Assembly (NCBI GenBank): GCA_937935355.1
Contig: CALGYR010000109.1
Coordinates: 403-64,402, forward strand
From: an uncultured bacterium
Lineage (GTDB): Bacteria; Planctomycetota; SZUA-567; JAKLDR01
Length of the DNA stretch: 64,000 bases
Direction of reading: 5' to 3'
This document shows, in pieces, positions 1 through 64,000 of this stretch. How positions within the stretch are numbered: the first letter of the stretch is position 1; every line of letters starts with the position of its first letter. Under the pieces are notes generated by a model. It was not told the origin of the DNA and did not search any database. It was given only the letters and a program-made list of their open reading frames with translations. Position numbers and translations under genes: made by a program.

Positions 1-1
1 C

Positions 2-109
2 CACCAGATGGGCGCCCCGCGGATCGACACGATCATGAAGATCAACACCCGCACCGACCGGGAGGAGAGCGCCGAGCGCATGATCCGGAGCGTCAAGGAG
101 AAGATGTAG
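2..109 (+). CDS. 3' end of an unknown CDS. The C-terminal fragment reads ...TIMKINTRTDREESAERMIRSVKEKM.
   Basis: Open frame running in from the window edge to TAG at 107-109. Third-codon positions are GC-rich, as in the rest of this genome. Confidence 0.4.
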   Translation, partial: HQMGAPRIDTIMKINTRTDREESAERMIRSVKEKM

Positions 110-116
110 AGGCGAT

Positions 117-190
117 GACTTCAGGGCTTTGGGGCTTCAGGGGCTTCAGGGCTTCCCGACTTCGCGACTTCCAGAGCGTTCCAGAGCGTT
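117..190. repeat. Tandem repeats (GGGGCTTCAGG)x3 followed by (CCAGAGCGTT)x2.
   Basis: Read directly in the sequence. Intergenic. Confidence 0.8.
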
Positions 191-353
191 AGAAGGCCGT
201 TTCTTGGGCAATCAGAGGCCTCTAAGGCCCCAAAAACGCCCTCAAGCAGCATCTAACCTGCGCCCGTTCAAGAACTTGCCGCGGTCCGACCGCGAGGGCC
301 TCCGCCGCGAGAGCCCCCGCGAGCCCCGAAGACACTAGCGTTGGCGAAGATCG

Positions 354-935
354 TTACTTCTGCCCAAGGTCGCGATATAGCCGGCCCGCGTAATACACGC
401 GACCAGTCTTCTTCATGATAACCAGCATGTCGCTGTTCTTGCGCCGGTACACTGTCGTTTCACCGGCACCCCATGCCTCTGCAAGGCGATCCGTTTTCCC
501 CTCCTGCCACCACGATGGACCCTTATCCCACTCGAACTGGAAATCTACCCAGGACGCGTTGCGACTCTCCTCTCTGTCGAAACCCAGTGCTCGGATCGAT
601 TTCGGTTCCAGATCAATCCCGGGGCCCAGACGGATGAACACCATGCTGTCCGACGAGGCAAAGGCGTAGCGCATTCGCTTCCACGTATAGACCTCACCGA
701 CGGACAGGCTTTGAACGTCCGCCAAATGCTCTCTGAGCAAGCGGATATCCTCGGCCTGACCGGGGGTGTCTGCGTCATGTTGTCTCTTCGCACGGACCCC
801 GAGAAATCCAAGAGTAGCCAGGGACGCGACGACGACTGCCGCCAGAAGTCGCTTGAACCAGCGCCTCTTCGGCTTCGGCGGCTCGTAGGCCACGGCATCG
901 AGGGTCTCGGCCAGCCTGGCCTGCTCATCGGTCAC
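354..935 (-). CDS. Hypothetical membrane-anchored protein, 193 aa.
   Basis: Complete ORF with an N-terminal TM helix (LLAAVVVASLATLGFLGV). GC is about 57%, lower than the surroundings. It is flanked on both sides by GGGGCTNGG tandem repeats. Confidence 0.55.
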   Translation of the reverse strand: MTDEQARLAETLDAVAYEPPKPKRRWFKRLLAAVVVASLATLGFLGVRAKRQHDADTPGQAEDIRLLREHLADVQSLSVGEVYTWKRMRYAFASSDSMVFIRLGPGIDLEPKSIRALGFDREESRNASWVDFQFEWDKGPSWWQEGKTDRLAEAWGAGETTVYRRKNSDMLVIMKKTGRVYYAGRLYRDLGQK

Positions 936-951
936 GGACGGCTCCTCCGCT

Positions 952-1015
952 CGGGGCTAGGGGCTAGGGGCTAGGGGCTCGGGGCTCGGGGCTCGGGGCT
1001 AGGGGCTCGGGACTC
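952..1015. repeat. Tandem repeat (GGGGCTAGG / GGGGCTCGG) x8.
   Basis: Read directly. Intergenic. Same unit type as the repeat at 117-190. Confidence 0.85.
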
Positions 1016-1034
1016 GCCGCGCCGGCCTACCGGA

Positions 1035-1910
1035 CTACTCGGGCTCCACGTAGAACGGCTGACTCCAGGCCATGGTCCCGGCCCGGCCCAGGCACTCCAC
1101 GCGGAAGTAGGGCCCGCCGTAGTCCGAGGCGTCCCAGGCCAGCTCGTGGCCCTCGGACCAGGCCAGGCGCGAGCCGAACTTGCCGACGACCGCGATGCCC
1201 TCGGCGTCGGGGGAGACCACCCGCAGCTCGGCGCCGTTCATCCCGATGCTGGCGATGGTCACGCCCGTCGAGGCGTAGAAGTTGCCGTAGGCCAGCGCCG
1301 CCACCACCGCCGTGGCCGAGCGCTCCGCGGCGCGCACCGCGCACCAGCCGCGGCCGCGCTGGACGCTGAAGTGGATGTCGTCGGTGGCCAGCCCCCAGGC
1401 CCGGCGGCCGGCGGAGAGCAGCCGGTCCCACTTGTCGGAGGAGACCGGGCTGCCCGGGTCCTCGACGATGCTGCCGTTGTAGACCTCGATGCCCCCGTAG
1501 CCCCAGAGCCGGCCGAACTCCTCTACCGGATAGTGGTTGTAGTCCCGGCCCCAGTTGGGGTGACAGAGCACGGCCAGCCCGCCGGCGGCGTTGACGGCGT
1601 CGATCACCCGCTGGCGGTCGGGGTTGGGCTCGATCCGCCCGGCGCAGCCCACCGCCAAGACGTGCCGTCCGCCGGCCGAGACCTCGCTGGCCGGCACCAG
1701 CACCATCCCGCGCGAGGCGAGGCCCTCGGTCGGGGCGACCACGTCGTGGTCGCTCAGCGCCAGGAAGTCGTAGCGCAGCGCCGCGTAGGCGTCGACCATC
1801 TCCTGGGGCGGGGCGTATCCGTCGGAGAGCCGGGAGTGGGTGTGCAGGTTGCCCCGCAGCCACACGCCGCCGGGGACCTCCGCATAGGGGCTCTTGATGC
1901 TCATGAGCAC
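1035..1910 (-). CDS. PHP-domain metal-dependent phosphoesterase.
   Basis: N-terminal NLHTHSRLSDG motif, the HxH signature of the PHP family, plus further His/Asp metal ligands. Starts with GTG at 1910 (an ATG lies at 1904). Confidence 0.8.
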   Translation of the reverse strand: MLMSIKSPYAEVPGGVWLRGNLHTHSRLSDGYAPPQEMVDAYAALRYDFLALSDHDVVAPTEGLASRGMVLVPASEVSAGGRHVLAVGCAGRIEPNPDRQRVIDAVNAAGGLAVLCHPNWGRDYNHYPVEEFGRLWGYGGIEVYNGSIVEDPGSPVSSDKWDRLLSAGRRAWGLATDDIHFSVQRGRGWCAVRAAERSATAVVAALAYGNFYASTGVTIASIGMNGAELRVVSPDAEGIAVVGKFGSRLAWSEGHELAWDASDYGGPYFRVECLGRAGTMAWSQPFYVEPE

Positions 1911-1973
1911 AGCCTAACCGGCGCAACCAGGAAACGCAACGACGGCGGCTGATCCTGATGCGCCGCTCGCCAG

Positions 1974-2091
1974 CCACAGATGCACACAGATGCACACGGA
2001 TGCACACAGATGGGGGAAGGAGCATGATTGCCGCAGTATCAGCCCCAAGTCCCATCGGTGTTCATCGGTGTTCATCTGTGGCCAATGCTGG
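1974..2091. repeat. Inverted pair of tandem repeats: (CACAGATGCA)x3-4, a spacer, then (TGTTCATCGG)x2 and GTTCATCTGTGGCC.
   Basis: The two arms are approximate reverse complements, which predicts a long hairpin. Intergenic, between the PHP gene and lemA. Confidence 0.8.
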
Positions 2092-2121
2092 ACATGGCGA
2101 CCGGGAGTGAGCTGCTCCCTG

Positions 2122-2694
2122 TCAGCACACGGCCACCTGCGGCGCCTGGCGCACCAGCGCCGATTCGATCTCGAAGAACTCCGCCGGCTTGAAGTCGAAC
2201 ATCCCGGCGATGATGTTCGTGGGGATGGACTGGCAGGCGTTGTTGAGGTCGCGGACGTTGCCGTTGTAGAAGCGCCGGGCGGCCTGGATGCGGTCCTCGG
2301 TGTCGGTGAGCTCCTCCTGGAGCGCCAGGAAGTTCGAGCTGGCCTTCAGGTCCGGGTAGCGCTCGGCCACGGCGAAGAGGCTCTTCATCGAGCCCACCAG
2401 CTGGTTCTCGTCGGCGGCCTGCTCCGAGGGCCGTCCGCCCGAGGCCAGCGCCCGGGCCCGGGCCTCGACCACCCGCTGGAACAGCTCGCGCTCGTGGGCG
2501 GCGTAGCCCTTGACCGCCTCGACCAGGTTGGGGATCAGGTCGTAGCGGCGCTTGAGCTCGGTGTCGACGTTCGACCAGCTCTCGGTCACCCGGTTCCGCA
2601 GGCTGACCAGGTGGTTGTACATCAGCGCGACGGCCACGATCGGCACGATCATGCCGAGGCCGAGGATCACCAGGAAAATCATGATGGGCGCCAT
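2122..2694 (-). CDS. lemA: LemA family protein.
   Basis: N-terminal TM helix plus conserved LemA motifs ([18 protein letters not shown], ...IPTNIIAGMF). Confidence 0.9.
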   Translation of the reverse strand: MAPIMIFLVILGLGMIVPIVAVALMYNHLVSLRNRVTESWSNVDTELKRRYDLIPNLVEAVKGYAAHERELFQRVVEARARALASGGRPSEQAADENQLVGSMKSLFAVAERYPDLKASSNFLALQEELTDTEDRIQAARRFYNGNVRDLNNACQSIPTNIIAGMFDFKPAEFFEIESALVRQAPQVAVC

Positions 2695-2750
2695 GGGCGG
2701 GCTCCTTCCACCCGCAGGCTACGCGGGCAAGGCGGAAAAGCAAACCATCT

Positions 2751-2852
2751 TGGCCACAGATGAACACAGATGCACACCGATGACGACATCGTCGCCGTTG
2801 TCGTTTTCATCTGTGTCCATCTGTACTACTGACGTTGTTTTTGTTGTTGTGG
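2751..2852. repeat. Inverted pair of tandem repeats of the CACAGATG family (GGCCACAGATGAACACAGATGCACACCGATG ... TTCATCTGTGTCCATCTGTAC).
   Basis: Arms are reverse complements with a 16-nt loop. The motif GGCCACAGATGAAC recurs at 2080, 4540, 43900 and 63580. Confidence 0.8.
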
Positions 2853-2862
2853 CGCGAAGGTT

Positions 2863-4431
2863 TTAGGCGATGAGCTGGGCAAGTTGCTTGGGGGTGGCTT
2901 GTCCGGCGCTGGAGAGGGCGGCTACGAGGGTATGGCCCTTATCCGTGAGGATGTAGCGGTGGGTTTTGGAGACCTTGCGAATCAAGCCGTGAGCTTGCAG
3001 GAGACGCAGCAGCCTGGAGGTCCGAGCTGTTTGGCGGCGTCGCTCGATCGGATCTTGGTCCGATTCAGGGGCGAGGGCTTTGCGCAGGTCGCGATTGCGC
3101 AGTCCCTGGATGGCGAATTCGCCACGGCCCAGAGCGGCCAAGAGCGGTTGATCCTTGCCCCAGGGGCTCAGGCCGCGGACGCGTCGATCACGCCACTTGG
3201 TCGGTTGGCACAGCGGCGGGAGGAGATCGCCCAGCCGTTCCGTGGCATCGGCCGCGGCCAAGGCCTTGAGGTAACGCTCGTTGGCTGCCTGGGAAATCTG
3301 GGCGCGTCGGTGCAGGTCAGCCACGCCGCGGCGCAGAGTTCGCCAGGAGCGCTCCCCTTTGCGTTCGCCTTCCTTGGTTCGGTAGACCTTGAAGTCCGCC
3401 GGTTCGTTCACGGTAGTCTCGACTCGCAGCACCGAGGCTTGTTTGTCGTAGAGCTTGATCGAGTTGGCGCCCACCGTGTGCTTCAGGCGCACCCCCTCCG
3501 GACGGTGCTTGAGATCGCTTACCACCTCGCCTTGAAAGCGCCGGTTGACCCGGCCGGTAGAGGCCGGCACCGCACGCCCGAGAAAGCGCATCACGTCGGG
3601 GCTCTGAAATGCAGTTATCCCGTGACGCACCAGCCGGGGATAGACTGCCCCCAGCCTTTCTGGCGAACGAAACATCACGTCGGTGGCCCACTCGCTCTGA
3701 CTGGCGCTCCAGTAGTACTCCTGCGGAGCGCATCGAAAGATCTTCTCGTGAGCCGGGTTGAGCTCCCGGGCGACGCGGCCAAGCAGCCCCGGCCAATCGG
3801 TCCGGAGCATCTCCTCGGCCAAGCTCTGGGCGCGCTTCGGATCTTCGATCCACACGAAACAATTGTCGCGCTGGCGGTAGGCCAGCCCGGCACGGTCGAA
3901 CCTCCGCGCCAAAGCCTCCCGACCGTTCAGGCAGACGTGCATGGTGAAGGGAAACCACGTCTGGATGCGGCCATGCATCGGACCCCACTCGGGAGACAGC
4001 CAGTAGTGGTAATAGTGCAGACACTTGCGAAACCGCGGCTGCAATTCCAGCAGCTTGCTCTCCCGGCTACGGTGAACCTCATAGGACCAGCACGGCTCGA
4101 CGCTGGAGAGCACGCAAACCAACCCCTCTCTGATACCATCCCGCGCGGCTATCTCCCTGGCCACATCCTCCTTCCGCAGCGACGGCGAAGCCAGGTATCG
4201 CACCTCCCGCCCAAGCCTGATCGCCTTGCGTGTCGATGCCGCCTTAATCTGCTCCGTCACCGCCTCCACGTGCGCCCCAAAGTCCTTCAAAAGCACCTGG
4301 CGATGCCACAGATAACTCATCATCCCGCCAACAAAACACAGCGAACGCAACGTCCCCCGGAACAGCAGCCGGTCGAACCCCGACAAAACACCCGTGACTT
4401 CAGGCGCCCACTTGGCTATAAACTCCAACAT
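2863..4431 (-). CDS. Hypothetical protein, 522 aa. The C-terminus looks like a MarR-like winged-helix DNA-binding domain. It may be the ORF of an IS-like element.
   Basis: Clean ORF. AGGAGGG RBS 6 nt upstream of ATG 4431. The C-terminus (...LLRLLQAHGLIRKVSKTHRYILTDKGHTLV) is wHTH-like. The gene is flanked by inverted GGCCACAGATGAAC / GTTCATCTGTGGC motifs. No DDE motif is evident. Confidence 0.65.
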   Translation of the reverse strand: MLEFIAKWAPEVTGVLSGFDRLLFRGTLRSLCFVGGMMSYLWHRQVLLKDFGAHVEAVTEQIKAASTRKAIRLGREVRYLASPSLRKEDVAREIAARDGIREGLVCVLSSVEPCWSYEVHRSRESKLLELQPRFRKCLHYYHYWLSPEWGPMHGRIQTWFPFTMHVCLNGREALARRFDRAGLAYRQRDNCFVWIEDPKRAQSLAEEMLRTDWPGLLGRVARELNPAHEKIFRCAPQEYYWSASQSEWATDVMFRSPERLGAVYPRLVRHGITAFQSPDVMRFLGRAVPASTGRVNRRFQGEVVSDLKHRPEGVRLKHTVGANSIKLYDKQASVLRVETTVNEPADFKVYRTKEGERKGERSWRTLRRGVADLHRRAQISQAANERYLKALAAADATERLGDLLPPLCQPTKWRDRRVRGLSPWGKDQPLLAALGRGEFAIQGLRNRDLRKALAPESDQDPIERRRQTARTSRLLRLLQAHGLIRKVSKTHRYILTDKGHTLVAALSSAGQATPKQLAQLIA

Positions 4432-4475
4432 GGCGTCCCTCCTCTCGGCCTGAGTGCTTTCTTTCCAAAAACACT

Positions 4476-5327
4476 CTACCAGAGTCGGGACGCCTTTTCA
4501 TTAGGTTGCGGTGGCCGGCCGAAGGCCGGCCACCGCGATGGGTTCATCTGTGGCTGATGGAGGCTCTCAACGTAGTACTCCTGCCGGAGGTGCCGCGGCA
4601 CCAGGTCCAGGAAGCCCGCCAGGAACTCGAGCGCCGCCTCGAAGCGGTCGGGGGCCCAGCGGTTGCCATCCCAGACCAGGACCTCGCCACCGTCGAGCTC
4701 CACCGACCAGCCCGGACGGGCCAGCAGGTGCTCCATCATCCGCGGGTCCACCAGGGCATAGGCGAAACGCCGGTCGGCGCCCTGGACGTAGAACTTTCTG
4801 GAGAACTCGTGGCTCTCGAAGTCGATGTCCTCGAAGCCGGCGGCCGCCGCGGCGCGGTCGGCGGCGGTCTCCGGCCGAATCACCGTCCGCGGGAAAAGCC
4901 ACGGCTCGTCCGCCAGGACCGCCGACAGGTAGCACAGGGCGGTGCTCTTGCCCTGCGGGGTCAGCCGCCGCTGGTAGAGATAGTCGAAGGCCCGGACCCG
5001 ACGGCCGCGCCAGTCCCCGGCCAGGACGTTGAGGGCCGACTGCTTCCCGGCCACGCCGCGCGCCAGGACGTCGAACTTCGGCCCCAGCCGCCCGGCCAGG
5101 CCGGACTGGTCGGTCTCCGAGAAGGAAAGGCCGAGCTCCCGGGCCTTCCCCGCGAGAGCCCGCGCACGCCGGCGCTCGCGCAGGTACCAGCGCAGGCTGT
5201 AGAGCAGCCCCCCGACGATGACGGCGAACAGGACGTAGGGAATGGCGTACGCCGCCGGCGCCCAGGGTGGCTCGGACGGTGGCGGCGACCCGGGCCCGCC
5301 GGCTAGGAGCAGGAGGGGCGCGTTCAT
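4476..5327 (-). CDS. Membrane-anchored paralog A of a five-member tandem family (possibly DUF3137-like).
   Basis: Start MNAPLL at 5327 overlaps the upstream stop by 4 nt (ATGA). One TM helix, then a conserved domain (FDYxY ... VIRPE ... DIDFESxEFS ... AYDxV ... MMxxLLA ... GW ... W ... P ... F). The C-terminal tail is encoded by a GGTGGCCGGCC/GGCCGGCCACC hairpin plus a GTTCATCTGTGG repeat. Confidence 0.75.
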   Translation of the reverse strand: MNAPLLLLAGGPGSPPPSEPPWAPAAYAIPYVLFAVIVGGLLYSLRWYLRERRRARALAGKARELGLSFSETDQSGLAGRLGPKFDVLARGVAGKQSALNVLAGDWRGRRVRAFDYLYQRRLTPQGKSTALCYLSAVLADEPWLFPRTVIRPETAADRAAAAAGFEDIDFESHEFSRKFYVQGADRRFAYALVDPRMMEHLLARPGWSVELDGGEVLVWDGNRWAPDRFEAALEFLAGFLDLVPRHLRQEYYVESLHQPQMNPSRWPAFGRPPQPNEKASRLW

Positions 5328-6115
5328 CCTGGCTCGTCCTCCCCGGCTCCCGGCGCCCCCGCCATCGCCTTGTCCCCGAAGACTTCCCGGGCAAGGCCGC
5401 GCCAATTGGCCAGCACGTGCGCCGGGATGCGTTCGACGAAGCCGGTCAGCGCCCGTATGGCCGGGCCGAACTGCCCGGGCGCCCAGCGTTTTCCGGTGTA
5501 GACCATGACGTCCGGGCCGGCAACCTCGAAGGCCCAGCCCGGGTTGGCCAGCAGGAACTCCATCATCCGGGGATCGACCACGTCGTAGGCGAACTTGCGG
5601 TCGGAGGCCCAGACGCCGTAGTGGCGGTTGAACTCCTCGCTCTCGAAGGAGTCCCGGGGCTTGAAGGCCAGCCCCAGCCTGCGGGCCAGTCCGGCCATTT
5701 GGCGGCGGCGGTCGTCTTCGGCCGCATGGTTCAGGAATAGAAGCGCGCCGAGCATCAGAAGGAGGACTCCGCCGGCGTAGCCCGCGCCGTCGACGGGACC
5801 GGCGAGCAGACTCCAGAGCAGCCAGACGCAGCTCGCAGCGGTCGCCAGGCCCAAGAGGACGTTGAGCGCGTAGAGCCGCCTGAACTCGCGCGAACGCACG
5901 CGCAGCCAGGACGAGGCCATGCCGCGAATGCCTGCGCCGCACAGGAAAAGCAGGGTCGCGGAGCCCAGGCCAACCCAGCAGATCCGGGCCCACTCGCCGG
6001 CGCAGAAGGCCAGCCCCCCCAGGAACCGCACGTAGAAGACCGAGACCGCCAGGCCCCCGGCCGCCGCAGCGATGGCGATCGACAACAGCCTGCGGTCGTC
6101 GAGCCTCAGGCGCAT
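5324..6115 (-). CDS. Paralog B: polytopic N-terminus (about 4 TM helices) plus a truncated C-terminal family domain.
   Basis: Start MRLRLDD at 6115. It shares the DSFESEEFNRHYG ... FAYDVVDPRMMEFLLANPGW block but lacks the FDYxY ... VIRPE segment. Confidence 0.6.
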   Translation of the reverse strand: MRLRLDDRRLLSIAIAAAAGGLAVSVFYVRFLGGLAFCAGEWARICWVGLGSATLLFLCGAGIRGMASSWLRVRSREFRRLYALNVLLGLATAASCVWLLWSLLAGPVDGAGYAGGVLLLMLGALLFLNHAAEDDRRRQMAGLARRLGLAFKPRDSFESEEFNRHYGVWASDRKFAYDVVDPRMMEFLLANPGWAFEVAGPDVMVYTGKRWAPGQFGPAIRALTGFVERIPAHVLANWRGLAREVFGDKAMAGAPGAGEDEPG

Positions 6116-6900
6116 CCCGCCGGCCTCCCCGCCGCCGCATCGTCCGGAGTCGGCGCCGACGCCAGGTCCAGGAAACCGCCGAGCACCTCGAGGGCCTCCT
6201 TGAAGCGCGCCGGCTTCCAGATCCGGAGGTCGTAGATCAGCGCGTCGGAGCCGCACATCTCGATGTACCAGCCCGGGTTGGCCAGCAGGTAGCTCATCGC
6301 CTCCGGGGTCACGAACCGCCTCGCGAAGGATTCGTCCCGGCAGTACACGTAGAACCGGTCGCTGAACTCCCGGTTGGACTCGAAGTCCACGTCGTCGATG
6401 CCCAGGGACGCGGCCAGCCGGTCGTCCCAGCGCTCCGGGCGGATCACCAGGTGCGGACGCTTCTCGTCGCCGATCACCGTCAGCATCGACATGTCCTGCC
6501 GGCAACCATCGGCGGCTCTGCTGGCCTCGGCCGTGGGATCGCAAGCATCGAAGGCCAACACTTCCCGAGCTTTGAAGCGCCCGTGGATCGCTCCGCCGTC
6601 ATGGTAGTATCTGCCGTAGACTGCGACCTCAAGATCGTCGACCGGCTGCACCGGCAAGCCGAACATCCCCCGGGAGAGCCGCGCGAAGAGCAGCGGCATC
6701 TGCGCAGATCCCTCCGGCAGGAACGCGAGGGCGAGTTCCGCTGCCACGGACTGCAACTCGCGCTCCCGCCGCCTGCCGCGGCCGTCCAGGAGCCTGGCGA
6801 CGAAGGCGGCCAGCGTCGCCAGAACGAGCGGAACGCCGAAGAGCAGCCCAATCTGCGTCCAGCGGTTCAGGCGGTCGAACCACTCCAGCAGTTCAGCCAT
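6106..6900 (-). CDS. Paralog C, membrane-anchored family-domain protein.
   Basis: Start MAELLEWF at 6900, 2 bp after the upstream stop. Carries the VIRPE, DVDFES and GWYIE motifs. Confidence 0.75.
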   Translation of the reverse strand: MAELLEWFDRLNRWTQIGLLFGVPLVLATLAAFVARLLDGRGRRRERELQSVAAELALAFLPEGSAQMPLLFARLSRGMFGLPVQPVDDLEVAVYGRYYHDGGAIHGRFKAREVLAFDACDPTAEASRAADGCRQDMSMLTVIGDEKRPHLVIRPERWDDRLAASLGIDDVDFESNREFSDRFYVYCRDESFARRFVTPEAMSYLLANPGWYIEMCGSDALIYDLRIWKPARFKEALEVLGGFLDLASAPTPDDAAAGRPAGCA

Positions 6901-7753
6901 GGCCACCGGCCTTCGGCGCGGCCTCCCGCGTCTCCCCCAGTTCCTTCCACACGAACCGCGGGACGCGGTCGAGGAAGCCCTGGAGCACGGCCAGGCCGGC
7001 ACGGAACTCCTCCGGGCTCCAGGTCCGGCCGGTCCAGATCAGGACGTCGGCGCCGTCGAGCTCGATGCTCCAGTGGGAGTAGGCCAGCAGGTAGTCCATC
7101 ATCCCGGCATGGACTATGTCGTAGGCCAGCTTGCGGTCGCGGCTCCTGACGCAGAAGCACCTGGAGAGCTCGTGGCTCTCGAAGTCGATGTCACCCAGGC
7201 CCATGGCCGCGGCGATCTTGTCGAGGAAGTTCTCCGGCCGGATCACGAGCTCCGGAAAGCGGCAGCCCAGCGTCGCCACCACCGCCGAAAAGCGGCGGGT
7301 GTTCCGGTGCTTGCCGCTGCCGGTCGAGTACTGGTAGTCGAAGGCCATTACCCGGCGTCCCCCATGCGTTCCCCAGAAGACGTTGCTCGCGCGCCTGGAT
7401 CCGCCGATGGACATGACTCCGAACTGCCCGAATCTTCCGGGGACGCCGGACCGGGCGGCATCGAAGAGGCCGGCCAGGAAGCCCTGACTCTGGCCATAGG
7501 ATCGGTCCGCCAGGGGGTCCGCCTCGGAATAGTCGAACCCCAGTTCCCGAGCCAGGGCCGCCACTTCCTGGCGCCGCCGCTTGGCGGCGTTGAAGCCGTA
7601 GACGAGCACCAGCACCACCACGGCGATCGGCGCCAGGCAGAACAGGAGGCCGCCCACGACCAGCGCGGCTGCCAGCAGAAGGGTCGGAATGGAGCCCACG
7701 GCGCTCAACCTCCCGAGCGCGAGGCTTCGCGCGCCTCGCCGAGCGCCTTCCAC
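6893..7753 (-). CDS. Paralog D, membrane-anchored family-domain protein.
   Basis: Very similar to paralog E. An alternative GTG start at 7699 would remove the overlap with E. Confidence 0.75.
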   Translation of the reverse strand: MEGARRGARSLALGRLSAVGSIPTLLLAAALVVGGLLFCLAPIAVVVLVLVYGFNAAKRRRQEVAALARELGFDYSEADPLADRSYGQSQGFLAGLFDAARSGVPGRFGQFGVMSIGGSRRASNVFWGTHGGRRVMAFDYQYSTGSGKHRNTRRFSAVVATLGCRFPELVIRPENFLDKIAAAMGLGDIDFESHELSRCFCVRSRDRKLAYDIVHAGMMDYLLAYSHWSIELDGADVLIWTGRTWSPEEFRAGLAVLQGFLDRVPRFVWKELGETREAAPKAGGHG

Positions 7754-8457
7754 ACGAACCGTGGCACGCGGTCGAGGAACCCCTGGAGCACGGCCAGGCC
7801 CGCGCGGAACTCCTCGGGCTTCCAGGTGCGACCGGTCCAGATCATGACGTCGGCGCCGTCGAGCTCGATGCTCCAGCCGCGGTGCGCGAGCAGATAGGAC
7901 ATCATCTCCGTGGTGACGATGTCGTAGGCCAGTTTCCGGTCGCGGCAGGAGACATAGAAACGCTTCGAGAACTCGTGGCTCTCGAAATCGATGTCGTCGA
8001 GGCCCATGACCGCGGCGACCTTGTCGAAGAGGTTCTCCGGCCGGATCACCAGTTCCGGGAAGCGGCAGCCGAGCGTCACCACCGCAGCCGAGAGGTGGTG
8101 GGTGCTCCGGTTCTTGCCGCTACCGGTATCGTACTGGTAGTCGAAGGCGGTCAACTGCCGGCCGCCGAGCTCGCCCCGCATGACGTTATAGCCCCTGTGC
8201 GAGTCGCCCTGGGAGAGCGCCCCGAACTGCCCGAAGCGCCCGGGGAGTCCCTTGCGCTCCGAGCCGAAGAGGCCCGCCAGGAAGCCCTGGCTCCGGCCGA
8301 AGGCCTGGCCCTTGAGCGGATCGTCCGCGGAGAAGGCCAGGCCCAGCTCCTGGGCCAGCGCATCGAGAGCCTCGCGCCGCTTCTTCGCGGCGACGATGCC
8401 CCAGACGACCCCGACGACGATGAGGGCGGCGAAGAGGGCGAAGATGGCGATGTGCAT
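7705..8457 (-). CDS. Paralog E, membrane-anchored family-domain protein.
   Basis: Start MHIAIFALF at 8457 overlaps the htpX stop (TGATG). Full domain present. Confidence 0.8.
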   Translation of the reverse strand: MHIAIFALFAALIVVGVVWGIVAAKKRREALDALAQELGLAFSADDPLKGQAFGRSQGFLAGLFGSERKGLPGRFGQFGALSQGDSHRGYNVMRGELGGRQLTAFDYQYDTGSGKNRSTHHLSAAVVTLGCRFPELVIRPENLFDKVAAVMGLDDIDFESHEFSKRFYVSCRDRKLAYDIVTTEMMSYLLAHRGWSIELDGADVMIWTGRTWKPEEFRAGLAVLQGFLDRVPRFVWKALGEAREASRSGG

Positions 8458-9431
8458 CAGACAACCCCGCCCCCCGCCCGCGCCGCCCGATTGTGGCTCA
8501 TCTCCCTCAGGATCCGGATGCGCTCGTCGATGGGCGGGTGGGTGCTGAAGAGCCCGGCGGCGCGCTTCTCGAAGCTCTTGAAGGGGTTGACGATGTAGAG
8601 GTGGGCGGTGGCCCGGTTGGCGGCCTCCAGGACCTCCTGGTCGCCGGAGATCTTCTCGAGCGCCCGGGCCAGTCCCTCGGGGTTGCGGGTGAGCTCGACC
8701 GCCGTGGAGTCCGCCAGATACTCCCGCCGGCGGCTCACCGCCATCTGCAGGAGCTTGGCGAAGAGCGGCGCGAGGATGGCCAGCAGCAGCGCCACGATCA
8801 GGATGACCGCCTGGGCGCCCCCGCCGCCCCGCTCCCGGCTCGACGAGCTCCGCCGGCCCATCCGCCCGTAGAAGGCCATCCGCCGGAAGGCGTCGCACAT
8901 CAGCGCGATCGAGCCGACCATCACCCCCACGAGCGTCGCGTAGAGGATGTCGTGGTTGCGGACGTGGCCCATCTCGTGGGCCATCACGCCCTGGAGCTCG
9001 TCGCGGTCGAGCTTCTGAAGCAGCCCGGTGGTGATGGCCACCGCCGCGTGCTGCGGGTCGCGCCCGGTGGCGAAGGCGTTGGGCGCGGTGTCCTCGATGA
9101 TGTAGATCGCGGGCAGCGGCGAGCCCGAGGCGATGGCCATCTCCTCGACCACGTTGAAAAGCTGCGGGTGGTCGCGCTTCTCGATGCGCCGGGCGGAGCT
9201 CGCCGAGAGCATGATCGAGCCGCCGCCGTAGTAGCTCACGAGCCCTATGACCAGGGCGAGCGCCGCCGAGAAGGCCAGGCCCACGGCCGCCCCGGCCGGG
9301 TCGGCCCGGACCGAGAGGCCGAAGACCGTCCCAGTGGCGACCAGCAGCAGGCCGACCATGGCGATGAGCAGCCAGCTCCGGCGGCGGTTGCGCCGGATCT
9401 CGTCCCAGAGGTAGGCGGGCTGTGCCGGCAT
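8457..9431 (-). CDS. htpX: HtpX-like M48 zinc metalloprotease.
   Basis: HEMGH zinc motif, multiple TM helices and the ...EYLAD motif. Confidence 0.9.
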   Translation of the reverse strand: MPAQPAYLWDEIRRNRRRSWLLIAMVGLLLVATGTVFGLSVRADPAGAAVGLAFSAALALVIGLVSYYGGGSIMLSASSARRIEKRDHPQLFNVVEEMAIASGSPLPAIYIIEDTAPNAFATGRDPQHAAVAITTGLLQKLDRDELQGVMAHEMGHVRNHDILYATLVGVMVGSIALMCDAFRRMAFYGRMGRRSSSSRERGGGGAQAVILIVALLLAILAPLFAKLLQMAVSRRREYLADSTAVELTRNPEGLARALEKISGDQEVLEAANRATAHLYIVNPFKSFEKRAAGLFSTHPPIDERIRILREMSHNRAARAGGGVV

Positions 9432-9443
9432 GGTTGGCCCTGT

Positions 9444-9492
9444 CAGACTGGTCTGACCCGTCCGACTCGTCCGACTCGTCGGACCGGCCTGC
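9444..9492. repeat. Short tandem and palindromic repeats (GTCAGACTGGTCTGAC, then (CCGACTCGT)x2, then CGGACCGG).
   Basis: Sits between htpX and lemA. Same GTCGGACC family as the repeats at 48535 and 54070. Confidence 0.6.
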
Positions 9493-10064
9493 TAGAACTG
9501 CACCTTCGGCGCGACGCGCTCGGCGGCGTTCTCGACCTGGAAGAACTCCTCGGCCTTGAATCCGAACATCCCGGCGACGATGTTGGACGGGATGGTCTGG
9601 ATCCTGGTGTTGTAGCGCATGGTCGAGTCGTTGTAGAACTGCCGCGCGAAGGAGACCTTGTTCTCGGTGGAGGCCAGCTCCTCCTGGAGGGCCAGGAAGT
9701 TCTGGTTGGCCTTGAGCTCCGGGTAGGCCTCGGCCACCGCGAAGAGGCTCTTCAGGGTCTGGCTCAGGAAGTTCTCGGCCTTGGCCGCCTCGGCCGCGCC
9801 GGCCGCGCCCATGCAGGCCGCGCGCGCCTTGGTGACGTTCTCGAAGACCTCCCGCTCGTGCTTGGCGTAGCCCTTGACCGTCTCGACCAGGTTCGGGATC
9901 AGGTCGTAGCGGCGCTTGAGCTGGACGTCGATCTGACTCCAGGCGTTCTTGACCTGGTTGCGCATGGACACCAGGCCGTTGTAGATGGCCACGAAGGCCA
10001 GCACCGCGACCAGGAGCAGGCCGCCCACCACCAGGACGCCGACGAGTAATGCGGTCATCTCCAT
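9492..10064 (-). CDS. lemA: LemA family protein.
   Basis: Start MEMTALL with an AGGAGG RBS. LemA motifs present. Adjacent to htpX, the classic lemA-htpX pairing. Confidence 0.9.
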
Positions 10065-10319
10065 TCCTCCTGTACGGGGTTTCCGCCGGGGGGGTGAGCT
10101 CATCCGGCGCCCGCCCCGCCTCCGATGGAAGGTTAGTCCCGGACAGGACGCTTGGCAATTACAATTCCCCGGGGGACAAGTAGGCTGGCGAACGCAAGGC
10201 CCGCCGAACGCAGCCTTTGCGGTGGACAAGACCACTTGCGTGGTGTAATCCTATGCGGGTGCGGCGCAACCGGCCGCGGGACGACATTCTTCTCAGCGAG
10301 ACGAAAGGCGGGAGAGAGC

Positions 10320-12260
10320 ATGACCATGCGCACTCTGGCGACCATCCTGGCGGCGGCCTCGGCGATCCTCCTGTGCGGCAGCGGCGGGGAGGCCGCCCGG
10401 GCCGGAGAGGGCCTGTCGGTCTACGGCGCGAACACCACCGAGTACGTCTTCCCGGACGGCTTCAAGCCGGCCGGCAAGTCGGGCGAGGCGGTCCGGATGG
10501 TGGCGGTGCGCAGCGGCATCCACGCCGCCCAATTGGTGGTCTGCTCCGGCGCGCCGATCAAGGGGCTCAAGGCGGTTCCCGGCGACCTCAAAGGCCCGGG
10601 GACCATCCCGGCTTCGGCCGTCAAGGTCGCCTACGGCGTCGCCGACGGCGCGCCGCTCAAGCAGGGCGCCTTCTTCGACTCGCTGGAGAGCGATCCGCCC
10701 GCGGAGGTCGCGGCGGGCAAATCCGGCCAGGCGGTGCAGAGCGTCTGGCTCAAGCTCTACGTCCCGGCCGACGCCAAGCCCGGCGAATACTCCGGCAAGG
10801 TGAAGGTCAGCGCTGAGGGCGGCTCGGCCGAGGTGCCGCTCGAGGTCAAGGTCTTCGACTGGGTCATGCCCGACCCGAAGACATGGTCCGCGCACTTCGA
10901 CGCCATCCAGTCGCCGGAGTCGGTGGCCATGGCCTACGACGTCGAGCCCTGGAGCGACAAGCACCTGGCGCTCCTCGACAAGACCTTCGCGATCCTCGGG
11001 GAGATGGGCCAGAAGACGCTCTACGTCACCGTGGTGCGCCGCACCCACTTCGGCAACGAGAACGCCGTGGTCCGCTGGACCAAGGACGACAAGGGCGAGC
11101 TCCAGCCCGACTTCACCAATGCGGAGAAGTACCTGGACGTGGCCACCAAGCACCTCGGCAAGATCCCCGGGGTGATCTTCTACTGCTGGGAGCCGGTCGA
11201 GTCCATGGGCCACGCCGGCGGCGCCGGCACCGCCGGGCGGACCACCGACCGGGTCATGCAGTACACCCTGTGGGACCCCAAGACCGGAGAGCAGAAGAAG
11301 CGCACCGGCCCGGCCTGGGGCTCGCCCGAGTCCAAGGAGCTCTGGAAGCGCTTCAACGAGGGACTGAAGCCCGTGCTCGAGAAGCGCGGCCTGACCGACA
11401 GCAAGCTCTTCGGGCTCATCGGCGACTGCCGGCCCACCAAGCTGACCATGGACGACATCTGCACCGGCGCGGAAAATCCGCGCTGGGCGGTCCACTCGCA
11501 CTTCTACTGCCCGGAGTGGCAGGGCCACAAGATCGGCATGGCCATCGCCCTGTGGGGCATCCACATGAACATCTGCGACCCCAAGCAGGGCCGCGGCTTC
11601 GGCTGGAACACCGACTTCTGGCTGTCCTACTATCCGCGGGAGTTCGCCATGAACTCGCCGCTGATCGAGCACCGCTTCAAAATGGAGATGTGGATGGGGG
11701 CCTTCTCGCTCTTCGAGATGCAGCACCAGGGCCGCAGCCGCTTCGCCTGCGGGCTCGGGCGCCTGGGCGGCGACTTCTGGAAGGTGGTCAAGGACAGTCG
11801 CGGCCGGCCCCGCGCCACCCTGGCCGGCTACTATCCGGAGTCCTACTGGGGCCAGCTCAACCTCAACTACTGCATCTCGAGCATCCTCGGCCGCGGCAAG
11901 GACGGGGCGGTGCCCACGGTCCGCTCGGAGGCCTTCCGGGAGGGCAGCCAGGACGAGGAGGCCCGGATCTTCGTGGAGAAGGCCGTCGAGCTCGAGCAGT
12001 ACCGCGCGAAGCTCGGCGAGGACATGGCCAATAAGCTCCGCGAGCTGCTCGACGAGCGCATCCGCATGGTCAACCGCTGGGGCGGGGCCGGCAAGGACCA
12101 GAAGAGCGGGGCCCTGGCCGACGCCAAGCTGGACCTGCTCGAGAGCAACGGCAAGCTGTACGCCGCCGCCGAGGAGGTCGCCAGGAAGCTCGGCGCCATG
12201 CGCATCGAGGAGAGCTCCGGCGAGCTCCACGACATGCCCAAGAAGGAAAAGAAGAAGTAG
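10320..12260 (+). CDS. Secreted hypothetical protein, 646 aa, possibly glycoside-hydrolase-like.
   Basis: ATG at 10320 after a GGGAGAGAGC RBS. Signal peptide MTMRTLATILAAASAILLC. The upstream ORF extension is spurious. Confidence 0.7.
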   Translation: MTMRTLATILAAASAILLCGSGGEAARAGEGLSVYGANTTEYVFPDGFKPAGKSGEAVRMVAVRSGIHAAQLVVCSGAPIKGLKAVPGDLKGPGTIPASAVKVAYGVADGAPLKQGAFFDSLESDPPAEVAAGKSGQAVQSVWLKLYVPADAKPGEYSGKVKVSAEGGSAEVPLEVKVFDWVMPDPKTWSAHFDAIQSPESVAMAYDVEPWSDKHLALLDKTFAILGEMGQKTLYVTVVRRTHFGNENAVVRWTKDDKGELQPDFTNAEKYLDVATKHLGKIPGVIFYCWEPVESMGHAGGAGTAGRTTDRVMQYTLWDPKTGEQKKRTGPAWGSPESKELWKRFNEGLKPVLEKRGLTDSKLFGLIGDCRPTKLTMDDICTGAENPRWAVHSHFYCPEWQGHKIGMAIALWGIHMNICDPKQGRGFGWNTDFWLSYYPREFAMNSPLIEHRFKMEMWMGAFSLFEMQHQGRSRFACGLGRLGGDFWKVVKDSRGRPRATLAGYYPESYWGQLNLNYCISSILGRGKDGAVPTVRSEAFREGSQDEEARIFVEKAVELEQYRAKLGEDMANKLRELLDERIRMVNRWGGAGKDQKSGALADAKLDLLESNGKLYAAAEEVARKLGAMRIEESSGELHDMPKKEKKK

Positions 12261-12281
12261 CCCGGTCCGGGAGGACATTCC

Positions 12282-14822
12282 ATGTCTTCGTCACGCCCCC
12301 TGTGGGAGCCGGGCCGGGCCGCCGTCCCGGCGCTGCTCCTTGGTCTCCTTCTGGCCTCGGCCCCGGCCTTCGGGCTCGAGGTCAAGCTCGCCGCCGCCGA
12401 TGATTCCGGCACGGCCCGCACCGGCGCGACGGTCTCGAGCGGCGTGCCCTTCGCCAAGGGAGCGGTCACGGACCTCGGCAAGCTCTCGGTGAGCGTCGGC
12501 GGGAAGAAGATCCCGGCGCAGTTCCGCACGCTGGCCAAGTGGGATGACGGCTCGGTGCGCTGGGCGCTCTTGGACTGCCTGGTCGACGCGCCCGCCAACG
12601 GGAAGGCCGAACTGGTCCTGCGGGACGACGGCGCCGGGCCGGCCCCGGCCGCGCCGGTCAAGGCCTCGGTGTCGGACGATGCCGCGGTCGTCTCCACCGG
12701 CCCGATGGAGGTCCGGATCGACCGCAAGACCGGCAACTTCCTGAGCTCCGTGAAGGTCGACGGCCGGGAACTGGTCACCGGCAAGAGCCGGGGGCTGGTG
12801 CTCTGCACCGCCGGCGAGCTCAAGACCGAGACGCCGGTGGACTCCAAGGGCCGCAAGGGCCGGCCCGTCCAGGTCCGCGCGCCCGGCAAGGAGGTCCCGG
12901 CCGGGGCCCCGACCGAGGTCAGGGTGGAGGAGACCGGCCCGGTCAAGACCGTGCTCCTGCTGCGCGGCGCATTCCCGGTCGAGCACAAGGCGCCGGTGAC
13001 CTACACCGTCCGGCTGACCGCCTGGGCGGGCGCGAAGTTCCTCAAGGCCCGGGTCTGGTTCGAGAACAACGGGGCCCACGGCTACACGCCCCAGGAGAAG
13101 ACCGGCTCGACCGCCAGCGAGTGGTTCGCCTTCGACGGCCTGGCCGTGGACCTCGACCTGGACCTGGGCGGCGAGATCGAGGCCTCCTGCGAGGGCGTCT
13201 CGGCCAAGGGCAAGTTCAAGGTCTACCAGTACTGCCGGCCGGCGCCGGACTACACCAAGCCGGCTTACGGCTACGCCAACATGGAGTACGTCATCACCGG
13301 CGGGGCCGAGCCCAGAAAGGGCGCGACCACCGACGGGGTGACCGCGCTCTCGTCCGGCAAGACCCGGACGGTGGTCGCCGTGCGCCACTTCTGGGAGAAC
13401 CACGAGAAGGCCGTCGAGCTCGACGGGCGGACGCTGCGCCTCTGGCTCTGGCCCACCGAGGGCCAGTGGCCGCGGGCCTTCTACGAGCACTCCGCCCCGG
13501 GCTACGCCACGTCCCACGTCGAGCCGCTGCGCCTGCTCGGCGTCTACAACCTGCCCGGCTCGGTGCACAAGGGCCACGAGCTGATCCTCGACTTCTCCGG
13601 CCGGGAGGCCGCGGAGAGCTCCGCGGAGCTATCCCGTCCGCTCTTCGCCCTGGCCGACGCGGCGTACAACTGCTCGACCGAGGCGGCCCCCTTCCTCTTC
13701 GCTCCGGCGGGGATTCGCACCGGCGACGCCGACTGCGACGCGAAGCTCGCCGCCTGGGAGCGCATGGCGCTCAACGCCGTCGACCCCAAGGGGGACGCCG
13801 GCATCCCCGCCGGCCGGCGGACGCACTCGTGCAAGGGCAACGCCTTCAGCGACGGGTACTGGCACGGCTGGATGGACTTCGGGGACATCCCCAATCCGGC
13901 CAGCGCCTACACCAGCCTCGGCTACGGCTGGCTGCAGATCATGTGCATGGACCTGCTGCGCACCGGAAACACCGACTTCCTGCGCCTGGCCGACGAGATG
14001 GACCGCCACCGCGTCGAGGTCGACCAGCAGTGGTCGGACCGCGAGGCGGTCAAGTCCACGCTGGGCTTCCAACGGCCGGGCTACGCCTATCTGCAGTTCC
14101 ACACCCAGATGTTCAGCCGGGGCTTCCCGAGCGTCACCGGCACCGACCTGACCGGGCCGGTCTTCTACTACCTGCTGACCGGCGACGCCAAGACCCGCGA
14201 GGCTATCGAACGCTGCGCGCCGCGCATCGCCCCCGCCTGGGAGGAGATCTTCGCCTCCAAGGACTACGGCGTGCGGCAGACCCCCGGCAACATGGGCGCG
14301 GTCTTCGGGACCATCGACAACTGCTGCTCGCTCTACGTCATGACCGGCGAGAAGCAGTGGCTGGACCAGGCCATGGCCATGTTCAAGCGCTGCGTCCTGG
14401 CCAAGGCCAAGAACTGCGGCCCGCACCTCCACGAGCGCGAGCAGATCCGTTCGCAGGACTACACCGAGGACGACATCAAGTACTGCTACTCGATCGCCAG
14501 GCTCTGCCTGCTGCACCGCCTGACCGGCGAGAAGGAAGTGCTCGACCTGATCCTGGCCGGCTGCGAGAAGCCGTTCCCCGAGAACTTCTACGACGCGCCG
14601 CTATTCCTCGCCGACCTGCACGCCTACGGGGCCCTGGCCGGCGGCAAGTCGGAGTACGCCAAGGACGCCGTAGAGCACTGGATCGAGGCCTCGCCGGAGT
14701 CCGAGTCTCCCCCGGTCTTCCTGCCGGGCAACAGCACCTGGAACCGCGTCAAGGCCATGCACCTGCGCACCGGCCACCTGCTCCAGTACTGCTTCTGGAA
14801 GCAGGGCGCCAAGAAGAAGTAA
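12282..14822 (+). CDS. Secreted 846-aa protein with an N-terminal beta-sandwich region and a C-terminal alpha/alpha-toroid-like region. Putative polysaccharide-active enzyme.
   Basis: Signal peptide. Tandem paralog of the gene at 14857..17382, sharing blocks such as SGVPFAxG, VRWALLDC and YWxGWMDFGDIP. Confidence 0.75.
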   Translation: MSSSRPLWEPGRAAVPALLLGLLLASAPAFGLEVKLAAADDSGTARTGATVSSGVPFAKGAVTDLGKLSVSVGGKKIPAQFRTLAKWDDGSVRWALLDCLVDAPANGKAELVLRDDGAGPAPAAPVKASVSDDAAVVSTGPMEVRIDRKTGNFLSSVKVDGRELVTGKSRGLVLCTAGELKTETPVDSKGRKGRPVQVRAPGKEVPAGAPTEVRVEETGPVKTVLLLRGAFPVEHKAPVTYTVRLTAWAGAKFLKARVWFENNGAHGYTPQEKTGSTASEWFAFDGLAVDLDLDLGGEIEASCEGVSAKGKFKVYQYCRPAPDYTKPAYGYANMEYVITGGAEPRKGATTDGVTALSSGKTRTVVAVRHFWENHEKAVELDGRTLRLWLWPTEGQWPRAFYEHSAPGYATSHVEPLRLLGVYNLPGSVHKGHELILDFSGREAAESSAELSRPLFALADAAYNCSTEAAPFLFAPAGIRTGDADCDAKLAAWERMALNAVDPKGDAGIPAGRRTHSCKGNAFSDGYWHGWMDFGDIPNPASAYTSLGYGWLQIMCMDLLRTGNTDFLRLADEMDRHRVEVDQQWSDREAVKSTLGFQRPGYAYLQFHTQMFSRGFPSVTGTDLTGPVFYYLLTGDAKTREAIERCAPRIAPAWEEIFASKDYGVRQTPGNMGAVFGTIDNCCSLYVMTGEKQWLDQAMAMFKRCVLAKAKNCGPHLHEREQIRSQDYTEDDIKYCYSIARLCLLHRLTGEKEVLDLILAGCEKPFPENFYDAPLFLADLHAYGALAGGKSEYAKDAVEHWIEASPESESPPVFLPGNSTWNRVKAMHLRTGHLLQYCFWKQGAKKK

Positions 14823-14856
14823 CCGGCGTCCGACCGCCGCCTGGGAGGGAATCCGC

Positions 14857-17382
14857 GTGAGAACCGCATTGGGCATTCTGTTGACGCTGACCGCCGCAGG
14901 CGCGCTGCTCCTGCCGGGCCGGGCCGCAGCTCTCGAGGTCAAGCTCACCGTGGCCGACGACGCCAGGGTCGAGCGCAAGGCCGGGACGGTGACCTCCGGC
15001 GTGCCCTTCGCCAGAGGCGAGGTCAAGGACCTCGGCAGGCTCTCGGTCTCGACCGGCGGCAAGGTCGTGCCCGCCCAGTTCACCAAGATCGCCCCCTGGG
15101 ACGACGGCTCGGTGCGCTGGGCGCTCCTCGACTGCCAGGTCGACGCGCCGGCCGGAGGCAAGGTCGAACTGGTCGTGCGCGACGACGGGAAGAACGCCGC
15201 GCCGGCCGCCCCGGTCAAGGTCTCCGATGGCGACGCCGAGGTGAAGATGACCACCGGCGGCCTCGAAGTGGTCGTCGACAGGAAGAAGCCGGGACTCCTG
15301 CGCGTCAAGCTCGACGGCAAGGAACTGGCCGGAGCGGCCGGCCGCGGCATCGTGCTCTACGCCGCGGGCGAGCCCAGGGAGGTCGAAAAGAAGTCCGGCA
15401 ACCGCACGGTCAAGGTCACCGAGTACGGCCCGGGGAAAGAAGTCGTCGCCGCTGCCCCCTCCGAAGTGACCGTCGAGCAGGCCGGGCCGCTCCGCGCGAC
15501 GGTGGCGGTCCGCGGCAGGTTCCCGGACGTCCACGATGGGCTCCTCGGCTACACCGCCCGAATCTCCGTCTTCGCCGGACAGAAGCACGTCAAGGTGCAT
15601 CTCTGGATCGAGAACGGCGGGGCCATGGGCTACTACCACGGCGGCGACAAGAAGTCGCCCCGCACCGCCCGGATGGAGTGGCTGCTCTTCGACGGCCTGG
15701 CCGTCGAACTCGGCCTGGGGCTGGGCGGCGCGCCGGCCGCCTCCTGCGATGGCGCCGAGGCCTCCGGCAAGTTCAAGGTGCTCCAGGCCTGCTACTGGAA
15801 CAAGGACAAGCGCAAGCTGACCTACAACGATTACGAGGTCTTCAGCCTCAAGGACTACGAGTACGCCGTGACCGGCGACGGCAAGGAGCTAAAGAAGGGC
15901 GACCGCACCGACGGGGTGGTCGAGCTCAAGGGCCAGGCCGGCCGACTCACCACGGCGATCCGGGGTTTCTGGGAGAACTACGAGAAGGCCGTCGAGCTCG
16001 ACGGCGACAAGCTCCGCCTGTGGCTCTGGCCCACCGAGGGACAGTGGCCACGGGTCCGCCAGACCCAGTGGGCCGGGCTCTTCGACAAGGAGCTGGAGAC
16101 CTCGCCCAGGCCGGGGCTCTACTACCTGCCCGGCGCGGTCCACAAGGGCCACGAATTCATCCTGGACTTCTCCGGCCGTCCGGCCGCGGAGAGTTTCGCC
16201 GAGCTCTCCCGCCCGCTCTTCGCCCTGGCCGGCGCCGAGTACTACGCCTCGACCGACGCCGTCCCGGGCCTCTTCGCCCCGCAGGGGATCCGCACCGGCG
16301 ACGCGGACTGCGACGCCAAGCTCTCCGCCTGGGAGCGCATGGGCGCCAGCCTGGTCGATCCGGAGAGCTCCACCGGTCTCGTCGCCGCGCGCCGGCAGTC
16401 GAACTGGTCGTCGGTGACCTACTTCGGCGACAGCACCTACTGGTACGGCTGGATGGACTTCGGGGACATTCCCTCGCCGGCCCGGGGCCCGACGAGCCTG
16501 AGCCACGACTGGCTGTGGGTCATGATGCTCGACGCCATGCGCAGCGGCAATGTGGCTTTCATGCGCTTCGGCACGGAGATGGCCCGGCACCAGATCGACG
16601 TGGACCAGCTCTGGTCCGACCGGGACATGCCCGGGGTCCGCGGCCTGCAGCGCGGCGAAACCAACTTCCCGGCCTTCCACTGCTACCGGCTGTCCTCTCC
16701 GCCGGGCGTGCGCAGCAACCATCTGGCCGGCCTGGCGCTCTATCACATGCTCACCGGCGAGCCCAAGGCCCTGGAGGCCTGCCGCCGGAACGCCGAGGGG
16801 CTCAAGGTCGCCTGGGAAAACATCGCCAAGACCAAGCCCTGGGCCGGCCCCCAGGGCGACATGGCCGCCAACGGCTGGGCCATCCACGGCTACGTCGCCA
16901 TGAACGCCCTGACCGGAGACAAGGCCTGGCTGGACGAGGCCCTGGGGCTCTTCCGGGACAACGTGGTCCCGAAGTGGAAGGCGCTCGGGCCCCACCTGCA
17001 CGCCCGCGAGCAGATCAACTCCCAGGACTACACCGAGGACGACATCAAGTACTGCTACTCGATCGCCGCCCTGTGCCTGCTGCATCACGTCACCGGCGAC
17101 AAGCAGGTGCTGGAGCTGATCACCGCCGGCTGCGACAAGCCCTTCCCGGAGAACTTCTTCGACGCGCCGCTCTTCCTGGCCGACCTGCACGCCTACGCCG
17201 CGACGGTCACGGGCAAGGCCGGGTACGCCGCCGACGCCGTCGAGCACTGGATCGAGGCCTCGCCGGAGTCGGAGTGCCCGCCGGTCTTCCTGCCGGAAAG
17301 CAGCACCTGGACGCGGGTGAAGGCCATGCACCTGCGCACCGGCCACATCCTCCAGTATCACTTCTGGAAGAAGAAAAAGTAG
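14857..17382 (+). CDS. Secreted 841-aa paralog of the gene at 12282..14822.
   Basis: Signal peptide. Collinear, with roughly 60% similar blocks. Confidence 0.75.
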   Translation: MRTALGILLTLTAAGALLLPGRAAALEVKLTVADDARVERKAGTVTSGVPFARGEVKDLGRLSVSTGGKVVPAQFTKIAPWDDGSVRWALLDCQVDAPAGGKVELVVRDDGKNAAPAAPVKVSDGDAEVKMTTGGLEVVVDRKKPGLLRVKLDGKELAGAAGRGIVLYAAGEPREVEKKSGNRTVKVTEYGPGKEVVAAAPSEVTVEQAGPLRATVAVRGRFPDVHDGLLGYTARISVFAGQKHVKVHLWIENGGAMGYYHGGDKKSPRTARMEWLLFDGLAVELGLGLGGAPAASCDGAEASGKFKVLQACYWNKDKRKLTYNDYEVFSLKDYEYAVTGDGKELKKGDRTDGVVELKGQAGRLTTAIRGFWENYEKAVELDGDKLRLWLWPTEGQWPRVRQTQWAGLFDKELETSPRPGLYYLPGAVHKGHEFILDFSGRPAAESFAELSRPLFALAGAEYYASTDAVPGLFAPQGIRTGDADCDAKLSAWERMGASLVDPESSTGLVAARRQSNWSSVTYFGDSTYWYGWMDFGDIPSPARGPTSLSHDWLWVMMLDAMRSGNVAFMRFGTEMARHQIDVDQLWSDRDMPGVRGLQRGETNFPAFHCYRLSSPPGVRSNHLAGLALYHMLTGEPKALEACRRNAEGLKVAWENIAKTKPWAGPQGDMAANGWAIHGYVAMNALTGDKAWLDEALGLFRDNVVPKWKALGPHLHAREQINSQDYTEDDIKYCYSIAALCLLHHVTGDKQVLELITAGCDKPFPENFFDAPLFLADLHAYAATVTGKAGYAADAVEHWIEASPESECPPVFLPESSTWTRVKAMHLRTGHILQYHFWKKKK

Positions 17383-17385
17383 GGG

Positions 17386-17412
17386 CGGGTTTCAAACCCG
17401 CCCCTACGTCAT
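17386..17412 (+). terminator. GC-rich hairpin GGGGCGGGTTTCAAACCCGCCCC, a candidate intrinsic terminator with no U-tract.
   Basis: Perfect 11-bp stem 4 nt after the stop codon. A near-identical hairpin occurs at 63738-63762. Confidence 0.5.
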
Positions 17413-17457
17413 GGGCGCCGCGTAGCCTCCGGAAGATCGCGAGTCCCCGGTCGAAGC

Positions 17458-18159
17458 TCAGCCGGCCTTTCTGAAGATCCTCAGGGCCAGGGCGCCCGAG
17501 CGGTAATCGGAGAGTCTCGCGGGCTCGAAGCTCAGGTTGAGCGGATCGTTGACCAGCCAGTCGGAGCCCTCGCGGCCCACCACCAGCACCCAGTGCTGGA
17601 CCCCGCCGTCGAGGAGCACCTTGACGATCGCCGGCCGGCCGGCCTCGAAGGCCCGGCTCATCCGCGCGGCGTCGGGCTCGCCGACGTACTCGAGGGCGGC
17701 CCGCCCGCCGGAGTACTCGACGCACTTGTCCCACTTGAGCCAGCCCCTCGCCGTGTAGCCGCCGTTGCCCTTGAGCCAGGCGTTGAGCCGCCCGGGATCG
17801 GCCTCGATGCCGTAGTGCCGGAAGACCATGGCCACGCACGAGACCGTGCAGCCCACGCAGCGCAGCTGCTCGCCGCTGCCGCCGAGTTCGTCGCCGCCCC
17901 AGGCCGGGTCCCACTGCTTGAACATCGGGACGCCCAGCAGGACGCGCCCGTCGGAGGAGGAGGCTGTGGCGGGAGACGAGGCGGGGCGCTCGGGCGGAAC
18001 GGCAGCCGCCCCCTCGGCGAGCGACGGCGGACGGCTCCGGGAGTCCAGGAGATGCCTGATCCGCAGCCCGGCCGCCAGGATCAGGCCGGCCGCCGCTGCG
18101 CACAGGACGAGAATCGCCGCACGTCGGACACGTTCGCGGGAACCGGCCGAGTCGCCCAT
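17458..18159 (-). CDS. Peptidase C39-like (papain-fold) domain protein, membrane-anchored.
   Basis: Start MGDSAGS at 18159. N-terminal TM helix. C39_2-like block PMFKQWDPAWGGDELGGSGEQLRCVGCTVSCVAMVFRHYG with a candidate catalytic Cys. Confidence 0.55.
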   Translation of the reverse strand: MGDSAGSRERVRRAAILVLCAAAAGLILAAGLRIRHLLDSRSRPPSLAEGAAAVPPERPASSPATASSSDGRVLLGVPMFKQWDPAWGGDELGGSGEQLRCVGCTVSCVAMVFRHYGIEADPGRLNAWLKGNGGYTARGWLKWDKCVEYSGGRAALEYVGEPDAARMSRAFEAGRPAIVKVLLDGGVQHWVLVVGREGSDWLVNDPLNLSFEPARLSDYRSGALALRIFRKAG

Positions 18160-18235
18160 CGCGGATAAAGCCTCCGTCCCCTCCCGCGGGGCATCATAGT
18201 TTTCGGGGAACGGAGCGCAAGCCCGAAAGAGGCCG

Positions 18236-18350
18236 AAACCACCAAGGCACCAAGACACAAAGACGACACCAAGCTCAGACAAAGTTGACGCTTGGTCCGC
18301 CTCTGCGCCTCTGTGCCTTAGTGCCTTAGTGCCTTAGTGCCTTAGTGCCT
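18236..18350. repeat. Inverted pair of tandem repeats: (CACCAAGG / CACAAAGA units), a spacer, then (GCCTTAGT)x4.
   Basis: The arms are imperfect reverse complements (GGCACCAAG versus GGCACTAAG). It ends at the mtaB stop codon. Confidence 0.75.
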
Positions 18351-19761
18351 ACAAGGTCTCCGAGCCAGCCTCGGTCACGCTGCCGATCAGGTCGGCGCCC
18401 CGGGCGCGCTCGATCCTGACGCGATGGAGCTCGCGCAGGCGCCGCTCCGCTCCGGGCGGCAGCCGGAAGCCGGTCCGCACGTAGCGCCCGGTGTAGCCGG
18501 CCGGCAGTCCGGCCAGCGTGGCGTTCTCGGCCAGCACCTCCTCGACCCGGCCGACGCAGGCGGAGGCGAAGGCCGCCGCGAGCTCCCGACCGAGGGCCCG
18601 GGCCTCGTCGGCTCGCCGGCCGGCCTCGTCGACCGGGACGCGTCCGGGCAACCCGGCGGCCGGCGTGCCCCGGCGCGGCGAGTACCGGAAGACGTGCAGC
18701 CGCGAGAGCCCCGCGCGGCGGCAGACTTCCAGGGTCCGGTCGAAGGCCGCGGCGTCCTCTCCCGGGAAGCCGACCATGACGTCGGTCGAGACCGCCGGCA
18801 GGTCGAGCCGTCCGCGGAGCTGCTCCACGGCGGCGAGGAACTCCTCCGCGCGACAGCGCCGGTTCATGGCCCGGAGCACGCCGTCGTCGCCGCTCTGCAG
18901 CGGCAGGTGGAAGTGCGGGCATACCCGGGGCTCGCCGCCGGCGAGCGCGACCAGGCGCGGCGAGAGCTCCCCGGCTTCGAGCGAGCTGACCCGCACGCGC
19001 GCGCCCGGCGCGGCCGAGAGCGTCGCCTCGACGGCGTCGGCTAGCTCCAGCCGGCCGTCCAGGTCGCGCCCGTACCACCCCAGGTGCGTGCCGCAGAGGA
19101 CGATCTCGCGGCGCCCGTCGGCGGCGAGCCGGGCGGCCTCGGCCGCCACCGCCGCGAGAGGGCGGCTCCGCGGCCGGCCGCGCAGGGCCGGCACGACGCA
19201 GTACGTGCAGCCCGCCGCGCAACCGTCCTGGACCTTCAGGAAGGCCCGCGAGTGGCCGTCGAAGCGGGTGATACCCTCCGTCGAACGCGACGATTCACCG
19301 CGGAGACGCAGAGAGCGCAGAGACGACGCGGAGAACAACGACGACGTTTCGTTGCGGAGGGACATAGTGGCAACTCCACTCCCATCCTCTCCGCGCTCAC
19401 TACGCGCCCTCTGCGTCTCTGCGGTGACTTCCGGCCAGGCCAGTTTCTCCTCCTGATTGAGCGCCAGGTCGGCTCCGCTCCGGCGCAGCGCCTCCTCGCG
19501 GCCCAGGTGGCTTACCAGACAACCGGCCACGACCAGCCGGGCGCCGGGACTGCCGCGCATCAGGAGCCGGGCGGCATCCAGGCTCTTCCTCGCCGCCGGG
19601 GCGGTCACCGCGCAACCGTTGGTCAGGCAGATGTCGGCCACCTCGCCTTCGACCGCCCGGCGGAGCCCAGCCGCCTCCAGGCGCTCGGCGAGGCACTGGC
19701 CCTCGTATTGGTTCACCTTGCAGCCCAGGCTGACTATCCGGAAGGTCTCTGGAGAGGCCAA
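18349..19761 (-). CDS. mtaB: MtaB/MiaB-family radical-SAM methylthiotransferase. It carries an in-frame insert of about 45 aa, encoded by a palindromic element, between the MTTase domain and the radical-SAM domain.
   Basis: N-terminal MTTase domain, CAAGCTYC radical-SAM Cys motif and a TRAM-like C-terminus. The ORF is uninterrupted across the palindromic element at 19296-19426. Confidence 0.85.
   Translation of the reverse strand: MASPETFRIVSLGCKVNQYEGQCLAERLEAAGLRRAVEGEVADICLTNGCAVTAPAARKSLDAARLLMRGSPGARLVVAGCLVSHLGREEALRRSGADLALNQEEKLAWPEVTAETQRARSERGEDGSGVATMSLRNETSSLFSASSLRSLRLRGESSRSTEGITRFDGHSRAFLKVQDGCAAGCTYCVVPALRGRPRSRPLAAVAAEAARLAADGRREIVLCGTHLGWYGRDLDGRLELADAVEATLSAAPGARVRVSSLEAGELSPRLVALAGGEPRVCPHFHLPLQSGDDGVLRAMNRRCRAEEFLAAVEQLRGRLDLPAVSTDVMVGFPGEDAAAFDRTLEVCRRAGLSRLHVFRYSPRRGTPAAGLPGRVPVDEAGRRADEARALGRELAAAFASACVGRVEEVLAENATLAGLPAGYTGRYVRTGFRLPPGAERRLRELHRVRIERARGADLIGSVTEAGSETL
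19296..19426. repeat. Palindromic element lying in frame inside mtaB: CACCGCGGAGACGCAGAGAGCGCAGAGACGACGCGGAG, a loop, then CTCCGCGCTCACTACGCGCCCTCTGCGTCTCTGCGGTG.
   Basis: The 38-nt arms are about 80% reverse-complementary. Same family as the element at 20622-20748. Confidence 0.8.
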
Positions 19762-19767
19762 GGCGCT

Positions 19768-20538
19768 TCAGTCCAGCGCGGGGCGGGGCGCGGCCAGGCT
19801 CAGGCCCTCGCAGAGCAGTCCGGCGGCCAGGGCCACAGCGGCGGTCTCCACGCGAAGGACATTGGTCCCGAGGGTCAGGCGCCGGAGCCGCTCGGCGCCG
19901 GCGGCCGACTCGATGGCGGCAAGGTCGCCGGCGGTAAGCCCGCCCTCCGGCCCGACGAGCGCGAGCACCCGTTCGCCGGCGGGCAGCCCTGCGAGCGCCC
20001 GGCGCGGCGGCTCCCCGCGCCGGAGTTCGAGGACGAGCACCCGCCCGAACTCCCCGGCGCGAGCGGCTATCTCGCCGGCGGCCATCGGCCCGGCCACCTG
20101 CATGAGGCTGGCCTGCCGCGACTGTTTGGCGGCGGCTTCGGCCAGGCGGCGCCAGCGCTCCACCGCGTTCTCCGAGCCGGAGCGCGGGCTGCGGCTCCAC
20201 TGCGCCGGCCAGAGCTCGGCGACGCCCAACTCGGCACACTTCTCGACCAGCCAGGACATGCGCTTGCCCCTGGGCACGGCCACGGCCAGCGTCAGCCGCC
20301 AGCCGGCCGCGACGCCGGCGGGCAGTTCCTCCAGCACCCGGCAGAGGGCCTGTTCGCCCTCGGTCCCGACGAGCTCGGCCCGCCAGGCGCGCCCGCGGCC
20401 GTCGAAGAGCTCCACCCGGTCGCCCGGTGCGGCCCGGCGCGACTGGAGCAGGTGGCGGCTCTCCTTCGCCGGGAGGGCCACCACGTCGCCGGCACCGGCG
20501 GGCGCCGGCTCGGCCAGGAAACGCCCCTGGATGCGCAT
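19768..20538 (-). CDS. rsmE: 16S rRNA (uracil1498-N3)-methyltransferase RsmE.
   Basis: Start MRIQGRF at 20538. RsmE-like PUA N-terminus and SPOUT C-terminus (LVGPEGG ... LGTNVLRVETA). Directly upstream of mtaB. Confidence 0.8.
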   Translation of the reverse strand: MRIQGRFLAEPAPAGAGDVVALPAKESRHLLQSRRAAPGDRVELFDGRGRAWRAELVGTEGEQALCRVLEELPAGVAAGWRLTLAVAVPRGKRMSWLVEKCAELGVAELWPAQWSRSPRSGSENAVERWRRLAEAAAKQSRQASLMQVAGPMAAGEIAARAGEFGRVLVLELRRGEPPRRALAGLPAGERVLALVGPEGGLTAGDLAAIESAAGAERLRRLTLGTNVLRVETAAVALAAGLLCEGLSLAAPRPALD

Positions 20539-20621
20539 GGCCCCGATGGTAAGAGCTCCGGTCCGGCGCGCAACCGAAACCGGCTCGAAGCCGGCCAACG
20601 GCCATCGCCTGAAACGCGGTT

Positions 20622-20748
20622 CACCGCCGAGACGCTGAGCCGCCGAGACAAGATACTGGCCGCGGCAGAGGGCTTTTCTCTGCAAGAGCCGTCTGTCGCG
20701 TCCATAAGCCAGCTCTGCGCCTCCGCGCCTCTGCGGTGCAGGCACCTT
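20622..20748. repeat. Palindromic element of the CACCGC-GAGACGC ... CTCTGCGGTG family.
   Basis: Lies in the divergent intergenic region between rsmE and the histidine kinase. It shares both termini with the mtaB-internal element. Confidence 0.7.
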
Positions 20749-20825
20749 CTGAAACGGCCCTGGAAGCCGCCGGGGGGGCTGTGGATAATTGCCCCTGTCC
20801 GGGTTATATTCAGTGTGGAGGGACG

Positions 20826-23800
20826 CGTGCCGGTCAACCTCGCCAGATTCGCTCCGATGCTGCGGGAGCGCTCGGCGGACATCGTCGGGCGGGTGCTGGC
20901 GCCGTGCCCGGAGGGTCCCATCAGGCCGGACACCCCCCCGGAGGCCCGCGCCTTCTGGGAGATGGCCGGTCCTATGACCGTGACGGCCGTGGCCCAGTTC
21001 ATGGATGACGGGCTGACGCGATCGCGCGAGGAGTCCGGCGCGGGCGTCGCCCGGATGATGTCGGCCGGTGTCACCCTTACCGACTGCCTGGCCGCCAAAT
21101 CCGCATTCTGCAGAGAGATCGGGCGCACGGTCGAGTCCTGCGGCGGCGACGTCACCGCCGTGCTCGCCGCCGTGGAGGCCGCCGACCGGGTCATCGGCTG
21201 GGCCATGGATGCCTTCCTGGCTCACATCGAAAGCAGCCTGAGCGCCGAGCGCTCCGGGCTGCTCACCTCGCTGGAAGCCTTCGATGTCGTCGTCTTCCGG
21301 GCCGACCTGGATTCGCGGCTGCTGGCCGTGAACCGGGCCGGGGCCGCGGTGCTGGGCGCCGCGTCCCCTTCCGAGGTCATCGGGCGGCGCTTCGCCGAGT
21401 TCTACGCCGACGAGGCCGAGCGCGAGCGGCTGAGGGCGCTGCTGGCCGAGAACGGCGAGGTCCGCCAGTTCCGGTTCCGGCTACGCCGACTCGACGGCCA
21501 GGTGCGCTGGTGCGAGACCAACCTCAGGCGCATCGTCGATTCGTCCGGCCGGCCCGTCGGCCTCGAGGGTTTCGGACGGGACATCTCCGGGCTCTTGGAG
21601 ACCGAGGGCGCTCTGAAGCGCACCGAGAGCCGCTACCGCGAGCTCGTCGAGCTGGCCAACAGCATCATCCTGCGCATGGACACCGAGGGCCGCGTCACCT
21701 TCCTCAACGAATTCGGCGAGCGTTTCTTCGGGTTCCGCAAGGACGAGCTCGTCGGGCGCAACGTGATCGGCACCATCGTCCCGGAGACCGAGTCCTCCGG
21801 GCGCGACCTGAAGGCCCTGATCCTGGACATCGGCCGGAACCCCGACCGCTACGCGCTCAACGAAAACGAGAACCTGCGGCGCGACGGCGAGCGCGTCTGG
21901 ATCTCCTGGACCAACAGGGCGATTCGCGACGAGTCCGGGCGCATCACCGAACTGCTGTGCGTGGGCAGCGACTCGACCACGCGCAGGCGCGCCCAGGAGG
22001 AACTGCGCCGCTCCCAGGAGCTCTACCGCGACCTGGTGGAAAACCTCAACGACGCCATCTACACGGTGAACGAAGCCGGAGTCATCACCTACTGCAGCCC
22101 GGTGATCGAACGCATGTCCGGCTATCGTCCGGAGGAGATCGTCGGCCAGCCCTTCTCCCGGTTCGTTCACCCCGACGACATGGAACTGGTCGCCAGGGAA
22201 TTCGGCAAGGGCCTGGCCGGGGACGTCGAGCCCAGCACCTTCCGGATCGTGGCCAAGGACGGCACGGCCCGCTGGGCGCGCACCTCCACCCGGCCGGAGA
22301 TCGTCGACGGACGGGCCGTCGGCCTGCACGGACTGCTCGCCGACGTGACCGCCCTGTTCGAGGCCGAAGAGGCCCGCAAGCGCACCGCGCAACTGCTCGA
22401 CAAGCTGCCGATCTGCGCCTTCGAGATCGGCCAGGACAACCGCATCGCCACGATCAGCGCCGGCGGCCTGCGCATGGTCGGCGCGGCCGAACCGGCCCAG
22501 GTCGTCGGCCGCCCGGTGACCGACTTCTACGCGACGCCTTCGCAGGAGCCGGACCTCCGGGCCCGCGTGGCGGCCGACGAGCGGGGCGCGGTCATGCGCA
22601 TGCAGGTCCGGCGCCTTGACGGCACGACCTTCTGGGCCGAGGGCTTCGCCCGCACCGTGCGCAACGCCGCCGGAGAGGCCATGGGCCGCGAGGGGTTCCT
22701 GCGCGACATATCCGCCCTGGTCGAGGCCGAGCACGCCCTGGAAGCCGAGCGCGGACGCCTGGACCAGGTCGTGCGCTCCGTCGGCGCCGGCCTCTGCCTC
22801 GTCGACCGGGATCTGCGCATAGTCTGGGCCAACGATCTGCTGGCCAGGACCTTCGGGCCGCTAGACAAGATGGCCGGCTGCCTTTGCCACCGGATCTTCG
22901 CCCGCTCTGAGAGCGCCTGCCGGGAATGCCCGGCGCTCAGGACCTTCCAGGACGGCGGACAGCACGTGGCGGACATGCCCGTACCCGCGTCGGACGGAGG
23001 GCAGAGGATCATCCGCCTGACCACCTCGCCGGTCCGGGACGCCGACGGCCGCGTCGTGCAGGTCCTGGAACTGACCCAGGACGTCACCGAGGAGCGCGCC
23101 GCCGAGGGCGAGCGCGCGCGGACCGCCAGCCTGCTCTCCGGCATCCTCAGCTCGGCCGGCGAATACGCCATCGTGGCCACCGACGCCGGAGGCACGATCA
23201 ACTACTTCAGCGAGGGCGCCGAGCGGCTCTTCGGGGTCCGGCAGTCCGGACCGGTCGGCCGGCTGAACGTGGCCGACCTCTGGCCGCCGGAGTCCCGCGC
23301 GGCCCTGGCCGCCGCCCTCGAGGACCTGGGGCGCGGAGGACGCTACGAAGATGACGCCGAACTGCTCCGCGCCCAGGGCCTGACCTTCACCGCCCGGGTC
23401 TCCGGCACCTCGCGCCACGACGGCGACGGGACGCTCGCCGGCTACACCTTCGTGATCCGCGAAGTCACCGAGGAGCGCGCCGCCCAGAAGCTGGTGACGC
23501 TGCTGGCCCACGCCGTGGAGTCGAGCCGCGAGGGCATGGCCCTCACCGACATGTCCGGGGTGGTGACCTACGTCAACCCGGCCATCGCCGCCCTGACCGG
23601 GCGCGAGGCATCCGAACTGCTCGGCAAGGACGTCTCCATCATGTACTCGAAGGAGACCCCCGGCGAGGAGATCCGGGCCATCGCCCGCTCGACGCTGGCC
23701 GGCGGCTGGAGCGGCGAGGTCACCGGGGTGCGCGCCGACGGCTCGACCTACCCGGCGTACATGACCACCAGCCTGGTCCGCGACGAGCACGGCCGGGCGG

Positions 23801-25134
23801 TGGCCATGGTGGGCCTGTGGCGCGACGTCTCCCGGGAGAAGTCGCTGCAGCGGCGGCTCTTCGAGCAGGAGCAGCGCCACCTGGCCGAACTCGAGCGCCA
23901 GGTGCGCGAGCGCACCGCCGAACTGGAGCGCGCCTACCGCGACCTCCAGAAGCTCGACGCCATGAAGGACCGCTTCCTGACCAACGTCAGCCACGAGCTG
24001 CGCACCCCGCTGGTCAGCGGCGTCGGCTACATCGAACTGATCCTCCACGAGGGGCTCGGGCCCATCAACGAGGACATCCGCAAGGGCCTGCGCGTGGCCC
24101 ACCGCAACCTGCTCCGGCTGGTCAACCTCATCGACGACCTGCTGACCTTCACGCGGCTGGGCTCCGGCAAGGAGTCCATGGTGGTCGGCCGCTTCGACCT
24201 CGAGGCCATGATCAACGACTGCCTGCTCGACCTCAAGGTGCGGGCCAGCAAGAAGGCCCTGCACGTGGAGATGGACGTCGAGAAGGGCCTGCCGCCCGTG
24301 GAGGCCGATGAGGAGAACATCCACCGGGTCCTGACCAACCTGCTCTCCAACGCCGAGAAGTTCACCGGCGACGAGGCCGTCATCCGCGTCCAGGCCCGGC
24401 GGGTCTCGGAATCCCGCGTGGAGGTGCGGGTCTCCGACGACGGCGTGGGCATCCCCCCCGAGGAGCTCGCCCAGGTCTTCGAGCGGTTCTACCGCTCGCA
24501 CCGCACCGTCTCGCCGCGCTACGGCGGCACCGGCATCGGGCTCTCGCTCGTCCGCGAGATCCTCGAGGCCCACGGCTGCACGGTCCACGCCGAGAGCCCC
24601 GGGGAGCGTGGCACGATCGTCGTCTTCACCCTGCCGCTGGCGGCGAGCGCGGCACGAGCGACCCGCCGGGCGCCGGCGGCCGCCGTGTCGGAGCCGGAGC
24701 CGGCGCCCTATGGCCGGGGCCGCACCGGGGCCTCCATCCTGGTCATCGACGACGACCCGGACGTCCACGAACTGCTCCGGAGCATCCTGAAGGACAGCGG
24801 CAACCGCCTGGTCTCGGCGCAGAGCGGAGGCGAGGGCCTCGAAGCGGCGTCGTCCGGCGACTTCGACCTGATATTCCTGGACCTGTCCATGGAGGACATG
24901 GACGGGACCGAGGTGCTCGCCCGGCTCAGGCGGGAGGAGCGCAGCCGCCACACGCCGGTCTGCATGCTCACCGCCCGGGCCGACGACGGCACGCTCAAGG
25001 ACCCGCGCGCCTCCGGGGCCCAGGGCGTCCTGGCCAAGCCATTCTCCATAGCCGAGGTCCGCGAGGCCATCGACGAGTTCATGTCCGGAGGGGACTCCGA
25101 CCGGCCCAGCGGCCGGCTGCCGCGGGCGACCTGA
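20826..25134 (+). CDS. Multi-PAS hybrid sensor histidine kinase with a C-terminal receiver domain.
   Basis: GTG start after a GGAGGG RBS. At least 8 PAS-like segments. HisKA (SHELRTPL), HATPase (GTGIGL) and REC (ILVIDDDPD ... DLIFLDLSM ... KP) domains. The 2016-aa track ORF is a spurious upstream extension. Confidence 0.85.
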
Positions 25135-25164
25135 GCCTTGGCAATCACAGCGTGCAGCGGGGCT

Positions 25165-25345
25165 CTTCGGCTCTCCGGGAGGGGGCGCTCCGCGGTGAGG
25201 AAACGCGCAGCGTTTCCTCAGCCGGGTTTCATCTCTCGTCGGGCGCGGAAATGTGTGGCTGGCGTCGGGAATGAGATTCAAACCCTGCGGCCTGCGGCCG
25301 CATGGCTTGAATCCGTGCCCCCTCCCGGAGAGCCGAAGAGCCCCG
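25165..25345. repeat. MITE-like element with perfect 28-bp terminal inverted repeats (GGGGCTCTTCGGCTCTCCGGGAGGGGGC ... GCCCCCTCCCGGAGAGCCGAAGAGCCCC) and nested internal hairpins.
   Basis: Read directly. Internal hairpins are GAGGAAACGC-gcag-CGTTTCCTC and GATTCAAACC ... GGCTTGAATC. Intergenic, between the histidine kinase and the isomerase. Confidence 0.8.
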
Positions 25346-25373
25346 GGGGCTGAGACCGGACAGGAGGACCGCC

Positions 25374-26174
25374 TTGCTCTCCATCGTGACCGATGAAATC
25401 TCCCACGACCTCGAGACCGCCGTGTCCATCGGCTGGAGGTGGGGGATCCGGGAGTTCGAGCTCCGTCGGGTCTACCTCGAGCGCGCGCCTTTCTACCACG
25501 AGGCCTTCTACGAACTCCTGCCCTCGCTGCGGAAGACCTACCAGGGCATCCGCTTCGTCGCGGTGAGCCCCGGCCTCTTCAAGTGCCCGGCCGGCCACTG
25601 GTCGGTCGCCCACCAGGCCGGGCTGAAGCTCGAAGCCAGCTTCCGCCTGGCCGACCTGATCGGCTGTCGCAGGGTGATCCTCTTCGGCTTCGACCGTCCG
25701 GCCGGCGCCCCCCGGGAGGAGCGCGCGCCGGCGCAGGTCCTCGACACGCTCGGCGCCGTCGCGGACAGGGCCGCGCAGGCCGGCTTCGACCTGGCCGTGG
25801 AGATCGAAGGCGGCAGCTACGCTGACTCGGGCTCGGCGGCCGCGGCGCTCGTCGAGGCGGTGGGCTCGCCGGCCCTGGGCGTCAACCTCCAGCGCTGGGA
25901 CCCGGCCGCGACCGGCGATTCCTGGGACGGCGGCTTCGAGCGCGTCCGCCGGCACGTCCGGCACGTGCACTACAAGGCGGTCGACGCCCCGGAGTTCGGT
26001 GGCGCCGAGCCCGGCAAGGACTTCGGCTGGGCCGCGAAGCTCGCGGCGCTCAAGGCCGACGGCTACGCCGGGAACGTCTCCGTCGAGACCCACATGAAGC
26101 CGCGGCTCGAGCGGAGCGAAGCGACGCTCGCGGCGCTCAGGAAGGTACTCGGGGAGGCGGGGATCGCCGAATAG
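25374..26174 (+). CDS. Sugar phosphate isomerase/epimerase (xylose-isomerase-like TIM barrel).
   Basis: AP-endonuclease-2/TIM-barrel-like motifs. 266 aa. Confidence 0.75.
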   Translation: MLSIVTDEISHDLETAVSIGWRWGIREFELRRVYLERAPFYHEAFYELLPSLRKTYQGIRFVAVSPGLFKCPAGHWSVAHQAGLKLEASFRLADLIGCRRVILFGFDRPAGAPREERAPAQVLDTLGAVADRAAQAGFDLAVEIEGGSYADSGSAAAALVEAVGSPALGVNLQRWDPAATGDSWDGGFERVRRHVRHVHYKAVDAPEFGGAEPGKDFGWAAKLAALKADGYAGNVSVETHMKPRLERSEATLAALRKVLGEAGIAE

Positions 26175-26274
26175 GGCTGCAGGCCCCTTGCTGCGGGGCT
26201 GGGAGGATGGCAGCGGAGGGGTCATGTCGGAGCCCGGTGAGCAAGCCGTCCGCCTGCGTCGCACCTAGCGTCCG

Positions 26275-26757
26275 ATGATCCTGTGGGCAACGGGGATCCT
26301 GCTGACGCTGGGGGCGGTCGCAGCTGTAACAGCCACCAGTACCGATCTAGGGCGCTTCCGGCTGGCAACCATCCGCATCAAGCATTGCCCAGAGGGGCTT
26401 ATTGCCAGGCGATTCGGCATGAACACACTCGACTCCTTCGGCGTGTGGTCCGGCGCGATAGCCGAGTCTGTCGACAAGACATATGACGAACTTTCGGCGG
26501 CATTCGCCGTACCGCCAAAGACATACTACTCCGAGTGCGGCGATTGCCCGACCCAGGAGACTATCTGGCAGTTCCCCGGGTACTTCGTAAGGCTCTACGC
26601 CACATCGGCGCTGGAGAGCGACGCTGCTGAAGTGGGCGTCTTCGCCGGCACCTACGAGACCTTCCGGGGCGAGCGACTGCTGTCCTCCGACCCCTGGACG
26701 AAGTTCGCCCTCATCGAGTGCAAGTCCCCTCGCAGGTTCCTGAGTCCGAACCGCTAG
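26275..26757 (+). CDS. Hypothetical secreted protein (160 aa) in a lower-GC islet.
   Basis: ORF with an N-terminal hydrophobic segment. Local GC is about 58%. Confidence 0.45.
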   Translation: MILWATGILLTLGAVAAVTATSTDLGRFRLATIRIKHCPEGLIARRFGMNTLDSFGVWSGAIAESVDKTYDELSAAFAVPPKTYYSECGDCPTQETIWQFPGYFVRLYATSALESDAAEVGVFAGTYETFRGERLLSSDPWTKFALIECKSPRRFLSPNR

Positions 26758-26818
26758 GCGACCACGGACTTGCGCCGCGCCCCCGGGCGGGGCCGCCCGA
26801 TTCAGGAACAGCCGGCGG

Positions 26819-27346
26819 TTGTCGATAGATATGGTGAGCGGGAGAGCCAGCATGGCTGCGATATACGGAACCGGAACGCTCTTCTACGGGTGGAAGAGCT
26901 CGCGCGGCCGGATCGCCACGGCCACCAGGTGGCTGTCGGTCTTCTACTTGCCCGTCCTCCCCTTGGGGCGCTATAGGGTACGCCTGCCAATGCCGCCCAA
27001 GAAAGGGTTCCTGTACGGATTGAGGGAACTCCTGAAGCTGGGGAGGGGTCCGCTATCGGTGCTGGCTTGGGCACCGGTTCAGACGGAGTGCCGGGTGATC
27101 GGACGCGAGCCGTTCAGGTTCGAGGAAGCCGTCCTGACTTACGTGAAAACGTATCTGCTCCTCCCGCTGGCGCTGGCCGGCCCGGTGTACGCGATCGGGC
27201 TCGGAGGGAACCTCCTCGATCAGAGCTCCGAACTGGGTTTCTGGGCGGCCATAGCGGGCCTGCTGGCGTTGGCAGCCTACTACCTCATCCTCATAGCCTC
27301 CCTCCTCAACCGCGCGCGCTACGGGCCCATGGCCGGGCGGCAGTAG
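26819..27346 (+). CDS. Hypothetical membrane protein in the lower-GC islet.
   Basis: ORF with two C-terminal TM helices. The start codon is uncertain. Confidence 0.4.
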   Translation: MSIDMVSGRASMAAIYGTGTLFYGWKSSRGRIATATRWLSVFYLPVLPLGRYRVRLPMPPKKGFLYGLRELLKLGRGPLSVLAWAPVQTECRVIGREPFRFEEAVLTYVKTYLLLPLALAGPVYAIGLGGNLLDQSSELGFWAAIAGLLALAAYYLILIASLLNRARYGPMAGRQ

Positions 27347-27436
27347 GCTTGTGCCGCGAGACGAGGCGGGACGGGAATGGGAGGATGGCTGGCGTGGACT
27401 GAATTGCCGCCAATAGTCATGGCCACATAGGAGACG

Positions 27437-27913
27437 TTGATGGGCGCCCCGGGCACAGATCAGACTGACAATACGGCCCATAGCAGGCCGACTTGGAAGT
27501 ACCCAGGCAGGCATGTGTTGCGGGTGTTCATCGCCGCCTTTGCAGCTGTCGGGGCTCTCTACGCGACAGTCTGGCTTTATGAGTTTCCGCACCGCTGCGA
27601 CATGAGAAGAATTGACACCGTGTACATGGACTTCCACATGGCGTTGCACGACAAGGACTACGACTCGGCCTACTCCTGCATGTCTCCGGAATATCGTCAG
27701 GCTCATTCCCTGGCTCAGTTCAAGGAGCGCTTTGGTGAAATGGGAGAGCGTTGGCTTGCCCTGGAGCCCGGTCGCTACCTCAGAGTGCGGGGGCGCGCAG
27801 CAAGGCTGCACCCCGGGAGCGATCACTGGCCCATGTCCGGTCCGATATACGAGTTCGTGAAGGTGGGAGACGACTGGTATCTGACCGGCAACTACGAGCT
27901 ATCGGTGGACTAG
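27437..27913 (+). CDS. Hypothetical membrane-anchored protein in the lower-GC islet.
   Basis: ORF with a TM helix (VFIAAFAAVGALYATVWLY). GC is about 55%. Confidence 0.45.
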   Translation: MMGAPGTDQTDNTAHSRPTWKYPGRHVLRVFIAAFAAVGALYATVWLYEFPHRCDMRRIDTVYMDFHMALHDKDYDSAYSCMSPEYRQAHSLAQFKERFGEMGERWLALEPGRYLRVRGRAARLHPGSDHWPMSGPIYEFVKVGDDWYLTGNYELSVD

Positions 27914-27929
27914 AGGCACCCTCCGGCGC

Positions 27930-29198
27930 TCAATGTACCGAGCACGAGAAGCACGGGTCGTACGCCCTCACCAGCATCTCGCAGGCCAGCCTGATCTCCG
28001 CCGCCGGCCGGTCCTCCAGGAGGGCCACGAGCGCCCGGAGGTCCTCCTCCATGGAGAGGAAGTTGTGGACGGTCGGCGTGGCGATGTCCGCGCGCTCGAC
28101 GACGCCCTTGCGGTTAACCGCGTAGGAGTGATAGAGGAGCCCCCGCGGCGCCTCGGTGGCCGCCGCGCCCTCGCCGGCGGCTGGCTGCACCGCCGGGCGC
28201 TCGGGCCGGGGTGAGAGCCCCTCAAGCAGCTCGATGCAGTCCTCCACCGCCTGGACGACCTCCACGGCCTGGGCCAGGTTGTTGTGGAAGGGGTTCCGGT
28301 CCGGGAGCGCGAGGCCCGCCTCCCCGGCCGCGTCGCGCGCCGGAGCCGACAGCCGGTCGGCGTTGAGGTTCATCCTGGCCAGCGCCCCGACCATCATCGC
28401 GCCCCGGCCGCGCAAGGTCGCGCGCTTGGTCATTGCGTAGGGGACCTGCTCCTCGCCGATGGCCGTCCGGTACTCCGACTCCGCGACGGCCAGGCCGGCG
28501 GTGGAGGCGACGATCCCGACGTTGTCCGAGTAGCGCTCCGCCGGCCGGAGCGCCACGAATTCGCGGTCGCGCTCGAGTTGCGGCGTCTGGAACCGGGCCA
28601 CGGTCCGGACCAGCTCGCGGGCGTCGGGCCGGATGGCGATGAGCCGCTCCCGGGCCCCGGCGAGCTCCGCGGCCGGGGGCACGCGCGTGAAGCCGCCCAC
28701 CACCGTCCCGATGGGATGGAGCGGCCGGCCGCCGCCAACCAGCGCGGTGAGGTCGTTGACGGCCTCGCGCATCCGGAGCAGCCTGGCCACGTGCTCGCCG
28801 TGAGCCGGGAGCATCTCCGGGAACCCGGCGAGGCTCAGGTGGTCGGGCATGACCAGGGCGTAGAGGTGCACGAGGTGGCTGGCCGCCACCTGGCTCGTCG
28901 TCTCGATGAGCCGGAGGCGGCGGGTCTGTTCGCTCGGCTCGATGCCCATGGCGTTCTCGAGCGCCCGGATGGCGGTGAGCATGTGCGAGACCGGGCAGAT
29001 GCCGCAGATCCGCGAGACGATGTCCCCGACCTCGTCGTAGCGCCGGCCGACCAGGAAGCCCTCGAAGAAGCGCGGCGGTTCGAAGATGCGCAGGCGAACG
29101 GTCTCTCCGCCCCGGGGCGCGGGCACTCGCACCTCGATGGCCGTCTCGCCCTCCACGCGGGCGAGATAGCCGACGTCGATCTTGCGGCGAGTGGGCAT
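27930..29198 (-). CDS. hydA: [NiFe] hydrogenase large (alpha) subunit, group 3.
   Basis: N-terminal RICGICPVSH and C-terminal DPCFSCSVH Ni-Fe ligands. Start MPTRRK at 29198 with a GGAGGG RBS. Confidence 0.9.
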   Translation of the reverse strand: MPTRRKIDVGYLARVEGETAIEVRVPAPRGGETVRLRIFEPPRFFEGFLVGRRYDEVGDIVSRICGICPVSHMLTAIRALENAMGIEPSEQTRRLRLIETTSQVAASHLVHLYALVMPDHLSLAGFPEMLPAHGEHVARLLRMREAVNDLTALVGGGRPLHPIGTVVGGFTRVPPAAELAGARERLIAIRPDARELVRTVARFQTPQLERDREFVALRPAERYSDNVGIVASTAGLAVAESEYRTAIGEEQVPYAMTKRATLRGRGAMMVGALARMNLNADRLSAPARDAAGEAGLALPDRNPFHNNLAQAVEVVQAVEDCIELLEGLSPRPERPAVQPAAGEGAAATEAPRGLLYHSYAVNRKGVVERADIATPTVHNFLSMEEDLRALVALLEDRPAAEIRLACEMLVRAYDPCFSCSVH

Positions 29199-29222
29199 CA
29201 GACCCCCTCCCTGCGGGGCGAG

Positions 29223-29312
29223 CCGAACAGCCAACAACCAACAGCCAACAACCAGCAGCCAACATCATTGTTGGTTGTTGGACGTTGGTTGTTGGTTGTT
29301 GGCTGTTCGTTC
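29223..29312. repeat. Inverted tandem repeat (CAGCCAACAAC units, a loop, then GTTGTTGG units), near-perfect hairpin.
   Basis: It fills the whole gap between the hydrogenase small-subunit and large-subunit genes. Confidence 0.85.
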
Positions 29313-29318
29313 ATCTGC

Positions 29319-30089
29319 TCACTCCCGATAGAGCTCCACCCCCGGCTGGAACTCGTGGGTGGGGTAGCCGAACTCGCTGAAGCGCCGGGCGATCTCGTCC
29401 GGCGGCTGGCCCATGAGCCGGAACTGGCGGGCGAGCGCCGGGGCGTTGGGCTTCTCCATCGGCCCCCAGCAGGCGTAGCAGGCGCGGCCGTTCGACGGGC
29501 AAAGGGCACCGCAGCCGGCGTTCGTCACCGGGCCCATGCAGGGCAGGTTGTCAGAGACCAGCACGCAGGTGTTGCCGCGCATCTTGCACTCGACGCAGAC
29601 AGCGTAGGCGGCCGTGTCCGGCCGACGGCCGAGCAGGAGCCCCGAGACCACTTCGAGCACCTCTGCCTCGCCCACCGGACAGCCGCGCGCGTAGGCGTCT
29701 ACCCTGACGTAGTGGTCCACCGGCGAGGCCCGGACCGAGTGAACCGTGGAGAGGTCCCGGTAGACCCGGGCCTCGACCTCGCGCTCGTTGACCAGGTTCT
29801 TGATGGCCGGGATGCCGCCGTTGGTTGCGCAGGAGCCGATGGGCACCAGGAAGCCGCTGACGTTCCGGACGTGCTTGAGCTCGTCGGCCTGCCAGGACTC
29901 GGTGATGGTGCCCTCGATCAGGGCCAGGTCGAAGGGGCCCTCGGGGGTGCCGGCGTCGGTCTCCATACGGCCGTAGACCACCTCCACGGCCCCGAGCAGT
30001 TCGGCCACCTTGCGCTGGAAGAAGATGAGCTGGAACTGGCAGCCGGCGCAGCAGCTGTATTTGAAGATGCCCAGGCGCGGCTTCTTCAT
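29319..30089 (-). CDS. hydD: [NiFe] hydrogenase small (delta) subunit, group 3.
   Basis: Start MKKPRLG. Cys clusters CCAGC and GSCATNGG for Fe-S coordination. Confidence 0.9.
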   Translation of the reverse strand: MKKPRLGIFKYSCCAGCQFQLIFFQRKVAELLGAVEVVYGRMETDAGTPEGPFDLALIEGTITESWQADELKHVRNVSGFLVPIGSCATNGGIPAIKNLVNEREVEARVYRDLSTVHSVRASPVDHYVRVDAYARGCPVGEAEVLEVVSGLLLGRRPDTAAYAVCVECKMRGNTCVLVSDNLPCMGPVTNAGCGALCPSNGRACYACWGPMEKPNAPALARQFRLMGQPPDEIARRFSEFGYPTHEFQPGVELYRE

Positions 30090-30919
30090 AACATCGCATC
30101 CGGATACGGCTTCACCTGCGGATACCGGAAGACCGGCCCGTCGGCGCAGACGTAGTTGGGCCCGAGCTGGCAGTGCCCGCAGTGGCCTATGCCGCACTTC
30201 ATCCGGCGCTCGAGCGAGACGAAGACGTCCGCCGGGCGCATGCCCCGGAGCAGCAGTTCGCGCACGGCGAAGCGCATCATGAGCTCCGGCCCGCAGACCA
30301 GGGCCAGCTCCGCCGGGTGCCCCGCCGAGGGATGATCGAGAAGGCCGGTGACCACCCCGCGGGGCCCGTCCCACTTCCAACCGTCGGGGACCTCATCCAC
30401 GGTCAGGCGCACCTCCACGCCCGGAGCCGAGGCCCAGGCGTCGAGGTCCCTGCGGAATAGCAGTTGGCCCGGCTCCCGGCCGCCGTAGAGGACGAGCAGC
30501 CGGCTGCCATCGGGTCTGCGGTCGGCGACCATCTTCTGGAGCAGCGGCCTGAGCGGGATGATCCCGTTGCCACCGGCCACGGCCACCACGTCGCGGCCGG
30601 CGAGCTCCTCCTCGGGCCACGAGGAGCCGTAGGGACCCCGCACCTGGACGGTGCCACCGGGCGCGACGCCGATGAGCGCGCGGGTCACGCTGCCCACGCC
30701 GCGGATGGTGTGGGCGAACTCCCCGTCCCCGCCGATGGCGCTGAAGGTGATGGGCGCCTCGCCGATGCCGGGCAGGCCCACCATGTTGAACTGCCCCGGC
30801 CGGGCGTCCATCCGCGCCGACGAGTCCCGGAGCCTGAGGACCAGGGTCCGGGTGTCGGATGACTCCTCGCTGACGCGAAGGACCTCGGCGTCGAGAGGGA
30901 GGAGGGGGCTGGGGGTCAT
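30086..30919 (-). CDS. hydG: Sulfhydrogenase gamma subunit (FAD/NAD(P)-binding, [2Fe-2S]).
   Basis: Ferredoxin-reductase-like fold (GPYGSS, VAGGNGI) with the C-terminal Cys cluster CGIGHCGHC. Its stop overlaps the hydD start (ATGA). Confidence 0.85.
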   Translation of the reverse strand: MTPSPLLPLDAEVLRVSEESSDTRTLVLRLRDSSARMDARPGQFNMVGLPGIGEAPITFSAIGGDGEFAHTIRGVGSVTRALIGVAPGGTVQVRGPYGSSWPEEELAGRDVVAVAGGNGIIPLRPLLQKMVADRRPDGSRLLVLYGGREPGQLLFRRDLDAWASAPGVEVRLTVDEVPDGWKWDGPRGVVTGLLDHPSAGHPAELALVCGPELMMRFAVRELLLRGMRPADVFVSLERRMKCGIGHCGHCQLGPNYVCADGPVFRYPQVKPYPDAML

Positions 30920-30944
30920 GGGCGGGGGCCTTCACGGGGAAAGG

Positions 30945-31076
30945 CAGAAGGGAGAAAGCAGAAGGCAGAAGGACGAAGGGAGAAGGACGAGGGGCGTGGG
31001 ACAGCCCCTCCTTTTCGGTTTCTGCCTTCTGCCTTCATCCTTCTGCCTTCCCCTTCAGGTCTTCTGCCTTTTCCGT
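30945..31076. repeat. Inverted tandem repeat (GCAGAAGG units, a loop, then CCTTCTGC units).
   Basis: The right arm encodes the hydB C-terminal tail (...KAEDLKGKAEG). Confidence 0.85.
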
Positions 31077-32132
31077 TCGCCGTATCTCCCCGGCGATCTC
31101 GGCCAGGTCGATGCCCGTCGGGCAGAGCCGGATGCAGCGGCCGCATCCGACGCATCCGAAGCAACCGTGCTGCCCGACCCAGTAGCTGAGCTTGTGGCAG
31201 ACGAACTGCCTCAGGCGCGCCTTGCGCGTGGCCCGGAAGTTGCCGAAGTGCACCGCGGCGAAGTTCCGATCCTGGCAGGAGTCCCAGCGCCGGGCGCGCA
31301 CGGTCTCGCGGAGGTCGAGGGAGCTGCGGTCCTGGAGGTCGTAGCAGTAGCAGGTCGGACAGACCATGGTGCAGTTGGTGCACGACAGGCACCGGCCCTC
31401 GCCGACCCGCTCCCAGACCGGGTGCTCGAGGTTGCGCAGGAGCAACTCGGGCAGTCCGCCGATCTCCAGTTTCTTCTTGAAGCGCGAGCGGGCGCTCTCC
31501 TCAAGCCGGTCGCGTTCGGCGTAGTCCGTCTCGGAGGCCTCCGTCATCCGAGTCCCGGCGAGCAGCTCCTCGCCGGGGCGGCTCATGACCTCGACGAGAC
31601 AGTCCCCCTCGAGCTCGGTGAGCAGCAGATCGCAGCCATCGCTCGGCCCCTGATCCATCCACCGGGAGTAGAAGGGGCCGGTGCCGAAAGAGGCGCAGAA
31701 GCACAGCTCCCCGACGTGACGGCAGTTGAGGCCGACGATCAGAGTCTGAGCGCGCCACGCGGCGTAGGAAGGGTCGACGAAGCGCCGGCCCTTTACGGTC
31801 CGATCGAGGACCAGGATCCCGTGCAGGTCGCAGGGATGGACGGCGAGGAGCAGCGACGGGCGCGCGTCGGGCTCGACCGCCCCGGTGGCCACCGCATCGC
31901 CCGCCCGCGTGAATCGCGCCACGTCGACGAGCGGCTTGTACAGGACCTTGGATGGCGGCAGCATGGTCGAGGCGTAGTCCCAATCGACCTGGGCCGCGTC
32001 GGTCACCGGCCGCCAGTGGACCTCGTTCCCTTCGCGGACCGGCGCGACCACTTCGCGCGCCCCGGCCCAGCGGACCACCAGGCCGTGGAGGTCTTCGCGG
32101 GCGAGGCGGCGGGCGGGGAAGGCGGCGGGCAT
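31035..32132 (-). CDS. hydB: Sulfhydrogenase beta subunit (4Fe-4S ferredoxin-like).
   Basis: Multiple CxxCxxCxxxCP motifs. Gene order beta-gamma-delta-alpha matches group 3b hydrogenases. Confidence 0.8.
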   Translation of the reverse strand: MPAAFPARRLAREDLHGLVVRWAGAREVVAPVREGNEVHWRPVTDAAQVDWDYASTMLPPSKVLYKPLVDVARFTRAGDAVATGAVEPDARPSLLLAVHPCDLHGILVLDRTVKGRRFVDPSYAAWRAQTLIVGLNCRHVGELCFCASFGTGPFYSRWMDQGPSDGCDLLLTELEGDCLVEVMSRPGEELLAGTRMTEASETDYAERDRLEESARSRFKKKLEIGGLPELLLRNLEHPVWERVGEGRCLSCTNCTMVCPTCYCYDLQDRSSLDLRETVRARRWDSCQDRNFAAVHFGNFRATRKARLRQFVCHKLSYWVGQHGCFGCVGCGRCIRLCPTGIDLAEIAGEIRRTEKAEDLKGKAEG

Positions 32133-32210
32133 CGGGCTCTCACCTCAACCGGGCTCGAGGGGCGAATGAGCCGGGCGTCCCGGGGCGGGAGCGATCGAGG
32201 GACGGCGGGG

Positions 32211-32418
32211 GCCAACAGGCAACATGCCCCTCGACACACTTCCGCTCGGGGCACTGAGCATGGTCGAAGGGCAACATGAAACACTCAACATGCAATGAAT
32301 CAGTGGAAGGAGCCGATTGTCTTGATGATAGCCATCCGATCTTCGGCGGCTCATTCTCCTCTGCCCCTTGTCCCGCTCTGCGTGTTGCATGTTGCGTGTT
32401 GAATATTGCATGTTGGAC
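32211..32418. repeat. Inverted tandem repeat (CAACATGC units, then GCATGTTG units) with a roughly 75-nt loop.
   Basis: Sits between the hydB start and the stop of the GAF-protein gene. Confidence 0.75.
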
Positions 32419-32419
32419 T

Positions 32420-33487
32420 CTAGATTTTCGGCGGCCGCTCGCCCCAGTCGTACCACTTCCACACCTCGCGGGTGAGGTCGGCGTAGTCCCGCCGCAGGTG
32501 CTCGAAGAGCCGGGCGTTCTCCACCGCGATGGCGCCGTGGTCGGCCAGCGACTTCAGGAAGTCGACGTCCGAGTCCGTGAACCTGTAGGGCACGGAGCTG
32601 TAGACGCGGAGCACGCCCACCGGCCGGCCCTTGACGGCCAGCGGCAGGCAGAGCACGGCCTTGATGCCCTCCCGGCGCGTCTCTTCGGGATATTGAAGCT
32701 GGCCGCCCACCTCGCCGTCGGACAACGACACGACCTTGCCGGAAAGCACCTCGCGGTCGAGCGGGCTCTTGTCGAGCTCCACCGGGCCCTTGCCCTTGTA
32801 CTCGTCGCTGAGGCCGTGGGCGGCCCTGAGGACCAGTCGCCGGCCGTCGTCGTCGAGCATCCGGATGGATGCGCCCTTGAAGCCCAGCACCTCGGCGGCC
32901 TGGCGGACGATGGCCGAGAGCACCGCGGACTCCTCGAGGCTGGAGTTGATGGCCGCGGCGATCTCTCCGAGCACGCGCGTCTGTCGGAAGAGGCGCAGGC
33001 GCTCGAGGACGATGCCGGCGTGGGTCGCCAGGGTCCGGGCCATGGCCTTCTCCTCGTCCGAGAAGGGCCGGACCTCCCGGCGGTAGACGTGCATCACGCC
33101 CACGCACCGGTCCGCCAGGCAAAGCGGGGCGGCCAGGGCCGAGCCGACCTCGCCGGCGGGCGTCCCGCCCCCGGCCGGAAGCCCGTCCTCCGCGGCCACG
33201 TCCCGGACTTCAACGACCGCGCCGCCGATGGCGGCCTTGTCCACGGGGCTGCGGGCCAGTTCCAGCTCGCCCGCACCGACGGCCTGCCCGCTCATCCCCG
33301 CGGCGGAGGCCAGCTTCAGCGTCTCGCGCTTTTCGTCGAGGAGCCGGACCAGGGCGCCGTCGGCCGCCAGAGCCGAGGCCGCCGCCCCGGTCAGATTGTC
33401 GAGGAGCGCCTCGACGCTGGAGCTCGAAGCGATCGACTCGCAGATCCCGCAGAGGCCGCAGTGCATCCCGGCGGATGAGGTTTCCAT
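32420..33487 (-). CDS. Tandem GAF-domain protein with an N-terminal CGLCGIC Cys motif.
   Basis: Two GAF-like segments. It lies upstream of the hydrogenase operon. Confidence 0.7.
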   Translation of the reverse strand: METSSAGMHCGLCGICESIASSSSVEALLDNLTGAAASALAADGALVRLLDEKRETLKLASAAGMSGQAVGAGELELARSPVDKAAIGGAVVEVRDVAAEDGLPAGGGTPAGEVGSALAAPLCLADRCVGVMHVYRREVRPFSDEEKAMARTLATHAGIVLERLRLFRQTRVLGEIAAAINSSLEESAVLSAIVRQAAEVLGFKGASIRMLDDDGRRLVLRAAHGLSDEYKGKGPVELDKSPLDREVLSGKVVSLSDGEVGGQLQYPEETRREGIKAVLCLPLAVKGRPVGVLRVYSSVPYRFTDSDVDFLKSLADHGAIAVENARLFEHLRRDYADLTREVWKWYDWGERPPKI

Positions 33488-33556
33488 AGGCTCGGGCTCC
33501 AGACCGCACTATAAACCCGGCTGGCGCCTCAGGCGATTCCCGTCAGAAACCCCTTA

Positions 33557-33728
33557 ACCACAAAGACACGAAGACACCAAGAGAACACAAAGGGAGACGG
33601 ACTGACTACCATCCGCGGCGTGGGACTCCGGCGACGTGATCGTCACCCGCCGCGCACGGTGGCTCTGCCGTTCTTCGTGTCCTCTTGGTGTCTTGGTGCC
33701 TTGGTGGTTTGGTGCTCGGTGGTTTGGG
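33557..33728. repeat. Inverted tandem repeat of the CACAAAGA/CACCAAGA family with an 80-nt loop.
   Basis: The arms are reverse complements. Sits between the GAF gene and GH130. Confidence 0.8.
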
Positions 33729-33729
33729 C

Positions 33730-34755
33730 CTACCGGCTGAACGGCTCGCAGAGCTTGAGCAGCTCGCCCACGTCGGCGGTGGCCAGGCACTCGACCGTGT
33801 CGGCCGCGCCGTAGTAGATCTTCACCTCGCCGGAGTCTTCCAGGATCATGCCGCCGGGGAAGATCACGTTGTTGCGCAATCCGCCGGAGACCTCGTACCC
33901 GGCCTCCGGGGCGATGAGCGGCCCGCGGTATAGGCCGACGACCTTCGAGGGGTCCTGGCGGTCGAGGAGCATCAGGCCCGCGCAGTAGCGCTTCTGCCAC
34001 TTCTGCTCCCAGCCGTTCTTGCCGCGGTTCTCGTCGCGGTCCACGGTGTGGATGAGGGTCAGCCAGCCCTTCTCGGTGAGCACCGGCGGGGCCGCCGGGC
34101 CGATCTTGTCGTTGGCGTAGGGCACGTCCTCGACGCCCAGGACCAGCGCGGAGTCGCCCCAGTAGCGCAGGTCCGGCGACCAGGACATCCAGACGTCGAA
34201 GCGGTCCTTGCTGCGCGCACGGCTGTAGATGGGGAAGGGCCGCTCCAGGCGCGCGTACCGGCCGCCGATCCTCTCGGGGAAGAGCACCATGTTGCGGTTG
34301 TCCGGGACGGTCAGGTGCAGCACCTCGAACTTCTCGAAGTCGTCGGTCACGGCGATGCCGCCGCGCAGGCCGTGGCGGGTGTCGAGCGCGAAGCACATGT
34401 AGACGCGCCCTTCGAGCACGGTGATGCGCGGATCGTAGGCGCGGATGACCTCGTCGTCGCGCCAGGAGAAGCAGGGCTTGGGGGCGACCTCCCACTTGAC
34501 GCCGTCGGCGCTCGTGGCCAGGCCGATGTTGGTCTCGAGTATCTTGCCGGTGACGTGCTGGTCCGGCGGGTAGACGTCGTTGCGGAAGACCATCACATAC
34601 TTGCCCCGGTACCTGGCGATGCCGGCGTTGTAGACCAGCGTCGCCGGGTAGGGCACGTCTTTAGCCGAAAGCACGGGGTTGGCCGGGTGGCGAACGACCA
34701 CCGGGCTGGACTTGAGCTCACCGATCACAGCAGGCAGTTCCCAGGCCATCTCCAT
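33730..34755 (-). CDS. GH130-family glycoside hydrolase or phosphorylase (beta-mannoside phosphorylase-like).
   Basis: Five-bladed propeller GH130-like sequence. The 313-aa alternative-frame ORF is spurious. Confidence 0.8.
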   Translation of the reverse strand: MEMAWELPAVIGELKSSPVVVRHPANPVLSAKDVPYPATLVYNAGIARYRGKYVMVFRNDVYPPDQHVTGKILETNIGLATSADGVKWEVAPKPCFSWRDDEVIRAYDPRITVLEGRVYMCFALDTRHGLRGGIAVTDDFEKFEVLHLTVPDNRNMVLFPERIGGRYARLERPFPIYSRARSKDRFDVWMSWSPDLRYWGDSALVLGVEDVPYANDKIGPAAPPVLTEKGWLTLIHTVDRDENRGKNGWEQKWQKRYCAGLMLLDRQDPSKVVGLYRGPLIAPEAGYEVSGGLRNNVIFPGGMILEDSGEVKIYYGAADTVECLATADVGELLKLCEPFSR

Positions 34756-34785
34756 CTCCCTTCGTCAACCGGGCGGGCATTCTAA

Positions 34786-34962
34786 CCACGAAGCCACAAA
34801 GACACAAAGACACAAAGACACAAAGACACGAAGGAACACGAAGGACGGCAGCGACTTTCGTGTCCGCGGCGGAAGCTTCCGAGCTCATCGACGAACGTTG
34901 CCGCGCCCATGCCCCAATCTGTTCTTGGTGATGTCTTCGTGTCTTTGTGCCTTTGTGGTTGG
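34786..34962. repeat. Inverted tandem repeat (CACAAAGA)x4, a 78-nt loop, then (TCTTTGTG) units.
   Basis: Same family as the repeat at 33557. The two together bracket the GH130 gene. Confidence 0.85.
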
Positions 34963-35025
34963 ATGGCTTCGCGCCTTTGGCGTCGCCCTGTACTTTGGGA
35001 GACGGCGGCTTAGAATCGCCGGACC

Positions 35026-35280
35026 ATGAGCATCGTTCTGATCGCCGGGATCGCCTTCGTCGCGGCTTTCACCCAGAACCTGGCCGACGAGAAGACCATG
35101 CTCACGGTCCTGGGCGCGGTGATCCTGGCCTACGCGGTCTACGGACTCGTCGCCCCGCGCCTGCCCCGGATCTTGGGTCTTCTGAGGAGAGGCGCCGTTC
35201 AGCGCCGCGCCGCGCCGGGCGCTACCCGGCAGACCGGCCGCCGCCCTCGAGCCCCGGAACTCCGTCCAGGAAACGCCTGA
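35026..35280 (+). CDS. Possible small 2-TM membrane protein, 84 aa.
   Basis: ORF with two hydrophobic helices. It overlaps the convergent hydrolase 3' end, so it is uncertain. Confidence 0.3.
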   Translation: MSIVLIAGIAFVAAFTQNLADEKTMLTVLGAVILAYAVYGLVAPRLPRILGLLRRGAVQRRAAPGATRQTGRRPRAPELRPGNA

Positions 35281-36115
35281 CGCCATCGGTATAGAGCTCT
35301 CCCGATGTGTGGAACCCGGAGTTGTGGCTGCCGTAAATTTCCAGGAAAGCCTTGGGCCCCGGGGCGGCCTCGAACACCTTCCTGCCGAACTCGATGGGCA
35401 GCATCTCGTCCTCGGTGGAGTGCACCGCCAGCAACGGACACTTCACCCGGCGGACCTGCTCGAGATTGTCGAGCCTCGTACGGGCTATGAGCCTCACCGG
35501 CATCCAGGGATAGGCCCGCGCGCCGGCGTCCGGCACGGAGGTGTGCGCGGACTCGATGATCACCGCCGCCGGTCTCACCTCGCCGGCCAGCCTGGTCGCC
35601 ACCGCGCTGCCCAGCGAGCGCCCCCAGATCACGATGCGGTCCGGGGACTCGCATTTGACCTCGACCAACCAGTCCCAGGCAGTCCGGCCGTCGCTGTAGA
35701 TGCCCGCCTCGGAGGGCCGGCCATCGCTCCGGCCGTAGCCGCGATAGTCGAAGATCAGCACGTTGAGTCCCAGCCTGCGGATCTTCTCGATGGTCAGCAG
35801 CCGGTGCGAGATGTTCCCGGCGTTGCCGTGGCAGAAGAGGGCCGTGCCGCGCGCCGGGCCCTCGGCCGGCACGTACCAGGCCCCGAGCGCACAGCCGTCC
35901 GGCGCGCGCAGGGTCACGTCCTCGAAGGGGATCCCGGCAGAGGAAGGGTCGCCGTGCAGGACCCGGCTCGGGGCGAAGATCAGCCGGTCCTGGAAGACGT
36001 AGAGCAGCCCGACCAGGATCAGGTAGATGCCGGGCGGCACGAGCAGCAGGATCGCGAGCATTTTGCGCCACCGCCTGCGGCCTGGCCGGCCGGGTTCGGG
36101 TTCGGGTTCGTTCAT
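35222..36115 (-). CDS. Alpha/beta-fold hydrolase.
   Basis: GRSLG nucleophile elbow, N-terminal TM helix and HGNAGN motif. Confidence 0.8.
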   Translation of the reverse strand: MNEPEPEPGRPGRRRWRKMLAILLLVPPGIYLILVGLLYVFQDRLIFAPSRVLHGDPSSAGIPFEDVTLRAPDGCALGAWYVPAEGPARGTALFCHGNAGNISHRLLTIEKIRRLGLNVLIFDYRGYGRSDGRPSEAGIYSDGRTAWDWLVEVKCESPDRIVIWGRSLGSAVATRLAGEVRPAAVIIESAHTSVPDAGARAYPWMPVRLIARTRLDNLEQVRRVKCPLLAVHSTEDEMLPIEFGRKVFEAAPGPKAFLEIYGSHNSGFHTSGELYTDGVRRFLDGVPGLEGGGRSAG

Positions 36116-36167
36116 CGTCGCCTTCCGGGGATCAATTCATACCAGGGTGCGGCTGGGAATCAACCGC

Positions 36168-37295
36168 CTACCCTCTGAACACCACGGCCGGCTCCAGCCT
36201 GAGCACCCGGACCATGGGCAGCGCGGCCGCGGCGAGGCAGACCAGCACCGCCGCGACGACGGTCGCGACCGCGAAGGCGCCGCTGAGCAGGATCGGCGAG
36301 CCGGAGGCGCGCACCGCCTCGGCCAGCGCCAGGCTGAGCGCCTCGCCGGCCAGTCCTCCGACCAGGGCCACGATCAGCGCCTGGCCACCGACGATGCGCA
36401 GCAGCGCCGCCGCGCCGGCGCCCATGGCTTTCAAGACTCCGAACTCCGCGCGCTGGTCCTGGACCAGGGCGTGCAGCACCTGCCAGACGATGGCCCCGCC
36501 GACCAGGAAGCCGAGCAACGCCGTCAGCAGGAAGGCCGAGCCGACTCCGGTGCCGAAGAGCCAGTAGTTCCTGGTGCGCTCGCCGAACTCCGCCGCGGTC
36601 AGGACGTCGGCCTCGGGCAGCTCGCGCCGGACCGCGTCGCGGAGCGCCTCGGGGGAGGTGCCCGGGGCGGCCTTGACCAGCACGTAGCTGGTCATGCCCG
36701 GCACGGCCCGCGAGGCCTTCTCGGCGTCCTCGTACCGCATGAGCACGTAGGGGTTGGTCGTGAAGCTGCGCATGCCGCTGGTGAAGCCCAGCACCCGGAC
36801 CCGCGCGCCGGTGAGCTCCGCGCAGTCGCCGGGCCCGGTGACTTGCAGACGGCGCCGGTCGGTGCGGTCGATGATCGCCCCGTCGGGAGCGTCGGAGAGG
36901 CCGGCTCCGGCGGGGGAAACCTCCCAGGGAATGCCCAGATGGCCGCCGGGCACGAGCCCGACGACCTCGGTGTTCTCGATGGTGCCCCCGGGGGTCTGCC
37001 AGGCGCCCCAGGCCACCAGCATCTTCTCGGCCCAGAGCGCCCCGGGCGCCGAGCCGGCGCGCTGCGCGTGGGACTCCGGGATGTTGTGGCACATGTCGAA
37101 GTTCGGCGTGCTCGGGGCCATGACCCACACGTCGGCGGGCATGCGCTCGATGAAGACCACCGCGTTGGCCATGAAGCCCGAGAGGATGCCGACCTCCAGG
37201 TTGGCCAGCACCACGGCGAAGATCACGCCGAGCAGCGCGGCGGCGAAGCGCCGCCGGTGGTGGAGAATCGTCCGGCGAGCGAAGGGGACGGCCAC
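36168..37295 (-). CDS. ABC-transporter permease of the FtsX/MacB type.
   Basis: N-terminal TM helix, a roughly 200-aa periplasmic domain and 3 C-terminal TM helices. Confidence 0.8.
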   Translation of the reverse strand: MAVPFARRTILHHRRRFAAALLGVIFAVVLANLEVGILSGFMANAVVFIERMPADVWVMAPSTPNFDMCHNIPESHAQRAGSAPGALWAEKMLVAWGAWQTPGGTIENTEVVGLVPGGHLGIPWEVSPAGAGLSDAPDGAIIDRTDRRRLQVTGPGDCAELTGARVRVLGFTSGMRSFTTNPYVLMRYEDAEKASRAVPGMTSYVLVKAAPGTSPEALRDAVRRELPEADVLTAAEFGERTRNYWLFGTGVGSAFLLTALLGFLVGGAIVWQVLHALVQDQRAEFGVLKAMGAGAAALLRIVGGQALIVALVGGLAGEALSLALAEAVRASGSPILLSGAFAVATVVAAVLVCLAAAALPMVRVLRLEPAVVFRG

Positions 37296-37449
37296 GGGGC
37301 CTCCGGCGGAAGCCCTGCCGGGTCAGTGAACGATCCCCGGGCTCGACGGGAACTCGGCGGAGCGCGCCGCCCTCCCGAGGCTGCGGCGCACCCTGGAGAA
37401 CCATCCGGCTATTCTTCTGGCCATGTCCGTCTCCCTTCAGTTTGTGCGG

Positions 37450-38436
37450 TCAGCAGGCAGCCCCCGCGCCGGCCCGCGCGGTGATTTCGCGCTCGTGCAG
37501 GGCGCCGAGTCCCGGGTACATGCGCATCCCGATCCAGCGGACCAGCCGGTCGCGCAGGGTCACCCGGCCGCGGCGCAGGCAGGTCCTGACGAACTCGCCG
37601 CTGTACGAGTCGAAGTACGAGGCGTGCGGCACGCAGCGGGGGCGGCCGCGCTTGAGCACGATCCGGAGCACCTCCGGCGCGACGATGCCGGCGGCCAGGG
37701 ACATGGCCGAGGCGATGGCCGGGACGCGCTGATTCTCGAAGTCGACGTGCTCGCGGTCCATGACCGCCCCGACCGGCATGCTCCGGGGCGCGACCGCGCC
37801 GCGCAGCATGCCGATGGCCGCCCCCGCCGCCCAGGACCAGGGCATCGGCGGCAGGAGGCCCGCGCCGAAGGCCACCATGCGCTGGGCCCGGGTCATGCCC
37901 GGGACGATGCCGAAGTACTCGTCGAAGCCCATGCCCTGCGGGTCGAAGATCTGCAGCGACGCCCCGTGGCCGATGGGTGCGGAGGTCATGGCGTGGACGC
38001 CCTTCTCCCGGGCCTTCCGGAAGTAGAGGCGCCGCGCGTCGATCTGGAAGAAGTCGATGCCGTCGAGGGCCACGTCCACGTCCCGGAAGAACTCGTCGGC
38101 GTTGTCCTCGCCGAACGGCCGGGGGATGACCCGGATGCGCACCTCCGGGTTGATGGCCCGGACCATCTCGGCCATGACCTCGGCCTTGCCGCGGCCCAGC
38201 GTATGCGCGAAGGCGCCCACCTGGCGCTGGAGGTTGACCGGCTCGAAGCGGTCCGGGTCGGCGATCACGAAGCCGCCCACGCCCATGCGGGCCAGCGTCA
38301 CCAGGTAGTTTCCGCCAACCGCGCCGACGCCGGCGATGCCGACCGTCGCGCCGCGCAGCAGTTCCTGCTCGCGCTCGGCGACCATGCCGATGTTCCGGGA
38401 AGTGGCCTCGGAGTACGACCAGCCCGCCGCGCCCAT
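37450..38436 (-). CDS. ThiF/MoeB-family E1-like adenylyltransferase.
   Basis: GIAGVGAVGG Rossmann motif. The start overlaps the upstream stop (TGATG). Confidence 0.8.
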   Translation of the reverse strand: MGAAGWSYSEATSRNIGMVAEREQELLRGATVGIAGVGAVGGNYLVTLARMGVGGFVIADPDRFEPVNLQRQVGAFAHTLGRGKAEVMAEMVRAINPEVRIRVIPRPFGEDNADEFFRDVDVALDGIDFFQIDARRLYFRKAREKGVHAMTSAPIGHGASLQIFDPQGMGFDEYFGIVPGMTRAQRMVAFGAGLLPPMPWSWAAGAAIGMLRGAVAPRSMPVGAVMDREHVDFENQRVPAIASAMSLAAGIVAPEVLRIVLKRGRPRCVPHASYFDSYSGEFVRTCLRRGRVTLRDRLVRWIGMRMYPGLGALHEREITARAGAGAAC

Positions 38437-39413
38437 CAGAGCACCTCCTCGCGCCCGGCCGGGACCAGGCCGGCCCGTCGGCGCATGGCCTCGAGAGCCG
38501 CGCGCCGCTCCGGACTCTCCCCGGCCAGCAACTCCGGCCGGACGGAGAGGAAGTGGCGCAGCTCGGCCTCGCCCATCGGGCGGAGTTCCCGGGAGAGCTC
38601 GTCCACCGCCCCGGCCTCGCCGCTCTGCGGGATCCACAGGCGGTAGATGGTGCGGTGGCGCTCGGACTCGCCGATCCGGTCGGGGGTGCTCAGCGGTATC
38701 GAGCAGAGCACCGCCGGGGCCCCGCCGACCCGGTCGTAGGCGCGTTCCGGGCCGGCCTCGACGAAGAGCAGCTTGCGCCGATAAAAGCCGGCGTGGCGTG
38801 GATTGACGGTGATCACGAAGTCGGTGGCGCCGCGGATGCGGCGGGCCACGAGGTAGGCGAGGTTGAAGAGGCGAACCAACAACTCCGAGCCGGCGACGGT
38901 TTCCTCGTCGATGCCCAGGGAGACGATCTCGGCCAGGCGCCGGCCGCGCTCCCGCAGGGCGTCGAGCTCCGCGCCGAAGAGTCCGTCGGCCGGCAATCCC
39001 AGCGGCGAGTCGAAGACCACGGTGAGAGCGCCGACGGGGACGACGGCGGTGGAAGGTGGAAGGTGGAGGGTGGAAGACAAAAGGGCGGAGGCCGAACTGT
39101 CGCGATCGGCTCCTTCCACCTTCCACCCTCCACCTTCCACCAGGCGCTTTTCGGCCAGAAGCGTCACCGTGTCGGGCTGGGCGTCATGGATGGACATCCA
39201 CAGCCTCGAGGGATGCGGTCGGGCGTATTCCTTCTCAAGGTACAGGCGGTAGATCAGTCCATAGGCGCTCCGGCGGCTCGCCAGGTCGTTGGCCACGCGG
39301 ATGCGATACGCCGCCGCCGCGCCCACCGACGCGGGTCCCTCATAACCGGTGCGGGCGACATCGGGAGTTCCCTCCAGGGCCTTGAGTCTCTGGCTCAGCT
39401 TCGTGGTCTTCAT
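38436..39413 (-). CDS. FeeM-like GNAT-fold N-acyltransferase (N-acyl amino acid synthase family). It carries an in-frame insert encoded by a palindromic repeat.
   Basis: Start MKTTKL at 39413 with a GGGAGA RBS. N-terminal YRIRVANDL ... AYGLIYRLYLEKEY resembles the long-chain N-acyl amino acid synthase (Acetyltransf_5) family. The ORF continues uninterrupted through the repeat at 39049-39140. Confidence 0.5.
   Translation of the reverse strand: MKTTKLSQRLKALEGTPDVARTGYEGPASVGAAAAYRIRVANDLASRRSAYGLIYRLYLEKEYARPHPSRLWMSIHDAQPDTVTLLAEKRLVEGGGWKVEGADRDSSASALLSSTLHLPPSTAVVPVGALTVVFDSPLGLPADGLFGAELDALRERGRRLAEIVSLGIDEETVAGSELLVRLFNLAYLVARRIRGATDFVITVNPRHAGFYRRKLLFVEAGPERAYDRVGGAPAVLCSIPLSTPDRIGESERHRTIYRLWIPQSGEAGAVDELSRELRPMGEAELRHFLSVRPELLAGESPERRAALEAMRRRAGLVPAGREEVL
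39049..39140. repeat. Near-perfect palindromic element lying in frame inside the N-acyltransferase gene: (GGTGGAAG)x4, a 34-nt loop, then (CTTCCACC)x4.
   Basis: Read directly. Encodes ...VEGGGWKVEGADRDSSASALLSSTLHLPPSTAVV... within the ORF. Confidence 0.85.
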
Positions 39414-39443
39414 GGTGGTCTCCCGTGCCGTCGACTCCCCTAA

Positions 39444-39459
39444 AGCAATCCACATGCCT
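39444..39459 (-). promoter_or_regulatory. Sigma-54 (-24/-12) promoter, aGGCATG-N4-TTGCT, driving the acyltransferase-ThiF-(FtsX) operon.
   Basis: Reverse complement of 39442-39459 is AGGCATGTGGATTGCTTT. GG and GC are spaced 10 nt apart, as in the consensus TGGCACG-N4-TTGCW. The predicted TSS is about 20 nt upstream of ATG 39413. Confidence 0.55.
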
Positions 39460-39594
39460 GCGCCATGCAGCCTTCCGCAGATTCGATCTGGCGATATCAC
39501 GGCGCTTAAGCGTGAGCGCGGGAGTTCCATCTACCCAGACCAAATGAATAATCACCTGGACATCACTTAAACATCACCTATACTGCGCTATGCC

Positions 39595-41994
39595 ATGAGC
39601 GCCAAGCAGACCGACGCAGAGGGTCCCGGCAGGAAGAAGTCCGGCGCGAACCGTCCTGCGCAATTGCATCCGGTGGTGGCCGAGTTCGAGGCCCACCCCA
39701 CCGGATTCATTGACAAGATGGGCGCAAGCCCGCGAGACCCGGCGGCGGCGGCCATTGTCAGGCTGAGCCGCGCGCTGTACGACGAAACCGGCGGCCGAGA
39801 GAAGCTGGCCTCGGTACGGGGCATGGACCTGGCCGGCTGCGACCCGGGGCTGGCCGTCCTGCTGCTGCAGGCCTGGGCCAAGCTGGCCACCCATCTCGAC
39901 CGGCCGGCCGAAGCCGCCACGGTGCTCAAGCGCGCCAGGCTGCTGCTCTCGCCGGACATGCCGGCCGGCCTGCACGCCGTCGTCCGCTTCGCCGAGGCCA
40001 TCCTGGCCTCTCATCGCGGCGACGTGCGGTCATACGGCGGCATGCTCGAGGAGACCCTCGAGCTCCTGCCGGAAAGTTCGCCTCACTACCCCCTCTACCT
40101 CATCAACTATGCGCTGCACCTGGCCCAGATGGGCCGGGCAACGGAAGTGCGCCCCCGACTGGAGCGGTTGCTGGCCGGGAATCCGCGGACCATTCACGTG
40201 ATCGACAGGATCAACTTCATCGACGCCCTGGAGTGCTGCCGGATCGAGGAGGCGGTGCGGCTCCACCCGCTCATCTCCCAGAACGTCCCCAGATTGGTGG
40301 GCTACGACCGGACCTACGAGTTCCTCTTCGACGTACTCCGCGACAAGATGCCCGCGCAAGCCGCCGCTCCATACGACAGCCAGCCGGGCTCCGCGCCGGA
40401 GTGGATCGCGGTGGTCGACCACCTCTTCGCCCGCCGGCCGGCCCGGGCGCTGGAGCTGGCCCGCCGCCTGGCCGCGGCCTCCCCGCGTCAGGCGCTCAGC
40501 GTCACGCGCTTCGACGCTTTCAACCTGATCCGGACCGAGTTGGCCAACGGCCGCGGCGAGGCGGCCAGGCGGCTGGTCGCCATGCGCCGCGAGATCGGCA
40601 ACCCCCACCATCTCGACGATCTCTTCCTGGCTCGCGCCGACCTGCTCGCCGGGGACCGCGCGGCGGCGGCCCGGCGCTTCGCCGCCGTCGACGGCGAGTG
40701 CCGCCGGCTGGGCGCCTCGGGCCGGGTGGATTTCGAGCTCCAGCTGGCCTGCGAGCTCCCGCCCCGCGACCTGGCCTTCCTGCTGTCGGCTGGAGGCGAG
40801 GCGGGGCGCGGCGCCCGGCGCGCCGGATCGTCCACGACCGCGGGCCCGTCTGCCGGGGGCGTCCCCGACGGCGGCCCGGCCGTCGGGATCGACCGCCTGA
40901 TCGGCCCCAGCCCGGCCATGGCCCGGATCCGCGAGTCCCTCGGCCGGCTGGCCGGCTCGGACCTGCCGGTGCTCATCACCGGCGAGACCGGGACCGGCAA
41001 GGAGGTGGTCGCCCGGGCGCTGCACGAGGCCTCGCCCCGGGCGGCGAAGCCCTTCGTGACCGTGAACTGCGGGGCCATTCCCGACTCGCTGCTCGAGTCG
41101 GAGCTCTTCGGCCACGCCCGGGGGGCTTTTACCGGCGCCGACCGCGCGGCGCGGGGGCTCTTCCTCGAGGCCGCCGACGGCGACATCCTGCTCGACGAGA
41201 TCGGCGAGATCTCCCCGCGGCTGCAGGTGGCCCTGCTGCGCGTGCTCGAGAGCGGCGAGGTCCGGCCGGTGGGCGCGCCCCGCGCGCAGCGGATCCGCTG
41301 CCGGGTGCTGGCCAGCACCAACGCGGACCTCTCCGCGGCCGTGGAGAAGGGCCGCTTCCGCCGCGACCTCTTCTACCGGCTCAGGCGGCTGCTCGTGCAC
41401 ATCCCGCCGCTCGGCGAGCGGCGCGAGGACATTGTGCCGCTGGCGCGGCATTTCCTCAACGAGGGCCGCCCCGGCGGCGAGGCCGCCGCCATGGAGCCGG
41501 AGCTCGAGGCGGAGCTCGCCCGTCGCGACTGGCCCGGCAACGCCCGGGAACTGCGCAACGCCATGGAGCGCCTGCGGCTGCTCAACTCCGACGGCCTGCG
41601 CTACTCGCTGGCGAGCTGGCGCCGGTCCGCGGCGGACGAACCGGAGGCGCCGGCCACCGGCCCGGCTGGGGCCGCCGCCCCCGACGCGCCTGCCGGCGGG
41701 ACCGAGGCCGCGGCGGACACGCCCCCCGCATCGGCTCCCGCGCCGGCCGCGGACGTCGCCGGCTTCCTGCGCGAGGGCCGCACCCAGTTCCGGCGGCTCG
41801 ACCGCCTGCGGGAGCTCTTCCGGCGGCACGGCAAGCTCAGCCGCACCGAGGCCGCGCGCATCCTGGGCGTGTCGCTCCGCACCGCCACCATGGACCTGAA
41901 GGTCCTGTGCCGCGAGGGGCTGGTCGAGAAGGTGGCGCCGACCGCCTCGCCGCGGACGCACTACTTCAGGACGAGAGACGGCGCAGGCGGCTGA
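39595..41994 (+). CDS. Sigma-54-dependent transcriptional activator (bacterial enhancer-binding protein) with an N-terminal TPR-like sensory region.
   Basis: AAA+ sigma-54 interaction domain (GETGTGKE, GAFTGA, ESELFGH). Divergent from the sigma-54 promoter operon. Confidence 0.85.
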   Translation: MSAKQTDAEGPGRKKSGANRPAQLHPVVAEFEAHPTGFIDKMGASPRDPAAAAIVRLSRALYDETGGREKLASVRGMDLAGCDPGLAVLLLQAWAKLATHLDRPAEAATVLKRARLLLSPDMPAGLHAVVRFAEAILASHRGDVRSYGGMLEETLELLPESSPHYPLYLINYALHLAQMGRATEVRPRLERLLAGNPRTIHVIDRINFIDALECCRIEEAVRLHPLISQNVPRLVGYDRTYEFLFDVLRDKMPAQAAAPYDSQPGSAPEWIAVVDHLFARRPARALELARRLAAASPRQALSVTRFDAFNLIRTELANGRGEAARRLVAMRREIGNPHHLDDLFLARADLLAGDRAAAARRFAAVDGECRRLGASGRVDFELQLACELPPRDLAFLLSAGGEAGRGARRAGSSTTAGPSAGGVPDGGPAVGIDRLIGPSPAMARIRESLGRLAGSDLPVLITGETGTGKEVVARALHEASPRAAKPFVTVNCGAIPDSLLESELFGHARGAFTGADRAARGLFLEAADGDILLDEIGEISPRLQVALLRVLESGEVRPVGAPRAQRIRCRVLASTNADLSAAVEKGRFRRDLFYRLRRLLVHIPPLGERREDIVPLARHFLNEGRPGGEAAAMEPELEAELARRDWPGNARELRNAMERLRLLNSDGLRYSLASWRRSAADEPEAPATGPAGAAAPDAPAGGTEAAADTPPASAPAPAADVAGFLREGRTQFRRLDRLRELFRRHGKLSRTEAARILGVSLRTATMDLKVLCREGLVEKVAPTASPRTHYFRTRDGAGG

Positions 41995-42006
41995 GGGCGC
42001 GTCCGG

Positions 42007-43662
42007 CTAGTCGTCCGAGAGAACGGCCAGCCTCCGCGCCGCGGCCATCAGGAAGAAGCGGAACAGGATCGCATAGAGCAGCAGGTACAGCACATCGATC
42101 AGCATCCCGCTTATGATGGCGAAGCTATGTTCCGACCAATGTCTCACGGACAAGAACCAATACCACCGAATCAGGAATGATGTCGCGAAGGTCAAGCCTA
42201 CGAGGAATCCATACGAAGAGATCAGCGCCCAGACCACGGAACGCCAGCGTGCCGCGCAGTACAGTCCAACGGCCCCGTACATGGCCACGATCATCGTGCG
42301 ATTCAGCAGCGCCAGGGCTCCTGAACACCCATGTACCAGCATGGACGCCCCAGACTCGCTTGATCCGGCGCCTCCGACGTGTGCCCCATACCACCACCAG
42401 AAGACCCTGGTGGGCACGATCAGGGCGCACAGGACCAGGGCCGGATGCGCGCACTTGCCGGCCAGTCTGCTCGCCGCCAGGCGCAGCGGCGCCACGGGCG
42501 TGATGGCCAGAGACTCCGACACGCCCGACTGCCGGTCGGTCGCGAGCGTGGCGGCCACGATGGTGGCGATGGCAAGGAAGGGAAGCACGTACAAAGAGGT
42601 CACGGCCAGATCGAAGGCAATCTCGGGCAGTCCCCAGTTCGCCATCCGCCAGCCGTAGATCTGCACCGGGATTGGAAGACACGCCGCCACCAGAAATCCG
42701 CCCCAGAGGACCGCCAGCCGCCGCCACGTCCAGAACCCGCGGCGCTCCGCCCTGAAGAGCGGGTCGCGGAACAGCTTCCAGCGCCAAAGCGCCCAGAAGG
42801 AGACGTCCAGCCCCAGGCTCTCCGGCTCCTCCCGGGCCAGGTCCTTGAGCTCGGGATTCTTCTCGCGCCAGTGCAGAGCCTCGCCGAGCCTTCCGGCCCC
42901 GCCCCTGACCAGCAGCAGCCAGGCCAGCAGGCACGGCAGGACGTCGCCGGCCAGGAAGGCTCCGGCCACGATGGCGCCCGGCACGCGGTCGTCGAGACCG
43001 CCCCAATACCCGACGGTCAGCAGCAGGCCGAAGACCGCGCTCAGAGGAAGGCGCGCGCCCACGGCCAGGAGCGCCCTGGCGGCGATGCGCAGGACGCCCG
43101 GCCGCTCGAGGCTTCCGGTCTGGGCCGCCCAGGCCCCGGCCGCCACGGCGACAGCCGTCGAGGCTGCGGCCTGGACCCACATCAGCGCGCCGATCGTAAG
43201 CCAGGAAGGATTCAGCTCCGGGCCGACCAACCCCGGGGCGAGATAGAGCGGGGCGAGCAGGGCGAGGGCCACGGCCGGCGCCACCAGGGCGCGATGGGCC
43301 TCGTCGCGAAACCAGCCTTGCAGCAGTCGTTCCCGCCGGGCCGGGGACGCCTCGCGCACGAGATCCCGGAGGGTGTCGCGCTTCTTGCGCCCCGGAGCAC
43401 GGCTGGCCCCATGGATGGCGGCGGCCACGTTCGCGGACGCGGTCAGCACGCCGAGCGCGAGCCAGCGCTGCCAGACATCCCGAGGCGAGTCGGCGGTGGC
43501 CAGCAGGACGAGCGCGTATAGCGCATAGGCGGCCACCACCGCGACGTACGCCCCCGGCCGTCCGTGCCGGAGGCGGAACTCCTTCCAGAACCCGGTGGAG
43601 AAGCCGGCTGAGGCCGGAGCCTCCGGCTGTCGGCCGGTTGACGGGTCCCGCCCGTCAGTCAC
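42007..43662 (-). CDS. Hypothetical polytopic membrane protein (at least 10 TM helices).
   Basis: Long hydrophobic ORF. The start is uncertain. Confidence 0.55.
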   Translation of the reverse strand: MTDGRDPSTGRQPEAPASAGFSTGFWKEFRLRHGRPGAYVAVVAAYALYALVLLATADSPRDVWQRWLALGVLTASANVAAAIHGASRAPGRKKRDTLRDLVREASPARRERLLQGWFRDEAHRALVAPAVALALLAPLYLAPGLVGPELNPSWLTIGALMWVQAAASTAVAVAAGAWAAQTGSLERPGVLRIAARALLAVGARLPLSAVFGLLLTVGYWGGLDDRVPGAIVAGAFLAGDVLPCLLAWLLLVRGGAGRLGEALHWREKNPELKDLAREEPESLGLDVSFWALWRWKLFRDPLFRAERRGFWTWRRLAVLWGGFLVAACLPIPVQIYGWRMANWGLPEIAFDLAVTSLYVLPFLAIATIVAATLATDRQSGVSESLAITPVAPLRLAASRLAGKCAHPALVLCALIVPTRVFWWWYGAHVGGAGSSESGASMLVHGCSGALALLNRTMIVAMYGAVGLYCAARWRSVVWALISSYGFLVGLTFATSFLIRWYWFLSVRHWSEHSFAIISGMLIDVLYLLLYAILFRFFLMAAARRLAVLSDD

Positions 43663-43878
43663 CGGCTGGCGTCTCCGTCATACCGCAAGCATCGAGCTCG
43701 AATACCCCGCAGCAGACCGGGCACCTGTAGCGCAGACTGCTCACGCCAGCCTCCACAACGCCGATTGCGTTTCCGTATCAGTTAGCCGGATGGCCCGATT
43801 ATCGCCCGCCCGGCGCCTCCGACAAGCTCAGGCGCAGCGCGTCCACGGCATGTCAGCAGGAGGACCGCCCATGAACAC

Positions 43879-43921
43879 TTGGCTCTGCGTCATCCGTGTT
43901 CATCGGTGTGCATCTGTGGCC
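43879..43921. repeat. Single arm of the CACAGATG/GTTCATC repeat family (TCATCCGTGTTCATCGGTGTGCATCTGTGGCC).
   Basis: It overlaps and encodes the last 6 codons plus the stop of the heparinase-like gene. Confidence 0.7.
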
Positions 43922-46020
43922 GAAGCTCCGATCTCTCCGCCGATGCCCGGGAACTCGACCCGCTCCGCGCCGACCTTGACGACCAGCCGGCCGCCGGCGA
44001 GCTCCGCCGAGGCCTCGCTCGGTGCGGCCGCCGGGTCGTCGGCGGTGAGCACGGTCACGAAGAGCCGCTTCGCCGCCGACGCCGGCGACTCGAGCTCCAG
44101 GCGCCAGAGGCCCTCCTCGGGCAGGGGCTTGAGGTCCTTCCGGCCCTTGTGGACCCGGACGAACTTGTCGCAGGTCGTGTAGGGGTAGTTGACCCCGTTG
44201 ACCTCGCACTCATGGCCCTCGCCGCCGATGAGCGTCGCCTTGGTGGCGGCCGGCAGGAGCGGCCGGACGTAGAGCACCGACTCGGGCGTCCGCACCTCCC
44301 AGACGGAGGGCTGGCCGGCGCCCGTTGCCGCCGCCCCGGCCGCTACCGCGGCCGCCGCGACCGGCTTCGGCTCGACGGGCGCGTGCAGCAGCCAGCGCGC
44401 GCGGATCTCCGGGCGAACGGTCTCGGTCTCGTCGACCACCACCAGGTGCCTGCCGCCGACGAAGGCCAGGCGCCGGACGAAGCGCCGGACCTTGGCCTGG
44501 TCCCAGGCGGCGGTCACGTCGGCGACCACGCTGTGGAAGCCGGCGCCCGTGCCAGAGGCCCAGGCCGGGTCGTCGACCGCCAGAATCTCGCCGGTCTCGA
44601 CGCAGGGCTCCGCTCCCGGCTCCTTGTGGGCGAGATAGTCGGCGACGGTGCCGGCCGACTGGTAGTGCATCTGCCGCTGGCGGCCCTCGTCGGCCGGGTC
44701 GGCCGGATCGGAGAAGATCACCGTGTTGGCCGAGACCGCCTGCTTGTAGTAGTGGTGGCGGTGGTCGGTGTCGAAGCCCCAGTAGCCGCCGCCCTTGAGG
44801 GCCAGCCCGCCCTTCCGGAAGATCGTGAAGCTGCCCTGGTCGAAGTGCCCGTGGTCCTCGAAGTAGTCGCCGCAGCGGAAGTGCACCAGCGTCGCCGACT
44901 CCGACCAGTCCGAGCGCCAGAAGGCGTGGCCCACGCCGTGGGGCGAGAAGACCCGGAAGACGGGCAGTTCCTCGAGCGACCGGGGCGCCACCTCGGGGTC
45001 GTGGAAGGCGAAGAAGAGGTAGATCCACTCCGCGTGGTAGCCGCTGGTCTTGAAGCGCTCGCTGATCCGGCGGGCGAGCTCCGCGGCATAACCGTCGCGG
45101 TACTCGGCGGCCAGGATGTCGAGCATGAAGCGGAAGTGCTTGGCCGGGTCGGTCGTGGCCACGTCGCCGTAGAGCACATGGCGGAAGTCCGGCCGCACCG
45201 CGTACGTCAGGAATGGCGCCGTGGCCCGCAGCCAGTCGCTGTCGGCCGCGCGGGCGGTGTGGAAGTAGTCGACGTTCGCCGCGCTCTTCGCCCCCTCCAG
45301 GAACTGGAGCAACGGGAACATCATGTAGTTGGGCCCGTAGCTCAGGCCGTTGTGCATGGCCCCGTCCTGGATGGCCCGGGCCGGGAGCAGCCGCTCCTCG
45401 TAGTAGCGCCGCGCGAACCCGAAGAGCCCGGCGCCCTCCGGCCGGACGTCGTGGAGGGCGAGCCCGGCGAGGCCCACCCCCGCGGTCCAGGCGTACATCC
45501 GGGTGTGGAAGACGTGGGCGCCCTCGCCCTCGAGATACGCGCGCATCCCGGCGGCGAGCGAGAGCATCCGGTCCTCGACCATCCGGCGGTCCTCCGCGGA
45601 GAAGCCCTTCCAGGCGAAGAGCCAGTCGTAGGCCAGCGCCGCGTCGACGAGCTCGGTGCCTTCGTCGCTGGTGCCGAGCTTGGTGCGGAGCGACTTGAGC
45701 CCGGCGAGGGCCTCGGCGGCGGCGGCCTCGTCGCCGGAGATCAGCCACTTGAGCGCCAGGTTCGCGCGGGTGGTGCGCAGCAGCCGCACCCGGTCCTTGA
45801 AGGGCTCGGTCGCGGCACGCGCGCGGAGCTCGGCCACCGAGCGCCCGCCCGGCCAGGACTCCGGCCGGAAGAAGAGCCGCGGCCGGCAGGTCTCGAGGCG
45901 GCTGGGCGGGAAGCTGCCCGAGGAAGCGTCCCGGCCGGAGAGGCCCAGGCAGCCGGGCAGTCCCAGGACCGCCGCCGATGCCAGCAGAAGAACCGAGACG
46001 GTGATGACGCTGCGTCTCAC
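43900..46020 (-). CDS. Heparinase II/III-like polysaccharide lyase, a probable lipoprotein.
   Basis: Lipobox LGLPGC. Alginate-lyase-like N-terminus and the Hepar_II_III-like block FEDHGHFDQGSF. Confidence 0.75.
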   Translation of the reverse strand: MRRSVITVSVLLLASAAVLGLPGCLGLSGRDASSGSFPPSRLETCRPRLFFRPESWPGGRSVAELRARAATEPFKDRVRLLRTTRANLALKWLISGDEAAAAEALAGLKSLRTKLGTSDEGTELVDAALAYDWLFAWKGFSAEDRRMVEDRMLSLAAGMRAYLEGEGAHVFHTRMYAWTAGVGLAGLALHDVRPEGAGLFGFARRYYEERLLPARAIQDGAMHNGLSYGPNYMMFPLLQFLEGAKSAANVDYFHTARAADSDWLRATAPFLTYAVRPDFRHVLYGDVATTDPAKHFRFMLDILAAEYRDGYAAELARRISERFKTSGYHAEWIYLFFAFHDPEVAPRSLEELPVFRVFSPHGVGHAFWRSDWSESATLVHFRCGDYFEDHGHFDQGSFTIFRKGGLALKGGGYWGFDTDHRHHYYKQAVSANTVIFSDPADPADEGRQRQMHYQSAGTVADYLAHKEPGAEPCVETGEILAVDDPAWASGTGAGFHSVVADVTAAWDQAKVRRFVRRLAFVGGRHLVVVDETETVRPEIRARWLLHAPVEPKPVAAAAVAAGAAATGAGQPSVWEVRTPESVLYVRPLLPAATKATLIGGEGHECEVNGVNYPYTTCDKFVRVHKGRKDLKPLPEEGLWRLELESPASAAKRLFVTVLTADDPAAAPSEASAELAGGRLVVKVGAERVEFPGIGGEIGASATDAHR

Positions 46021-46193
46021 TTCGAGCCTTCCTTCCTCATCTTCTCCCTGTCACTGTCAATACACCGAACAATGCATCGGCACATGTGGTTCAGGGGCAC
46101 ATAAAGCGGGCGGCCGGGCAGTCCGGTCTGCTCAACCGACCGGACTGACCAGCCGCCCCGGCACCAGGGACTGCCGCTAGTTCGCGGCAGTCA

Positions 46194-46460
46194 TCACGGC
46201 GCAGGTTGCGCCGACGCCGCGCCCATGGCCCCGCAGATCGCGCCGACAACTATCAGGCCAATGCCCGCCAAGTAGAGAAGAAAGCCCTTCTTGGCGACGC
46301 TCCAGTGCAGAACGACGAAAACCAGGCTGACCACCGGAACGAGCAGGCTGCCCAGTCCCCAACCGACGCTCTCCTTGAATGCCTCGATCAGCACCATGAT
46401 GCCGCCGATCAACGCCACGATTCCACCAACGACCAGGAGAAGAGTACCGAGAATCCCCAT
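46194..46460 (-). CDS. Small hypothetical membrane protein, 88 aa.
   Basis: Start MGILGTL at 46460. Two TM helices. The 368-aa track ORF is a spurious extension. Confidence 0.5.
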   Translation of the reverse strand: MGILGTLLLVVGGIVALIGGIMVLIEAFKESVGWGLGSLLVPVVSLVFVVLHWSVAKKGFLLYLAGIGLIVVGAICGAMGAASAQPAP

Positions 46461-46712
46461 TTCCGGCCCTCCAAAAAGTGGTTCCAGGCCCACCCCCACA
46501 CTTAGCTTCCGAGCCGCATCGGCGACTCGGCCTGAACCTGCGGGCATTCTAGTCATCAATCCCGGTTTGCAAATGGCTTTCGGAGCTTCTCTTGACGTTC
46601 CTTTGGAGCGCATGAAAGGTGGAAGTTCATCTGCGGCAGGCCGTCGAACGGCAAAAGCGCAATTGACGCCGCCGACTGCCGCCGTAGTCTTCTCTGCAAA
46701 GGAGGCAGCTCC

Positions 46713-47255
46713 ATGTTGACTCCCAACGATGCCGTGCTGGTGGTGGTCGACGTCCAGGGCAAGCTCGCCGGGTTGATGCACGAGGCCGCGGCGCTCTTCG
46801 AGAACGTCGCGCGGCTCGTCAGGGGTTGCCGGGCGCTCGGCGTGCCGGTCATCTGGATGGAGCAGAACCCGAAGGGCCTGGGCCCGACCGTCCCGGAGGT
46901 CGCCGCGGCCATGCCCGAGGGGCTCTCGCCCATCTCCAAGATGAGCTTCGGCTGCTGCGGCGAGCCGCGCTTCATAGCGGCGCTCGAGGCCTCCGGACGC
47001 CGGCAGGTGCTGCTCGCCGGCATCGAGGCCCACATCTGCGTCCACCAGACCGCCGTCGCGCTCAAGGCGCGCGGATACGAGGTCCACCTGGTCGCCGACG
47101 CGGTCTCCTCGCGCAAGCCCTTCAACCGCGACCTGGCCATCGCCAGGCTGGGCCGCGGCACGGCCGAGCTCACCTCGGTGGAGATGGCCCTCTTCGAGAT
47201 GCTCGGCACCGCCGAACACCCGGCGTTCCGGGAGGTCGCGAGGCTGGTTAAGTAG
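46713..47255 (+). CDS. Isochorismatase-family cysteine hydrolase.
   Basis: AGGAGG RBS. VDVQ and catalytic Cys motifs. Confidence 0.85.
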   Translation: MLTPNDAVLVVVDVQGKLAGLMHEAAALFENVARLVRGCRALGVPVIWMEQNPKGLGPTVPEVAAAMPEGLSPISKMSFGCCGEPRFIAALEASGRRQVLLAGIEAHICVHQTAVALKARGYEVHLVADAVSSRKPFNRDLAIARLGRGTAELTSVEMALFEMLGTAEHPAFREVARLVK

Positions 47256-47378
47256 CCTCCAGACATGGGCTGAAGCGCTTCGCGCCTTTCCCGCCCCCAT
47301 CGAGATTCTGGATTTCCAGCCAACTCCACAGTCCTTCCGGTGTATATAAGACCGGTCTTAGCACCATAATACCAGTCA

Positions 47379-48476
47379 GTGGAGATGGCCATGCCCGAAG
47401 CACGCACGCTGACCGAGCAGTTCACCGAGCGCCTGCGCGAGGAGCTCCGCGCCGGCCGATGGAAGGACCAGTCGCTGCCGTCCGAGCGCACTCTTTCGGA
47501 ACGCTTTAAAATATCTAGGGTTACGGTTCGCCGCGGACTCAAGCAGCTCTGCGCCGAGAGGCTGGTCAGGTCGCATCCCGGGCGCGGATATTTCGCCCTC
47601 CAGGGCGGAGGCGAGCCCCGGCCGGCGGCGGCCGGCAAGGCCGTGCTCTTCGTGCACTGCGACCTGACCGGCCGCCCGACCCTCGATGCGCTCCACACCG
47701 GGATCGTCAACGGCGCCCTCCGCGAGGCCGAGAAGCTCGGCGTCGAGCTCTACGCCACCAGCCAGAGCGCGGCGGAGCTCGCCCGGGCCCTGGTCGAGCG
47801 CTGGGAGCGGGACCTCCGCGGCGTGCTGCTCGACTGGGCCAACCACGACCTGGCCGGGTTGATGGCCGCCAAGGGCATCCCCTTCGTGATGATCGAGAAC
47901 GACCTGGAGGACGCCTCCACCACCGCGGTCATCCAGGACAACGTCGGCGGCATCGGTCTGGTCATGGACCACCTGGCCGGCCGGGGGCACACGGACGTCG
48001 CGCTGGTCCTCAGCGAGCTCGAGGGCGTCCATCCCCGCCAGCGCCTGGCCGGCTACCGCGAGTGGCTGCTGCGCCGCGGGGCGCCCTTCAATCCGGCGTG
48101 GGTCGCCCGCTCCACGCTCGACCCGGCCGGCGGGCGCGAGGCGGCCGCGGCGATCCTGGACGCCGGAGAGCGCCCCTCGGCGATCGTGGTCTGCCACCGC
48201 GAGATGCTCGGCGGCGTGATGGAAGAGCTCTCCGCGCGCGGCCTAAGCTGCCCGGAGGACCTTTCCATCGTGGTCTGGGGCGCGCCGGGAGCCGAGGAGC
48301 CCGCGGGCGGCCTGGCCGGACTCACCTACGTGGCCTGGGACCGCGAGGAGATGGGCCGGCTGGCGGTGCTGGCGCTCGAGGAGCGCATCAGGACGGGCCG
48401 GACGGAGCGGATGGTGCTGCGCGTCGGGCTGAAACTGGTCGAGCGCGGCAGCGTGCGGTCGCCGGCAGGAGGCTGA
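47379..48476 (+). CDS. Transcriptional regulator with an N-terminal GntR-type HTH and a LacI/PBP-type sugar-binding domain.
   Basis: HTH RTLSERFKISRVTVRRGL followed by a periplasmic-binding-protein-like fold. Confidence 0.75.
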   Translation: MEMAMPEARTLTEQFTERLREELRAGRWKDQSLPSERTLSERFKISRVTVRRGLKQLCAERLVRSHPGRGYFALQGGGEPRPAAAGKAVLFVHCDLTGRPTLDALHTGIVNGALREAEKLGVELYATSQSAAELARALVERWERDLRGVLLDWANHDLAGLMAAKGIPFVMIENDLEDASTTAVIQDNVGGIGLVMDHLAGRGHTDVALVLSELEGVHPRQRLAGYREWLLRRGAPFNPAWVARSTLDPAGGREAAAAILDAGERPSAIVVCHREMLGGVMEELSARGLSCPEDLSIVVWGAPGAEEPAGGLAGLTYVAWDREEMGRLAVLALEERIRTGRTERMVLRVGLKLVERGSVRSPAGG

Positions 48477-48534
48477 GAAGATGACGATGCCGGGATTCCA
48501 GGCGGCTGGCGAGGGCAACTGAACGGGGGCCTGG

Positions 48535-48580
48535 GCAGTCGGACCGGTCGGACAGGTCCGACCCGTCCGACCGGTCTGAC
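48535..48580. repeat. Tandem GTCGGACC-family repeats (GGACCGGTCGGACAGGTCCGACCCGTCCGACCGGTCTGAC).
   Basis: Immediately upstream of the RBS of the gene at 48597. Confidence 0.6.
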
Positions 48581-48596
48581 AAAGGAGTTGGGACCA

Positions 48597-51272
48597 ATGA
48601 AGACAGCATCTGCCGTTCTTGCCGGCCTGATCCTCTGCGCGGCTTTCGCGGCTGGCGGTGAAGCCTCCCCGCCGCAGCGGGCGAACTTCACCGCCAAGCC
48701 CGCCGTGGCCAAGGCCGGCGACAAATTTACGATCACTTTCACGGTCGCAGGCCCCACCGACGCCGAGGTGGCCGTGCTCGACGCCGGCGGCAAGGTCGTC
48801 CGCCACCTGGCCGCCGGGATGCTCGGAGGGGAGAAGCCGCCTCCCGAGCCGCTCAAGCCGGGTCTCGCGCAGTCGCTCGAGTGGGACCTGAAGGATGACG
48901 CCGGGAAACCCGCCTCCGGCGGACCATTCAAGGTGCGCGTCAAGCTCGGGCTCAAGCCGGAGTTCGACGGCTTCCTGCTCGACAACCCGGTCGGCACCGG
49001 CTCGATCGGCGCGCTGGCTGTCGGCCCGGGCGGGCAGCTCTACATCTGGCACCACGACTGCACCGCCAACGGCAACCAGGGAGCCGAAAAGCTGAAAGTG
49101 ATCGGCCGCGACGGCAAGTACGTCCGCACGCTCATCCCTTACCCCGCCAACCTGTCACCCGAGAAGGCCAAGGTGTTGGGCGCCTTCCTCGACGACGACG
49201 GGAGCCTCGTGCCGCGGGTCTACAACATCCAGCAGCTCAACCTGAACTACGAGGGCCGCGGCGACCGCGGCCCGTCCATGATGGGCTTCTCCTGCCCGGC
49301 GGTGGATGGGAAGGGCCGGGCCTACTGGCTGGTCCGCGGCGGCCAACTGGAGTGCGTCGAGGCCGACGGCAGTTCGCCCTACGACACGTTCCTGAGCCCG
49401 CCGATCGTGGCCGGTTTCAAGGCGTTGGTCGGCCGCCCGGCGCTGTGCCCCGCCTCGGATGACAAGGGCCTCTACGTCTCCGGTCTGGGCGCGGCCGACG
49501 ACAGCTGGGGCAAGAACTCACGGGCGCTGCCCGCCGTCTGGCTGATCGACACGGCCACGCGCAAGGCCGAGGTCTTCGTCGGCAACCTCGAGGAGACCGG
49601 TAAGGAGAAGGACCGCCTGACCGCGCCGCGCGGCGTGGCCGCGGCCAAGGGGCTGCTCTACGTGGCCGACCCCGGAGCGGACCGCGTGGCGGTCTTCAAG
49701 GAGGCCGACCGCTCCTTCGCCGGCGAGATCAAGGTGAAGGACCCGCAGAGCATCGGCGTCGACCCGGCCACCGGTGCAGTGTACGTCTGCGCCTACACCG
49801 GCAAGGGGACCGCCGACCTCATCAAATTCGAGAAGTACGACACCGGCAAGGAGCTCTACAGGATCGCCCTGCCCAAGACCGGGCTCTCTCCCAACGGCGG
49901 GGTCCACCGGATCGCGGTCGATGCCTCGGCCAAGCCCGTGCTGGTCTACGTCCCGGGGCTGCCCTACGGCCCGCCCTTCACCCGCATCGAGGACGCCGGC
50001 GACAAGTTCCAGATCACGGCCGACCCGCGCGACCTCAAGCGCGCCTGGGCGCCCGGGCCCCGCGACCTGACGTTCGACCGCGCCCGCGGCGAGCTCTACG
50101 TCAAGGGCGGCTCGGACCAGCGCTACTTCCGGGTCGAGGAGAAGACCGGCAAGGTCACCGAGCTCGTCAAGATCGCCGGCGGCGGGGCCGCGGGCAGCCA
50201 GCTGGTGGCCTCGCCGGACGGCAGCCTGGTGATCTACGGCTGGGGGGAGATGGGTCTGCGCCACCTCGACCGCGACGGCAAGCCGCTCAACTGGCCGGGA
50301 CGGGACACCAACGCGATCAAGTACAGCGGGATCATGACCTTCATGCAGCGCTACATGGCGCTGCCCAGGGACGACGAGATATTCATCATCCTGCCGCCGG
50401 AATACCGCAAGAACCCCAAGTCGAGCGGCGGCGACTACAGCTCGGTCAACGTCCTGGGCACAGACGGCGGGACCAAGCGCACGGTCATCTGGCAGTGCAC
50501 CGCCGGGGCGGTCCTGCGGGTCGACGCCAGGGGCAACATCTACCTCGCCGAGATGCTGAAGCCCGCCGGCCGGCTCTATCCGGAGTTCTTCGACGGGAAG
50601 ATCGGGAAGATCCCCAGGGGCAAGTCGGTGGGCGGCCTGAGCGGCAACCCCGAGGGGGCCGCCGCATTCTGGGAAAGCAACATGTACGGCAGCATCGTCA
50701 AGTTCCCGCCGTCGGGCGGGGTCATCTGGTACAACAAGGACCTGCCCCACGGCGTGGAGGGCGCTCCGCCGGCCGAGCTCCTGGCCAAGCCCAAGCTCAC
50801 CTTCGACACGCACATCGGCTACGGCTACAAGCCGGTCGAGGTGCAGGGCGCCGAGTGGGTGCGCTTCGGCTTCTCGCCCTACGGCGTGACCCGCGGCGCC
50901 GGCTTCTGCATGTGCGAGGGCGCCGGCTTCGACGTCGACGGCTACGGGCGCGTCTTCTACCCGAACCTCGGCCAGTTCCGGATCGAGGTCGTGGACAACG
51001 CCAACAACAGGATCGGGACGTTCGGCAAGTACGGCAACCAGGACGACGGCGGGGCGGGGGACGGGGGGCGAGGGGCGAGCGGGAAAGGGAAGAGCGAGGG
51101 CGCCGATTCAGGGACCCGCACCTCGCCCCCCGCACCCCGCTCCATTCCATTGGCCTGGCCGACCTACGTGGCCGTCTCCGACGACTACGCCTACGTCAAC
51201 GACACGCTCGCCAACCGCGTGGTCCGGGTGAAGCTCGGCGCGGCTGCGGAGGAGAGTTGTGAGGTGAAGTAG
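48597..51272 (+). CDS. Secreted 891-aa beta-propeller repeat protein (NHL-like repeats).
   Basis: ATG 9 nt after an AAAGGAG RBS. Signal peptide. Repeats of the YVADPGADRVAVF type. Tandem paralog of the gene at 51328. Confidence 0.7.
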   Translation: MKTASAVLAGLILCAAFAAGGEASPPQRANFTAKPAVAKAGDKFTITFTVAGPTDAEVAVLDAGGKVVRHLAAGMLGGEKPPPEPLKPGLAQSLEWDLKDDAGKPASGGPFKVRVKLGLKPEFDGFLLDNPVGTGSIGALAVGPGGQLYIWHHDCTANGNQGAEKLKVIGRDGKYVRTLIPYPANLSPEKAKVLGAFLDDDGSLVPRVYNIQQLNLNYEGRGDRGPSMMGFSCPAVDGKGRAYWLVRGGQLECVEADGSSPYDTFLSPPIVAGFKALVGRPALCPASDDKGLYVSGLGAADDSWGKNSRALPAVWLIDTATRKAEVFVGNLEETGKEKDRLTAPRGVAAAKGLLYVADPGADRVAVFKEADRSFAGEIKVKDPQSIGVDPATGAVYVCAYTGKGTADLIKFEKYDTGKELYRIALPKTGLSPNGGVHRIAVDASAKPVLVYVPGLPYGPPFTRIEDAGDKFQITADPRDLKRAWAPGPRDLTFDRARGELYVKGGSDQRYFRVEEKTGKVTELVKIAGGGAAGSQLVASPDGSLVIYGWGEMGLRHLDRDGKPLNWPGRDTNAIKYSGIMTFMQRYMALPRDDEIFIILPPEYRKNPKSSGGDYSSVNVLGTDGGTKRTVIWQCTAGAVLRVDARGNIYLAEMLKPAGRLYPEFFDGKIGKIPRGKSVGGLSGNPEGAAAFWESNMYGSIVKFPPSGGVIWYNKDLPHGVEGAPPAELLAKPKLTFDTHIGYGYKPVEVQGAEWVRFGFSPYGVTRGAGFCMCEGAGFDVDGYGRVFYPNLGQFRIEVVDNANNRIGTFGKYGNQDDGGAGDGGRGASGKGKSEGADSGTRTSPPAPRSIPLAWPTYVAVSDDYAYVNDTLANRVVRVKLGAAAEESCEVK

Positions 51273-51403
51273 GGACTGAGGTACTAAGGTACTAAGGGAC
51301 TAAGGCACTGAGTGAACGGAGAACAGCATGGCAACCGAATTGGCGAGTCCGGCAGCGCGTGCAAAGCACACTAAGTGCCTGAGTGCCTTAGTGCCTCAGT
51401 GCC
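51272..51403. repeat. Inverted tandem repeat (GGACTAAG/GTACTAAG units, a loop, then GCCTTAGT/GCCTCAGT units).
   Basis: The right arm encodes the hydrophobic core of the signal peptide of the gene at 51328 (HTKCLSALVPQCLLLL). Confidence 0.8.
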
Positions 51404-54060
51404 TCTTGCTGCTAGCAGGGCTCGCCTCCGCCGGCGAGGCCTCGTTCGCCGCCAAGCCGACCGCGACGAAGGCCGGCGACAAGTTCACGATCCGCTTCGC
51501 AGTCGCCGCGGCCACTGACGTCGAGGTCGCGGTGCTCGACGCCGGCGGCAAGATCGTGCGCCACCTGGCCGCCGGCGTGCTCGGGGCGAAGACGCCGCCG
51601 CCGGAGCCGCTCAAGTCGGGACTCGCCCAGTCGATCGAGTGGGACGGCAAGGACGACGCCGGGAAGCCCGCGGCGGGCAGCCCCTTCAAGGCCCGCGTCC
51701 GTCTGGGCCTGAAGCCCGAGTTCGACCGCTTCATGCTCTACGAGCCTGACGCGTTTCCGGGAGTGAGCGCCCTGGCCACCGGGCCGAAGGGCGAGGTCTA
51801 CGCTTTCTACAAGGACCCCACCGCCAACGGCAACCAGGGCGGGTTCAAGGTCCGGATCATCACCCGCGAGGGCAGATTCGTCCGCCAGATCCTGCCCTTC
51901 CCCGCCGACCTGCCCCACGACAAGGTCAAGGCCAGCGGGGCTTTCCAGGACGGGGACGGGAGCCTTGTGCCGCAACTGCACAACTGGCACACGATGCGCT
52001 TCTATCCGGACACGGTCCCGGCACGGAACAGGAGCTTCCCCGGTTTCGGGCAGCCGGTCGTGGACGCCTCCGGCCGGCTCTACTGGATCATCGGCGACGG
52101 CCGGCTCTGCGCCCTGGACGCCGACGGCGGCATCCCGTACGAGACGTACCTCAGCGAGCCGCTCTTCCCGGGCTTCCCCAACGCCGCCACCCACGGCCAC
52201 GGGCCGACGCTGTGCATGAGCTCCGACGGCAAGCACCTCTACGCCACCAGCACCCACGCCAAGGACGGCTGGGGCGGCGGGACCCAAGCCATCCCCTGCG
52301 TCTGGCGCATCGACGCGGCCACGCGCAAATCGGAGGTCTTCGTCGGGAAGCCCGATCAGGCCGGCAAGGAGAAGGAGTTGCTCTCCAGTCCCCGCGGCGT
52401 GGCCGCCGCCCAGGGGCTCCTCTACGTCGCCGACCCGGAGGCGGGGCGGGTGGCGGTCTTCAAGGAAGAGGACCGCTCGTACGTCGGCGAGATCAAGTGC
52501 GTCCTGCCGCACATCGTACACGTCCACCCCAAGACCGGCGCGGTCTACGTGGTCAGTTACGTGCCCGAGGCCAAACCCAGAGGCGACGGGAAGTGCCGCA
52601 TCACCGACGCGAACCTCTTGAAGTTCAAGAGCTACAAGGACGAGAAGCCGGCGGTCACCATGCCGCTGCCGCGGACGGGGCTGAGCCCCAACGGGGGCGC
52701 CCACCGCATCGCGCTGGACGCCTCGGCCGAGCCGCCGCTCCTCTGGGCGCCGGGGCTGCCCTACGCGCGGGGAGCGGCCAGCCATCTCGCCTGCTACCGC
52801 GACGTGGGAGAGAAGATCGAGCCGGTGGACGTGCCCTCCCCCAAGGGCCCCTGGGGCAACGGCCCGCGCGACCTGGTGGTCGACCGCGCCCGCGGCGACC
52901 TCTACGTCAAGGTCCAGGGCGAGCAGTGGCACCAGTTCGAGGAGGCCACCGGCAAGTACGTCCGCCTGGTCAGCTTCGACAAGAACAAGGGCGGCCCCTA
53001 CGCAGGCAGCTCCGGATCGCAGTTGGGCATCGATGCCTCGGGCGACTACGTCCTGCACTGCTGGGGCGACAAGGCCGGGCTGATGCGCTGGAGCCGGGAC
53101 TTGAAGCCCCTCAACTGGGAGGGCAGGGACACCAACCGCAGCGAGTGGGGCGGAATGATGACCTTCCAGCTGAACTACCTGGCGCTGCTGGGCAATGACA
53201 TCTACGTGATCAAGCCCGTCAAGGGCCCGCACAACGTGGAGGTCTACGACCAGGGACTCAAGGTCAAGCGCCGCGTCGTCTGGAACGTCCGGCGCGGCAG
53301 TTGCCTGCGGGTCGACGCGAAGGGCAACATCTACACCACCGTTCCGCTCCGGCCGGCCGATCGAGACTTCGAGGAGTTCTTCGACGGCAAGCTCGGGAAG
53401 ATCCCCGACTACTACAACGGGGTCGGCAACGGCCCGCACTACTGGTACACCTACATGGCCGGGGCCATCGTCAGGTTCCCGCCGGAGGGAGGGGCCTTCC
53501 TCTGGACGGGCGACAAGGAGGCCGGCGAGGTCGCCGCCGACCTGCCCGAGAAGGTCGCCGCCAGGCCCAGGGTCAAGTGCCAGTACTTCCCCGGCGGCCA
53601 CCACCCGCACAAGACCTGCGAAGTCCAGGGCGCCGACTGGATCCGCTTCGGCTACGCGCCCTACTCCGAGACCTACGGCGCGGGTACGCCCGTGTGCATG
53701 TGCGAGGGCGCGGGCTTCGACGTCGACGGCTGGGGCCGGGTGTGGCACACCAACCTCTTCCGCTTCCGGGTCGAGGCTGCCGACGCGGCCAACAACACGA
53801 TCGCGACGTTCGGCGCCTACGGCAACCAGAACTCGCAGGGCGCAGGCAAGGGGCTCCCGGCAGCGGAAGGCGGCACGGAGGGCTCAGTCGGGAAGACCGC
53901 GGCTGCGAAGAGCGGACCGCGCCACCAGGACATCCCTCTGGCCTGGCCGACCTACGTGGCCGTCTCCGACGACTACGCCTACGTGAACGACACCGTTGAC
54001 ATGCGCGTGGTCCGCGTCAGGCTCGGTGCGGCGGCCGAGGCAACTTGCGAGGTGAAGTAA
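51328..54060 (+). CDS. Secreted 910-aa beta-propeller repeat protein, paralog of the gene at 48597..51272.
   Basis: Collinear similarity throughout, including the C-terminus IPLAWPTYVAVSDDYAYVNDT. The N-terminus is partly encoded by the repeat. Confidence 0.7.
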   Translation: MATELASPAARAKHTKCLSALVPQCLLLLAGLASAGEASFAAKPTATKAGDKFTIRFAVAAATDVEVAVLDAGGKIVRHLAAGVLGAKTPPPEPLKSGLAQSIEWDGKDDAGKPAAGSPFKARVRLGLKPEFDRFMLYEPDAFPGVSALATGPKGEVYAFYKDPTANGNQGGFKVRIITREGRFVRQILPFPADLPHDKVKASGAFQDGDGSLVPQLHNWHTMRFYPDTVPARNRSFPGFGQPVVDASGRLYWIIGDGRLCALDADGGIPYETYLSEPLFPGFPNAATHGHGPTLCMSSDGKHLYATSTHAKDGWGGGTQAIPCVWRIDAATRKSEVFVGKPDQAGKEKELLSSPRGVAAAQGLLYVADPEAGRVAVFKEEDRSYVGEIKCVLPHIVHVHPKTGAVYVVSYVPEAKPRGDGKCRITDANLLKFKSYKDEKPAVTMPLPRTGLSPNGGAHRIALDASAEPPLLWAPGLPYARGAASHLACYRDVGEKIEPVDVPSPKGPWGNGPRDLVVDRARGDLYVKVQGEQWHQFEEATGKYVRLVSFDKNKGGPYAGSSGSQLGIDASGDYVLHCWGDKAGLMRWSRDLKPLNWEGRDTNRSEWGGMMTFQLNYLALLGNDIYVIKPVKGPHNVEVYDQGLKVKRRVVWNVRRGSCLRVDAKGNIYTTVPLRPADRDFEEFFDGKLGKIPDYYNGVGNGPHYWYTYMAGAIVRFPPEGGAFLWTGDKEAGEVAADLPEKVAARPRVKCQYFPGGHHPHKTCEVQGADWIRFGYAPYSETYGAGTPVCMCEGAGFDVDGWGRVWHTNLFRFRVEAADAANNTIATFGAYGNQNSQGAGKGLPAAEGGTEGSVGKTAAAKSGPRHQDIPLAWPTYVAVSDDYAYVNDTVDMRVVRVRLGAAAEATCEVK

Positions 54061-54115
54061 GCGGGGCACCAGCGGTCAGACCTGTCGGACCGCGCCGACA
54101 AGTTCGACGCGACCT

Positions 54116-54195
54116 AGAGCTTCCGGAAGGAACCTCGGGACGGGCCTGATCGACCCAGACAGGCAGGCCCGTCCCGAGGTTCCTTCCGGAAGCTC
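54116..54195 (+). terminator. Perfect 33-bp-stem hairpin (AGAGCTTCCGGAAGGAACCTCGGGACGGGCCTG, a 14-nt loop, then the reverse complement). Candidate terminator.
   Basis: Read directly. Lies 55 nt after the stop at 54060. Preceded by GTCGGACC-type units. Confidence 0.55.
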
Positions 54196-54471
54196 TTGAC
54201 AAGTAGATGGGCACGACAGAGTCCGGCGTCCGAGCGCAAGGGCCGACGCCGGACCCGGCATCCTCCGCAAGTCATCCAAGCACGCGACATCACACTGTAA
54301 TGCCATACACAGCACAGCAGTCACCAAATAGCGAAGGCGCACCCATAATACGCGTTGCGGTATCTTAGGATTAGAGTCCAAGATTCTAGCTTTTGTTGAA
54401 CGCAGCTCATGGCTGCGGTGTAATGACACTGCATAACATCTGTGATGCAACAGATTGGGGACAGGTGAAGA

Positions 54472-55551
54472 GTGGAAACAATGAAGATGTCTGGATCCAG
54501 ATGGATTGCGGAAGAAATCGAGCGTCGGATCTTCTCCGGCGAGATCAGACGGGGGGATTCGCTCGCGAGCGTCAGGTCCTTGAGCAGGGAGTTCGGGTGC
54601 GCGCAGCAGACGGCGCATCGGGCGCTCCGCCGTCTCGTGGATAAGGGCCTGGCCATCGCCAAGTCCCGCGAGGGCTACCAGGTGGCCGAGCCCGGCGGCG
54701 CCGCCAGGGCCGCCGAGGTCGTCGCCTTCCTGGAGGACACGGTCGGGTACGAGGAGTCCCTCGGGGATATCTTCGACGTGCAGCTGTCTTTCCTGCGCCG
54801 CGGCGCCTCGCTGCGCGGCTGGGCCTCGGTGGTGCTGCCCTATGAAGGGCAGAACGCCGGCCGGATCGGCGAGCAGCTGGCCGGAATGGGCGCGACCGCC
54901 CTGGTTCTCCAGGACGTCGGCGAGAAGTTTCCACCGGAGCTGGCGGCCGAACTGCTCGCGCTCGGACTGCCGACGGTGAGCCTTGACGTGGTCACGAGCG
55001 CCGCCGGCCTCGACCAGGTGGTGCGCGACGAGGCCCAGGGAGCCCTGCTGGCCACCGAGCATCTGATCCGCAGGGGCCACCGCCGGATCGGCTGGTACGG
55101 CCCGCTGACCGCCACTTTCAACTCGCGGCGGCGCTTCGCGGGCGCCGCCGAGGCGCTGCTGCGGGCCGGCCTCGAGATCGACGCACAGGGTTGGCGCGAG
55201 TCCGAGGGCGGGACCATGGACGCCCGCGCGTATCTGAGCTCGCCCGACCGTCCCCGGGCGGTGCTGGCGCTCTGGCAGACCGCGGCCCAGGCCATCGCCC
55301 GGGCGGCGCGGGAACTGGGCCTGGAGCTGGGCATGGACCTCGACATCGTCGGCTGGTCGCTCGAGGAGCAAATCGCGGGCAGCTATGCCGCCGACTGCCC
55401 GGAGCTGCGCTCATCTTGCGCGACGGCGACCTGGTCCATGGCCGAGGTCGCCCGGCTGGTGCTCAACCGGATAGCCGAGCGCCGCCGCGAACCGGACCTG
55501 CCCGCGGCCCGCATCCTGGCGCCCATGAAGCTGCGCGAACCTGGGCGATGA
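54472..55551 (+). CDS. Transcriptional regulator with a GntR-type HTH and a LacI/PBP-like domain.
   Basis: HTH SVRSLSREFGCAQQTAHRALRRL. A lower-GC promoter region lies upstream. Confidence 0.7.
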   Translation: METMKMSGSRWIAEEIERRIFSGEIRRGDSLASVRSLSREFGCAQQTAHRALRRLVDKGLAIAKSREGYQVAEPGGAARAAEVVAFLEDTVGYEESLGDIFDVQLSFLRRGASLRGWASVVLPYEGQNAGRIGEQLAGMGATALVLQDVGEKFPPELAAELLALGLPTVSLDVVTSAAGLDQVVRDEAQGALLATEHLIRRGHRRIGWYGPLTATFNSRRRFAGAAEALLRAGLEIDAQGWRESEGGTMDARAYLSSPDRPRAVLALWQTAAQAIARAARELGLELGMDLDIVGWSLEEQIAGSYAADCPELRSSCATATWSMAEVARLVLNRIAERRREPDLPAARILAPMKLREPGR

Positions 55552-55666
55552 CGGGACGCGGGGGAGGAGCGCTGCGAACCGGGACGGACGCGAAGCCGGC
55601 CACGCTCTTCCGCTACGACCCGAAGACGGAGAAGTTCAAGGCGCAGTCGCAACAGGAGAAACAGCG

Positions 55667-57937
55667 ATGAGAACCAGCGTTACGTTGGCAGCCCTCCTGG
55701 TCCTTGCCAGCCCGTCCCCGGCCGGAGAGGCATCCGCCCCGGCCGCCCCGTCGGGCCAGAAGCTCGAGATGATCGAGCGGCCCGATGGCGGGCCGGGCGA
55801 GCCGGGACCGCGGGGGGAATTCTACAAGTTCAACTGCGGCAACCTCAACGCCCGCGCCATGTGGGGCTGGCGGCTCGAACTGGCCGACGGCCGGGGGTTG
55901 GCCTTCGGAGGATTGGCCACCTGGACCATGCAGGAAATTAACGGGGCGCTGGTGCGCAGCGACGACCCCGCCGTGCGCACGCAGGTGCGGCGCAACGGGA
56001 AGTGGGTCCATATCCACGAGGAGTTGCGGAAGAAGAACCCGCTCCAGCCGCACCATGACCGGCTGGCCGGGCTGGTCCGGCCGCTCAAGCTGGTCACGGG
56101 CCTCGCCAGGCACATCTACTTCGAGGGCCGCGACGAGGCCGCCGAGAAGGCCTTCGTCGAGAAGGAGATCGCCCCCAAAGCCGCCGAACTGGCCGGCCAG
56201 CTCAAGTCCGCCCGCGCGGAACTGGCCAAGGCCGGAACGGCCGGAGACCGCTATCTGGCCGGACAGGTGGCTCGCGCTCTGGCCATGCTCGACACCGTGC
56301 CGCCGGCGGTCGAGGGGCTCGGGGCCCGCACCAACCACGAAAAACTCCTGGCCCTGCGCCAGGCGCGGGTGAGCCTGGAGCGGGCAGCCGAGTTCCTGGA
56401 CGCCGAGCCTCCGCCGCGGGCGCTCTCCATGCCCGCCTACGACGCCAGGACCGGCTTGTTCGCCGTCTTCGGCGGGGAGCATTTCGACTACCTTACGAAC
56501 GACCTGTGGGTCTTCGACCCCGGGAAGGAGCTCTGGCAGCAGCGGCACCCGGCCACGCCGGCTCCCGAACCGAGGGCGGACCACCGCCTGACCGCCGACG
56601 GGCAGGGGCGTTTGACGCTGAGCGGGGGCTACATCTACTCCCGCCGGCCGGTACCCAAGGGTTGGAACCGCCATGCCACCTATGTCCACGCCGGACCGGA
56701 CCGGTGGGTTTATGACCTGGCGACCGACGCCTGGACCGCTCCGGGCGAGGCCGAATCGGCGGCCTCCGGCACCCGGTCATACTGGGCGGGCGGGGCCCTG
56801 CCGGAACACTACACGGCGGGCGACCGGCCGGATGCCGCGGCTTACGGCAAGATCCTGGCCGCGCTTCCGGCCAATACCTGGGTGGACCTGAAGCCCGCCC
56901 CGAAGTTCGGCGGCAACCGCGACTGGGGGACGCTCGGCTTCGACGCCGAACGGGACATGATCTACTTCTACAACGGCGGACACTCGGCCTACGGCGGCAC
57001 CGACGTGGCCCATTACCATCTGGCCACCAACCGCTGGGACGTGCCCGTGGAAGTGGAGTACCCGCTTCACTACATCGGGGCCTCGGGGTGTTCGGTGCCG
57101 GGTTGGAGCTTCAATCGGCGGCCGTGGATCACCAATCACACCTGGAATTCCCAGCGCTACCACCCGGGCCTGAGGCGTCACGTGGTGGCCGGGCGGCTGA
57201 CCAGTCCGTGCTTCCCGAAGGGGATGGGCAACCCCGACGTGAACCTCTACTTCTACGATCCGGACCTGGCCGACTGGGAGAAGCGCACGCCCAACAATGT
57301 CGAGATGAGCTGCATGGGCGCCCACGTCCTGCACGTTCCGGGCTTCGGCCTGATCGACTGGGGGCGTTGGCTGCTCGACGACGGGACGCTGGAGTGGAAG
57401 AAGCTCGCACCCGGGGGCAAGCTGCCGGGATCGAGCATGGATTTCGCGGGCCTGGCCCACGACCCGGCGCGCAACCGGGTGCTTTTCTTCAGCGGCGGAA
57501 ACTACGACGGCACCCCCTATTCCGGCGAGGTCTTCGCGATGGCCGTGCCCTCGCTCGAAGTGACCGCGTTCAAGCCGGCCGGCTCCGAGCACATCGGCGC
57601 GGTGAGCACCAGGGCCAATCCCAGGGCCACCTGGATTCTGCGCGAAATGATCTACCACCCGGGGCTCGACATGTTCATCTTCAGCTCGAACCTCCCCGGC
57701 GGGTACTCCGCGGCGCTGGATGTGAAGGGCAACCGCTGGGTGGGTCTGAAGCTACCCGGGCCGCATCCGTACGGGCTGAGTTCGGCCATGGCCTACGATG
57801 CGAAGCGCGACCTGATCTACTCGGTGGGCACGCGCGCCGACGTCTCGGCTCTGCGCATCGACCCGAAGACACTCGAGGTCAAGACGCTCGCCGAGATCGT
57901 CGCCGAGGCGCCCAAGACCGGCGCGGCCGGCAAGTGA
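55667..57937 (+). CDS. Secreted 756-aa Kelch-repeat beta-propeller protein.
   Basis: Signal peptide. Kelch-like blocks (FAVFGGEHFDYLTNDLWVFDP). Tandem paralog of the gene at 57957. Confidence 0.7.
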   Translation: MRTSVTLAALLVLASPSPAGEASAPAAPSGQKLEMIERPDGGPGEPGPRGEFYKFNCGNLNARAMWGWRLELADGRGLAFGGLATWTMQEINGALVRSDDPAVRTQVRRNGKWVHIHEELRKKNPLQPHHDRLAGLVRPLKLVTGLARHIYFEGRDEAAEKAFVEKEIAPKAAELAGQLKSARAELAKAGTAGDRYLAGQVARALAMLDTVPPAVEGLGARTNHEKLLALRQARVSLERAAEFLDAEPPPRALSMPAYDARTGLFAVFGGEHFDYLTNDLWVFDPGKELWQQRHPATPAPEPRADHRLTADGQGRLTLSGGYIYSRRPVPKGWNRHATYVHAGPDRWVYDLATDAWTAPGEAESAASGTRSYWAGGALPEHYTAGDRPDAAAYGKILAALPANTWVDLKPAPKFGGNRDWGTLGFDAERDMIYFYNGGHSAYGGTDVAHYHLATNRWDVPVEVEYPLHYIGASGCSVPGWSFNRRPWITNHTWNSQRYHPGLRRHVVAGRLTSPCFPKGMGNPDVNLYFYDPDLADWEKRTPNNVEMSCMGAHVLHVPGFGLIDWGRWLLDDGTLEWKKLAPGGKLPGSSMDFAGLAHDPARNRVLFFSGGNYDGTPYSGEVFAMAVPSLEVTAFKPAGSEHIGAVSTRANPRATWILREMIYHPGLDMFIFSSNLPGGYSAALDVKGNRWVGLKLPGPHPYGLSSAMAYDAKRDLIYSVGTRADVSALRIDPKTLEVKTLAEIVAEAPKTGAAGK

Positions 57938-57956
57938 GGCAGGAAGGAGACCGACC

Positions 57957-60257
57957 ATGAGGCCCGTTCTGGTATTCGCAGTCGTGTTAAGCCTGGTGTC
58001 CACCGGCATCCCGGCCGGTGAGGCCGGCGCGCCCGGCTGCAAGCTCGAGATGATCGAGCGGCCCGACGCCAGGCCGCCGGAGCCCGCCAAGCGCGGCTCG
58101 GACTACAAATTCAACTGCGGGAAGCTCGACGCCCGCTCCATGTGGGGCTGGAGGCTGGAGCTGGCTGATGGATCCGGGCTGGCCTTCGGAGGTCTGGCCA
58201 CCTGGACCATGCAGGAGATGAACGGGCAGCTGGTGCGCAACGACGACCCGGCGGTGCGCACCCAGGTACGGCGCGACGGCAAGTGGGTCTTCATCCACGA
58301 GGAGCTCCGGAAGAAGAACCCGCTCCAGCCGCACCACGACCGGCTCGAGGGGCTCGTCCGGCCGCTCAAGCTGGTAACGGGACTCGCCCGGCACATCTAC
58401 TTCGAGGGCCGCGGCGAGGCCGCCGAGAAGGCCTTCGTCGAGAAGGAGATCGCCCCGAAGGCCGCCGAATTCCTCGGCAAGCTCAAGGAGGCGCGCGCGG
58501 AGCTCGCCAAGGCCGGCGCCGGTTCGACTGGTTCACCGCCTGAAGCCCTGAGTTCGTCGAAGGGCTCCGACGACAAGTACGCCGCCGGGCAGGTGGCCTT
58601 CGCGCTCGGCTTCCTCGACAAGGTTGCGCCGGCGGTCGAGGCTCTGGGTGCGCGCACCAGCCACGAGAAGCTCACCGCGCTGCGCCTGGCGCGCGTGGCG
58701 CTCGAGCAGGCCGCCGAGGCGCTGGACGCCGAGCCGCCGCCGCGGGCTCTCTCCATGCCCGCCTACGATGCCAAGACCGGCCTGTTCGCCGTCTTCGGCG
58801 GCGATCACTTCGACTATCTCACGAACGACCTGTGGGTCTTCGACCCCAAGGCGCCGCGCTGGATGCAGCGCCACCCGAAGATGGCGCCCGAGCCCCGCGC
58901 CGACCACACGCTGACCTCCGACGGCCAGGGAAGGCTCACCATGCGCGGCGGTCTCCTCTACAACCGCCACCCGCGGCCGCAGGGCTGGGCCAGCAACACC
59001 TACGTCCACGCCGGGCCGGGCGACTGGACCTACGATCTGGCCGCCGACGCCTGGACCGGGCCGGCCGACCCGCCGATGTGTCCCGCCGACACCCGCGGCT
59101 ACCGCACCGGCGGACACCTCCCCGAGCACTTTACCGCAGGCGAACGGCCGGACGCCGCAACCTACGGCAAGGTCCTCGCCGGGCTGCCGGCCAACACCTG
59201 GGTCGACTTGAAGCCCGCGCCGAAGTTCGCCGGCAACCGCGACTGGGGGACGCTGGGCTGGGACGCCGAGCGGGACATGATCTACTTCTACAACGGCGGG
59301 CACTCGGCCTACGCCGGGACGGACGTCGCGCACTACCACCTGGCCACCGGCCGCTGGGACCAGCCGGTGGAAGTCGAGTACCCGCTCAACTACATCGGCG
59401 CCTCGGGCAGCTCGGTGCCGGGTTGGAGCTTCAACCACCGGCCCTGGGTAACGAACCACCTCTGGAACTCCTATCGCTACCACCCGGGCCTCAAGCGCCT
59501 GGTGGTCGCGGGGCGTTACACCAGCTCCTGCTGGCCCAAGGGCTGGGGCAACCCGGACGTAAACATCTACCTCTACGACCCCGACCTGGCCGACTGGGAG
59601 AAGCGCGTCCCCGGCAACGTGGAGATGTCCTGCATGAGCGCGGGCGTCCTGCACGTGCCGGGGCTGGGCATGATCGAGGCCGGCAGGTGGCTGCTCGATG
59701 ACGCCAAACTCGAGTGGAAGCCACTCGGCGCCAAGGGCAAATTGCCCGGGGCGGGCGGCGACTTCAGCGGTTTCGTCCACGACCCCAAGCGCAATCGGGT
59801 GCTCTACTTCAGCGGCGGGACCTACAACGGGACGCCCTACTCCGGCGAAGTCTTCGTCATGGCCGTGCCCTCGCTGGAAGTGACCTCCTTCAAGCCGGAG
59901 GGCTCGGAGCACATCAAGGCGCTCTACGCGGGCAGAGAGAACATGCTCGGCACCTGGATCCTCCGCGAGGTGGTCTACCACCCGGGGCTCGACATGTTCA
60001 TCTTCAGCTCGAACCTGCCCGGCGGCTACTCCGCGGCGCTGGACGTGGCCAAGAACCGCTGGGTGGGCCTGAAGCTCCCCGGACCGCACCCGTGGGGGCT
60101 GAGTTCCGCCATGGCCTACGACGCCAAGCGCGACCTGATCTACTCGGTGGGCACGCGCGCCGACGTCTCGGCGCTGCGGATCGACCCGAAGACGGTCGAG
60201 GTCAAGACCCTGGCGGAGATCGTCGCCGAGGCGCCCCCGCCGCCGGCGAAGAAGTAG
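57957..60257 (+). CDS. Secreted 766-aa Kelch-repeat protein, paralog of the gene at 55667..57937.
   Basis: About 75% identical blocks and a collinear layout. Confidence 0.7.
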   Translation: MRPVLVFAVVLSLVSTGIPAGEAGAPGCKLEMIERPDARPPEPAKRGSDYKFNCGKLDARSMWGWRLELADGSGLAFGGLATWTMQEMNGQLVRNDDPAVRTQVRRDGKWVFIHEELRKKNPLQPHHDRLEGLVRPLKLVTGLARHIYFEGRGEAAEKAFVEKEIAPKAAEFLGKLKEARAELAKAGAGSTGSPPEALSSSKGSDDKYAAGQVAFALGFLDKVAPAVEALGARTSHEKLTALRLARVALEQAAEALDAEPPPRALSMPAYDAKTGLFAVFGGDHFDYLTNDLWVFDPKAPRWMQRHPKMAPEPRADHTLTSDGQGRLTMRGGLLYNRHPRPQGWASNTYVHAGPGDWTYDLAADAWTGPADPPMCPADTRGYRTGGHLPEHFTAGERPDAATYGKVLAGLPANTWVDLKPAPKFAGNRDWGTLGWDAERDMIYFYNGGHSAYAGTDVAHYHLATGRWDQPVEVEYPLNYIGASGSSVPGWSFNHRPWVTNHLWNSYRYHPGLKRLVVAGRYTSSCWPKGWGNPDVNIYLYDPDLADWEKRVPGNVEMSCMSAGVLHVPGLGMIEAGRWLLDDAKLEWKPLGAKGKLPGAGGDFSGFVHDPKRNRVLYFSGGTYNGTPYSGEVFVMAVPSLEVTSFKPEGSEHIKALYAGRENMLGTWILREVVYHPGLDMFIFSSNLPGGYSAALDVAKNRWVGLKLPGPHPWGLSSAMAYDAKRDLIYSVGTRADVSALRIDPKTVEVKTLAEIVAEAPPPPAKK

Positions 60258-60329
60258 TGCCCGAGGCGTCAGGTGTCAGGGTTCAGGAGTCAGCCGGATC
60301 CCCTGACACCTGAAACCAGGATCCCCGGC

Positions 60330-61631
60330 TCACCCGACCTTCTGCGGCGTCTCCTTGGGCGAGAGCGCGTCGGGGGAGTTGACCACCGCCCCGGCCGGTG
60401 CCGGCACCGTGCCCGAGAGCAGTGGGTCCTTCGTCTCGCGCATCCAGCGCTCGAGCCGGCCGCGCATGTCGGCGAGCGTCGCGGCGTTGGCCGGGTCGGC
60501 GGCGACGTTCCTGCGCTCCTGCGGATCGAAGACCAAATCGTAGAGCTGCTCGGCCTCGACCTGACGAGCGGCCCAGCCGGCGGCGAGCCAGACGTCCTTG
60601 CTGGGCCCGTCGTCGGCGTTGGCGAGCACCGGCCTCGTCCGCCCGTCGTAGCGGCGGATGTACTTCCAGCGCCGGGTGCGGACCGCGCGCATCGGCTCGT
60701 AGGCCGCGTGGTAGCTGACCTCGGCGAAGATCTCCTCGTTGACCTCCGGCTTCTCGCCCCGGACCATGGGCAATATCGAGCGCCCCTGGATCCACGCCGG
60801 CCGCTCGATGCCGAGGAGCTCGCAGATCGTCGGGAAGACGTCGATGTGCGAGACCAGGCCGTCGAGGACCTTGCCGCCGGTGAAGCCGCCGGGCCCGCGC
60901 ATCATGAGCAGCACGCCGATGCCGTGATCGGTCAGGTTGCACTTCATGCCCGGGAAGGGGATACCGTGGTCGGTGGTCGAGATGACCAGCGTATTGCCGG
61001 CCAGCCCCGCGGCCTCGAGGGCGGCGAGCACCTCGCCCACCCCGGCGTCGAGCCGCCGGGCGCTGGCCTTGAAGGCGGCCATGTCTGCGCGGGTTTCCGG
61101 GGCGTTGGGCACGGTCGGGGCCGGCAGGCAGCGGCGCGCGTCGTCCTCGGGGCCCGGCTCCGGGAAGACCCGGTGGGTCTCGAAGAAGCCCACCGACAGG
61201 AAGAAGGGCTGCTTCGGCGCCGAGCGCAGGAACCCGGCGGCCGCCGGAGCCACGTGGCGCGCCTCGCGGGTCTCGGTCGGCACTATCCGGTCGTAGCCGA
61301 TGCGCTCGGCCCTGTCGGCCACGTGCTGCACGCCGATGAGGGTCGACTCGTAGCCGGCCGGACGCAGGGTGTGGAGGATGTGCTCGCGGTAGTCGCGCAT
61401 CGAGAAGCCGCGGTGGGCCAGGCCGATCATGCCGCTGGAGTGCGCACACTGCCCGGAGAGGAGCGCCGCGCGGCTCGGGGAGCAGGTTGGCCCCGAGCAG
61501 AAGGCGTTGGTGAAGAGCACGCCCTCGTCGGCAAGCCTCGTCATGTTCGGCGTGGGCACCGCGTGGCCATACGGGGCTATGTGCCGCCCGGTGTCGTGCG
61601 AGTGGATGTAGAGGATGTTGGGAGACGTCAT
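60330..61631 (-). CDS. Sulfatase (formylglycine-dependent).
   Basis: CSPSRAALLSG C-x-P-x-R motif. An ATG at 61631 overlaps the surE stop (ATGA). An alternative ATG lies at 61637. Confidence 0.85.
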   Translation of the reverse strand: MTSPNILYIHSHDTGRHIAPYGHAVPTPNMTRLADEGVLFTNAFCSGPTCSPSRAALLSGQCAHSSGMIGLAHRGFSMRDYREHILHTLRPAGYESTLIGVQHVADRAERIGYDRIVPTETREARHVAPAAAGFLRSAPKQPFFLSVGFFETHRVFPEPGPEDDARRCLPAPTVPNAPETRADMAAFKASARRLDAGVGEVLAALEAAGLAGNTLVISTTDHGIPFPGMKCNLTDHGIGVLLMMRGPGGFTGGKVLDGLVSHIDVFPTICELLGIERPAWIQGRSILPMVRGEKPEVNEEIFAEVSYHAAYEPMRAVRTRRWKYIRRYDGRTRPVLANADDGPSKDVWLAAGWAARQVEAEQLYDLVFDPQERRNVAADPANAATLADMRGRLERWMRETKDPLLSGTVPAPAGAVVNSPDALSPKETPQKVG

Positions 61632-62434
61632 TGCCACTCCTTGAGCCTAGAGATCGTCTCGGCGATCAGCCCGGCCTGCTCCGGCATCCGCCGGCGGAAG
61701 GGCTCGACGGTCAGGTCCAGGAACATGGGCGTCACCGAGATCCAGCCGGCGGCCAGCGCCGCCGCGTCGGTGATCTCGTCGGGATCGTCGATGACCATGT
61801 CGCCGGAGACCCGGTAGAAGCAGGCGTCCGGCCGGGCCTCGCCTTCCGGGCAGGGGCAGGGCCGGTAGTACTCGCGGAAGCCGCTCAGCCCCTGCCGGGT
61901 GAGCCGGATGCCCAGGACCGGCTTCCGGCTCGCCGGCAGGTTGACGTTGAAGAACAGGCCCTTGGGGAAGGGCACCAGCGCGGCGAGCGCCTCGATCACC
62001 GGGCGCGCCCGGAGCGCCGCGGCCGGAAAGTCGTACGGGTCGGAGACGTCCAGGCTCAGCGCCACCGAGGAGGTCCGGCTGACCATGCCCTCGGCCGCCG
62101 CGCCCACCGTGCCGGAGTAGAAGACGTTCACGCCGACGTTGGGGCCGGCGTTGATGCCGGAGAGGACCAGGTCGGCCCAGCCCGGCCAGAGCTCGACCAG
62201 GGCCAGCTTCACCGCGTCGGCGGGCGTGCCGCGCACGGCCATGGCCTTCCCGGTTTCGGGGACCGTCACGGGCCAGGCGGCCACCGGCCGGTGCAGGGTG
62301 ACGGCGTGGCCCACGCCCGAGGCCGGCCGCTCGGTGGCCGAGGCTCGCACCGGCCCGAGCCGTGCGGCCTCCGCAGCCAGGGCGGCGAAGCCCGGCGCGT
62401 CGTAACCGTCGTCGCAGCTGACGAGGACGTTCAT
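61628..62434 (-). CDS. surE: 5'/3'-nucleotidase SurE.
   Basis: Start MNVLVSCDDGYDAPG, the SurE signature. The track ORF extension to 63355 is spurious. Confidence 0.85.
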   Translation of the reverse strand: MNVLVSCDDGYDAPGFAALAAEAARLGPVRASATERPASGVGHAVTLHRPVAAWPVTVPETGKAMAVRGTPADAVKLALVELWPGWADLVLSGINAGPNVGVNVFYSGTVGAAAEGMVSRTSSVALSLDVSDPYDFPAAALRARPVIEALAALVPFPKGLFFNVNLPASRKPVLGIRLTRQGLSGFREYYRPCPCPEGEARPDACFYRVSGDMVIDDPDEITDAAALAAGWISVTPMFLDLTVEPFRRRMPEQAGLIAETISRLKEWQ

Positions 62435-63411
62435 TTGGCGGACGGGGACTTGGTCGGCGATCCTTTGCCCGCCCTGGCCCCGCCATCGGGTTTCTTCTCG
62501 TCCGGCTTCCTGTCGTCCGGCTTCTTCTCGTCGGACTTCTTGCGGGAGGCCTTCTCCAGGCCGCCCAGGCGGGTGAAGCCCGACTTGGCCGGGTCGTCGT
62601 AGTCGCCGGGCTCCTCGCGGATCTCCGCAATGCGATCGGTGCCGATCTCGATCCGTCCTCCGTCCGGAAGCGGGAAGACGGCCTCCATCACGAGGCCCTT
62701 GATCTCGGCGAGCTTGTCGGCGGCCTCCCGGCTGAAGATGAGCCCGGCGCGCAGCCAGGGCTCCTCCAGCGCCGGCGTCTGGCGTCTGGCGATGAAGGCG
62801 CGGAAGAGCTCGTCCGCCCCGGCCTTCACGATCACCAGCTCGCACTCCTCGCCGGCGATGGTCTTCTTCGTGCCCGGACGCTCGATGGCGACAGGCGGCA
62901 GGTCCTCCCCGGTGCCGAGCCAGACCTCGAGGCGCTCGCGCATGGCCGGGTCGCTGACGGTGGGCAGGCGCTTGCTCAGGCGGTCCCGGCTGGACCTGGC
63001 GGCGGAGGACAGCGACTTGAGCGCGATCTCCCGATAGGTCTTGTTCTCGGTGTCGATGAGCCAGAGCACGCCCTCGTCGGAGCGCATGACGGTCACGGTC
63101 TTGCCGTCTTCGGACGTCTCGCGGAAGCGTCCCGGCGCCATCTTCAGCTTCGAGCTCCTGGCCGAGAGCTCGACGATCTCCGGCTTGGGCGGGACGGCCG
63201 GGACCTGCGGAGCCTTGGCGGCCGCGCCGTCCCTGGCGGGTTCGGCGGTCACTGCCGGCGCCTCCGCCGCGGGGGCGGGGGCCGGCTTGGGGCCGTACTC
63301 CCGCACGGTGCGTTCGATCAGCAGGTCCGCCCGGGCCGCGGAAGAAACGAAACACACGGCCCCGATCAGGGCCAGCAATGCCGTGGCGATTCTCGATTTC
63401 ATGCGCTGCAT
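62431..63411 (-). CDS. Secreted hypothetical protein with a Lys/Pro/Asp-rich C-terminal tail.
   Basis: Start MQRMKSR with a signal peptide. Its stop overlaps the surE start (ATGA). Confidence 0.55.
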   Translation of the reverse strand: MQRMKSRIATALLALIGAVCFVSSAARADLLIERTVREYGPKPAPAPAAEAPAVTAEPARDGAAAKAPQVPAVPPKPEIVELSARSSKLKMAPGRFRETSEDGKTVTVMRSDEGVLWLIDTENKTYREIALKSLSSAARSSRDRLSKRLPTVSDPAMRERLEVWLGTGEDLPPVAIERPGTKKTIAGEECELVIVKAGADELFRAFIARRQTPALEEPWLRAGLIFSREAADKLAEIKGLVMEAVFPLPDGGRIEIGTDRIAEIREEPGDYDDPAKSGFTRLGGLEKASRKKSDEKKPDDRKPDEKKPDGGARAGKGSPTKSPSAK

Positions 63412-63534
63412 TCTAGCCCTCGGCCTCGCCGCACGCAACTCTGCTAACGGCGGGGGTGCGCGGAGGATTCGCGCCTTTGGCACGACTCGAAACCGCCAAG
63501 GCGCCAAGAACGACGAGGGAGGTAGCCGCAGATG

Positions 63535-63612
63535 AACGCGGATGAACGCAGATCCGGTGGGCAGGGAGATGAGCCACAGATGGATACAGATACGACAGAG
63601 ACAGGATTCAGG
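63535..63612. repeat. Tandem and inverted repeats of the GATGAACGC / CACAGATG family.
   Basis: (GATGAACGC)x2 followed by CACAGATGGATACAGATACGACAGAGACA. Intergenic. Confidence 0.6.
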
Positions 63613-63737
63613 CCGCTTCCGGCCCTGTCTGTACTACTGCCCTGCAACATCTTGAAATCCGCTTCGGTTCCTCGAGGTCCGGAGGAAGCCGTCAAACATG
63701 ACTAGCGCCGGGGCGCCCTGTCTCGCGGGGCCCGGCG

Positions 63738-63762
63738 TAGGGGCGGGTTTGAAACCCGCCCC
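63738..63762 (-). terminator. GC hairpin GGGGCGGGTTTGAAACCCGCCCC, a near-duplicate of the one at 17386.
   Basis: Perfect 11-bp stem. Its strand assignment is uncertain. Confidence 0.4.
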
Positions 63763-64000
63763 CACAACGCTTCGCCCCGCGAGCCCGGGACCCACGCCCC
63801 GGCGCGGTCATCCCCCTCCCCGCTCTCCCGCAAGCCTGCGGGAGAGGGCCGCGCCTCATCGGCGCGATTCCGGATAAGGTGCGGCACCGCCTTCTTCAGA
63901 GCGGAACGTGGCATCCATAGACTGCCCGGCACGCGGCACAACGGCCAACTGGCGCGGTGCGCGGCAGCGGTGCGATCCTCGCCAACCTTGCGCGTAACGA

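Follow-up and report, generated by a model that had tools for sequence, protein, structure and literature searches.

Hairpins with short-period tandem arms between and within bacterial genes, and their likely kinship with GxxExxY-carrying foldback DNA

Arrays and hairpins in the window

The window, the whole 64-kb stretch of DNA analysed here, contains a hydrogenase operon in the order GAF-HydB-HydG-HydD-HydA together with genes for MtaB, RsmE, FeeM, GH130 and two NHL paralogues, and between these genes, and in places inside them, lie short tandem arrays, most of which have an inverted partner (Table 1). Detection under strict criteria (period 7-11, three or more copies, self-match at least 85%) gave 23 short-period arrays, against 0.81 +/- 1.14 expected from 100 dinucleotide shuffles, and for 18 of the 23 a reverse-complement partner (at least 14/16) was present no more than 200 nt away, where 0.01 was expected. 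The inventory comprises 14 clear hairpins, one partly self-complementary array (E5) and four solo arrays (E1, E2, E15 and E19). As predicted in the preliminary description, which was made from the sequence alone, the 14 hairpins fold far below shuffle energies on both strands (z -3.9 to -14.5); in a separate dinucleotide-shuffle control, z ranged from -4.9 to -10.9 as RNA and from -4.1 to -10.9 as DNA, and none of 200 shuffles matched the real elements in stability.

That description also held that the elements share an architecture and not a sequence, and that they are neither CRISPR nor REP, both of which proved right. Its count of about 20 hairpins comes down to 14, with the entries at 43879 and 63535 being arrays that lack a partner arm (z about 0). 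Of its limits on unit (8-10 nt) and spacer (15-110 nt), the upper one of about 110 nt stands, while periods run from 7 to 10 nt and loops begin at 2-4 nt. Most elements sit between co-directional genes, but "almost every intergenic gap" was an overstatement: an approximate gene map has about 30 gaps of 40 nt or more, and roughly 18 of them contain a hairpin or array. The elements at 19296 (E7) and 39049 (E14), previously taken as intergenic, are embedded in the MtaB and FeeM coding sequences, in frame.

Table 1. Positions and structure of the elements in the window (no strand assigned; paired z values as RNA/DNA only where so marked)
Element	Position	Structure and units	Site	z
E1	119..190	solo arrays, CTTCAGGG x4.5 then CTTCCCGA, TTCCAGAGCG units	convergent gap	-0.4/+1.1
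E2	948..1016	solo array, 9.7 heptamers GGGGCT(A/C)G	between two minus-strand genes	+1.4/+4.9
E3	1973..2084	hairpin CACAGATGCA x4 / loop / CATCGGTGTT x3; termini GCCACAG...CTGTGGC	LemA stop to PHP-gene start	-5.2 (RNA), -4.1 (DNA)
E4	2755..2825	hairpin, CACAGATG family, period 10		-5.2/-5.8
E5	9442..9485	GTCCGACNN x4.8 array, partly self-complementary (GTCCGAC/GTCGGAC)	M48 start / LemA stop gap	-1.3/-3.1
E6	18240..18352	hairpin CACCAAGR/CACAAAGA ... GCCTCTG/GCCTTAGT x4	abuts MtaB stop codon	
E7	19295..19427	hairpin TCACCGCGGAGACGCAGAGA...TCTCTGCGGTGA	in frame within MtaB	-8.3 (RNA), -9.0 (DNA)
E8	20622..20739	hairpin; family and termini as in E7	divergent RsmE/PAS-kinase gap	
possible member	25158..25345	perfect 29-nt inverted arms, each with GGCTCTTC GGCTCTCC; 130-nt interior		
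E9	29215..29325	hairpin, CAACAGC/CAACAAC heptamers, 4-nt loop	HydD stop/HydA start	-10.8 (RNA), -10.9 (DNA)
E10	30937..31074	hairpin, GGCAGAA heptamers	HydB/HydG junction	-8.3
E11	32211..32415	hairpin, CAACATG/CAACACG heptamers; holds 45-nt nested hairpin	GAF stop/HydB start	
E12	33556..33731	hairpin CCACAAAGACACGAAGACACCAAGA...TCTTGGTG x4...GGTGGTT	GAF start/GH130 stop	-6.0/-8.3
E13	34781..34977	hairpin CACAAAGA x5.9 / 103-nt loop / TGTCTTTG x3	GH130 upstream side	-6.4/-7.2
E14	39045..39142	hairpin GGTGGAA x4 / loop / TTCCACC x4	in frame within FeeM	-7.3
E15	43886..43920	solo right-arm array CATCCGTGTTCATCGGTGTGCATCTGTGGCC	overlaps stop of heparinase-like gene	-0.5
E16	48538..48580	GTCGGACNN x2 then GTCCGACNN x2, loop 2-3 nt	immediately 5' of first NHL gene's ribosome-binding site	-5.9
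E17	51271..51406	hairpin (G/T)ACTAAGG x4.9 / loop / AGTGCCT(C/T) x4	between two NHL paralogues	-5.8
E18	60268..60312	small hairpin, GTCAGGN heptamers; G/T-rich arm first	convergent gap	-4.9
E19	63527..63640	solo arrays CGCAGATGAA x2.7 and CCACAGATGGATACAGATACGACAGAGACAGG; short unrelated hairpin alongside		+0.4

Of 13 window elements, 11 have their more stable fold on the sense strand (p 0.022); for E6 the sense (minus) strand is much the more stable, by way of G.U pairs. E8 is flanked by the RsmE start at about 20500 (minus strand) and the PAS-kinase start at about 20815-20857 (plus strand). The right arm of E17 and the 5' end of the second NHL gene's longest ORF overlap, and the arm would be translated if the ATG at 51328 is used. 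Terminator-like sites in the window occur at chance level only, and canonical terminators were rejected on the lack of U-tracts in the elements, the placement of E8 in a divergent 5'-5' gap and that of E7 and E14 inside genes.

Insertion at orthologous loci

Relative to orthologous loci, the window hairpins are lineage-specific insertions. When the orthologous gaps were compared, a check already proposed in the preliminary description, the four junctions of the hydrogenase operon were array-free in all three relatives, with gaps, from first to fourth, of 73/22/36 nt, -4/-4/-4, 85/24/43 and 60/-4/-1 nt, whereas in the window the first (GAF/HydB) is filled by E11, the second (HydB/HydG) by E10 and the fourth (HydD/HydA) by E9. 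The HydB/HydG junction is a 4-nt ATGA overlap in every relative, and HydD/HydA is a 4-nt overlap, a 1-nt overlap or 60 nt without arrays. E10 also supplies the last 12 codons and stop of HydB, the new tail reading EKAEDLKGKAEG. Hairpins had been assigned to all three gaps of the operon; they occupy two internal gaps and the GAF/HydB gap, and HydG and HydD overlap.

Within genes, E7 adds about 45 residues to the linker that joins the UPF0004 and radical-SAM domains of MtaB, an insertion missing from most MtaB homologs, and E14 is translated within FeeM as LVEGGGWKVEG...STLHLPPST, at a site filled in 22 of 51 homologs. RsmE and MtaB overlap or abut in the window and in loci L001 and L208; locus L007 has between them a cassette, [TCTCACCGCAGAGCCGCAGAGGACGCAGAGAG]-GxxExxY-[...GGCGGCTCTGCGGTGAAAAG], whose unit family and termini are those of E7 and E8. 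Filled and empty sites are comparable at three junctions, none of which shows a visible target-site duplication.

Turnover of units, arms and loops

Slippage and concerted arm change both occur in elements of the window type. Six assemblies of one relative, with zero substitutions among them, differ solely by one 7-nt unit. A strain of 93-95% identity, assembled independently (L208, L209), has the corresponding sites filled, and the hairpin architecture is accordingly real and not a product of assembly. E7 is conserved in this strain; at E6, four GCACTAAG units, 100% identical among themselves in the window, correspond to GCACAGAG units, and the E8 site has CACAGAGG/CACGGAGG units, both elements having switched units in concert in both arms. 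The E10 loop is unalignable between the two, the 45-nt nested hairpin of E11 is missing from the strain, and loops are unrelated between elements of one family.

Nor are the unit families unrelated one-offs, as units are seen converting into one another at orthologous sites, from GCACTAAG to GCACAGAG, from CGCAGAGG to CACAGAGG and from GGTGGAA to GGCTGAA. The last is a compensated switch at the FeeM site (GGTGGAA/TTCCACC versus GGCTGAA/TTCAGCC), where the hairpin is retained across homologs of 55-59% identity.

Distribution across phyla and association with GxxExxY genes

The phenomenon is not peculiar to one genome. The CACAGATG unit recurs in many phyla, with an identical 8-mer, a period of 10 nt, termini AAC-CAC...GTG-GTT and a polarity of 61:1 that shows the family to have defined ends. 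A 24-base pattern, with about 0.004 matches expected, is matched by at least 117 stretches, and the same unit arrays as in the window are also present in complete genomes of cultured cyanobacteria. Solo arrays make up 36 of the 98 in the CACAGATG-family set. Loop length in this family has a median of 70 nt, with a tail at 360-440 nt that corresponds to a GxxExxY gene in size.

GxxExxY (TIGR04256, Pfam PDDEXK_3) is a small nuclease-like protein of about 120 residues in the PD-(D/E)XK nuclease superfamily. Inverted flanks (at least 15/18) were found for 50 of 68 GxxExxY genes picked through the protein core alone (74%), against 1.6% of 668 control positions; the other 26% lack them. Strict tandem periodicity upstream was found for 25% of the genes and 1.0% of controls. 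Arrays adjoining the genes have period 10 in 33 of 39 cases, the ATG often comes from the last unit of the 5' arm, and similarity among the proteins correlates with similarity among the arms (Mantel r 0.27, reached in 0 of 2000 permutations). The sense strand is favoured near these genes by 41 to 27 (p 0.06). Between the arms no recurrent cargo other than GxxExxY was found. The gene is rare on plasmids (8/72,556), absent from the phage collection and not present within the 64-kb window, and its product is not a known transposase. Arms flanking GxxExxY genes have units and termini in common with two window families. A direct tie to the cargo exists for the 9-10-nt families and the CGCAGAGR family; the 7-8-nt families of the window are tied to the cargo class only by architecture, co-occurrence, unit interconversion at orthologous sites and the Coxiella IVS heptamers.

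Origin and possible roles

We consider it probable (roughly 0.6) that the window hairpins are cargo-less, MITE-like members of an IVS-like class of selfish foldback DNA found in many phyla, a tandem-arm class that apparently has no existing name. Both arms in this class would be inverted tandem arrays of 7-10-nt units, with a GxxExxY gene in the loop between such arms in full-length relatives. The window copies would have entered the lineage by insertion at gene boundaries, and E7 and E14 by insertion into protein surface loops or linkers, where the arms are presumably just translated. Unit number would shift by slippage, outpacing point mutation, a variant unit could take over all units of both arms with complementarity kept, and the loop would be the part of fastest turnover. 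From this pattern we infer that the elements are mobile as units, and GxxExxY may take part in their mobility, working on hairpin or cruciform DNA either in cis or in trans.

Among the four roles first proposed, a MITE family with re-templated arms is the best supported, given the lineage-specific insertions, the termini and units common to cargo cassettes and the arms switching in concert. U-tract-less terminators fare poorly as a primary role, with terminator-like sites at chance level, E8 divergent, E7 and E14 intragenic, and orthologous junctions that work hairpin-free. Processing or stabilisation of mRNA is possible as a consequence of the hairpins; by analogy with the 23S rRNA IVS, RNase III may cut transcripts in the long double-stranded stem, and the operon elements would then be processing or uncoupling sites rather than terminators. 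Counting against the selfish reading are the GxxExxY-free window, the lack of visible target-site duplication, the rarity on plasmids and the absence from phages, together with the 26% of GxxExxY genes without inverted flanks, the indirect tie of the 7-8-nt families to the cargo, and a cargo protein that is not a known transposase. Retention of the FeeM hairpin and the sense-strand bias also hint at selection on structure; a purely selfish reading has no need of such selection, and this too counts against it.

Such selection would be expected if the hairpins were host-selected RNA elements (for processing, mRNA stabilising, or uncoupling of translation or operons) and GxxExxY genes were passengers that settle in loops or use the stems for their own expression, an explanation that we regard as unlikely. 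Complementarity does survive complete unit replacement, the FeeM hairpin persists at 55-59% identity, the sense fold is better in 11/13 elements with mismatches falling as G.U pairs, the majority of elements lie between co-directional genes, and the analogous IVS stem is cut by RNase III (PMC4990558). However, the operon junctions of the relatives function as hairpin-free 4-nt overlaps, E8 lies in a divergent gap, and two elements are within coding sequence, where mRNA cleavage would be harmful. Both strands fold nearly equally, the bias, weak near GxxExxY genes (41 vs 27, p 0.06), could also be caused by transcription-linked C-to-T mutation, and the co-divergence of gene and arms fits a single unit better than random settlement.

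Less likely again, the elements could be immobile by-products of mutation, with slippage growing the units, intra-strand template switching mirroring the arms and convergence producing the cross-phylum units. Unrelated same-family loops, the lack of visible target-site duplications, unit-sized indels as the fastest change seen and the 100% identical GCACTAAG units of E6 against GCACAGAG in the close strain would all suit such an origin; convergence is difficult to reconcile with the same 8-mer, 10-nt period, termini and 61:1 polarity in many phyla, or with the strong association with one protein family (74% vs 1.6%), and cassettes at junctions that are 4-7-nt overlaps in relatives had no prior hairpin to grow from. 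Inverted DNA-level sites phased at about one helical turn, bound by a dimeric nucleoid, replication or recombination protein, seem more doubtful still: 10 nt is the commonest period, solo arrays exist (E1, E2, E15, E19; 36/98 in the CACAGATG-family set) and units are conserved across phyla, yet in the window 7-, 8- and 9-nt periods occur just as often, free unit change in complementary arms suggests pairing and not sequence readout, and the elements are missing at the relatives' orthologous sites. As the window derives from a metagenome-assembled genome, and repeats and hairpins are error-prone in assembly, artefacts were also considered; this explanation is for practical purposes refuted by the matching elements at matching sites in the related strain's independent assembly and by the arrays in complete genomes of cultured strains, and MtaB and HydG proteins are recorded on two contigs from several sources, with the MtaB and FeeM reading frames intact through the elements.

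Comparison with known systems

Drosophila foldback (FB) elements combine long inverted arms, made of short tandem repeats, with a variable middle, and their architecture is better conserved than their sequence; being eukaryotic, kilobase-scale and evolutionarily unrelated, they offer an analogy only. MITEs and Rickettsia palindromic elements (RPE) are small, non-coding and present in many copies with terminal inverted repeats, and some RPE copies are likewise in frame inside protein genes and translated. The present class differs in having architecture and unit motifs in common but no full-length consensus, with unrelated loops, no visible target-site duplication and no known transposase partner.

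Cyanobacterial STRR are short tandem heptamer arrays. TAACTGA repeats in Beggiatoaceae, Cyanobacteria and Bacteroidetes were reported with "no mechanism evident", one Beggiatoaceae genome having 169 direct sets and 1 inverted set (PMC4679880). Both resemble the window arrays in their tandem 7-nt intergenic units, common to distant phyla and adjoining start codons, but are nearly always direct and have no description as paired hairpin arms or gene flanks. A REP is a single palindrome of 20-40 nt that bears a conserved GTAG or CGTC tag, and its enzyme, RAYT, is an IS200/IS605-type Y1 transposase (PMC3733652, PMC3116915). REP/REPIN-RAYT systems (REPtrons) similarly combine many short extragenic palindromes, non-autonomous and dense in operon intergenic gaps, with a few inverted copies flanking a small nuclease-type gene; the present elements have 7-10-nt tandem arms, no tag and a gene of the PD-(D/E)XK superfamily.

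The closest described relative of the window elements is the 23S rRNA IVS of Coxiella burnetii, a 428-nt stem-loop with an S23p ORF, in which tandem GACAGAT x3 heptamers in the region of the 5' arm directly precede the ATG of the small loop ORF, their copy number differing between strains (3 vs 2) (PMC4990558). Its stem is cut by RNase III, and its origin is unexplained, the authors suggesting a remnant mobile element (PMC4990558). IVSs are defined by 23S rRNA helices 9, 25 or 45 and RNase III excision and carry S23p, a four-helix-bundle protein, whereas the present class has GxxExxY as cargo and the window elements lie between or inside protein genes and carry no ORF. Both, however, are small selfish stem-loops whose terminal inverted repeats form a long stem, and GACAGAT has the ACAGAT core in common with CACAGATG.

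Number, folding and units of the hairpin elements

The window has a G+C content of 69.4%, and the nearest relatives of its proteins are found in Planctomycetota metagenome-assembled genomes. A strict array detector, set to periods of 7-11, a minimum of 3 copies and a self-match of 85% or more, found 23 tandem arrays in the window against 0.81 +/- 1.14 in 100 dinucleotide shuffles. For 18 of the 23, a reverse-complement partner lies no more than 200 nt away (0.01 expected); the same sites were recovered by Tandem Repeats Finder and an inverted-repeat tool. Fourteen clear hairpins of 45-205 nt are present in the 64 kb. Folding, the check proposed in the preliminary description, showed these 14 to be far more stable than shuffled sequences on both strands about equally (z of -3.9 to -14.5), and a dinucleotide-preserving control gave z of -4.9 to -10.9 for RNA folds and of -4.1 to -10.9 for DNA folds, with none of 200 shuffles as stable. 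The elements are real and fold as hairpins; the numbers E1-E19 also take in the partnerless and partly self-complementary arrays. The 8-10-nt unit size originally described holds for part of the set, to which 7-nt units must be added (E2, E9, E10, E11, E14 and E18), the periods being 7, 8, 9 and 10 nt. Sites are collected in the table.

Other repeats of the window were also seen. In the gap that separates the PAS kinase from the next gene, perfect inverted arms, each with two 8-nt units (GGCTCTTC GGCTCTCC), enclose 130 nt and may be a young member of the hairpin class. A perfect inverted repeat (AGAGCTTCCGGAAGGAACCTCGGGACGGGCCTG), with 15 nt in its loop, follows the stop of the second NHL gene by 56 nt; having no tandem units, it could be a hairpin element of another kind or a terminator. 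A repeat (TTCTTCTCGTCCGGC) within the coding region of a 358-residue minus-strand ORF looks like a protein-level low-complexity repeat outside the hairpin elements.

Positions of features (window coordinates unless a locus is named) and gap lengths in the hydrogenase operon
Feature	Position or length	Remark
Arrays without partner arm	119-190; 948-1016; 43886-43920; 63527-63640	four sites
Partly self-complementary array	9442-9485	one site
E1 unit array	119-155	unit CTTCAGGG
E6	18236-18352	
E7	19295-19427	in MtaB gene
E14	39045-39142	in FeeM domain
Small hairpin in E11's right arm	~32222-32266	45 nt, nested
Perfect inverted arms	25158-25345	29 nt each
Perfect inverted repeat	54116-54196	33 nt
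In-ORF repeat	62492-62555	period 15/30 nt
Stop-free long frames crossing E7, E8, E14	19084-25134 (+); 19768-21225 (-); 37450-39126 (-)	
MtaB linker repeat of a relative	L007:2110-2255	at E7's place
RarA/MgsA-like gene of a relative	L001:12527-14147	
Distant FeeM homolog	L213:4001-4978	
CACAGATG-armed loci	L034:2436-2850 and 5956-6400	
GAF to HydB gap	L205/L206/L207 = 73/22/36 nt	window 287 nt, with E11
HydB to HydG gap	L205/L206/L207 = -4/-4/-4 nt	window 115 nt, with E10
HydG to HydD gap	L205/L206/L207 = 85/24/43 nt	window -10 nt (overlap)
HydD to HydA gap	L205/L206/L207 = 60/-4/-1 nt	window about 120 nt, with E9

Genomic placement and effects on gene calling

On an approximate gene map drawn from Pfam scans of the window ORFs, an array or hairpin lies in about 18 of the ~30 gaps of at least 40 nt, mostly between co-directional genes, so that the claim of elements in "almost every" gap was too strong. 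Intergenic siting itself stands for these gaps and fails for E7, which sits in frame in the MtaB gene, in the stretch separating the UPF0004 domain from the radical-SAM domain, for E14, in frame within the FeeM domain, and for E10, the source of the last 12 codons and stop of HydB. E8 occupies the divergent gap from the RsmE start to the PAS-kinase start, where no transcript ends.

Long frames that cross elements without a stop put automatic gene calling at risk in this genome. A spurious 2016-aa frame runs through E7 and E8, the true PAS-kinase part beginning near 20815-20857; the resulting annotation errors include inflated ORFs and moved start or stop codons (HydB; RsmE and MtaB in the relative L007), and real proteins (MtaB, FeeM) gain translated segments. 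Stems of -50 to -90 kcal/mol at such density are likewise a hazard for assembly and long-read sequencing. In another relative, a RarA/MgsA-like gene as called crosses tandem-array elements at its 3' end (CAGGTTT/ACACCTG) and at its 5' end (GGGTTGC, GGAACTC and TCGGGNC), and is called as 464, 484, 523 or 535 residues depending on the assembly. The window also contains adjacent paralogue pairs (two PcRGLX-like, two NHL-repeat and two Kelch genes), often with hairpin elements between or beside their members, as well as two GntR/LacI-type regulators and two LemA genes, one of which adjoins an M48 peptidase.

Insertion at orthologous loci

The GAF-HydB-HydG-HydD-HydA operon is kept in three relatives (L205-L207) whose HydG is 56-60% identical to that of the window. 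Comparison with relatives at orthologous gaps, also proposed earlier, showed no arrays at the four operon junctions of these relatives, three of which are filled in the window. HydB homology ends at '...EIRR', after which the protein reads EKAEDLKGKAEG* from the E10 arm, and E7 is a ~45-residue insertion in MtaB that most homologs do not have. The window elements are insertions relative to orthologous loci. No target-site duplication is visible at the HydB/HydG, RsmE/MtaB or MtaB-linker sites, where the empty sites come from relatives only 56-70% identical, so that a short duplication could be hidden. In operons such as that of the group 3 hydrogenase, the elements break translational coupling and should alter subunit stoichiometry or mRNA processing.

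In L007, a different in-frame repeat occupies the MtaB linker. It is the palindrome AAAAGGTGTC(A/T)GACACCTTTT in three copies, translated as KRCQTPF, KRCLTPF and KVPDTFF, and this linker appears to act as a hot spot where several kinds of palindromic insertion are tolerated.

Evolution in place

Six independent assemblies of one relative (L001-L006) have zero substitutions over up to 21 kb, their sole difference being the loss of one 7-nt unit from one hairpin arm. Contigs of a close strain (L208 and L209) are 92-95% identical to the window and retain E7 at equal length with 3 substitutions. E6 and E8 occupy the same sites there between conserved flanks, with unalignable interiors and all units in both arms changed: GCACTAAG against GCACAGAG for E6, and CGCAGAGG/CGCGGAGG against CACAGAGG/CACGGAGG for E8. 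E10 keeps its outer arms around an unalignable loop. E11 differs by its nested hairpin, whose absence from the close strain (L209) marks it as a recent insertion into an element.

At the FeeM site, 22 of 51 homologs carry an E14-type insertion at the same position, and in the FeeM tree the carriers are interleaved with homologs having only a 1-3-residue turn there. Homologs of 55-59% identity still have the hairpin in their DNA (z about -7), with a fully compensated unit switch, GGTGGAA/TTCCACC against GGCTGAA/TTCAGCC. Such concerted, compensated changes indicate that arm complementarity persists while sequence shifts. Loops turn over fastest, and unit slippage and concerted arm change both occur. 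In a distant FeeM homolog the insertion unit is GGCTGAA, with arms CTGAAGG/CCTTCAG, near the reverse complement of the E1 unit, so that even units thought to be one-off recur elsewhere.

The GxxExxY gene between hairpin arms

Long-loop copies of the CACAGATG family code in their interior for a GxxExxY protein (TIGR04256, PDDEXK_3). From a three-sequence GxxExxY alignment (a six-sequence version was too divergent), 80 metagenome loci were fetched by the protein core alone, 68 with both flanks. An inverted match of at least 15/18 joins the flanks of 50 of these 68 genes (74%), against 1.6% of 668 control positions, and strict tandem periodicity, mostly of period 10, lies upstream of 25% against 1.0% of controls. 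The last unit of the array often supplies the GxxExxY ATG, giving N-termini such as MNTD..., and similarity among the proteins tracks similarity among the arms (Mantel r 0.27; 0 of 2000 permutations as high). No other recurrent cargo was found, long interiors without GxxExxY having no convincing ORF; an apparent second family beside the arrays proved to be the antisense frame of GxxExxY itself.

A link to the window comes through the relative L007, whose MtaB is 65% identical and which has a GxxExxY cassette between RsmE and MtaB, genes that are overlapping or adjoining in L001, the window and L208. Its arms (TCTCACCGCAGAGCCGCAGAGGACGCAGAGAG and ...GGCGGCTCTGCGGTGAAAAG) supply the RsmE tail and the MtaB start codon, and its unit family and termini are those of E7 and E8. 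Two window families have the units and termini of GxxExxY cassettes, the direct cargo link being confined to the 9-10-nt families and the CGCAGAGR family. The 64-kb window itself has no GxxExxY gene.

GxxExxY is listed without assigned function (PMC3424549), is annotated by NCBI only as 'GxxExxY protein' and turned up in only two papers, in passing. It has no solved structure, and structure and defence libraries returned faint Cas4-like similarity only. It occurs on 8 of 72,556 plasmids, all predicted non-mobilizable, with two of the plasmid copies having no enclosing arms, and on none of the phages in the collection. No vector that could serve transfer between phyla was found in these collections.

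Distribution across phyla

The pattern CACAGATGNNCACAGATGNNCACAGATG occurs in at least 117 stretches of the genome collection, against about 0.004 expected. The matches listed come from Cyanobacteria (including complete Scytonema genomes), Acidobacteriota, Verrucomicrobiota, Planctomycetota, Chloroflexota, Bacteroidota, NC10, Latescibacterota, Cloacimonadota and several Proteobacteria classes. Among them the usual form is aaC-CACAGATG-nn-CACAGATG ... CATCTGTG-nn-CATCTGTGG-tt around an unrelated loop (median 70 nt, with a tail at 360-440 nt), and the polarity CACAGATG...CATCTGTG exceeds its opposite by 61:1. Further window families (CACCAAGG, CGCAGAGA, CACAAAGA and CCCCTAG) are found in CACAGATG-family loci. 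Units are shared across phyla, and polarity in the CACAGATG family is fixed.

Some arrays are nested within another repeat family. In a MAG of one uncultured low-G+C bacterium (L009, L024, L038, L065) a single CACAGATG arm lies inside the loop of the palindrome TAGACCTCTTGCA...TGCAAGAGGTCTA, and in Scytonema (L016, L039, L045) likewise inside that of AGACTTCTTGCA.... Two CACAGATG-armed elements of L034 have interiors of ~380-400 nt with no convincing ORF, both containing a further palindrome (CATAACCCAAAAATGGACTAAAAAT...ATTTTTAGTCCATTTTTGGGTTATGCA), which could point to non-coding cargo or to a nested element.

Interpretation

On the best-supported reading, the elements of the window are cargo-less, MITE-like members of a class of foldback elements resembling the intervening sequences (IVSs) of 23S rRNA. 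Such elements would move as units, GxxExxY would have a role in the movement, and RNase III would, by analogy, cut transcribed stems. The main rival holds that the hairpins are host-selected RNA structures merely exploited by GxxExxY, and it draws some support from the FeeM hairpin kept across distant homologs. It also draws some from the sense strand being the stabler in 11 of 13 window elements (p 0.022), with stem mismatches in E4, E6, E13 and E17 that are G.U on the transcribed strand and A.C on the other (E6 folds at -60.5 against -37.8 kcal/mol, the stabler strand being sense). This asymmetry is only suggestive; around GxxExxY genes the test gave a weak result (41 against 27, p 0.06), and the bias could come from selection at the RNA level or from a C-to-T bias linked to transcription. 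Termination, suggested earlier in the form of terminators without U-tracts, finds little place: terminator-like sites in the 27-40 kb region are at chance (5 against 4.9 expected), with 0 at an element's base, E8 lies in a divergent gap, and E7 and E14 lie within genes. The window elements have no terminator features. An idea of CsrA decoys was rejected, most units being CAGATG and not GGA.

Beyond the foldback assignment of the window elements, it is a tentative proposal, given a probability of roughly 0.3, that the hairpins, the GxxExxY cassettes, 23S rRNA IVSs and some cyanobacterial and other tandem arrays form one undescribed mobile foldback superfamily, moved or maintained via the GxxExxY PD-(D/E)XK protein acting on hairpin or cruciform DNA, with arm complementarity preserved through one arm templating the other. 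This would possibly unify three things now separate, the GxxExxY orphan family, rRNA IVSs and cross-phylum short tandem arrays. A testable system is on offer in the cognate arm/protein pairs, the filled and empty sites, and the fast molecular clock of unit slippage. The literature yielded no paper describing tandem-array-armed hairpins as a class or their link to GxxExxY, and searches for unit sequences, their spurious translations and prokaryotic foldback elements gave primers or unrelated papers only.

Comparison with known systems

The preliminary view that the elements are neither REP/BIME nor CRISPR is upheld. REP, BIME and REPIN sequences are palindromes of 20-40 nt with a conserved terminal tag, GTAG or CGTC, which is found at none of the 5' ends here (GCCACAG, ACCACCAAG, TTCACCGC, CGAACAGCC, GGGAAAGGC, AACCACAAAG, GGCGGTGGAAG). 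In REP systems a RAYT gene (IS200/IS605 Y1 transposase) is flanked by the repeats; here GxxExxY lies between such arms elsewhere, and Pfam scans of the window ORFs gave no RAYT-type domain. The likeness is in many short palindromes with a few flanking a nuclease-type gene, the difference in tag, arm structure and enzyme. CRISPR arrays have 23-55-nt repeats, unique spacers of similar length and cas genes nearby, whereas the window units are 7-10 nt, head-to-tail and spacer-free, with no cas domains in the same scans. Integron attC sites are RYYYAAC...GTTRRRY palindromes bounding cassettes beside an integrase; the window elements are flanked by conserved operon genes, no integrase domain was found among the window ORFs, and the AAC...GTT at CACAGATG-family ends belongs to the repeat unit. 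This idea, with those of DnaA boxes and Rho utilisation, was dropped for want of a supporting feature. Nor do the elements fit the description of an intrinsic terminator, in which a U-tract directly follows a G+C-rich hairpin where the transcription unit ends.

Cyanobacterial STRR and TAACTGA-type arrays, tandem direct 7-nt units in intergenic DNA, match the period-7 elements, whereas inverted pairing and periods of 8-10 fall outside their definition; for the TAACTGA direct repeats MacGregor noted one short tandem unit in distant phyla for which 'no mechanism is evident' (PMC4679880). The elements have MITE traits, being small, non-coding and present in multiple copies with terminal inverted repeats, and the same-ended copies that might stand for an autonomous partner code for GxxExxY, which is not a known transposase. 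IVSs are sited in 23S rRNA genes, at helix 9, 25 or 45, are cut out of the transcript by RNase III and may carry a small ORF; the window elements lie between or within protein genes and carry none, a whole-window scan at gathering threshold giving no rRNA or other Rfam family. The long stem from terminal complementary sequences, with a small ORF in the loop optional, is common to both. In the IVS of Coxiella, a selfish stem-loop of 428 nt closed by a terminal stem of 28 bp, three tandem GACAGAT heptamers, of strain-variable copy number, stand just before the ATG of the small ORF, and RNase III cleaves the stem at the first repeat (PMC4990558). The cargo-bearing relatives match it in having tandem units beside the ATG, and the 23S rRNA IVS is the closest described entity to the window elements.

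Follow-up and report, generated by a model that had tools for sequence, protein, structure and literature searches.

The RPEs of Rickettsia are palindromic repeats of ~100-150 bp that are inserted in frame into housekeeping genes, adding a peptide where the fold of the protein can accommodate it (PMC10969869), and they end in CGTC (PMC3733652). REPs are built from units of 20-40 nt, with stems of 6-13 bp, that are tagged with GTAG or CGTC, and they are occasionally translated inside genes, tRNA and RNA-modification genes included (Di Nocera et al. 2013, PMC3733652). In-frame translation of palindromic repeats, as with the RPEs and the intragenic REPs, is an established way for proteins to gain new peptide segments. 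In the 23S rRNA of Leptospira and Coxiella, intervening sequences carry a small ORF bounded by inverted repeats, and RNase III excises them from the rRNA.

Here we describe a palindromic element within an mtaB gene found in 64 kb of DNA from an uncultured bacterium. This whole stretch (64,000 nt, 69.4% G+C) is referred to as the window. The insert is a clean, dated example of an in-frame palindrome in a Planctomycetota MtaB. Very probably, it is a gene-less copy of the arm repeat that flanks GxxExxY cassettes, which came to lie in the MtaB linker through selfish spread and is carried there as a tolerated passenger.

The element, its reading frame and its host protein

The host gene (18349..19761, minus strand) encodes a 470-aa radical-SAM methylthiotransferase of the MtaB type (MiaB/RimO family), an assignment based on Pfam, NCBIfam, homologues, and AlphaFold2 with Foldseek. 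An N-terminal MTTase domain (UPF0004, PF00919, E = 4.9e-16) occupies aa 7-91 (19489..19743, minus strand) and a radical-SAM domain (PF04055) aa 176-345 (18727..19236, minus strand). We aligned the window protein with 112 homologues. Across these 113 sequences the CxxxCxxC motif (C181, C185 and C188, at 19198-19221) is invariant, and the UPF0004 cysteines C14, C50 and C81 occupy columns that are invariant or nearly so. The protein passes the NCBIfam subfamily model TIGR00089 (MiaB/RimO) with a score of 320.4 against a cut-off of 251, while its best NCBIfam match, the MtaB equivalog TIGR01579, scores 329.3, under the cut-off of 357.05 set for that model. Its closest database relatives are proteins from MAGs of Planctomycetota and carry the annotation MtaB. 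An AlphaFold2 model built on the 113 aligned sequences has a mean pLDDT of 93 and a pTM of 0.91, and its best PDB matches by Foldseek are MtaB (9a6d), MiaB (7mjy) and RimO (4jc0), with TM-scores of ~0.8. Pfam gave no match for a TRAM domain in the 470-aa protein; the model places a beta-rich domain at the C-terminus, at residues 406-462. Outside the insert the enzyme thus keeps every invariant residue and a confidently predicted fold. The gene had been called essential in the earlier note, which is not supported, because deletion of B. subtilis yqeV (mtaB) causes no significant growth phenotype (PMC5389704). Immediately upstream lies an rsmE-like gene (19768..20538, minus strand), identified by synteny with contigs L001, L004 and L204 and by the Pfam domains PF04452/PF20260 in these contigs. 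Its stop codon is 6 nt ahead of the mtaB start, and relatives keep this gene order. A terminator scan around mtaB returned no site resembling an intrinsic terminator.

Inside mtaB, an inverted repeat (19295-19334 and 19388-19427) has 40-nt arms that are 80% complementary and stand 53 nt apart. Together with the flanking dinucleotides typical of its family (TT...AA), the element covers 19294-19428, which is 135 nt and not the 131 nt given in the earlier note, whose palindrome is otherwise real. The first arm (19294..19334, TTCACCGCGGAGACGCAGAGAGCGCAGAGACGACGCGGAGA) begins with the terminal TTCACCGC and continues in tandem CGCAGAGA-type octamers (E = 3.3e-7 with the arm profile), and the second arm (19388..19428) ends in ...CTCTGCGTCTCTGCGGTGAC (E = 1.6e-6). 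TRF detected a period of 8 at 19299-19325 with the unit CGCAGAGA, each arm being a run of octamers. Both ends of the element match the family pattern exactly, with a terminal TTCACC(G/A)C followed by at least two tandem (N)GAG(N)C(G/A)C octamers. As the two arms are in inverted orientation they form one long hairpin, and the central 53-nt loop (19335..19387) folds into two small hairpins. Folded as single-stranded RNA, the mRNA (minus) strand of the element reaches -87.2 kcal/mol, compared with -54.2 +/- 4.2 for 200 dinucleotide shuffles (z -7.9), and the plus strand reaches -81.9 kcal/mol (z -8.1); on either strand, none of the 200 shuffles folded as well. Counts of G.U against A.C mismatches in this copy, made by hand, were mixed (3 vs 2), so they allow no inference of a strand.

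The mtaB ORF reads in frame through the element, as had been proposed, and the element corresponds exactly to codons 112-156 (V112...E156). The added segment is indeed low-complexity and 45 aa long, with the peptide sequence corrected to VTAETQRARSERGEDGSGVATMSLRNETSSLFSASSLRSLRLRGE. Searched against the protein database, this 45-aa peptide gave no candidate with sufficient words in common. Since the element amounts to 45 codons with a stop-free frame, the ORF stays open; four of its six frames lack a stop, so that an ORF-preserving outcome was not improbable for a 135-nt copy. From the positions of the two Pfam domains the insert falls in the linker that joins the MTTase domain to the radical-SAM core, again as claimed. 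Between two conserved anchors this linker measures 70 aa in the window protein, compared with a median of 35 aa (range 25-72) in the 113 aligned sequences, where only P0003 (72 aa) is similarly long. Homologues therefore do without this linker, and the extra 45 residues stand opposite gaps in 18 of the 20 closest relatives. An empty site, meaning an mtaB copy without the insert, was found in no close relative. P0002 has a linker 20 aa longer, which by eye in the alignment could have been a decayed remnant of the insert; the arm profile had no match in L001 at E <= 10, and we dropped this candidate.

The composition of the insert also sets it apart from the gene. Its G+C content at codon positions 1, 2 and 3 is 0.60, 0.62 and 0.67, compared with 0.78, 0.57 and 0.92 in the rest of mtaB, where the lowest third-position value in any 45-codon window is 0.80. 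The insert thus lacks the codon-position pattern of the gene, which supports a probable foreign origin. In the AlphaFold2 model residues 112-160 have a pLDDT of ~58-82 and form the sole internal region of low confidence.

Two homologues have unrelated palindromes that are translated, in frame, in the same linker. One, in P0003 (contig L004), is a 27-nt perfect inverted repeat of the AAAAGGTGTCAGACACCTTTT type (fold z -6.9), and the other, in P0096 (L122), is of the TGTCACCCTGAGCGAAGCGAAGGGTCTC type (fold z -7.3). Counting the mtaB element, three different palindromes have thus independently entered the MTTase to radical-SAM linker. In the alignment of 113 sequences, only two sites have rare insertions of 15 aa or more, namely this linker (in the window protein and in P0003) and one other position. 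The simplest reading of this pattern is a selection filter, in which repeats would land widely and copies survive only where they are tolerated. The mtaB insert would then persist because the linker is one of the few places in MtaB that tolerate extra sequence, and it would be a passenger with no part in the enzyme mechanism.

Persistence of the insert in a second strain

NCBI, ENA and Logan all contain the identical 470-aa protein. From another sample comes a 470-aa MtaB variant (P0121, on contig L204) that is 96% identical and has both the insert and the gene order of the window. A frameshift or stop in mtaB is absent from both strains. Together, the identical records and the insert-bearing variant dispose of an assembly error and of a frameshift, the latter a concern raised in the earlier note. 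The insertion is common to two strains and is fixed in a lineage. A palindrome arising by coincidence within a native low-complexity linker might be suspected, given that the linker of homologues varies in length from 25 to 72 aa and that high-GC sequence yields many weak inverted repeats. This explanation, like that of an assembly artefact, is already contradicted and we give it practically no credence: the fold has a z of -8, both termini match, base for base, the pattern of at least 117 other loci and also the arm profile, the third-position G+C of the insert is sharply unlike that of the rest of the gene, and the insert is present in all three archives and in the second sample.

We then compared mtaB of the window with mtaB of L204. 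Outside the insert, the two genes have 22 differences among 850 first and second codon positions (2.6%), as against 26 among 284 fourfold-degenerate sites (9.2%), indicating that purifying selection on mtaB went on after the insertion. These values bear on the reading that the gene has been inactivated and that its ORF is open by chance, either as a young pseudogene or as two halves, the second starting internally at Met133. On the mRNA strand the loop does read GGAGTGGAG...ATG, an SD-like sequence followed by an in-frame ATG (Met133), and with four of six frames open an uninterrupted frame is not improbable. Inactivation nevertheless appears very unlikely to us, given that all invariant and catalytic residues are kept, that neither strain has acquired a frameshift or stop, and that the contrast between 2.6% and 9.2% reflects continued purifying selection.

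Within the insert only 3 of 135 nt differ between the two strains, where ~12 would be expected at the fourfold rate (binomial P ~0.001). The three changes leave the fold intact, with the L204 hairpin at -88.8 kcal/mol compared with -87.2 in the window. This low divergence fits a constraint on the hairpin or the peptide more than a purely neutral passenger. The surroundings behave differently. The intergenic hairpins that flank the rsmE-mtaB pair have been replaced between the strains by hairpins with other octamer units and unrelated loops, and identity drops to 65-78% there, compared with 95% in the genes (the rsmE-like gene is 95% identical at the nucleotide level to its L204 counterpart). 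This suggests that free copies turn over quickly while the copy within the gene is frozen.

With so little divergence, the hairpin or the peptide may have acquired a role. The insert might have been exapted, at the RNA level as an mRNA hairpin of -87 kcal/mol that could modulate translation or stability or provide a site for RNase III, or at the protein level as an extra helical segment that could serve as a new surface. Besides the intact fold and the deficit of changes (3 of 135 nt against 9.2% at fourfold sites), the replacement of orthologous intergenic hairpins of the family between the same two strains speaks in favour of such a role. The same deficit would, however, be expected if indels or arm conversion broke the frame, or after a recent spread between strains by recombination, and the comparison is one of two sequences only. 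Other MtaB homologues work without any insert, and the peptide is low-complexity and modelled at low confidence. On balance we consider exaptation unlikely, if less so than inactivation, and keep to the tolerated passenger as our preferred reading.

The octamer-arm family and the GxxExxY cassette

An arm profile built from 238 family arms matches only four places in the 64-kb window (E 3e-7 to 1e-4), namely both arms of the mtaB element and both arms of a second copy of the same arm subfamily. This copy (20620..20740, 121 nt) is intergenic, between the rsmE-like gene and a divergent sensor kinase gene, and has the same termini, bearing out the earlier claim that the element family recurs outside genes. 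A looser arm motif gave 10 matches in the window, where 0.08 were expected. A related hairpin follows directly after the mtaB stop (18238..18346), with arms of (CACCAAGG) and (GGCACTAAG) units; on the mRNA strand of mtaB, the mismatches between these arms pair as G.U wobbles. Two more intergenic hairpins have AACCACAAAGACACGAAG... arms (33557..33708) and ACCACGAAGCCACAAAG... arms (34785..34959), and a solo family arm is found at 63492. The octamer-arm family also accounts for the hairpins at 18238-18346, 33557-33708 and 34785-34959 and for the solo arm. Elsewhere in the window, at 17381-17409, there is a true GTAG hairpin. No Rfam family reached its gathering score in the window, and around the element Rfam gave chance-level matches only (E ~8).

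The full-element pattern (CACCGCNGAGRCGCNGAG, 65-95 nt, CTCNGCGYCTCNGCGGTG) was searched in contigs representing one genome per species and was found at no fewer than 117 loci. The matches listed include Acidobacteriota, Planctomycetota, Verrucomicrobiota, Chloroflexota, Elusimicrobiota and Bacteroidia, alpha-, beta-, gamma- and delta-Proteobacteria, a Heliobacteriaceae MAG and others. Across these elements the arms are conserved and the loops unrelated. The flanks of 118 copies have in common only the palindromic TT...AA, often with more complementarity, and contain no direct repeat of the kind left by target-site duplication. Only four viral contigs have the full pattern, giving no sign of phages as main carriers.

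We searched for further copies lying in frame within genes among 119 elements of other genomes, of which 18 gave stop-free read-throughs; 10 of these were translated and inspected. Most turned out to be high-GC artefacts or elements upstream of the gene start. The sole genuine-looking read-through among the 119 elements was L046, where the element lies within an ORF of 918 codons or more from a genome of 46% G+C, and no Pfam domain was found in this ORF as an anchor. In-gene copies of the octamer-arm family therefore appear to be rare, with one other candidate among 119 elements.

Arms of the family also flank a gene. On L004, which encodes the MtaB homologue P0003, the arm profile located arms at 1237-1268 and 1713-1743, 507 nt apart, which enclose a 132-aa gene between rsmE and mtaB. 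Its product is a GxxExxY protein (TIGR04256, 151.6 bits; Pfam PF13366, PDDEXK_3). We extended this by sampling from the gene side: 578 relatives were found among 600 metagenome stretches listed, and of the best 80, 70 had enough flanking sequence. At 61 of these 70 metagenome loci, which were selected by the gene, the inverted octamer arms on its two sides beat all 58 controls, with a median arm score of 45.5 compared with 16 in the controls. Nearly all arms at these loci start with TTCACC(G/A)C, and their octamers include CACGGAGA, CACAGAGA, CGCAGAGA, CGCAAAGA, CACAAAGA and CGCCGAGA. A typical cassette is ~440-460 nt long and encodes a protein of ~125 aa. These results show family arms (TTCACCGC followed by tandem octamers NGAGNCGC) bracketing predicted GxxExxY / PDDEXK_3 cassettes in many bacterial phyla. 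The function of PF13366 is listed as 'Unknown' (PMC3424549), no PDB relative of the GxxExxY protein was found by sequence, and we found no description of the cassette in the open-access literature.

One locus connects short hairpins with cassettes. In an Alphaproteobacteria MAG (L009), a 130-nt hairpin (4458-4587) is separated by 87 nt from a full cassette (4674-5119). The loop of this hairpin fuses the opening ~20 codons of the cassette gene to the bases immediately preceding the right arm. Hairpin and cassette are 83% identical over 65 nt, and the GxxExxY HMM has a match in the hairpin. This hairpin is a copy of the neighbouring cassette with an internal deletion, and at least some short hairpins have therefore arisen in this way. 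It was the only one of 119 short elements in which the HMM detected a GxxExxY remnant. By the same HMM there is no detectable remnant of the gene in the loop of the mtaB element (19335..19387) and no match in any of the hairpins of the window, and the window holds no GxxExxY gene. With its 53-nt loop free of such a remnant, the mtaB copy is a gene-less member of the family, and by analogy with L009 it may derive from a full cassette.

In the reading we prefer, the mtaB insertion would have arisen from selfish spread of the repeat. Movement in trans as a short element is one possible route, arm-arm recombination or gene conversion another, and the GxxExxY protein with its nuclease fold could provide a mobilising or arm-converting activity. 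A broader proposal, which we hold only tentatively and at somewhat less than even odds, is that the hairpins and the ~125-aa GxxExxY gene (PD-(D/E)XK fold) together form a selfish cassette present in many phyla. In this scheme the tandem-octamer arms would be the target that the small nuclease recognises or cuts, and its action would favour homing or conversion. Hairpins lacking the gene would remain, about one in every 10 kb, and be replaced rapidly from strain to strain; an occasional copy, such as that in mtaB, would become frozen in a protein-coding gene and then come under constraint. Action of the GxxExxY protein on its own octamer arms is a testable hypothesis. If true, it would explain the very common intergenic hairpins in environmental genomes and the spurious small ORFs that arise from them.

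Comparison with known systems

The earlier note had likened the element to the RPEs of Rickettsia and to repeats of Neisseria, a likeness that holds as an analogy and not as family membership. Like an RPE, the mtaB element is an in-frame palindrome of similar size that adds a peptide at a tolerant site. In contrast to RPEs, its family comes from a different host phylum and has another sequence, with arms of tandem octamers, and its members are rarely found in genes. The published description of RPE ends sets the two apart, since the termini here are TTCACCGC / GCGGTGA(A/C), that is TTCACC...GGTGAA, and not CGTC. No gene is known for RPEs, whereas the octamer arms bracket the GxxExxY gene.

The resemblance to the REP/REPIN-RAYT system lies in abundant, mostly intergenic hairpins that are sometimes translated and are linked to a small repeat-flanked gene. 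The mtaB element, however, is one long hairpin with octamer arms of 30-40 nt, it has no GTAG/CGTC tag, and its arms are not self-complementary units. The flanked gene encodes a PD-(D/E)XK fold (PF13366) and not a tyrosine transposase of the IS200/IS605 type.

With MITEs (Correia/NEMIS, ERIC, Nezha) the family has in common that its members are short and non-coding, have terminal inverted repeats and occur in many copies, and that a longer, gene-bearing relative has the same ends. Occasional in-frame copies within genes are also known for MITEs. Unlike MITEs, the octamer-arm family has no evident target-site duplication in the flanks of 118 copies, its partner is an element of ~450 nt encoding a nuclease-fold protein of ~125 aa and not a known transposase, and its arm sequences are common to several phyla while the loops are unrelated.

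The 23S rRNA intervening sequences offer a further parallel, with a small gene, or none, inside a long stem at a structurally tolerant spot of an essential and highly expressed gene. The mtaB insert differs in having a protein-coding host gene and in presumably being translated, and the cargo belongs to another family.

Taken together, the mtaB element works like the RPEs and the intragenic REPs and is a member of neither. A palindrome translated in frame is a phenomenon of a known kind. The more interesting result is the identity of the repeat family, whose arms are the ends of a mini-cassette for a widespread family of GxxExxY/PDDEXK_3 proteins.

In-frame repeats in MtaB homologues and other proteins

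Two MtaB homologues also carry a palindromic repeat that is translated in frame in the interdomain linker, P0003 (L004:2133-2214) and P0096 (L122:1864-1926). These palindromes are unrelated repeats, found at the linker position that the in-frame hairpin occupies in the window's mtaB. Repeat-like peptides were also detected in the homologues P0064 and P0072, at positions other than the interdomain linker. The repeat family of the mtaB element itself was found within an ORF spanning 918 codons or more, which belongs to a Pyrinomonadaceae MAG of 46% G+C (L046:7130-7235), making this locus a second candidate in-frame copy. No Pfam domain was found in the protein encoded by this ORF.

Full cassettes and near-identical copies in other genomes

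The genome encoding P0003 contains a full GxxExxY cassette (L004:1237-1743), in which octamer arms accompany a 132-aa TIGR04256 gene. Gene order in this contig is rsmE, cassette, mtaB, and the annotated GTG start of mtaB falls within the right arm of the cassette. In an alphaproteobacterial MAG, a short hairpin and a full cassette lie next to each other (L009:4458-5119). The loop of the short hairpin corresponds to the 5' end of the GxxExxY gene. The full GxxExxY ORF contains one frameshift and runs on through the right arm, where the terminal GGTGAA provides its stop codon.

We further found three near-identical copies in contigs L050 and L057 of one Bacteroidia MAG. As the near-identity extends through the loops and about 20 nt of flanking sequence, this suggests that a larger unit was recently amplified in this genome. 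Contigs L052 and L110 of the same MAG hold more copies, with different loops or flanks.

Hairpins on either side of rsmE-mtaB

In the hairpin directly after the mtaB stop codon (18238-18346), GGCACUAAG pairs with CUUGGUGCC in every repeat unit. On the mRNA strand of mtaB, this pairing contains a single G.U wobble, at a position that would become an A.C mismatch on the opposite strand. This suggests that the structure matters as RNA, in the orientation of the mtaB mRNA. When this hairpin and the intergenic family copy at 20620-20740 were compared with their orthologues in a second strain (L204), the octamer units differed, the loops were unrelated and identity was 65-78%, while genes of the two strains are 95% identical. 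This difference indicates that both arms of the intergenic hairpins are either replaced rapidly or changed in concert between strains.

Other inverted repeats in the window

The arms of the hairpin at 51271-51408 are (ACTAAGG)n / (CTTAGTGCC)n, and its loop holds an ATG (51329) in frame with a 915-aa ORF (51316-54060). Consequently, the right arm may be translated at the N-terminus of this protein, or the actual start codon may be located beyond that arm. Four further long hairpins (1973-2082, 29215-29325, 30937-31074 and 39027-39148) have tandem-repeat arms with periods of 7-10 (units CACAGATGCA, AGCCAAC, AAGGCAG and GGTGGAA), and none of them matches the TTCACC arm motif. The ORF ending at 54060 is followed by a 33-bp inverted repeat that is perfect and encloses a 15-nt loop (54116-54196), and the sensor kinase gene is followed by a perfect inverted repeat of 29 nt whose arms are separated by 130 nt (25158-25345). 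Finally, the perfect GTAG-tagged REP-like hairpin GTAGGGGCGGGTTTCAAACCCGCCCCTAC at a convergent gene junction (17381-17409) is a repeat class distinct from the mtaB element.

Follow-up and report, generated by a model that had tools for sequence, protein, structure and literature searches.

A predicted sigma-54-dependent operon for a FeeM-family synthase and a ThiF-like enzyme, with a divergent sigma-54 activator, in a Planctomycetes-group bacterium

Introduction

N-acyl amino acid synthases (NAS) acting together with a ThiF-like cyclase give rise to acyl-oxazolones and to the related N-acyl (dehydro)tyrosines (PMC10404671, PMC12856293, PMC12479983, PMC12596934). The cyclisation achieved by this pair of enzymes has been demonstrated biochemically (PMC10404671, PMC12856293) and has been reviewed (PMC12596934). 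The pathways considered here for comparison are OxzAB from Pseudoalteromonas rubra, TyzABC, and TrzAS from Mycobacterium tuberculosis, and all the characterised systems of this kind carry a nitroreductase-family flavin desaturase, either fused or adjacent. In Planctomycetota, the phylum-level group of the DNA studied here, the stieleriacine (N-acyl dehydrotyrosine) clusters of Stieleria contain several copies of the NAS gene, together with methyltransferase and ThiF tailoring genes (PMC12479983). In these clusters a nitroreductase is present and the regulator is of the DegU type, not a sigma-54 activator; the 2025 stieleriacine paper discusses neither a regulator nor a transporter.

The locus described here lies in a 64 kb stretch of DNA (the window) from a Planctomycetes-group bacterium. 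On the minus strand, the gene of a FeeM-family synthase is followed by that of a ThiF-like adenylating enzyme and, after a gap, by that of an FtsX permease, while a sigma-54 activator (EBP) is transcribed divergently (Table 1). The FeeM and ThiF genes are translationally coupled in the window, and fused forms exist elsewhere. The window has both a sigma-54 activator and an FtsX permease, neither of which belongs to OxzAB, TyzABC or TrzAS. The chemistry of the synthase and the ThiF-like enzyme is already known, and it is the regulator that is the new element of this locus. Related loci used for comparison are designated L001, L003 and so on.

Table 1. Features of the locus, with positions in the window
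Feature	Position	Strand	Remarks
Membrane-anchored alpha/beta hydrolase	35222..36115	-	Hydrolase_4, Abhydrolase; 52 nt downstream of permease
DevC/MacB-type FtsX permease, 375 aa	36168..37295	-	MacB_PCD + FtsX; GTG start at 37295
Gap between ThiF and permease, 154 nt	37296..37449	-	
33-aa ORF in gap	37424..37323	-	strong Shine-Dalgarno sequence before it
ThiF-like adenylating enzyme, 328 aa	37450..38436	-	translationally coupled to synthase; stop at 37450
FeeM-family N-acyl amino acid synthase, 325 aa	38436..39413	-	PF21926; ATG at 39413
Near-perfect palindrome, 94 nt	39048..39141		in frame inside synthase gene
Divergent control region, 181 bp	39414..39594		
Predicted sigma-54 -24/-12 promoter, CAGGCATGTGGATTGCT	39444..39460	-	best PSSM match in window; GC at 39447-39446
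Palindrome, CGCTTAAGCG	39503-39512		control region
Three GTGAT(G/T) direct repeats, 11 nt apart	39550-39577		control region
Predicted sigma-70-like promoter of EBP gene, TGGACA-16-TATACT	39557-39584	+	
Sigma-54 activator (EBP), 799 aa	39595..41994	+	divergent from synthase operon
TPR-like sensor superhelix	~aa 25-412 (nt 39667-40830)	+	within N-terminal 430 aa
AAA+ sigma-54 interaction domain	aa 435-666 (nt 40897-41592)	+	
EBP motifs	aa 463, 510, 534		Walker A, GAFTGA, Walker B
C-terminal winged-HTH-like domain of EBP	~aa 726-790		

Results

The acyltransferase, which an earlier note on this DNA had called FeeM-like, matches the Pfam FeeM model PF21926 with 143 bits (8e-42, cutoff 27), and its sole significant match in the PDB is FeeM (2G0B, 1.4e-8). 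It has 122 homologs, almost all of them unnamed, from MAGs of Planctomycetota, Verrucomicrobiota, Lentisphaerota and Desulfobacterota. The palindrome inside the synthase gene encodes VEGGGWKVEG...STLHLPPST, with 22-nt arms that are 100% complementary and an RNA minimum free energy of -70 kcal/mol (z -6.7), and it occurs at the same site of the synthase in L051, L054b and L080. The element was also found elsewhere in unrelated contexts.

The ThiF-like protein matches PF00899 (1.3e-39, 136 bits) and NCBIfam PRK08223 (301.5 bits, cutoff 266), and also PRK14852, a 989-aa model with both FeeM-like and ThiF regions. It carries GxGxxG at residue 36 and only three cysteines, with no CxxC, and its closest non-E1 relatives in the PDB are TcdA cyclodehydratases. 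The 1-nt overlap described earlier between the two genes is real, the synthase stop and the ThiF start having one base in common at 38436 (cTGATGg), and it is conserved in L052, in L054a and in L050, a close, 98%-identical counterpart of the window locus. No nitroreductase or flavin desaturase was found among the main ORFs of the window, nor in L052 or L046, and the product of the ThiF-like enzyme is uncertain because every characterised oxazolone pathway has this desaturase.

A second 1-nt overlap, between the ThiF and permease genes, had been claimed as well. This is wrong, given that the permease start, confirmed through the L052 homolog, lies 154 nt past the ThiF stop. The FtsX/MacB-type permease itself is as described, with matches to MacB_PCD and FtsX. 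It aligns along the full length of DevC (TIGR01185), the permease of the heterocyst glycolipid exporter, with 105 bits, which is under the cutoff of 290. Homologs of this permease end the operons of L050 and L052. Unlike DevBCA/MacAB, the window (among its main ORFs), L050 and L052 have no ABC ATPase or membrane-fusion protein, while in L046 a complete DevCAB-like set (permease, ABC ATPase and HlyD protein) lies between FeeM and ThiF. The gap before the permease gave no Rfam match, its RNA fold is unremarkable (z +1.2), and its 33-aa ORF, which has no conserved counterpart in the corresponding L052 gap, is probably non-coding. The alpha/beta hydrolase gene may close the operon, which is doubtful because it stands beside no related FeeM locus.

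The -24/-12 match that had been placed about 30 nt before the acyltransferase ATG is present (AGGCATG-N4-TTGCT), exactly 30 nt upstream and with the canonical GG-to-GC spacing. Scanning both strands of the 64 kb with a weighted matrix gave this element as the single best match (15.2 bits, runner-up 12.7), and as the only strong site in the window that lies in an intergenic region and faces a gene. Consensus sites with at most two mismatches number 6 in the window versus 7.5 expected by chance and, therefore, the consensus match alone is not significant. The case for a promoter is much stronger than a single match because the element is conserved in related loci, being found on the sense strand in 18/18 EBP/FeeM intergenic regions (drawn from at least nine assemblies) with 8.6-16.4 bits, always on the operon strand. 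The antisense score was below the sense score in every one of these regions (Wilcoxon p=3.8e-6; Fisher-combined shuffle p 2e-16), and their consensus is tGGCaY-N6-TTGCT. Across the nine regions in which it was measured, the distance from the element to the first start codon is 25-38 nt, with one at 106 nt. FeeM loci without such an EBP have promoter scores like those of the controls. On the operon strand, no sigma-70-like promoter was predicted. The control of this operon by sigma-54 and the EBP, as first proposed, is supported by this conservation. The direct repeats of the control region may serve as binding sites; no motif common to the control regions across loci was established.

The divergent sigma-54 activator with a TPR-like N-terminus was also borne out, the intergenic region being 181 bp instead of the 180 bp given before. 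It matches Sigma54_activat (3e-62), and the presence of GAFTGA and of both Walker motifs indicates that it is competent; it has no receiver domain. The sensor domain gave a confident predicted model, a TPR-like superhelix of a rare type, with the ligand- and peptide-sensing domains of MalT, NprR, Rap and AimR as nearest structural neighbours. As modelled, the superhelix resembles the MalT sensor and the RRNPP peptide receptors most closely, with a sequence identity of 6-12% and no Pfam family in common; in the window EBP, the sensor is N-terminal and the output is an AAA+ sigma-54 activator. Of the whole protein, the N-domain evolves fastest. Distances among FeeM proteins correlate with those of the sensor domain (rho 0.47) no better than with those of the AAA+ domain (0.61), which shows co-inheritance and not co-adaptation.

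Starting from FeeM, at least 12 loci with a divergent EBP were found, and starting from the EBP, FeeM stands beside it in three of six. One of the three is L052, which has the same FeeM-ThiF-(methyltransferase)-FtsX operon with an EBP of only 45% identity. The pair recurs in uncultured relatives, and tandem arrays of EBP/FeeM pairs occur, with three in L003 and two in L054. The tailoring genes of the EBP-linked operons vary between loci; methyltransferases lie beside FeeM in L001, L003, L015, L052 and L054. The regulator and synthase pair is a conserved and repeatedly duplicated module, a point that the earlier account had missed. The other three EBP-family members adjoin giant S8/C25 proteases or beta-propeller genes (L055-L057) and, therefore, this sensor family is not intrinsically tied to N-acyl amino acids. 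The pairing and the tandem arrays suggest a synthase/receptor circuit, without proving it because of these three relatives that control unrelated genes.

Discussion

On balance, we favour the view that this locus is a biosynthetic operon dependent on sigma-54 and served by an activator of its own, and that synthesis, ThiF chemistry and export proceed as follows. The EBP would be made from its own sigma-70-type promoter, and its N-terminal superhelix would hold the AAA+ domain in check, to be released by the binding of a ligand or partner. The active oligomer would then remodel sigma-54 RNA polymerase at the -24/-12 element in front of the synthase gene. The FeeM-type synthase would N-acylate an amino acid with a fatty acyl group taken from acyl-ACP or acyl-CoA, and the coupled ThiF-like enzyme would adenylate the free carboxylate of the resulting N-acyl amino acid. 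Ring closure to a 5(4H)-oxazolone may follow, by analogy with TyzB, OxzB and TrzS, the ThiF-like protein being likened to TyzB and OxzB through the gene pairing. With the flavin desaturase absent, a saturated, reactive azlactone would be formed; the adenylate could instead be handed to another nucleophile. The DevC-like permease, with an ATPase encoded elsewhere, would take the lipid out of the inner membrane. The product is probably an exported fatty-acyl amino acid lipid, ring-closed or activated. The small make-and-export pathway suggested earlier stands insofar as it concerns an N-acyl amino-acid-derived lipid and a lipid-type exporter component, while the pairing of acyltransferase and E1-like enzyme is no open puzzle, since it follows the published acyl-oxazolone route.

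The most attractive version of this mechanism, though not a demonstrated one, is that the sensor binds the product of the operon in a LuxI/LuxR-like positive-feedback loop. The NAS TyzA and OxzA have been compared with the AHL synthase BjaI (PMC10404671). As with LuxI/LuxR, the gene for a synthase of the AHL-synthase/FeeM structural class adjoins that of its transcriptional regulator, one genome can hold several paralogous pairs, and the promoter in front of the synthase would be activated by the regulator next to it. The window regulator differs in that it joins a TPR-like sensor to a sigma-54 AAA+ activator and is not a LuxR-type autoinducer-binding protein, and both ligand and feedback are putative.

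There is a smaller but still substantial chance that the EBP is a cluster-situated pathway regulator with no signalling loop, the TPR domain responding to an unrelated input, be it the state of nutrients, envelope or redox or a partner protein, and the product being an envelope lipid, surfactant or antibiotic instead of an autoinducer. MalT-like (LAL) regulators, which share this sensor fold, commonly act as activators specific to one pathway, DevC-type exporters serve envelope glycolipid transport, and the EBPs divergent from the giant proteases and a beta-propeller protein point in the same direction. This would also be in line with the effect of N-acyl tyrosines of Planctomycetota on other species in biofilms (PMC7293339). 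Nonetheless, tandem pairs whose sensors diverge and whose tailoring genes differ are a pattern more typical of cases where signals and receptors diversify than of those where one bulk lipid is made, and no kinase, partner protein or other input component is conserved beside the pairs.

Among the components of PEP-CTERM/exosortase systems are a TPR protein and a response regulator of the sigma-54 type, and the NAS associated with them, with PrsK/PrsR/PrsT, resembles the window locus in being linked to a sigma-54 activator and a TPR protein. Elsewhere in bacteria, a link between NAS genes and PEP-CTERM/exosortase loci has been described (Craig et al. 2011, cited in PMC7293339), and in two Desulfobacterota loci (L010, L011) the gene immediately upstream of FeeM encodes a sigma-54 regulator with a receiver domain. 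A synthase of the NasY/TIGR03694 group under PrsK/PrsR sigma-54 control, with the exosortase outside the window, is nonetheless improbable, and the link drawn in the earlier note is not supported: the synthase gave no match to the exosortase-associated acyltransferase model TIGR03694 even at E<=10, and the EBP, with TPR and AAA+ in one polypeptide and no receiver domain or kinase, falls far short of the PEP_resp_reg cutoff (224 bits, cutoff 503). As that note had said, no exosortase is seen among the main ORFs of the window, nor is PEP-CTERM, and the flanks of the operon in the window, L001, L003 and L052-L054 are free of exosortase, PEP-CTERM, kinase and EPS genes. It is quite unlikely that the -24/-12 match arose by chance and that transcription of the operon starts at a sigma-70 or ECF promoter. 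The consensus sites without enrichment in the window and the ECF sigma/FecR regulators found instead at some FeeM-ThiF loci (L022) would agree with this, but not the top-scoring site whose position, strand and sequence are kept in 18/18 EBP-bearing loci, nor an operon strand devoid of a predicted sigma-70-like promoter. Least probable is a microcin-C-like pathway in which the 33-aa gap peptide would be adenylated at its C-terminus by the ThiF-like enzyme, modified or detoxified by the GNAT-fold protein, and exported through the permease. The Shine-Dalgarno sequence, the presence of MccB among the PDB relatives of the ThiF-like protein (2e-7) and a sensor that resembles peptide receptors would fit. 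Against it, the ORF is missing in L052, one of its two substitutions between the window and L050 is non-synonymous, the ThiF-like protein starts at the adenylation domain with no N-terminal peptide-clamp domain, many loci with coupled FeeM and ThiF genes have no such ORF, and the acyltransferase is a clear FeeM-family NAS.

Within the favoured reading of a sigma-54-dependent biosynthetic operon with its own activator, the recurrent pair of regulator and synthase could be an undescribed signalling circuit.

Gene organization of the locus

An operon of acyltransferase, ThiF-like and FtsX-type genes, with a sigma-54 activator transcribed divergently from it, was described in an earlier note on this DNA, and as a whole this observation is real. 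Genuine genes were discriminated from spurious open reading frames by the G+C content at the third codon position, in a window with an overall G+C content of approximately 70%. The stop codon of the synthase gene and the start codon of the ThiF gene have one base in common. The second 1-nt overlap that had been described, between the ThiF and permease genes, is wrong, as these genes are separated by a gap, and the GTG start of the permease is backed by its homolog in L052, a related locus with a FeeM-ThiF-methyltransferase-FtsX operon and an enhancer-binding protein (EBP) 45% identical to that of the window. Inside this gap, a strong Shine-Dalgarno sequence precedes a 33-aa ORF (MARRIAGWFSRVRRSLGRAARSAEFPSSPGIVH). 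The ORF was rejected as a precursor peptide given that the equivalent gap of L052 has no conserved ORF, and that of L050, a locus 98% identical to the window, is too close to inform. An Rfam scan and RNA folding of the gap gave no match and no special fold. The membrane-anchored hydrolase encoded beyond the permease was also considered as a member of the operon but is doubtful as such, since it is conserved in no related locus.

Elsewhere in the window, genes for polysaccharide degradation are abundant (GH123, PcRGLX-like, GH130, heparinase II/III-like and sulfatase), and NiFe-hydrogenase and Fe-S genes are also present, as is a hybrid histidine kinase of 2029 aa, which contains seven or more PAS domains. 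The gene content fits an anaerobic glycan-degrading bacterium of the PVC group (Planctomycetota, Verrucomicrobiota, Lentisphaerota).

Coordinates of the features discussed in the window and in related loci (L0xx) gathered through FeeM or EBP homologs
Feature	Sequence	Position	Strand	Remarks
EBP, 799 aa	window	39595..41994	plus	181 bp from synthase ATG
GTGAT(G/T) direct repeats, three	window	39550-39577		11 nt apart; overlap predicted sigma-70-like EBP promoter
Perfect palindrome CGCTTAAGCG	window	39503-39512		about 45 nt upstream of -24 element
Predicted sigma-54 element CAGGCATGTGGATTGCT	window	39460..39444	minus	30 nt 5' of synthase ATG
In-frame palindrome, 94 nt	window	39048-39141		in synthase gene
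ThiF-like enzyme, 328 aa	window	38436..37450	minus	
ThiF-permease gap, 154 nt	window	37296..37449	minus side	
33-aa ORF	window	37323-37424	minus	inside ThiF-permease gap
FtsX/MacB-type permease, 375 aa	window	37295..36168	minus	GTG start
Membrane-anchored alpha/beta hydrolase	window	36115..35222	minus	52 nt beyond permease
Hybrid histidine kinase	window	19045-25134		
Palindrome at equal site of FeeM homolog	L051	1219-1282		
Palindrome at equal site of FeeM homolog	L054 (L054b)	4732-4790		
Palindrome at equal site of FeeM homolog	L080	near 1078		
Small membrane protein, about 100 aa	L051	564-908		opens FeeM operon
Small membrane protein, about 100 aa	L053	5521-5820		opens FeeM operon
Long frame, radical SAM plus FeeM	L012	5181-8828		divergent from EBP
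Long frame, radical SAM plus FeeM	L019	1516-4263		divergent from EBP
Long frame, radical SAM plus FeeM	L021	5946-8915		divergent from EBP
ThiF-FeeM after ECF sigma and FecR-like genes	L022	1107-11642		Planctomycetota MAG CAYMFW01
EBPs on either side of a FeeM gene, each about 750 aa	L009	3910-6201 and 9122-11374		

Predicted sigma-54 promoter and control region

The predicted sigma-54 element upstream of the synthase gene, CAGGCATGTGGATTGCT, carries the GG and GC doublets at the exact -24/-12 spacing, with the flanking consensus present. It is the top site of both strands of the 64 kb when scored with a weighted matrix (15.2 bits versus 12.7 for the runner-up), which represents the published consensus and gives absolute bit scores that are approximate. 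Counting of mismatches to the consensus yielded 6 sites in the window versus 7.5 expected, which is not significant alone; it is the weighted score and the conservation that make the promoter significant.

Comparison between related loci was decisive. A -24/-12 element is found on the operon strand in all 18 EBP/FeeM intergenic regions, with scores of 8.6-16.4 bits. Identity at the FeeM level is 31-58% for these regions, which represent at least nine assemblies, and the loci were gathered both from the FeeM side (genome and metagenome collections) and from the EBP side. The antisense strand scored lower in each of the 18 regions (Wilcoxon p=3.8e-6; Fisher-combined shuffle p ~2e-16), and the consensus across them is tGGCaY-N6-TTGCT. 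The distance to the first start codon, in the nine regions for which it was measured, is 25-38 nt with one exception of 106 nt. At FeeM loci without such an EBP, of which L022 is one, the promoter scores are at the level of random controls. The -24/-12 promoter that had been proposed is thus upheld by its canonical spacing, by its rank as best site in the 64 kb and by its conservation in 18 of 18 regions, and the predicted control of the operon by sigma-54 is well supported.

Between the two divergent genes, the GTGAT(G/T) repeats and the palindrome CGCTTAAGCG are candidate activator or IHF-type sites. Palindromes similar to the latter, GCTTAA(A)GC, were seen by eye in the related loci L001 and L052, and inspection by eye across the loci established no shared upstream activator-binding motif.

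The divergent regulator

The EBP matches the sigma-54 activation domain PF00158 with 209.6 bits and has the expected motifs of this class, namely Walker A (GETGTGK, aa 463), GAFTGA (510) and Walker B (DEIGE, 534). Its C-terminus gives only weak, sub-threshold winged-HTH matches (HTH_20, 22.9 bits versus a cutoff of 27). A search with the full-length protein retrieved 39 homologs of 700-850 aa, from MAGs of Planctomycetota, Verrucomicrobiota and Lentisphaerota, beyond which the scores fall sharply to those of generic NtrC-type proteins. Neither the EBP nor any of these 39 full-length homologs contains a Fis-type HTH_8 or a receiver, GAF or PAS domain.

The N-terminal domain has no Pfam match, and a word-indexed protein search with it returned nothing, so exhaustive HMMER and the full-length query were used instead. 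With the N-terminal 430 residues, exhaustive HMMER retrieved just 201 clusters out of 1.84 billion representatives, nearly all of 700-830 aa with the sensor domain at the N-terminus. The AlphaFold2 model of this domain, obtained from a 21-sequence alignment, is a confident all-helical superhelix (pLDDT 87, pTM 0.84), and the earlier description of this N-terminus as TPR-like was therefore correct. The fold is similar to the superhelix of RRNPP/MalT-type sensors; homology to these sensors is not detected by sequence, with an identity of 6-12%. The modeled structure comes closest to sensors whose ligand is a small inducer or a signaling peptide. Arg313, Arg347 and Arg377 are conserved in the N-terminal domain. 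No part of the EBP diverges faster than this domain, for which the mean pairwise distance is 0.72 versus 0.40 for the AAA+ domain. A literature search found no paper linking NAS (N-acyl amino acid synthases) or FeeM to sigma-54 or to enhancer-binding proteins, and a regulator/synthase module whose sigma-54 activator has a TPR sensor seems not to have been described before.

Synthase, ThiF-like enzyme and permease

That the 325-aa protein is a FeeM-like acyltransferase, as had been claimed, is confirmed by its match to the Pfam profile PF21926 (FeeM), which scores 143.1 bits (cutoff 27; E 8e-42). It also matches the solved FeeM structure 2G0B (E 1.4e-8), and its invariant Glu162 aligns with the Glu of KLAEVV in FeeM, a conserved acidic residue of the LAE(I/V)V strand with a catalytic role. 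From these matches the protein is assigned to the FeeM-family N-acyl amino acid synthases, with acylation of an amino acid, using acyl-ACP or acyl-CoA as donor, as the predicted reaction. Individual MAGs contain seven or eight FeeM paralogs.

The interpretation given with the original observation is partly right; it is supported for sigma-54 control and for a NAS-ThiF pathway, and not supported for a link to an exosortase/PEP-CTERM system, for which there is no family HMM match. The exosortase-associated acyltransferase model TIGR03694 gave no match to the synthase at E<=0.01 or at E<=10, and the sole NCBIfam match of this protein is PRK14852. The EBP scores 223.9 bits against TIGR02915, the PEP-CTERM response regulator, for which the cutoff is 502.6, and has no Response_reg domain. 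No exosortase, PEP-CTERM protein, or receiver-domain sigma-54 regulator with its kinase was found in the 64-kb window, nor were exosortase-system genes found in the related loci. On the evidence of the family HMMs, the 64-kb window and the related loci, the locus is not a member of a PEP-CTERM system (TIGR03694, PrsK/PrsR/PrsT). In the Desulfobacterota relatives L010 and L011 a receiver-type sigma-54 regulator lies upstream of FeeM, and sigma-54-controlled NAS genes appear to be a wider theme.

The ThiF-like enzyme matches PF00899 with 136 bits, has its nucleotide-binding loop (GVGAVG, a GxGxxG motif) at aa 36, and scores 301.5 bits against PRK08223, over the cutoff of 266. It also matches PRK14852, a fusion model that spans FeeM-like and ThiF regions, and weakly the Rv1355c family model (48.8 bits). 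Zinc-binding CxxC pairs are absent, and the protein contains just three cysteines. Among proteins of known structure other than E1 enzymes, the TcdA cyclodehydratases are closest to it in sequence. These features fit a predicted adenylating cyclase acting on a small molecule. The start/stop overlap of FeeM and ThiF recurs in L050, L052 and L054a, and ThiF genes lie near FeeM in L022, L043, L046, L047 and L048; the related ThiF ORFs are all stand-alone, with 295-365 aa.

The pairing of NAS with ThiF-like enzymes is already published and is explained in outline by recent literature. OxzAB of Pseudoalteromonas and TyzABC and TrzAS of M. tuberculosis lead to acyl-oxazolones by a route that begins with acylation of Tyr, Phe or Trp by the NAS. 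The carboxylate is then adenylated and the ring closed by the ThiF homolog, while desaturation is the task of a flavin oxidase from the nitroreductase family (PMC10404671, PMC12856293, PMC12596934). The stieleriacine clusters of planctomycetes likewise consist of NAS, methyltransferase, ThiF and nitroreductase (PMC12479983). Unlike these systems with their partner desaturase, the 64-kb window, L052 and L046 contain no flavin desaturase of the nitroreductase family, fused or adjacent. Anaerobiosis could be the reason why an O2-dependent desaturase is missing. With no desaturase present, the product of the ThiF enzyme is uncertain. By analogy it could be a saturated azlactone, the intermediate observed for TrzS when deprived of oxygen (PMC12856293), or an activated acyl-amino acid that is handed to another acceptor.

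The permease has the domain pair of the DevC/MacB-type (type VII ABC) exporters, with PF12704 (MacB periplasmic core) at 39.8 bits and PF02687 (FtsX) at 51.3 bits. DevC is the permease of a glycolipid exporter, and the window protein aligns along its full length with 105 bits, which is under the devC equivalog cutoff of 290. Unlike in such exporters, the cognate ABC ATPase and membrane-fusion protein are absent from the 64-kb window, L050 and L052, whereas L046 has a complete set of permease, ATPase and HlyD genes between FeeM and ThiF. Export of a lipid by this permease is a reasonable inference, and its role is putative.

The module in related loci

Counted from the FeeM side, a divergent EBP of the window type is present at at least 12 loci, with three consecutive EBP/FeeM pairs in L003 and two in L054. 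The content of the operons varies from FeeM alone to methyltransferase with FeeM, FeeM-ThiF, and the FeeM-ThiF-methyltransferase-FtsX arrangement of L052, while in L053 a DUF2892-like membrane protein is encoded with FeeM and an epimerase. In L012, L019 and L021 FeeM is joined to B12/radical-SAM regions in long frames, with (B12-binding) radical SAM followed by a C-terminal FeeM region; these are divergent from members of the EBP family, have a -24/-12 element, and represent either fused genes or separate genes packed tightly in one frame. Some FeeM operons open with a conserved small membrane protein (as in L051 and L053) that matches YgaP-like_TM/DUF2892 weakly, and its gene probably fills the 320-360 nt that separate FeeM from the promoter in L004, L013 and L034.

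Other regulatory arrangements were also observed. In L022 the ThiF-FeeM genes come after those for an ECF sigma factor and an anti-sigma protein that is FecR-like. Two more FecR-like genes each precede a further ThiF paralog, so that 11 kb hold three copies of ThiF, and the same enzymes are here regulated in another way. The two EBPs of L009 have weak TPR Pfam matches in a 420-aa N-terminal domain and remote similarity to the window sensor, which suggests a wider set of NAS-associated TPR-EBPs beyond the window family.

Approached from the EBP side, three of the six family members looked up are away from FeeM (L055, L056 and L057). Those of L055 and L057 are divergent from coiled-coil proteins and giant S8/C25 proteases (1776 and 3269 aa), and that of L056 from a beta-propeller protein. 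Good -24/-12 elements are present at two of these three loci, the one in L056 being very strong (TTGGCATAATAACTGCT, 18 bits). The sensor family is, therefore, broader than the control of NAS genes.

A palindrome within the synthase gene

Spurious matches to microRNA precursors on both strands (39044-39146), obtained in a permissive Rfam scan, led to a near-perfect palindrome that lies in frame in the synthase gene. Complementarity of the 22-nt arms is 100%, and folding of the RNA gives -70 kcal/mol (z -6.7). It is built of GGTGGA(A/G)G units and encodes VEGGGWKVEG...STLHLPPST. In the alignment this insertion is missing from most FeeM homologs, while members of the closest subclade carry it at an identical site. 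The DNA of the arms is nearly identical in L051, L054b and L080, although the proteins are just ~55% identical. A metagenome scan with a 17-nt arm gave at least 120 matches. Among the matches listed, 18 are full palindromes, 17 of which are outside FeeM genes, each on a different metagenome contig. A clear intergenic position applies to several of them, and one or more lie in frame within another long ORF. The palindrome may thus be a dispersed repeat element able to persist, or be tolerated, in frame, and is reminiscent of the Rickettsia palindromic elements.

Possible role in signaling

We know of no canonical quorum sensing in bacteria of the Planctomycetes group. Transcription of the NAS-ThiF-permease lipid operon from the sigma-54 promoter under the gating of the EBP is, in our judgment, probable. 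A further and tentative proposal is that the PVC group has a previously unrecognized class of cell-cell signaling modules. A FeeM-type synthase with swappable tailoring enzymes (ThiF cyclase, methyltransferase, radical SAM, epimerase) would produce a diffusible N-acyl amino acid or acyl-oxazolone, and the TPR-like, RRNPP/MalT-like sensor fused to the sigma-54 AAA+ activator would bind this product directly. The product-bound activator would then switch on the synthase operon at the -24/-12 promoter. Such a feedback loop, in which the sensor binds the product of its own operon, is possible and on balance doubtful.

The arrangement follows the pattern expected of synthase/receptor signaling, because the synthase adjoins the regulator, the promoter to be activated is that of the synthase, and the pairs are duplicated with diverging sensors and tailoring. 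FeeM-type NAS and AHL synthases belong to a common fold class (PMC10404671), and the module would be an analogue of LuxI/LuxR made from entirely different regulatory parts and diversified by duplication of the pairs. A cluster-situated activator that senses something else accounts for most of the data equally well, and the occurrence of half of the EBPs looked up away from FeeM is in line with it. In the comparisons of FeeM with the EBP domains, co-inheritance is all that emerges from the mirror-tree distance correlations and the NJ trees, which are star-like and do not cleanly separate the operon types.

The physiological role of these lipids is openly called unresolved in the literature (PMC12856293, PMC7293339). 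The locus and its relatives offer two features that are missing from the characterized systems, a conserved dedicated regulator with a sensor resembling a ligand receptor, and a simple promoter that is portable to a reporter host, where the signaling hypothesis is directly testable. Should the product not be a ligand of the sensor, the locus still extends NAS-ThiF chemistry to a desaturase-free and possibly anaerobic setting, and the product made there, whether saturated azlactone or activated acyl-amino acid, would represent chemistry new to biology. If the sensor does bind the product, these lipids would be established as autoinducers, giving the bacteria of the Planctomycetes group a defined signaling system and the sigma-54 activators a new class of input domain.
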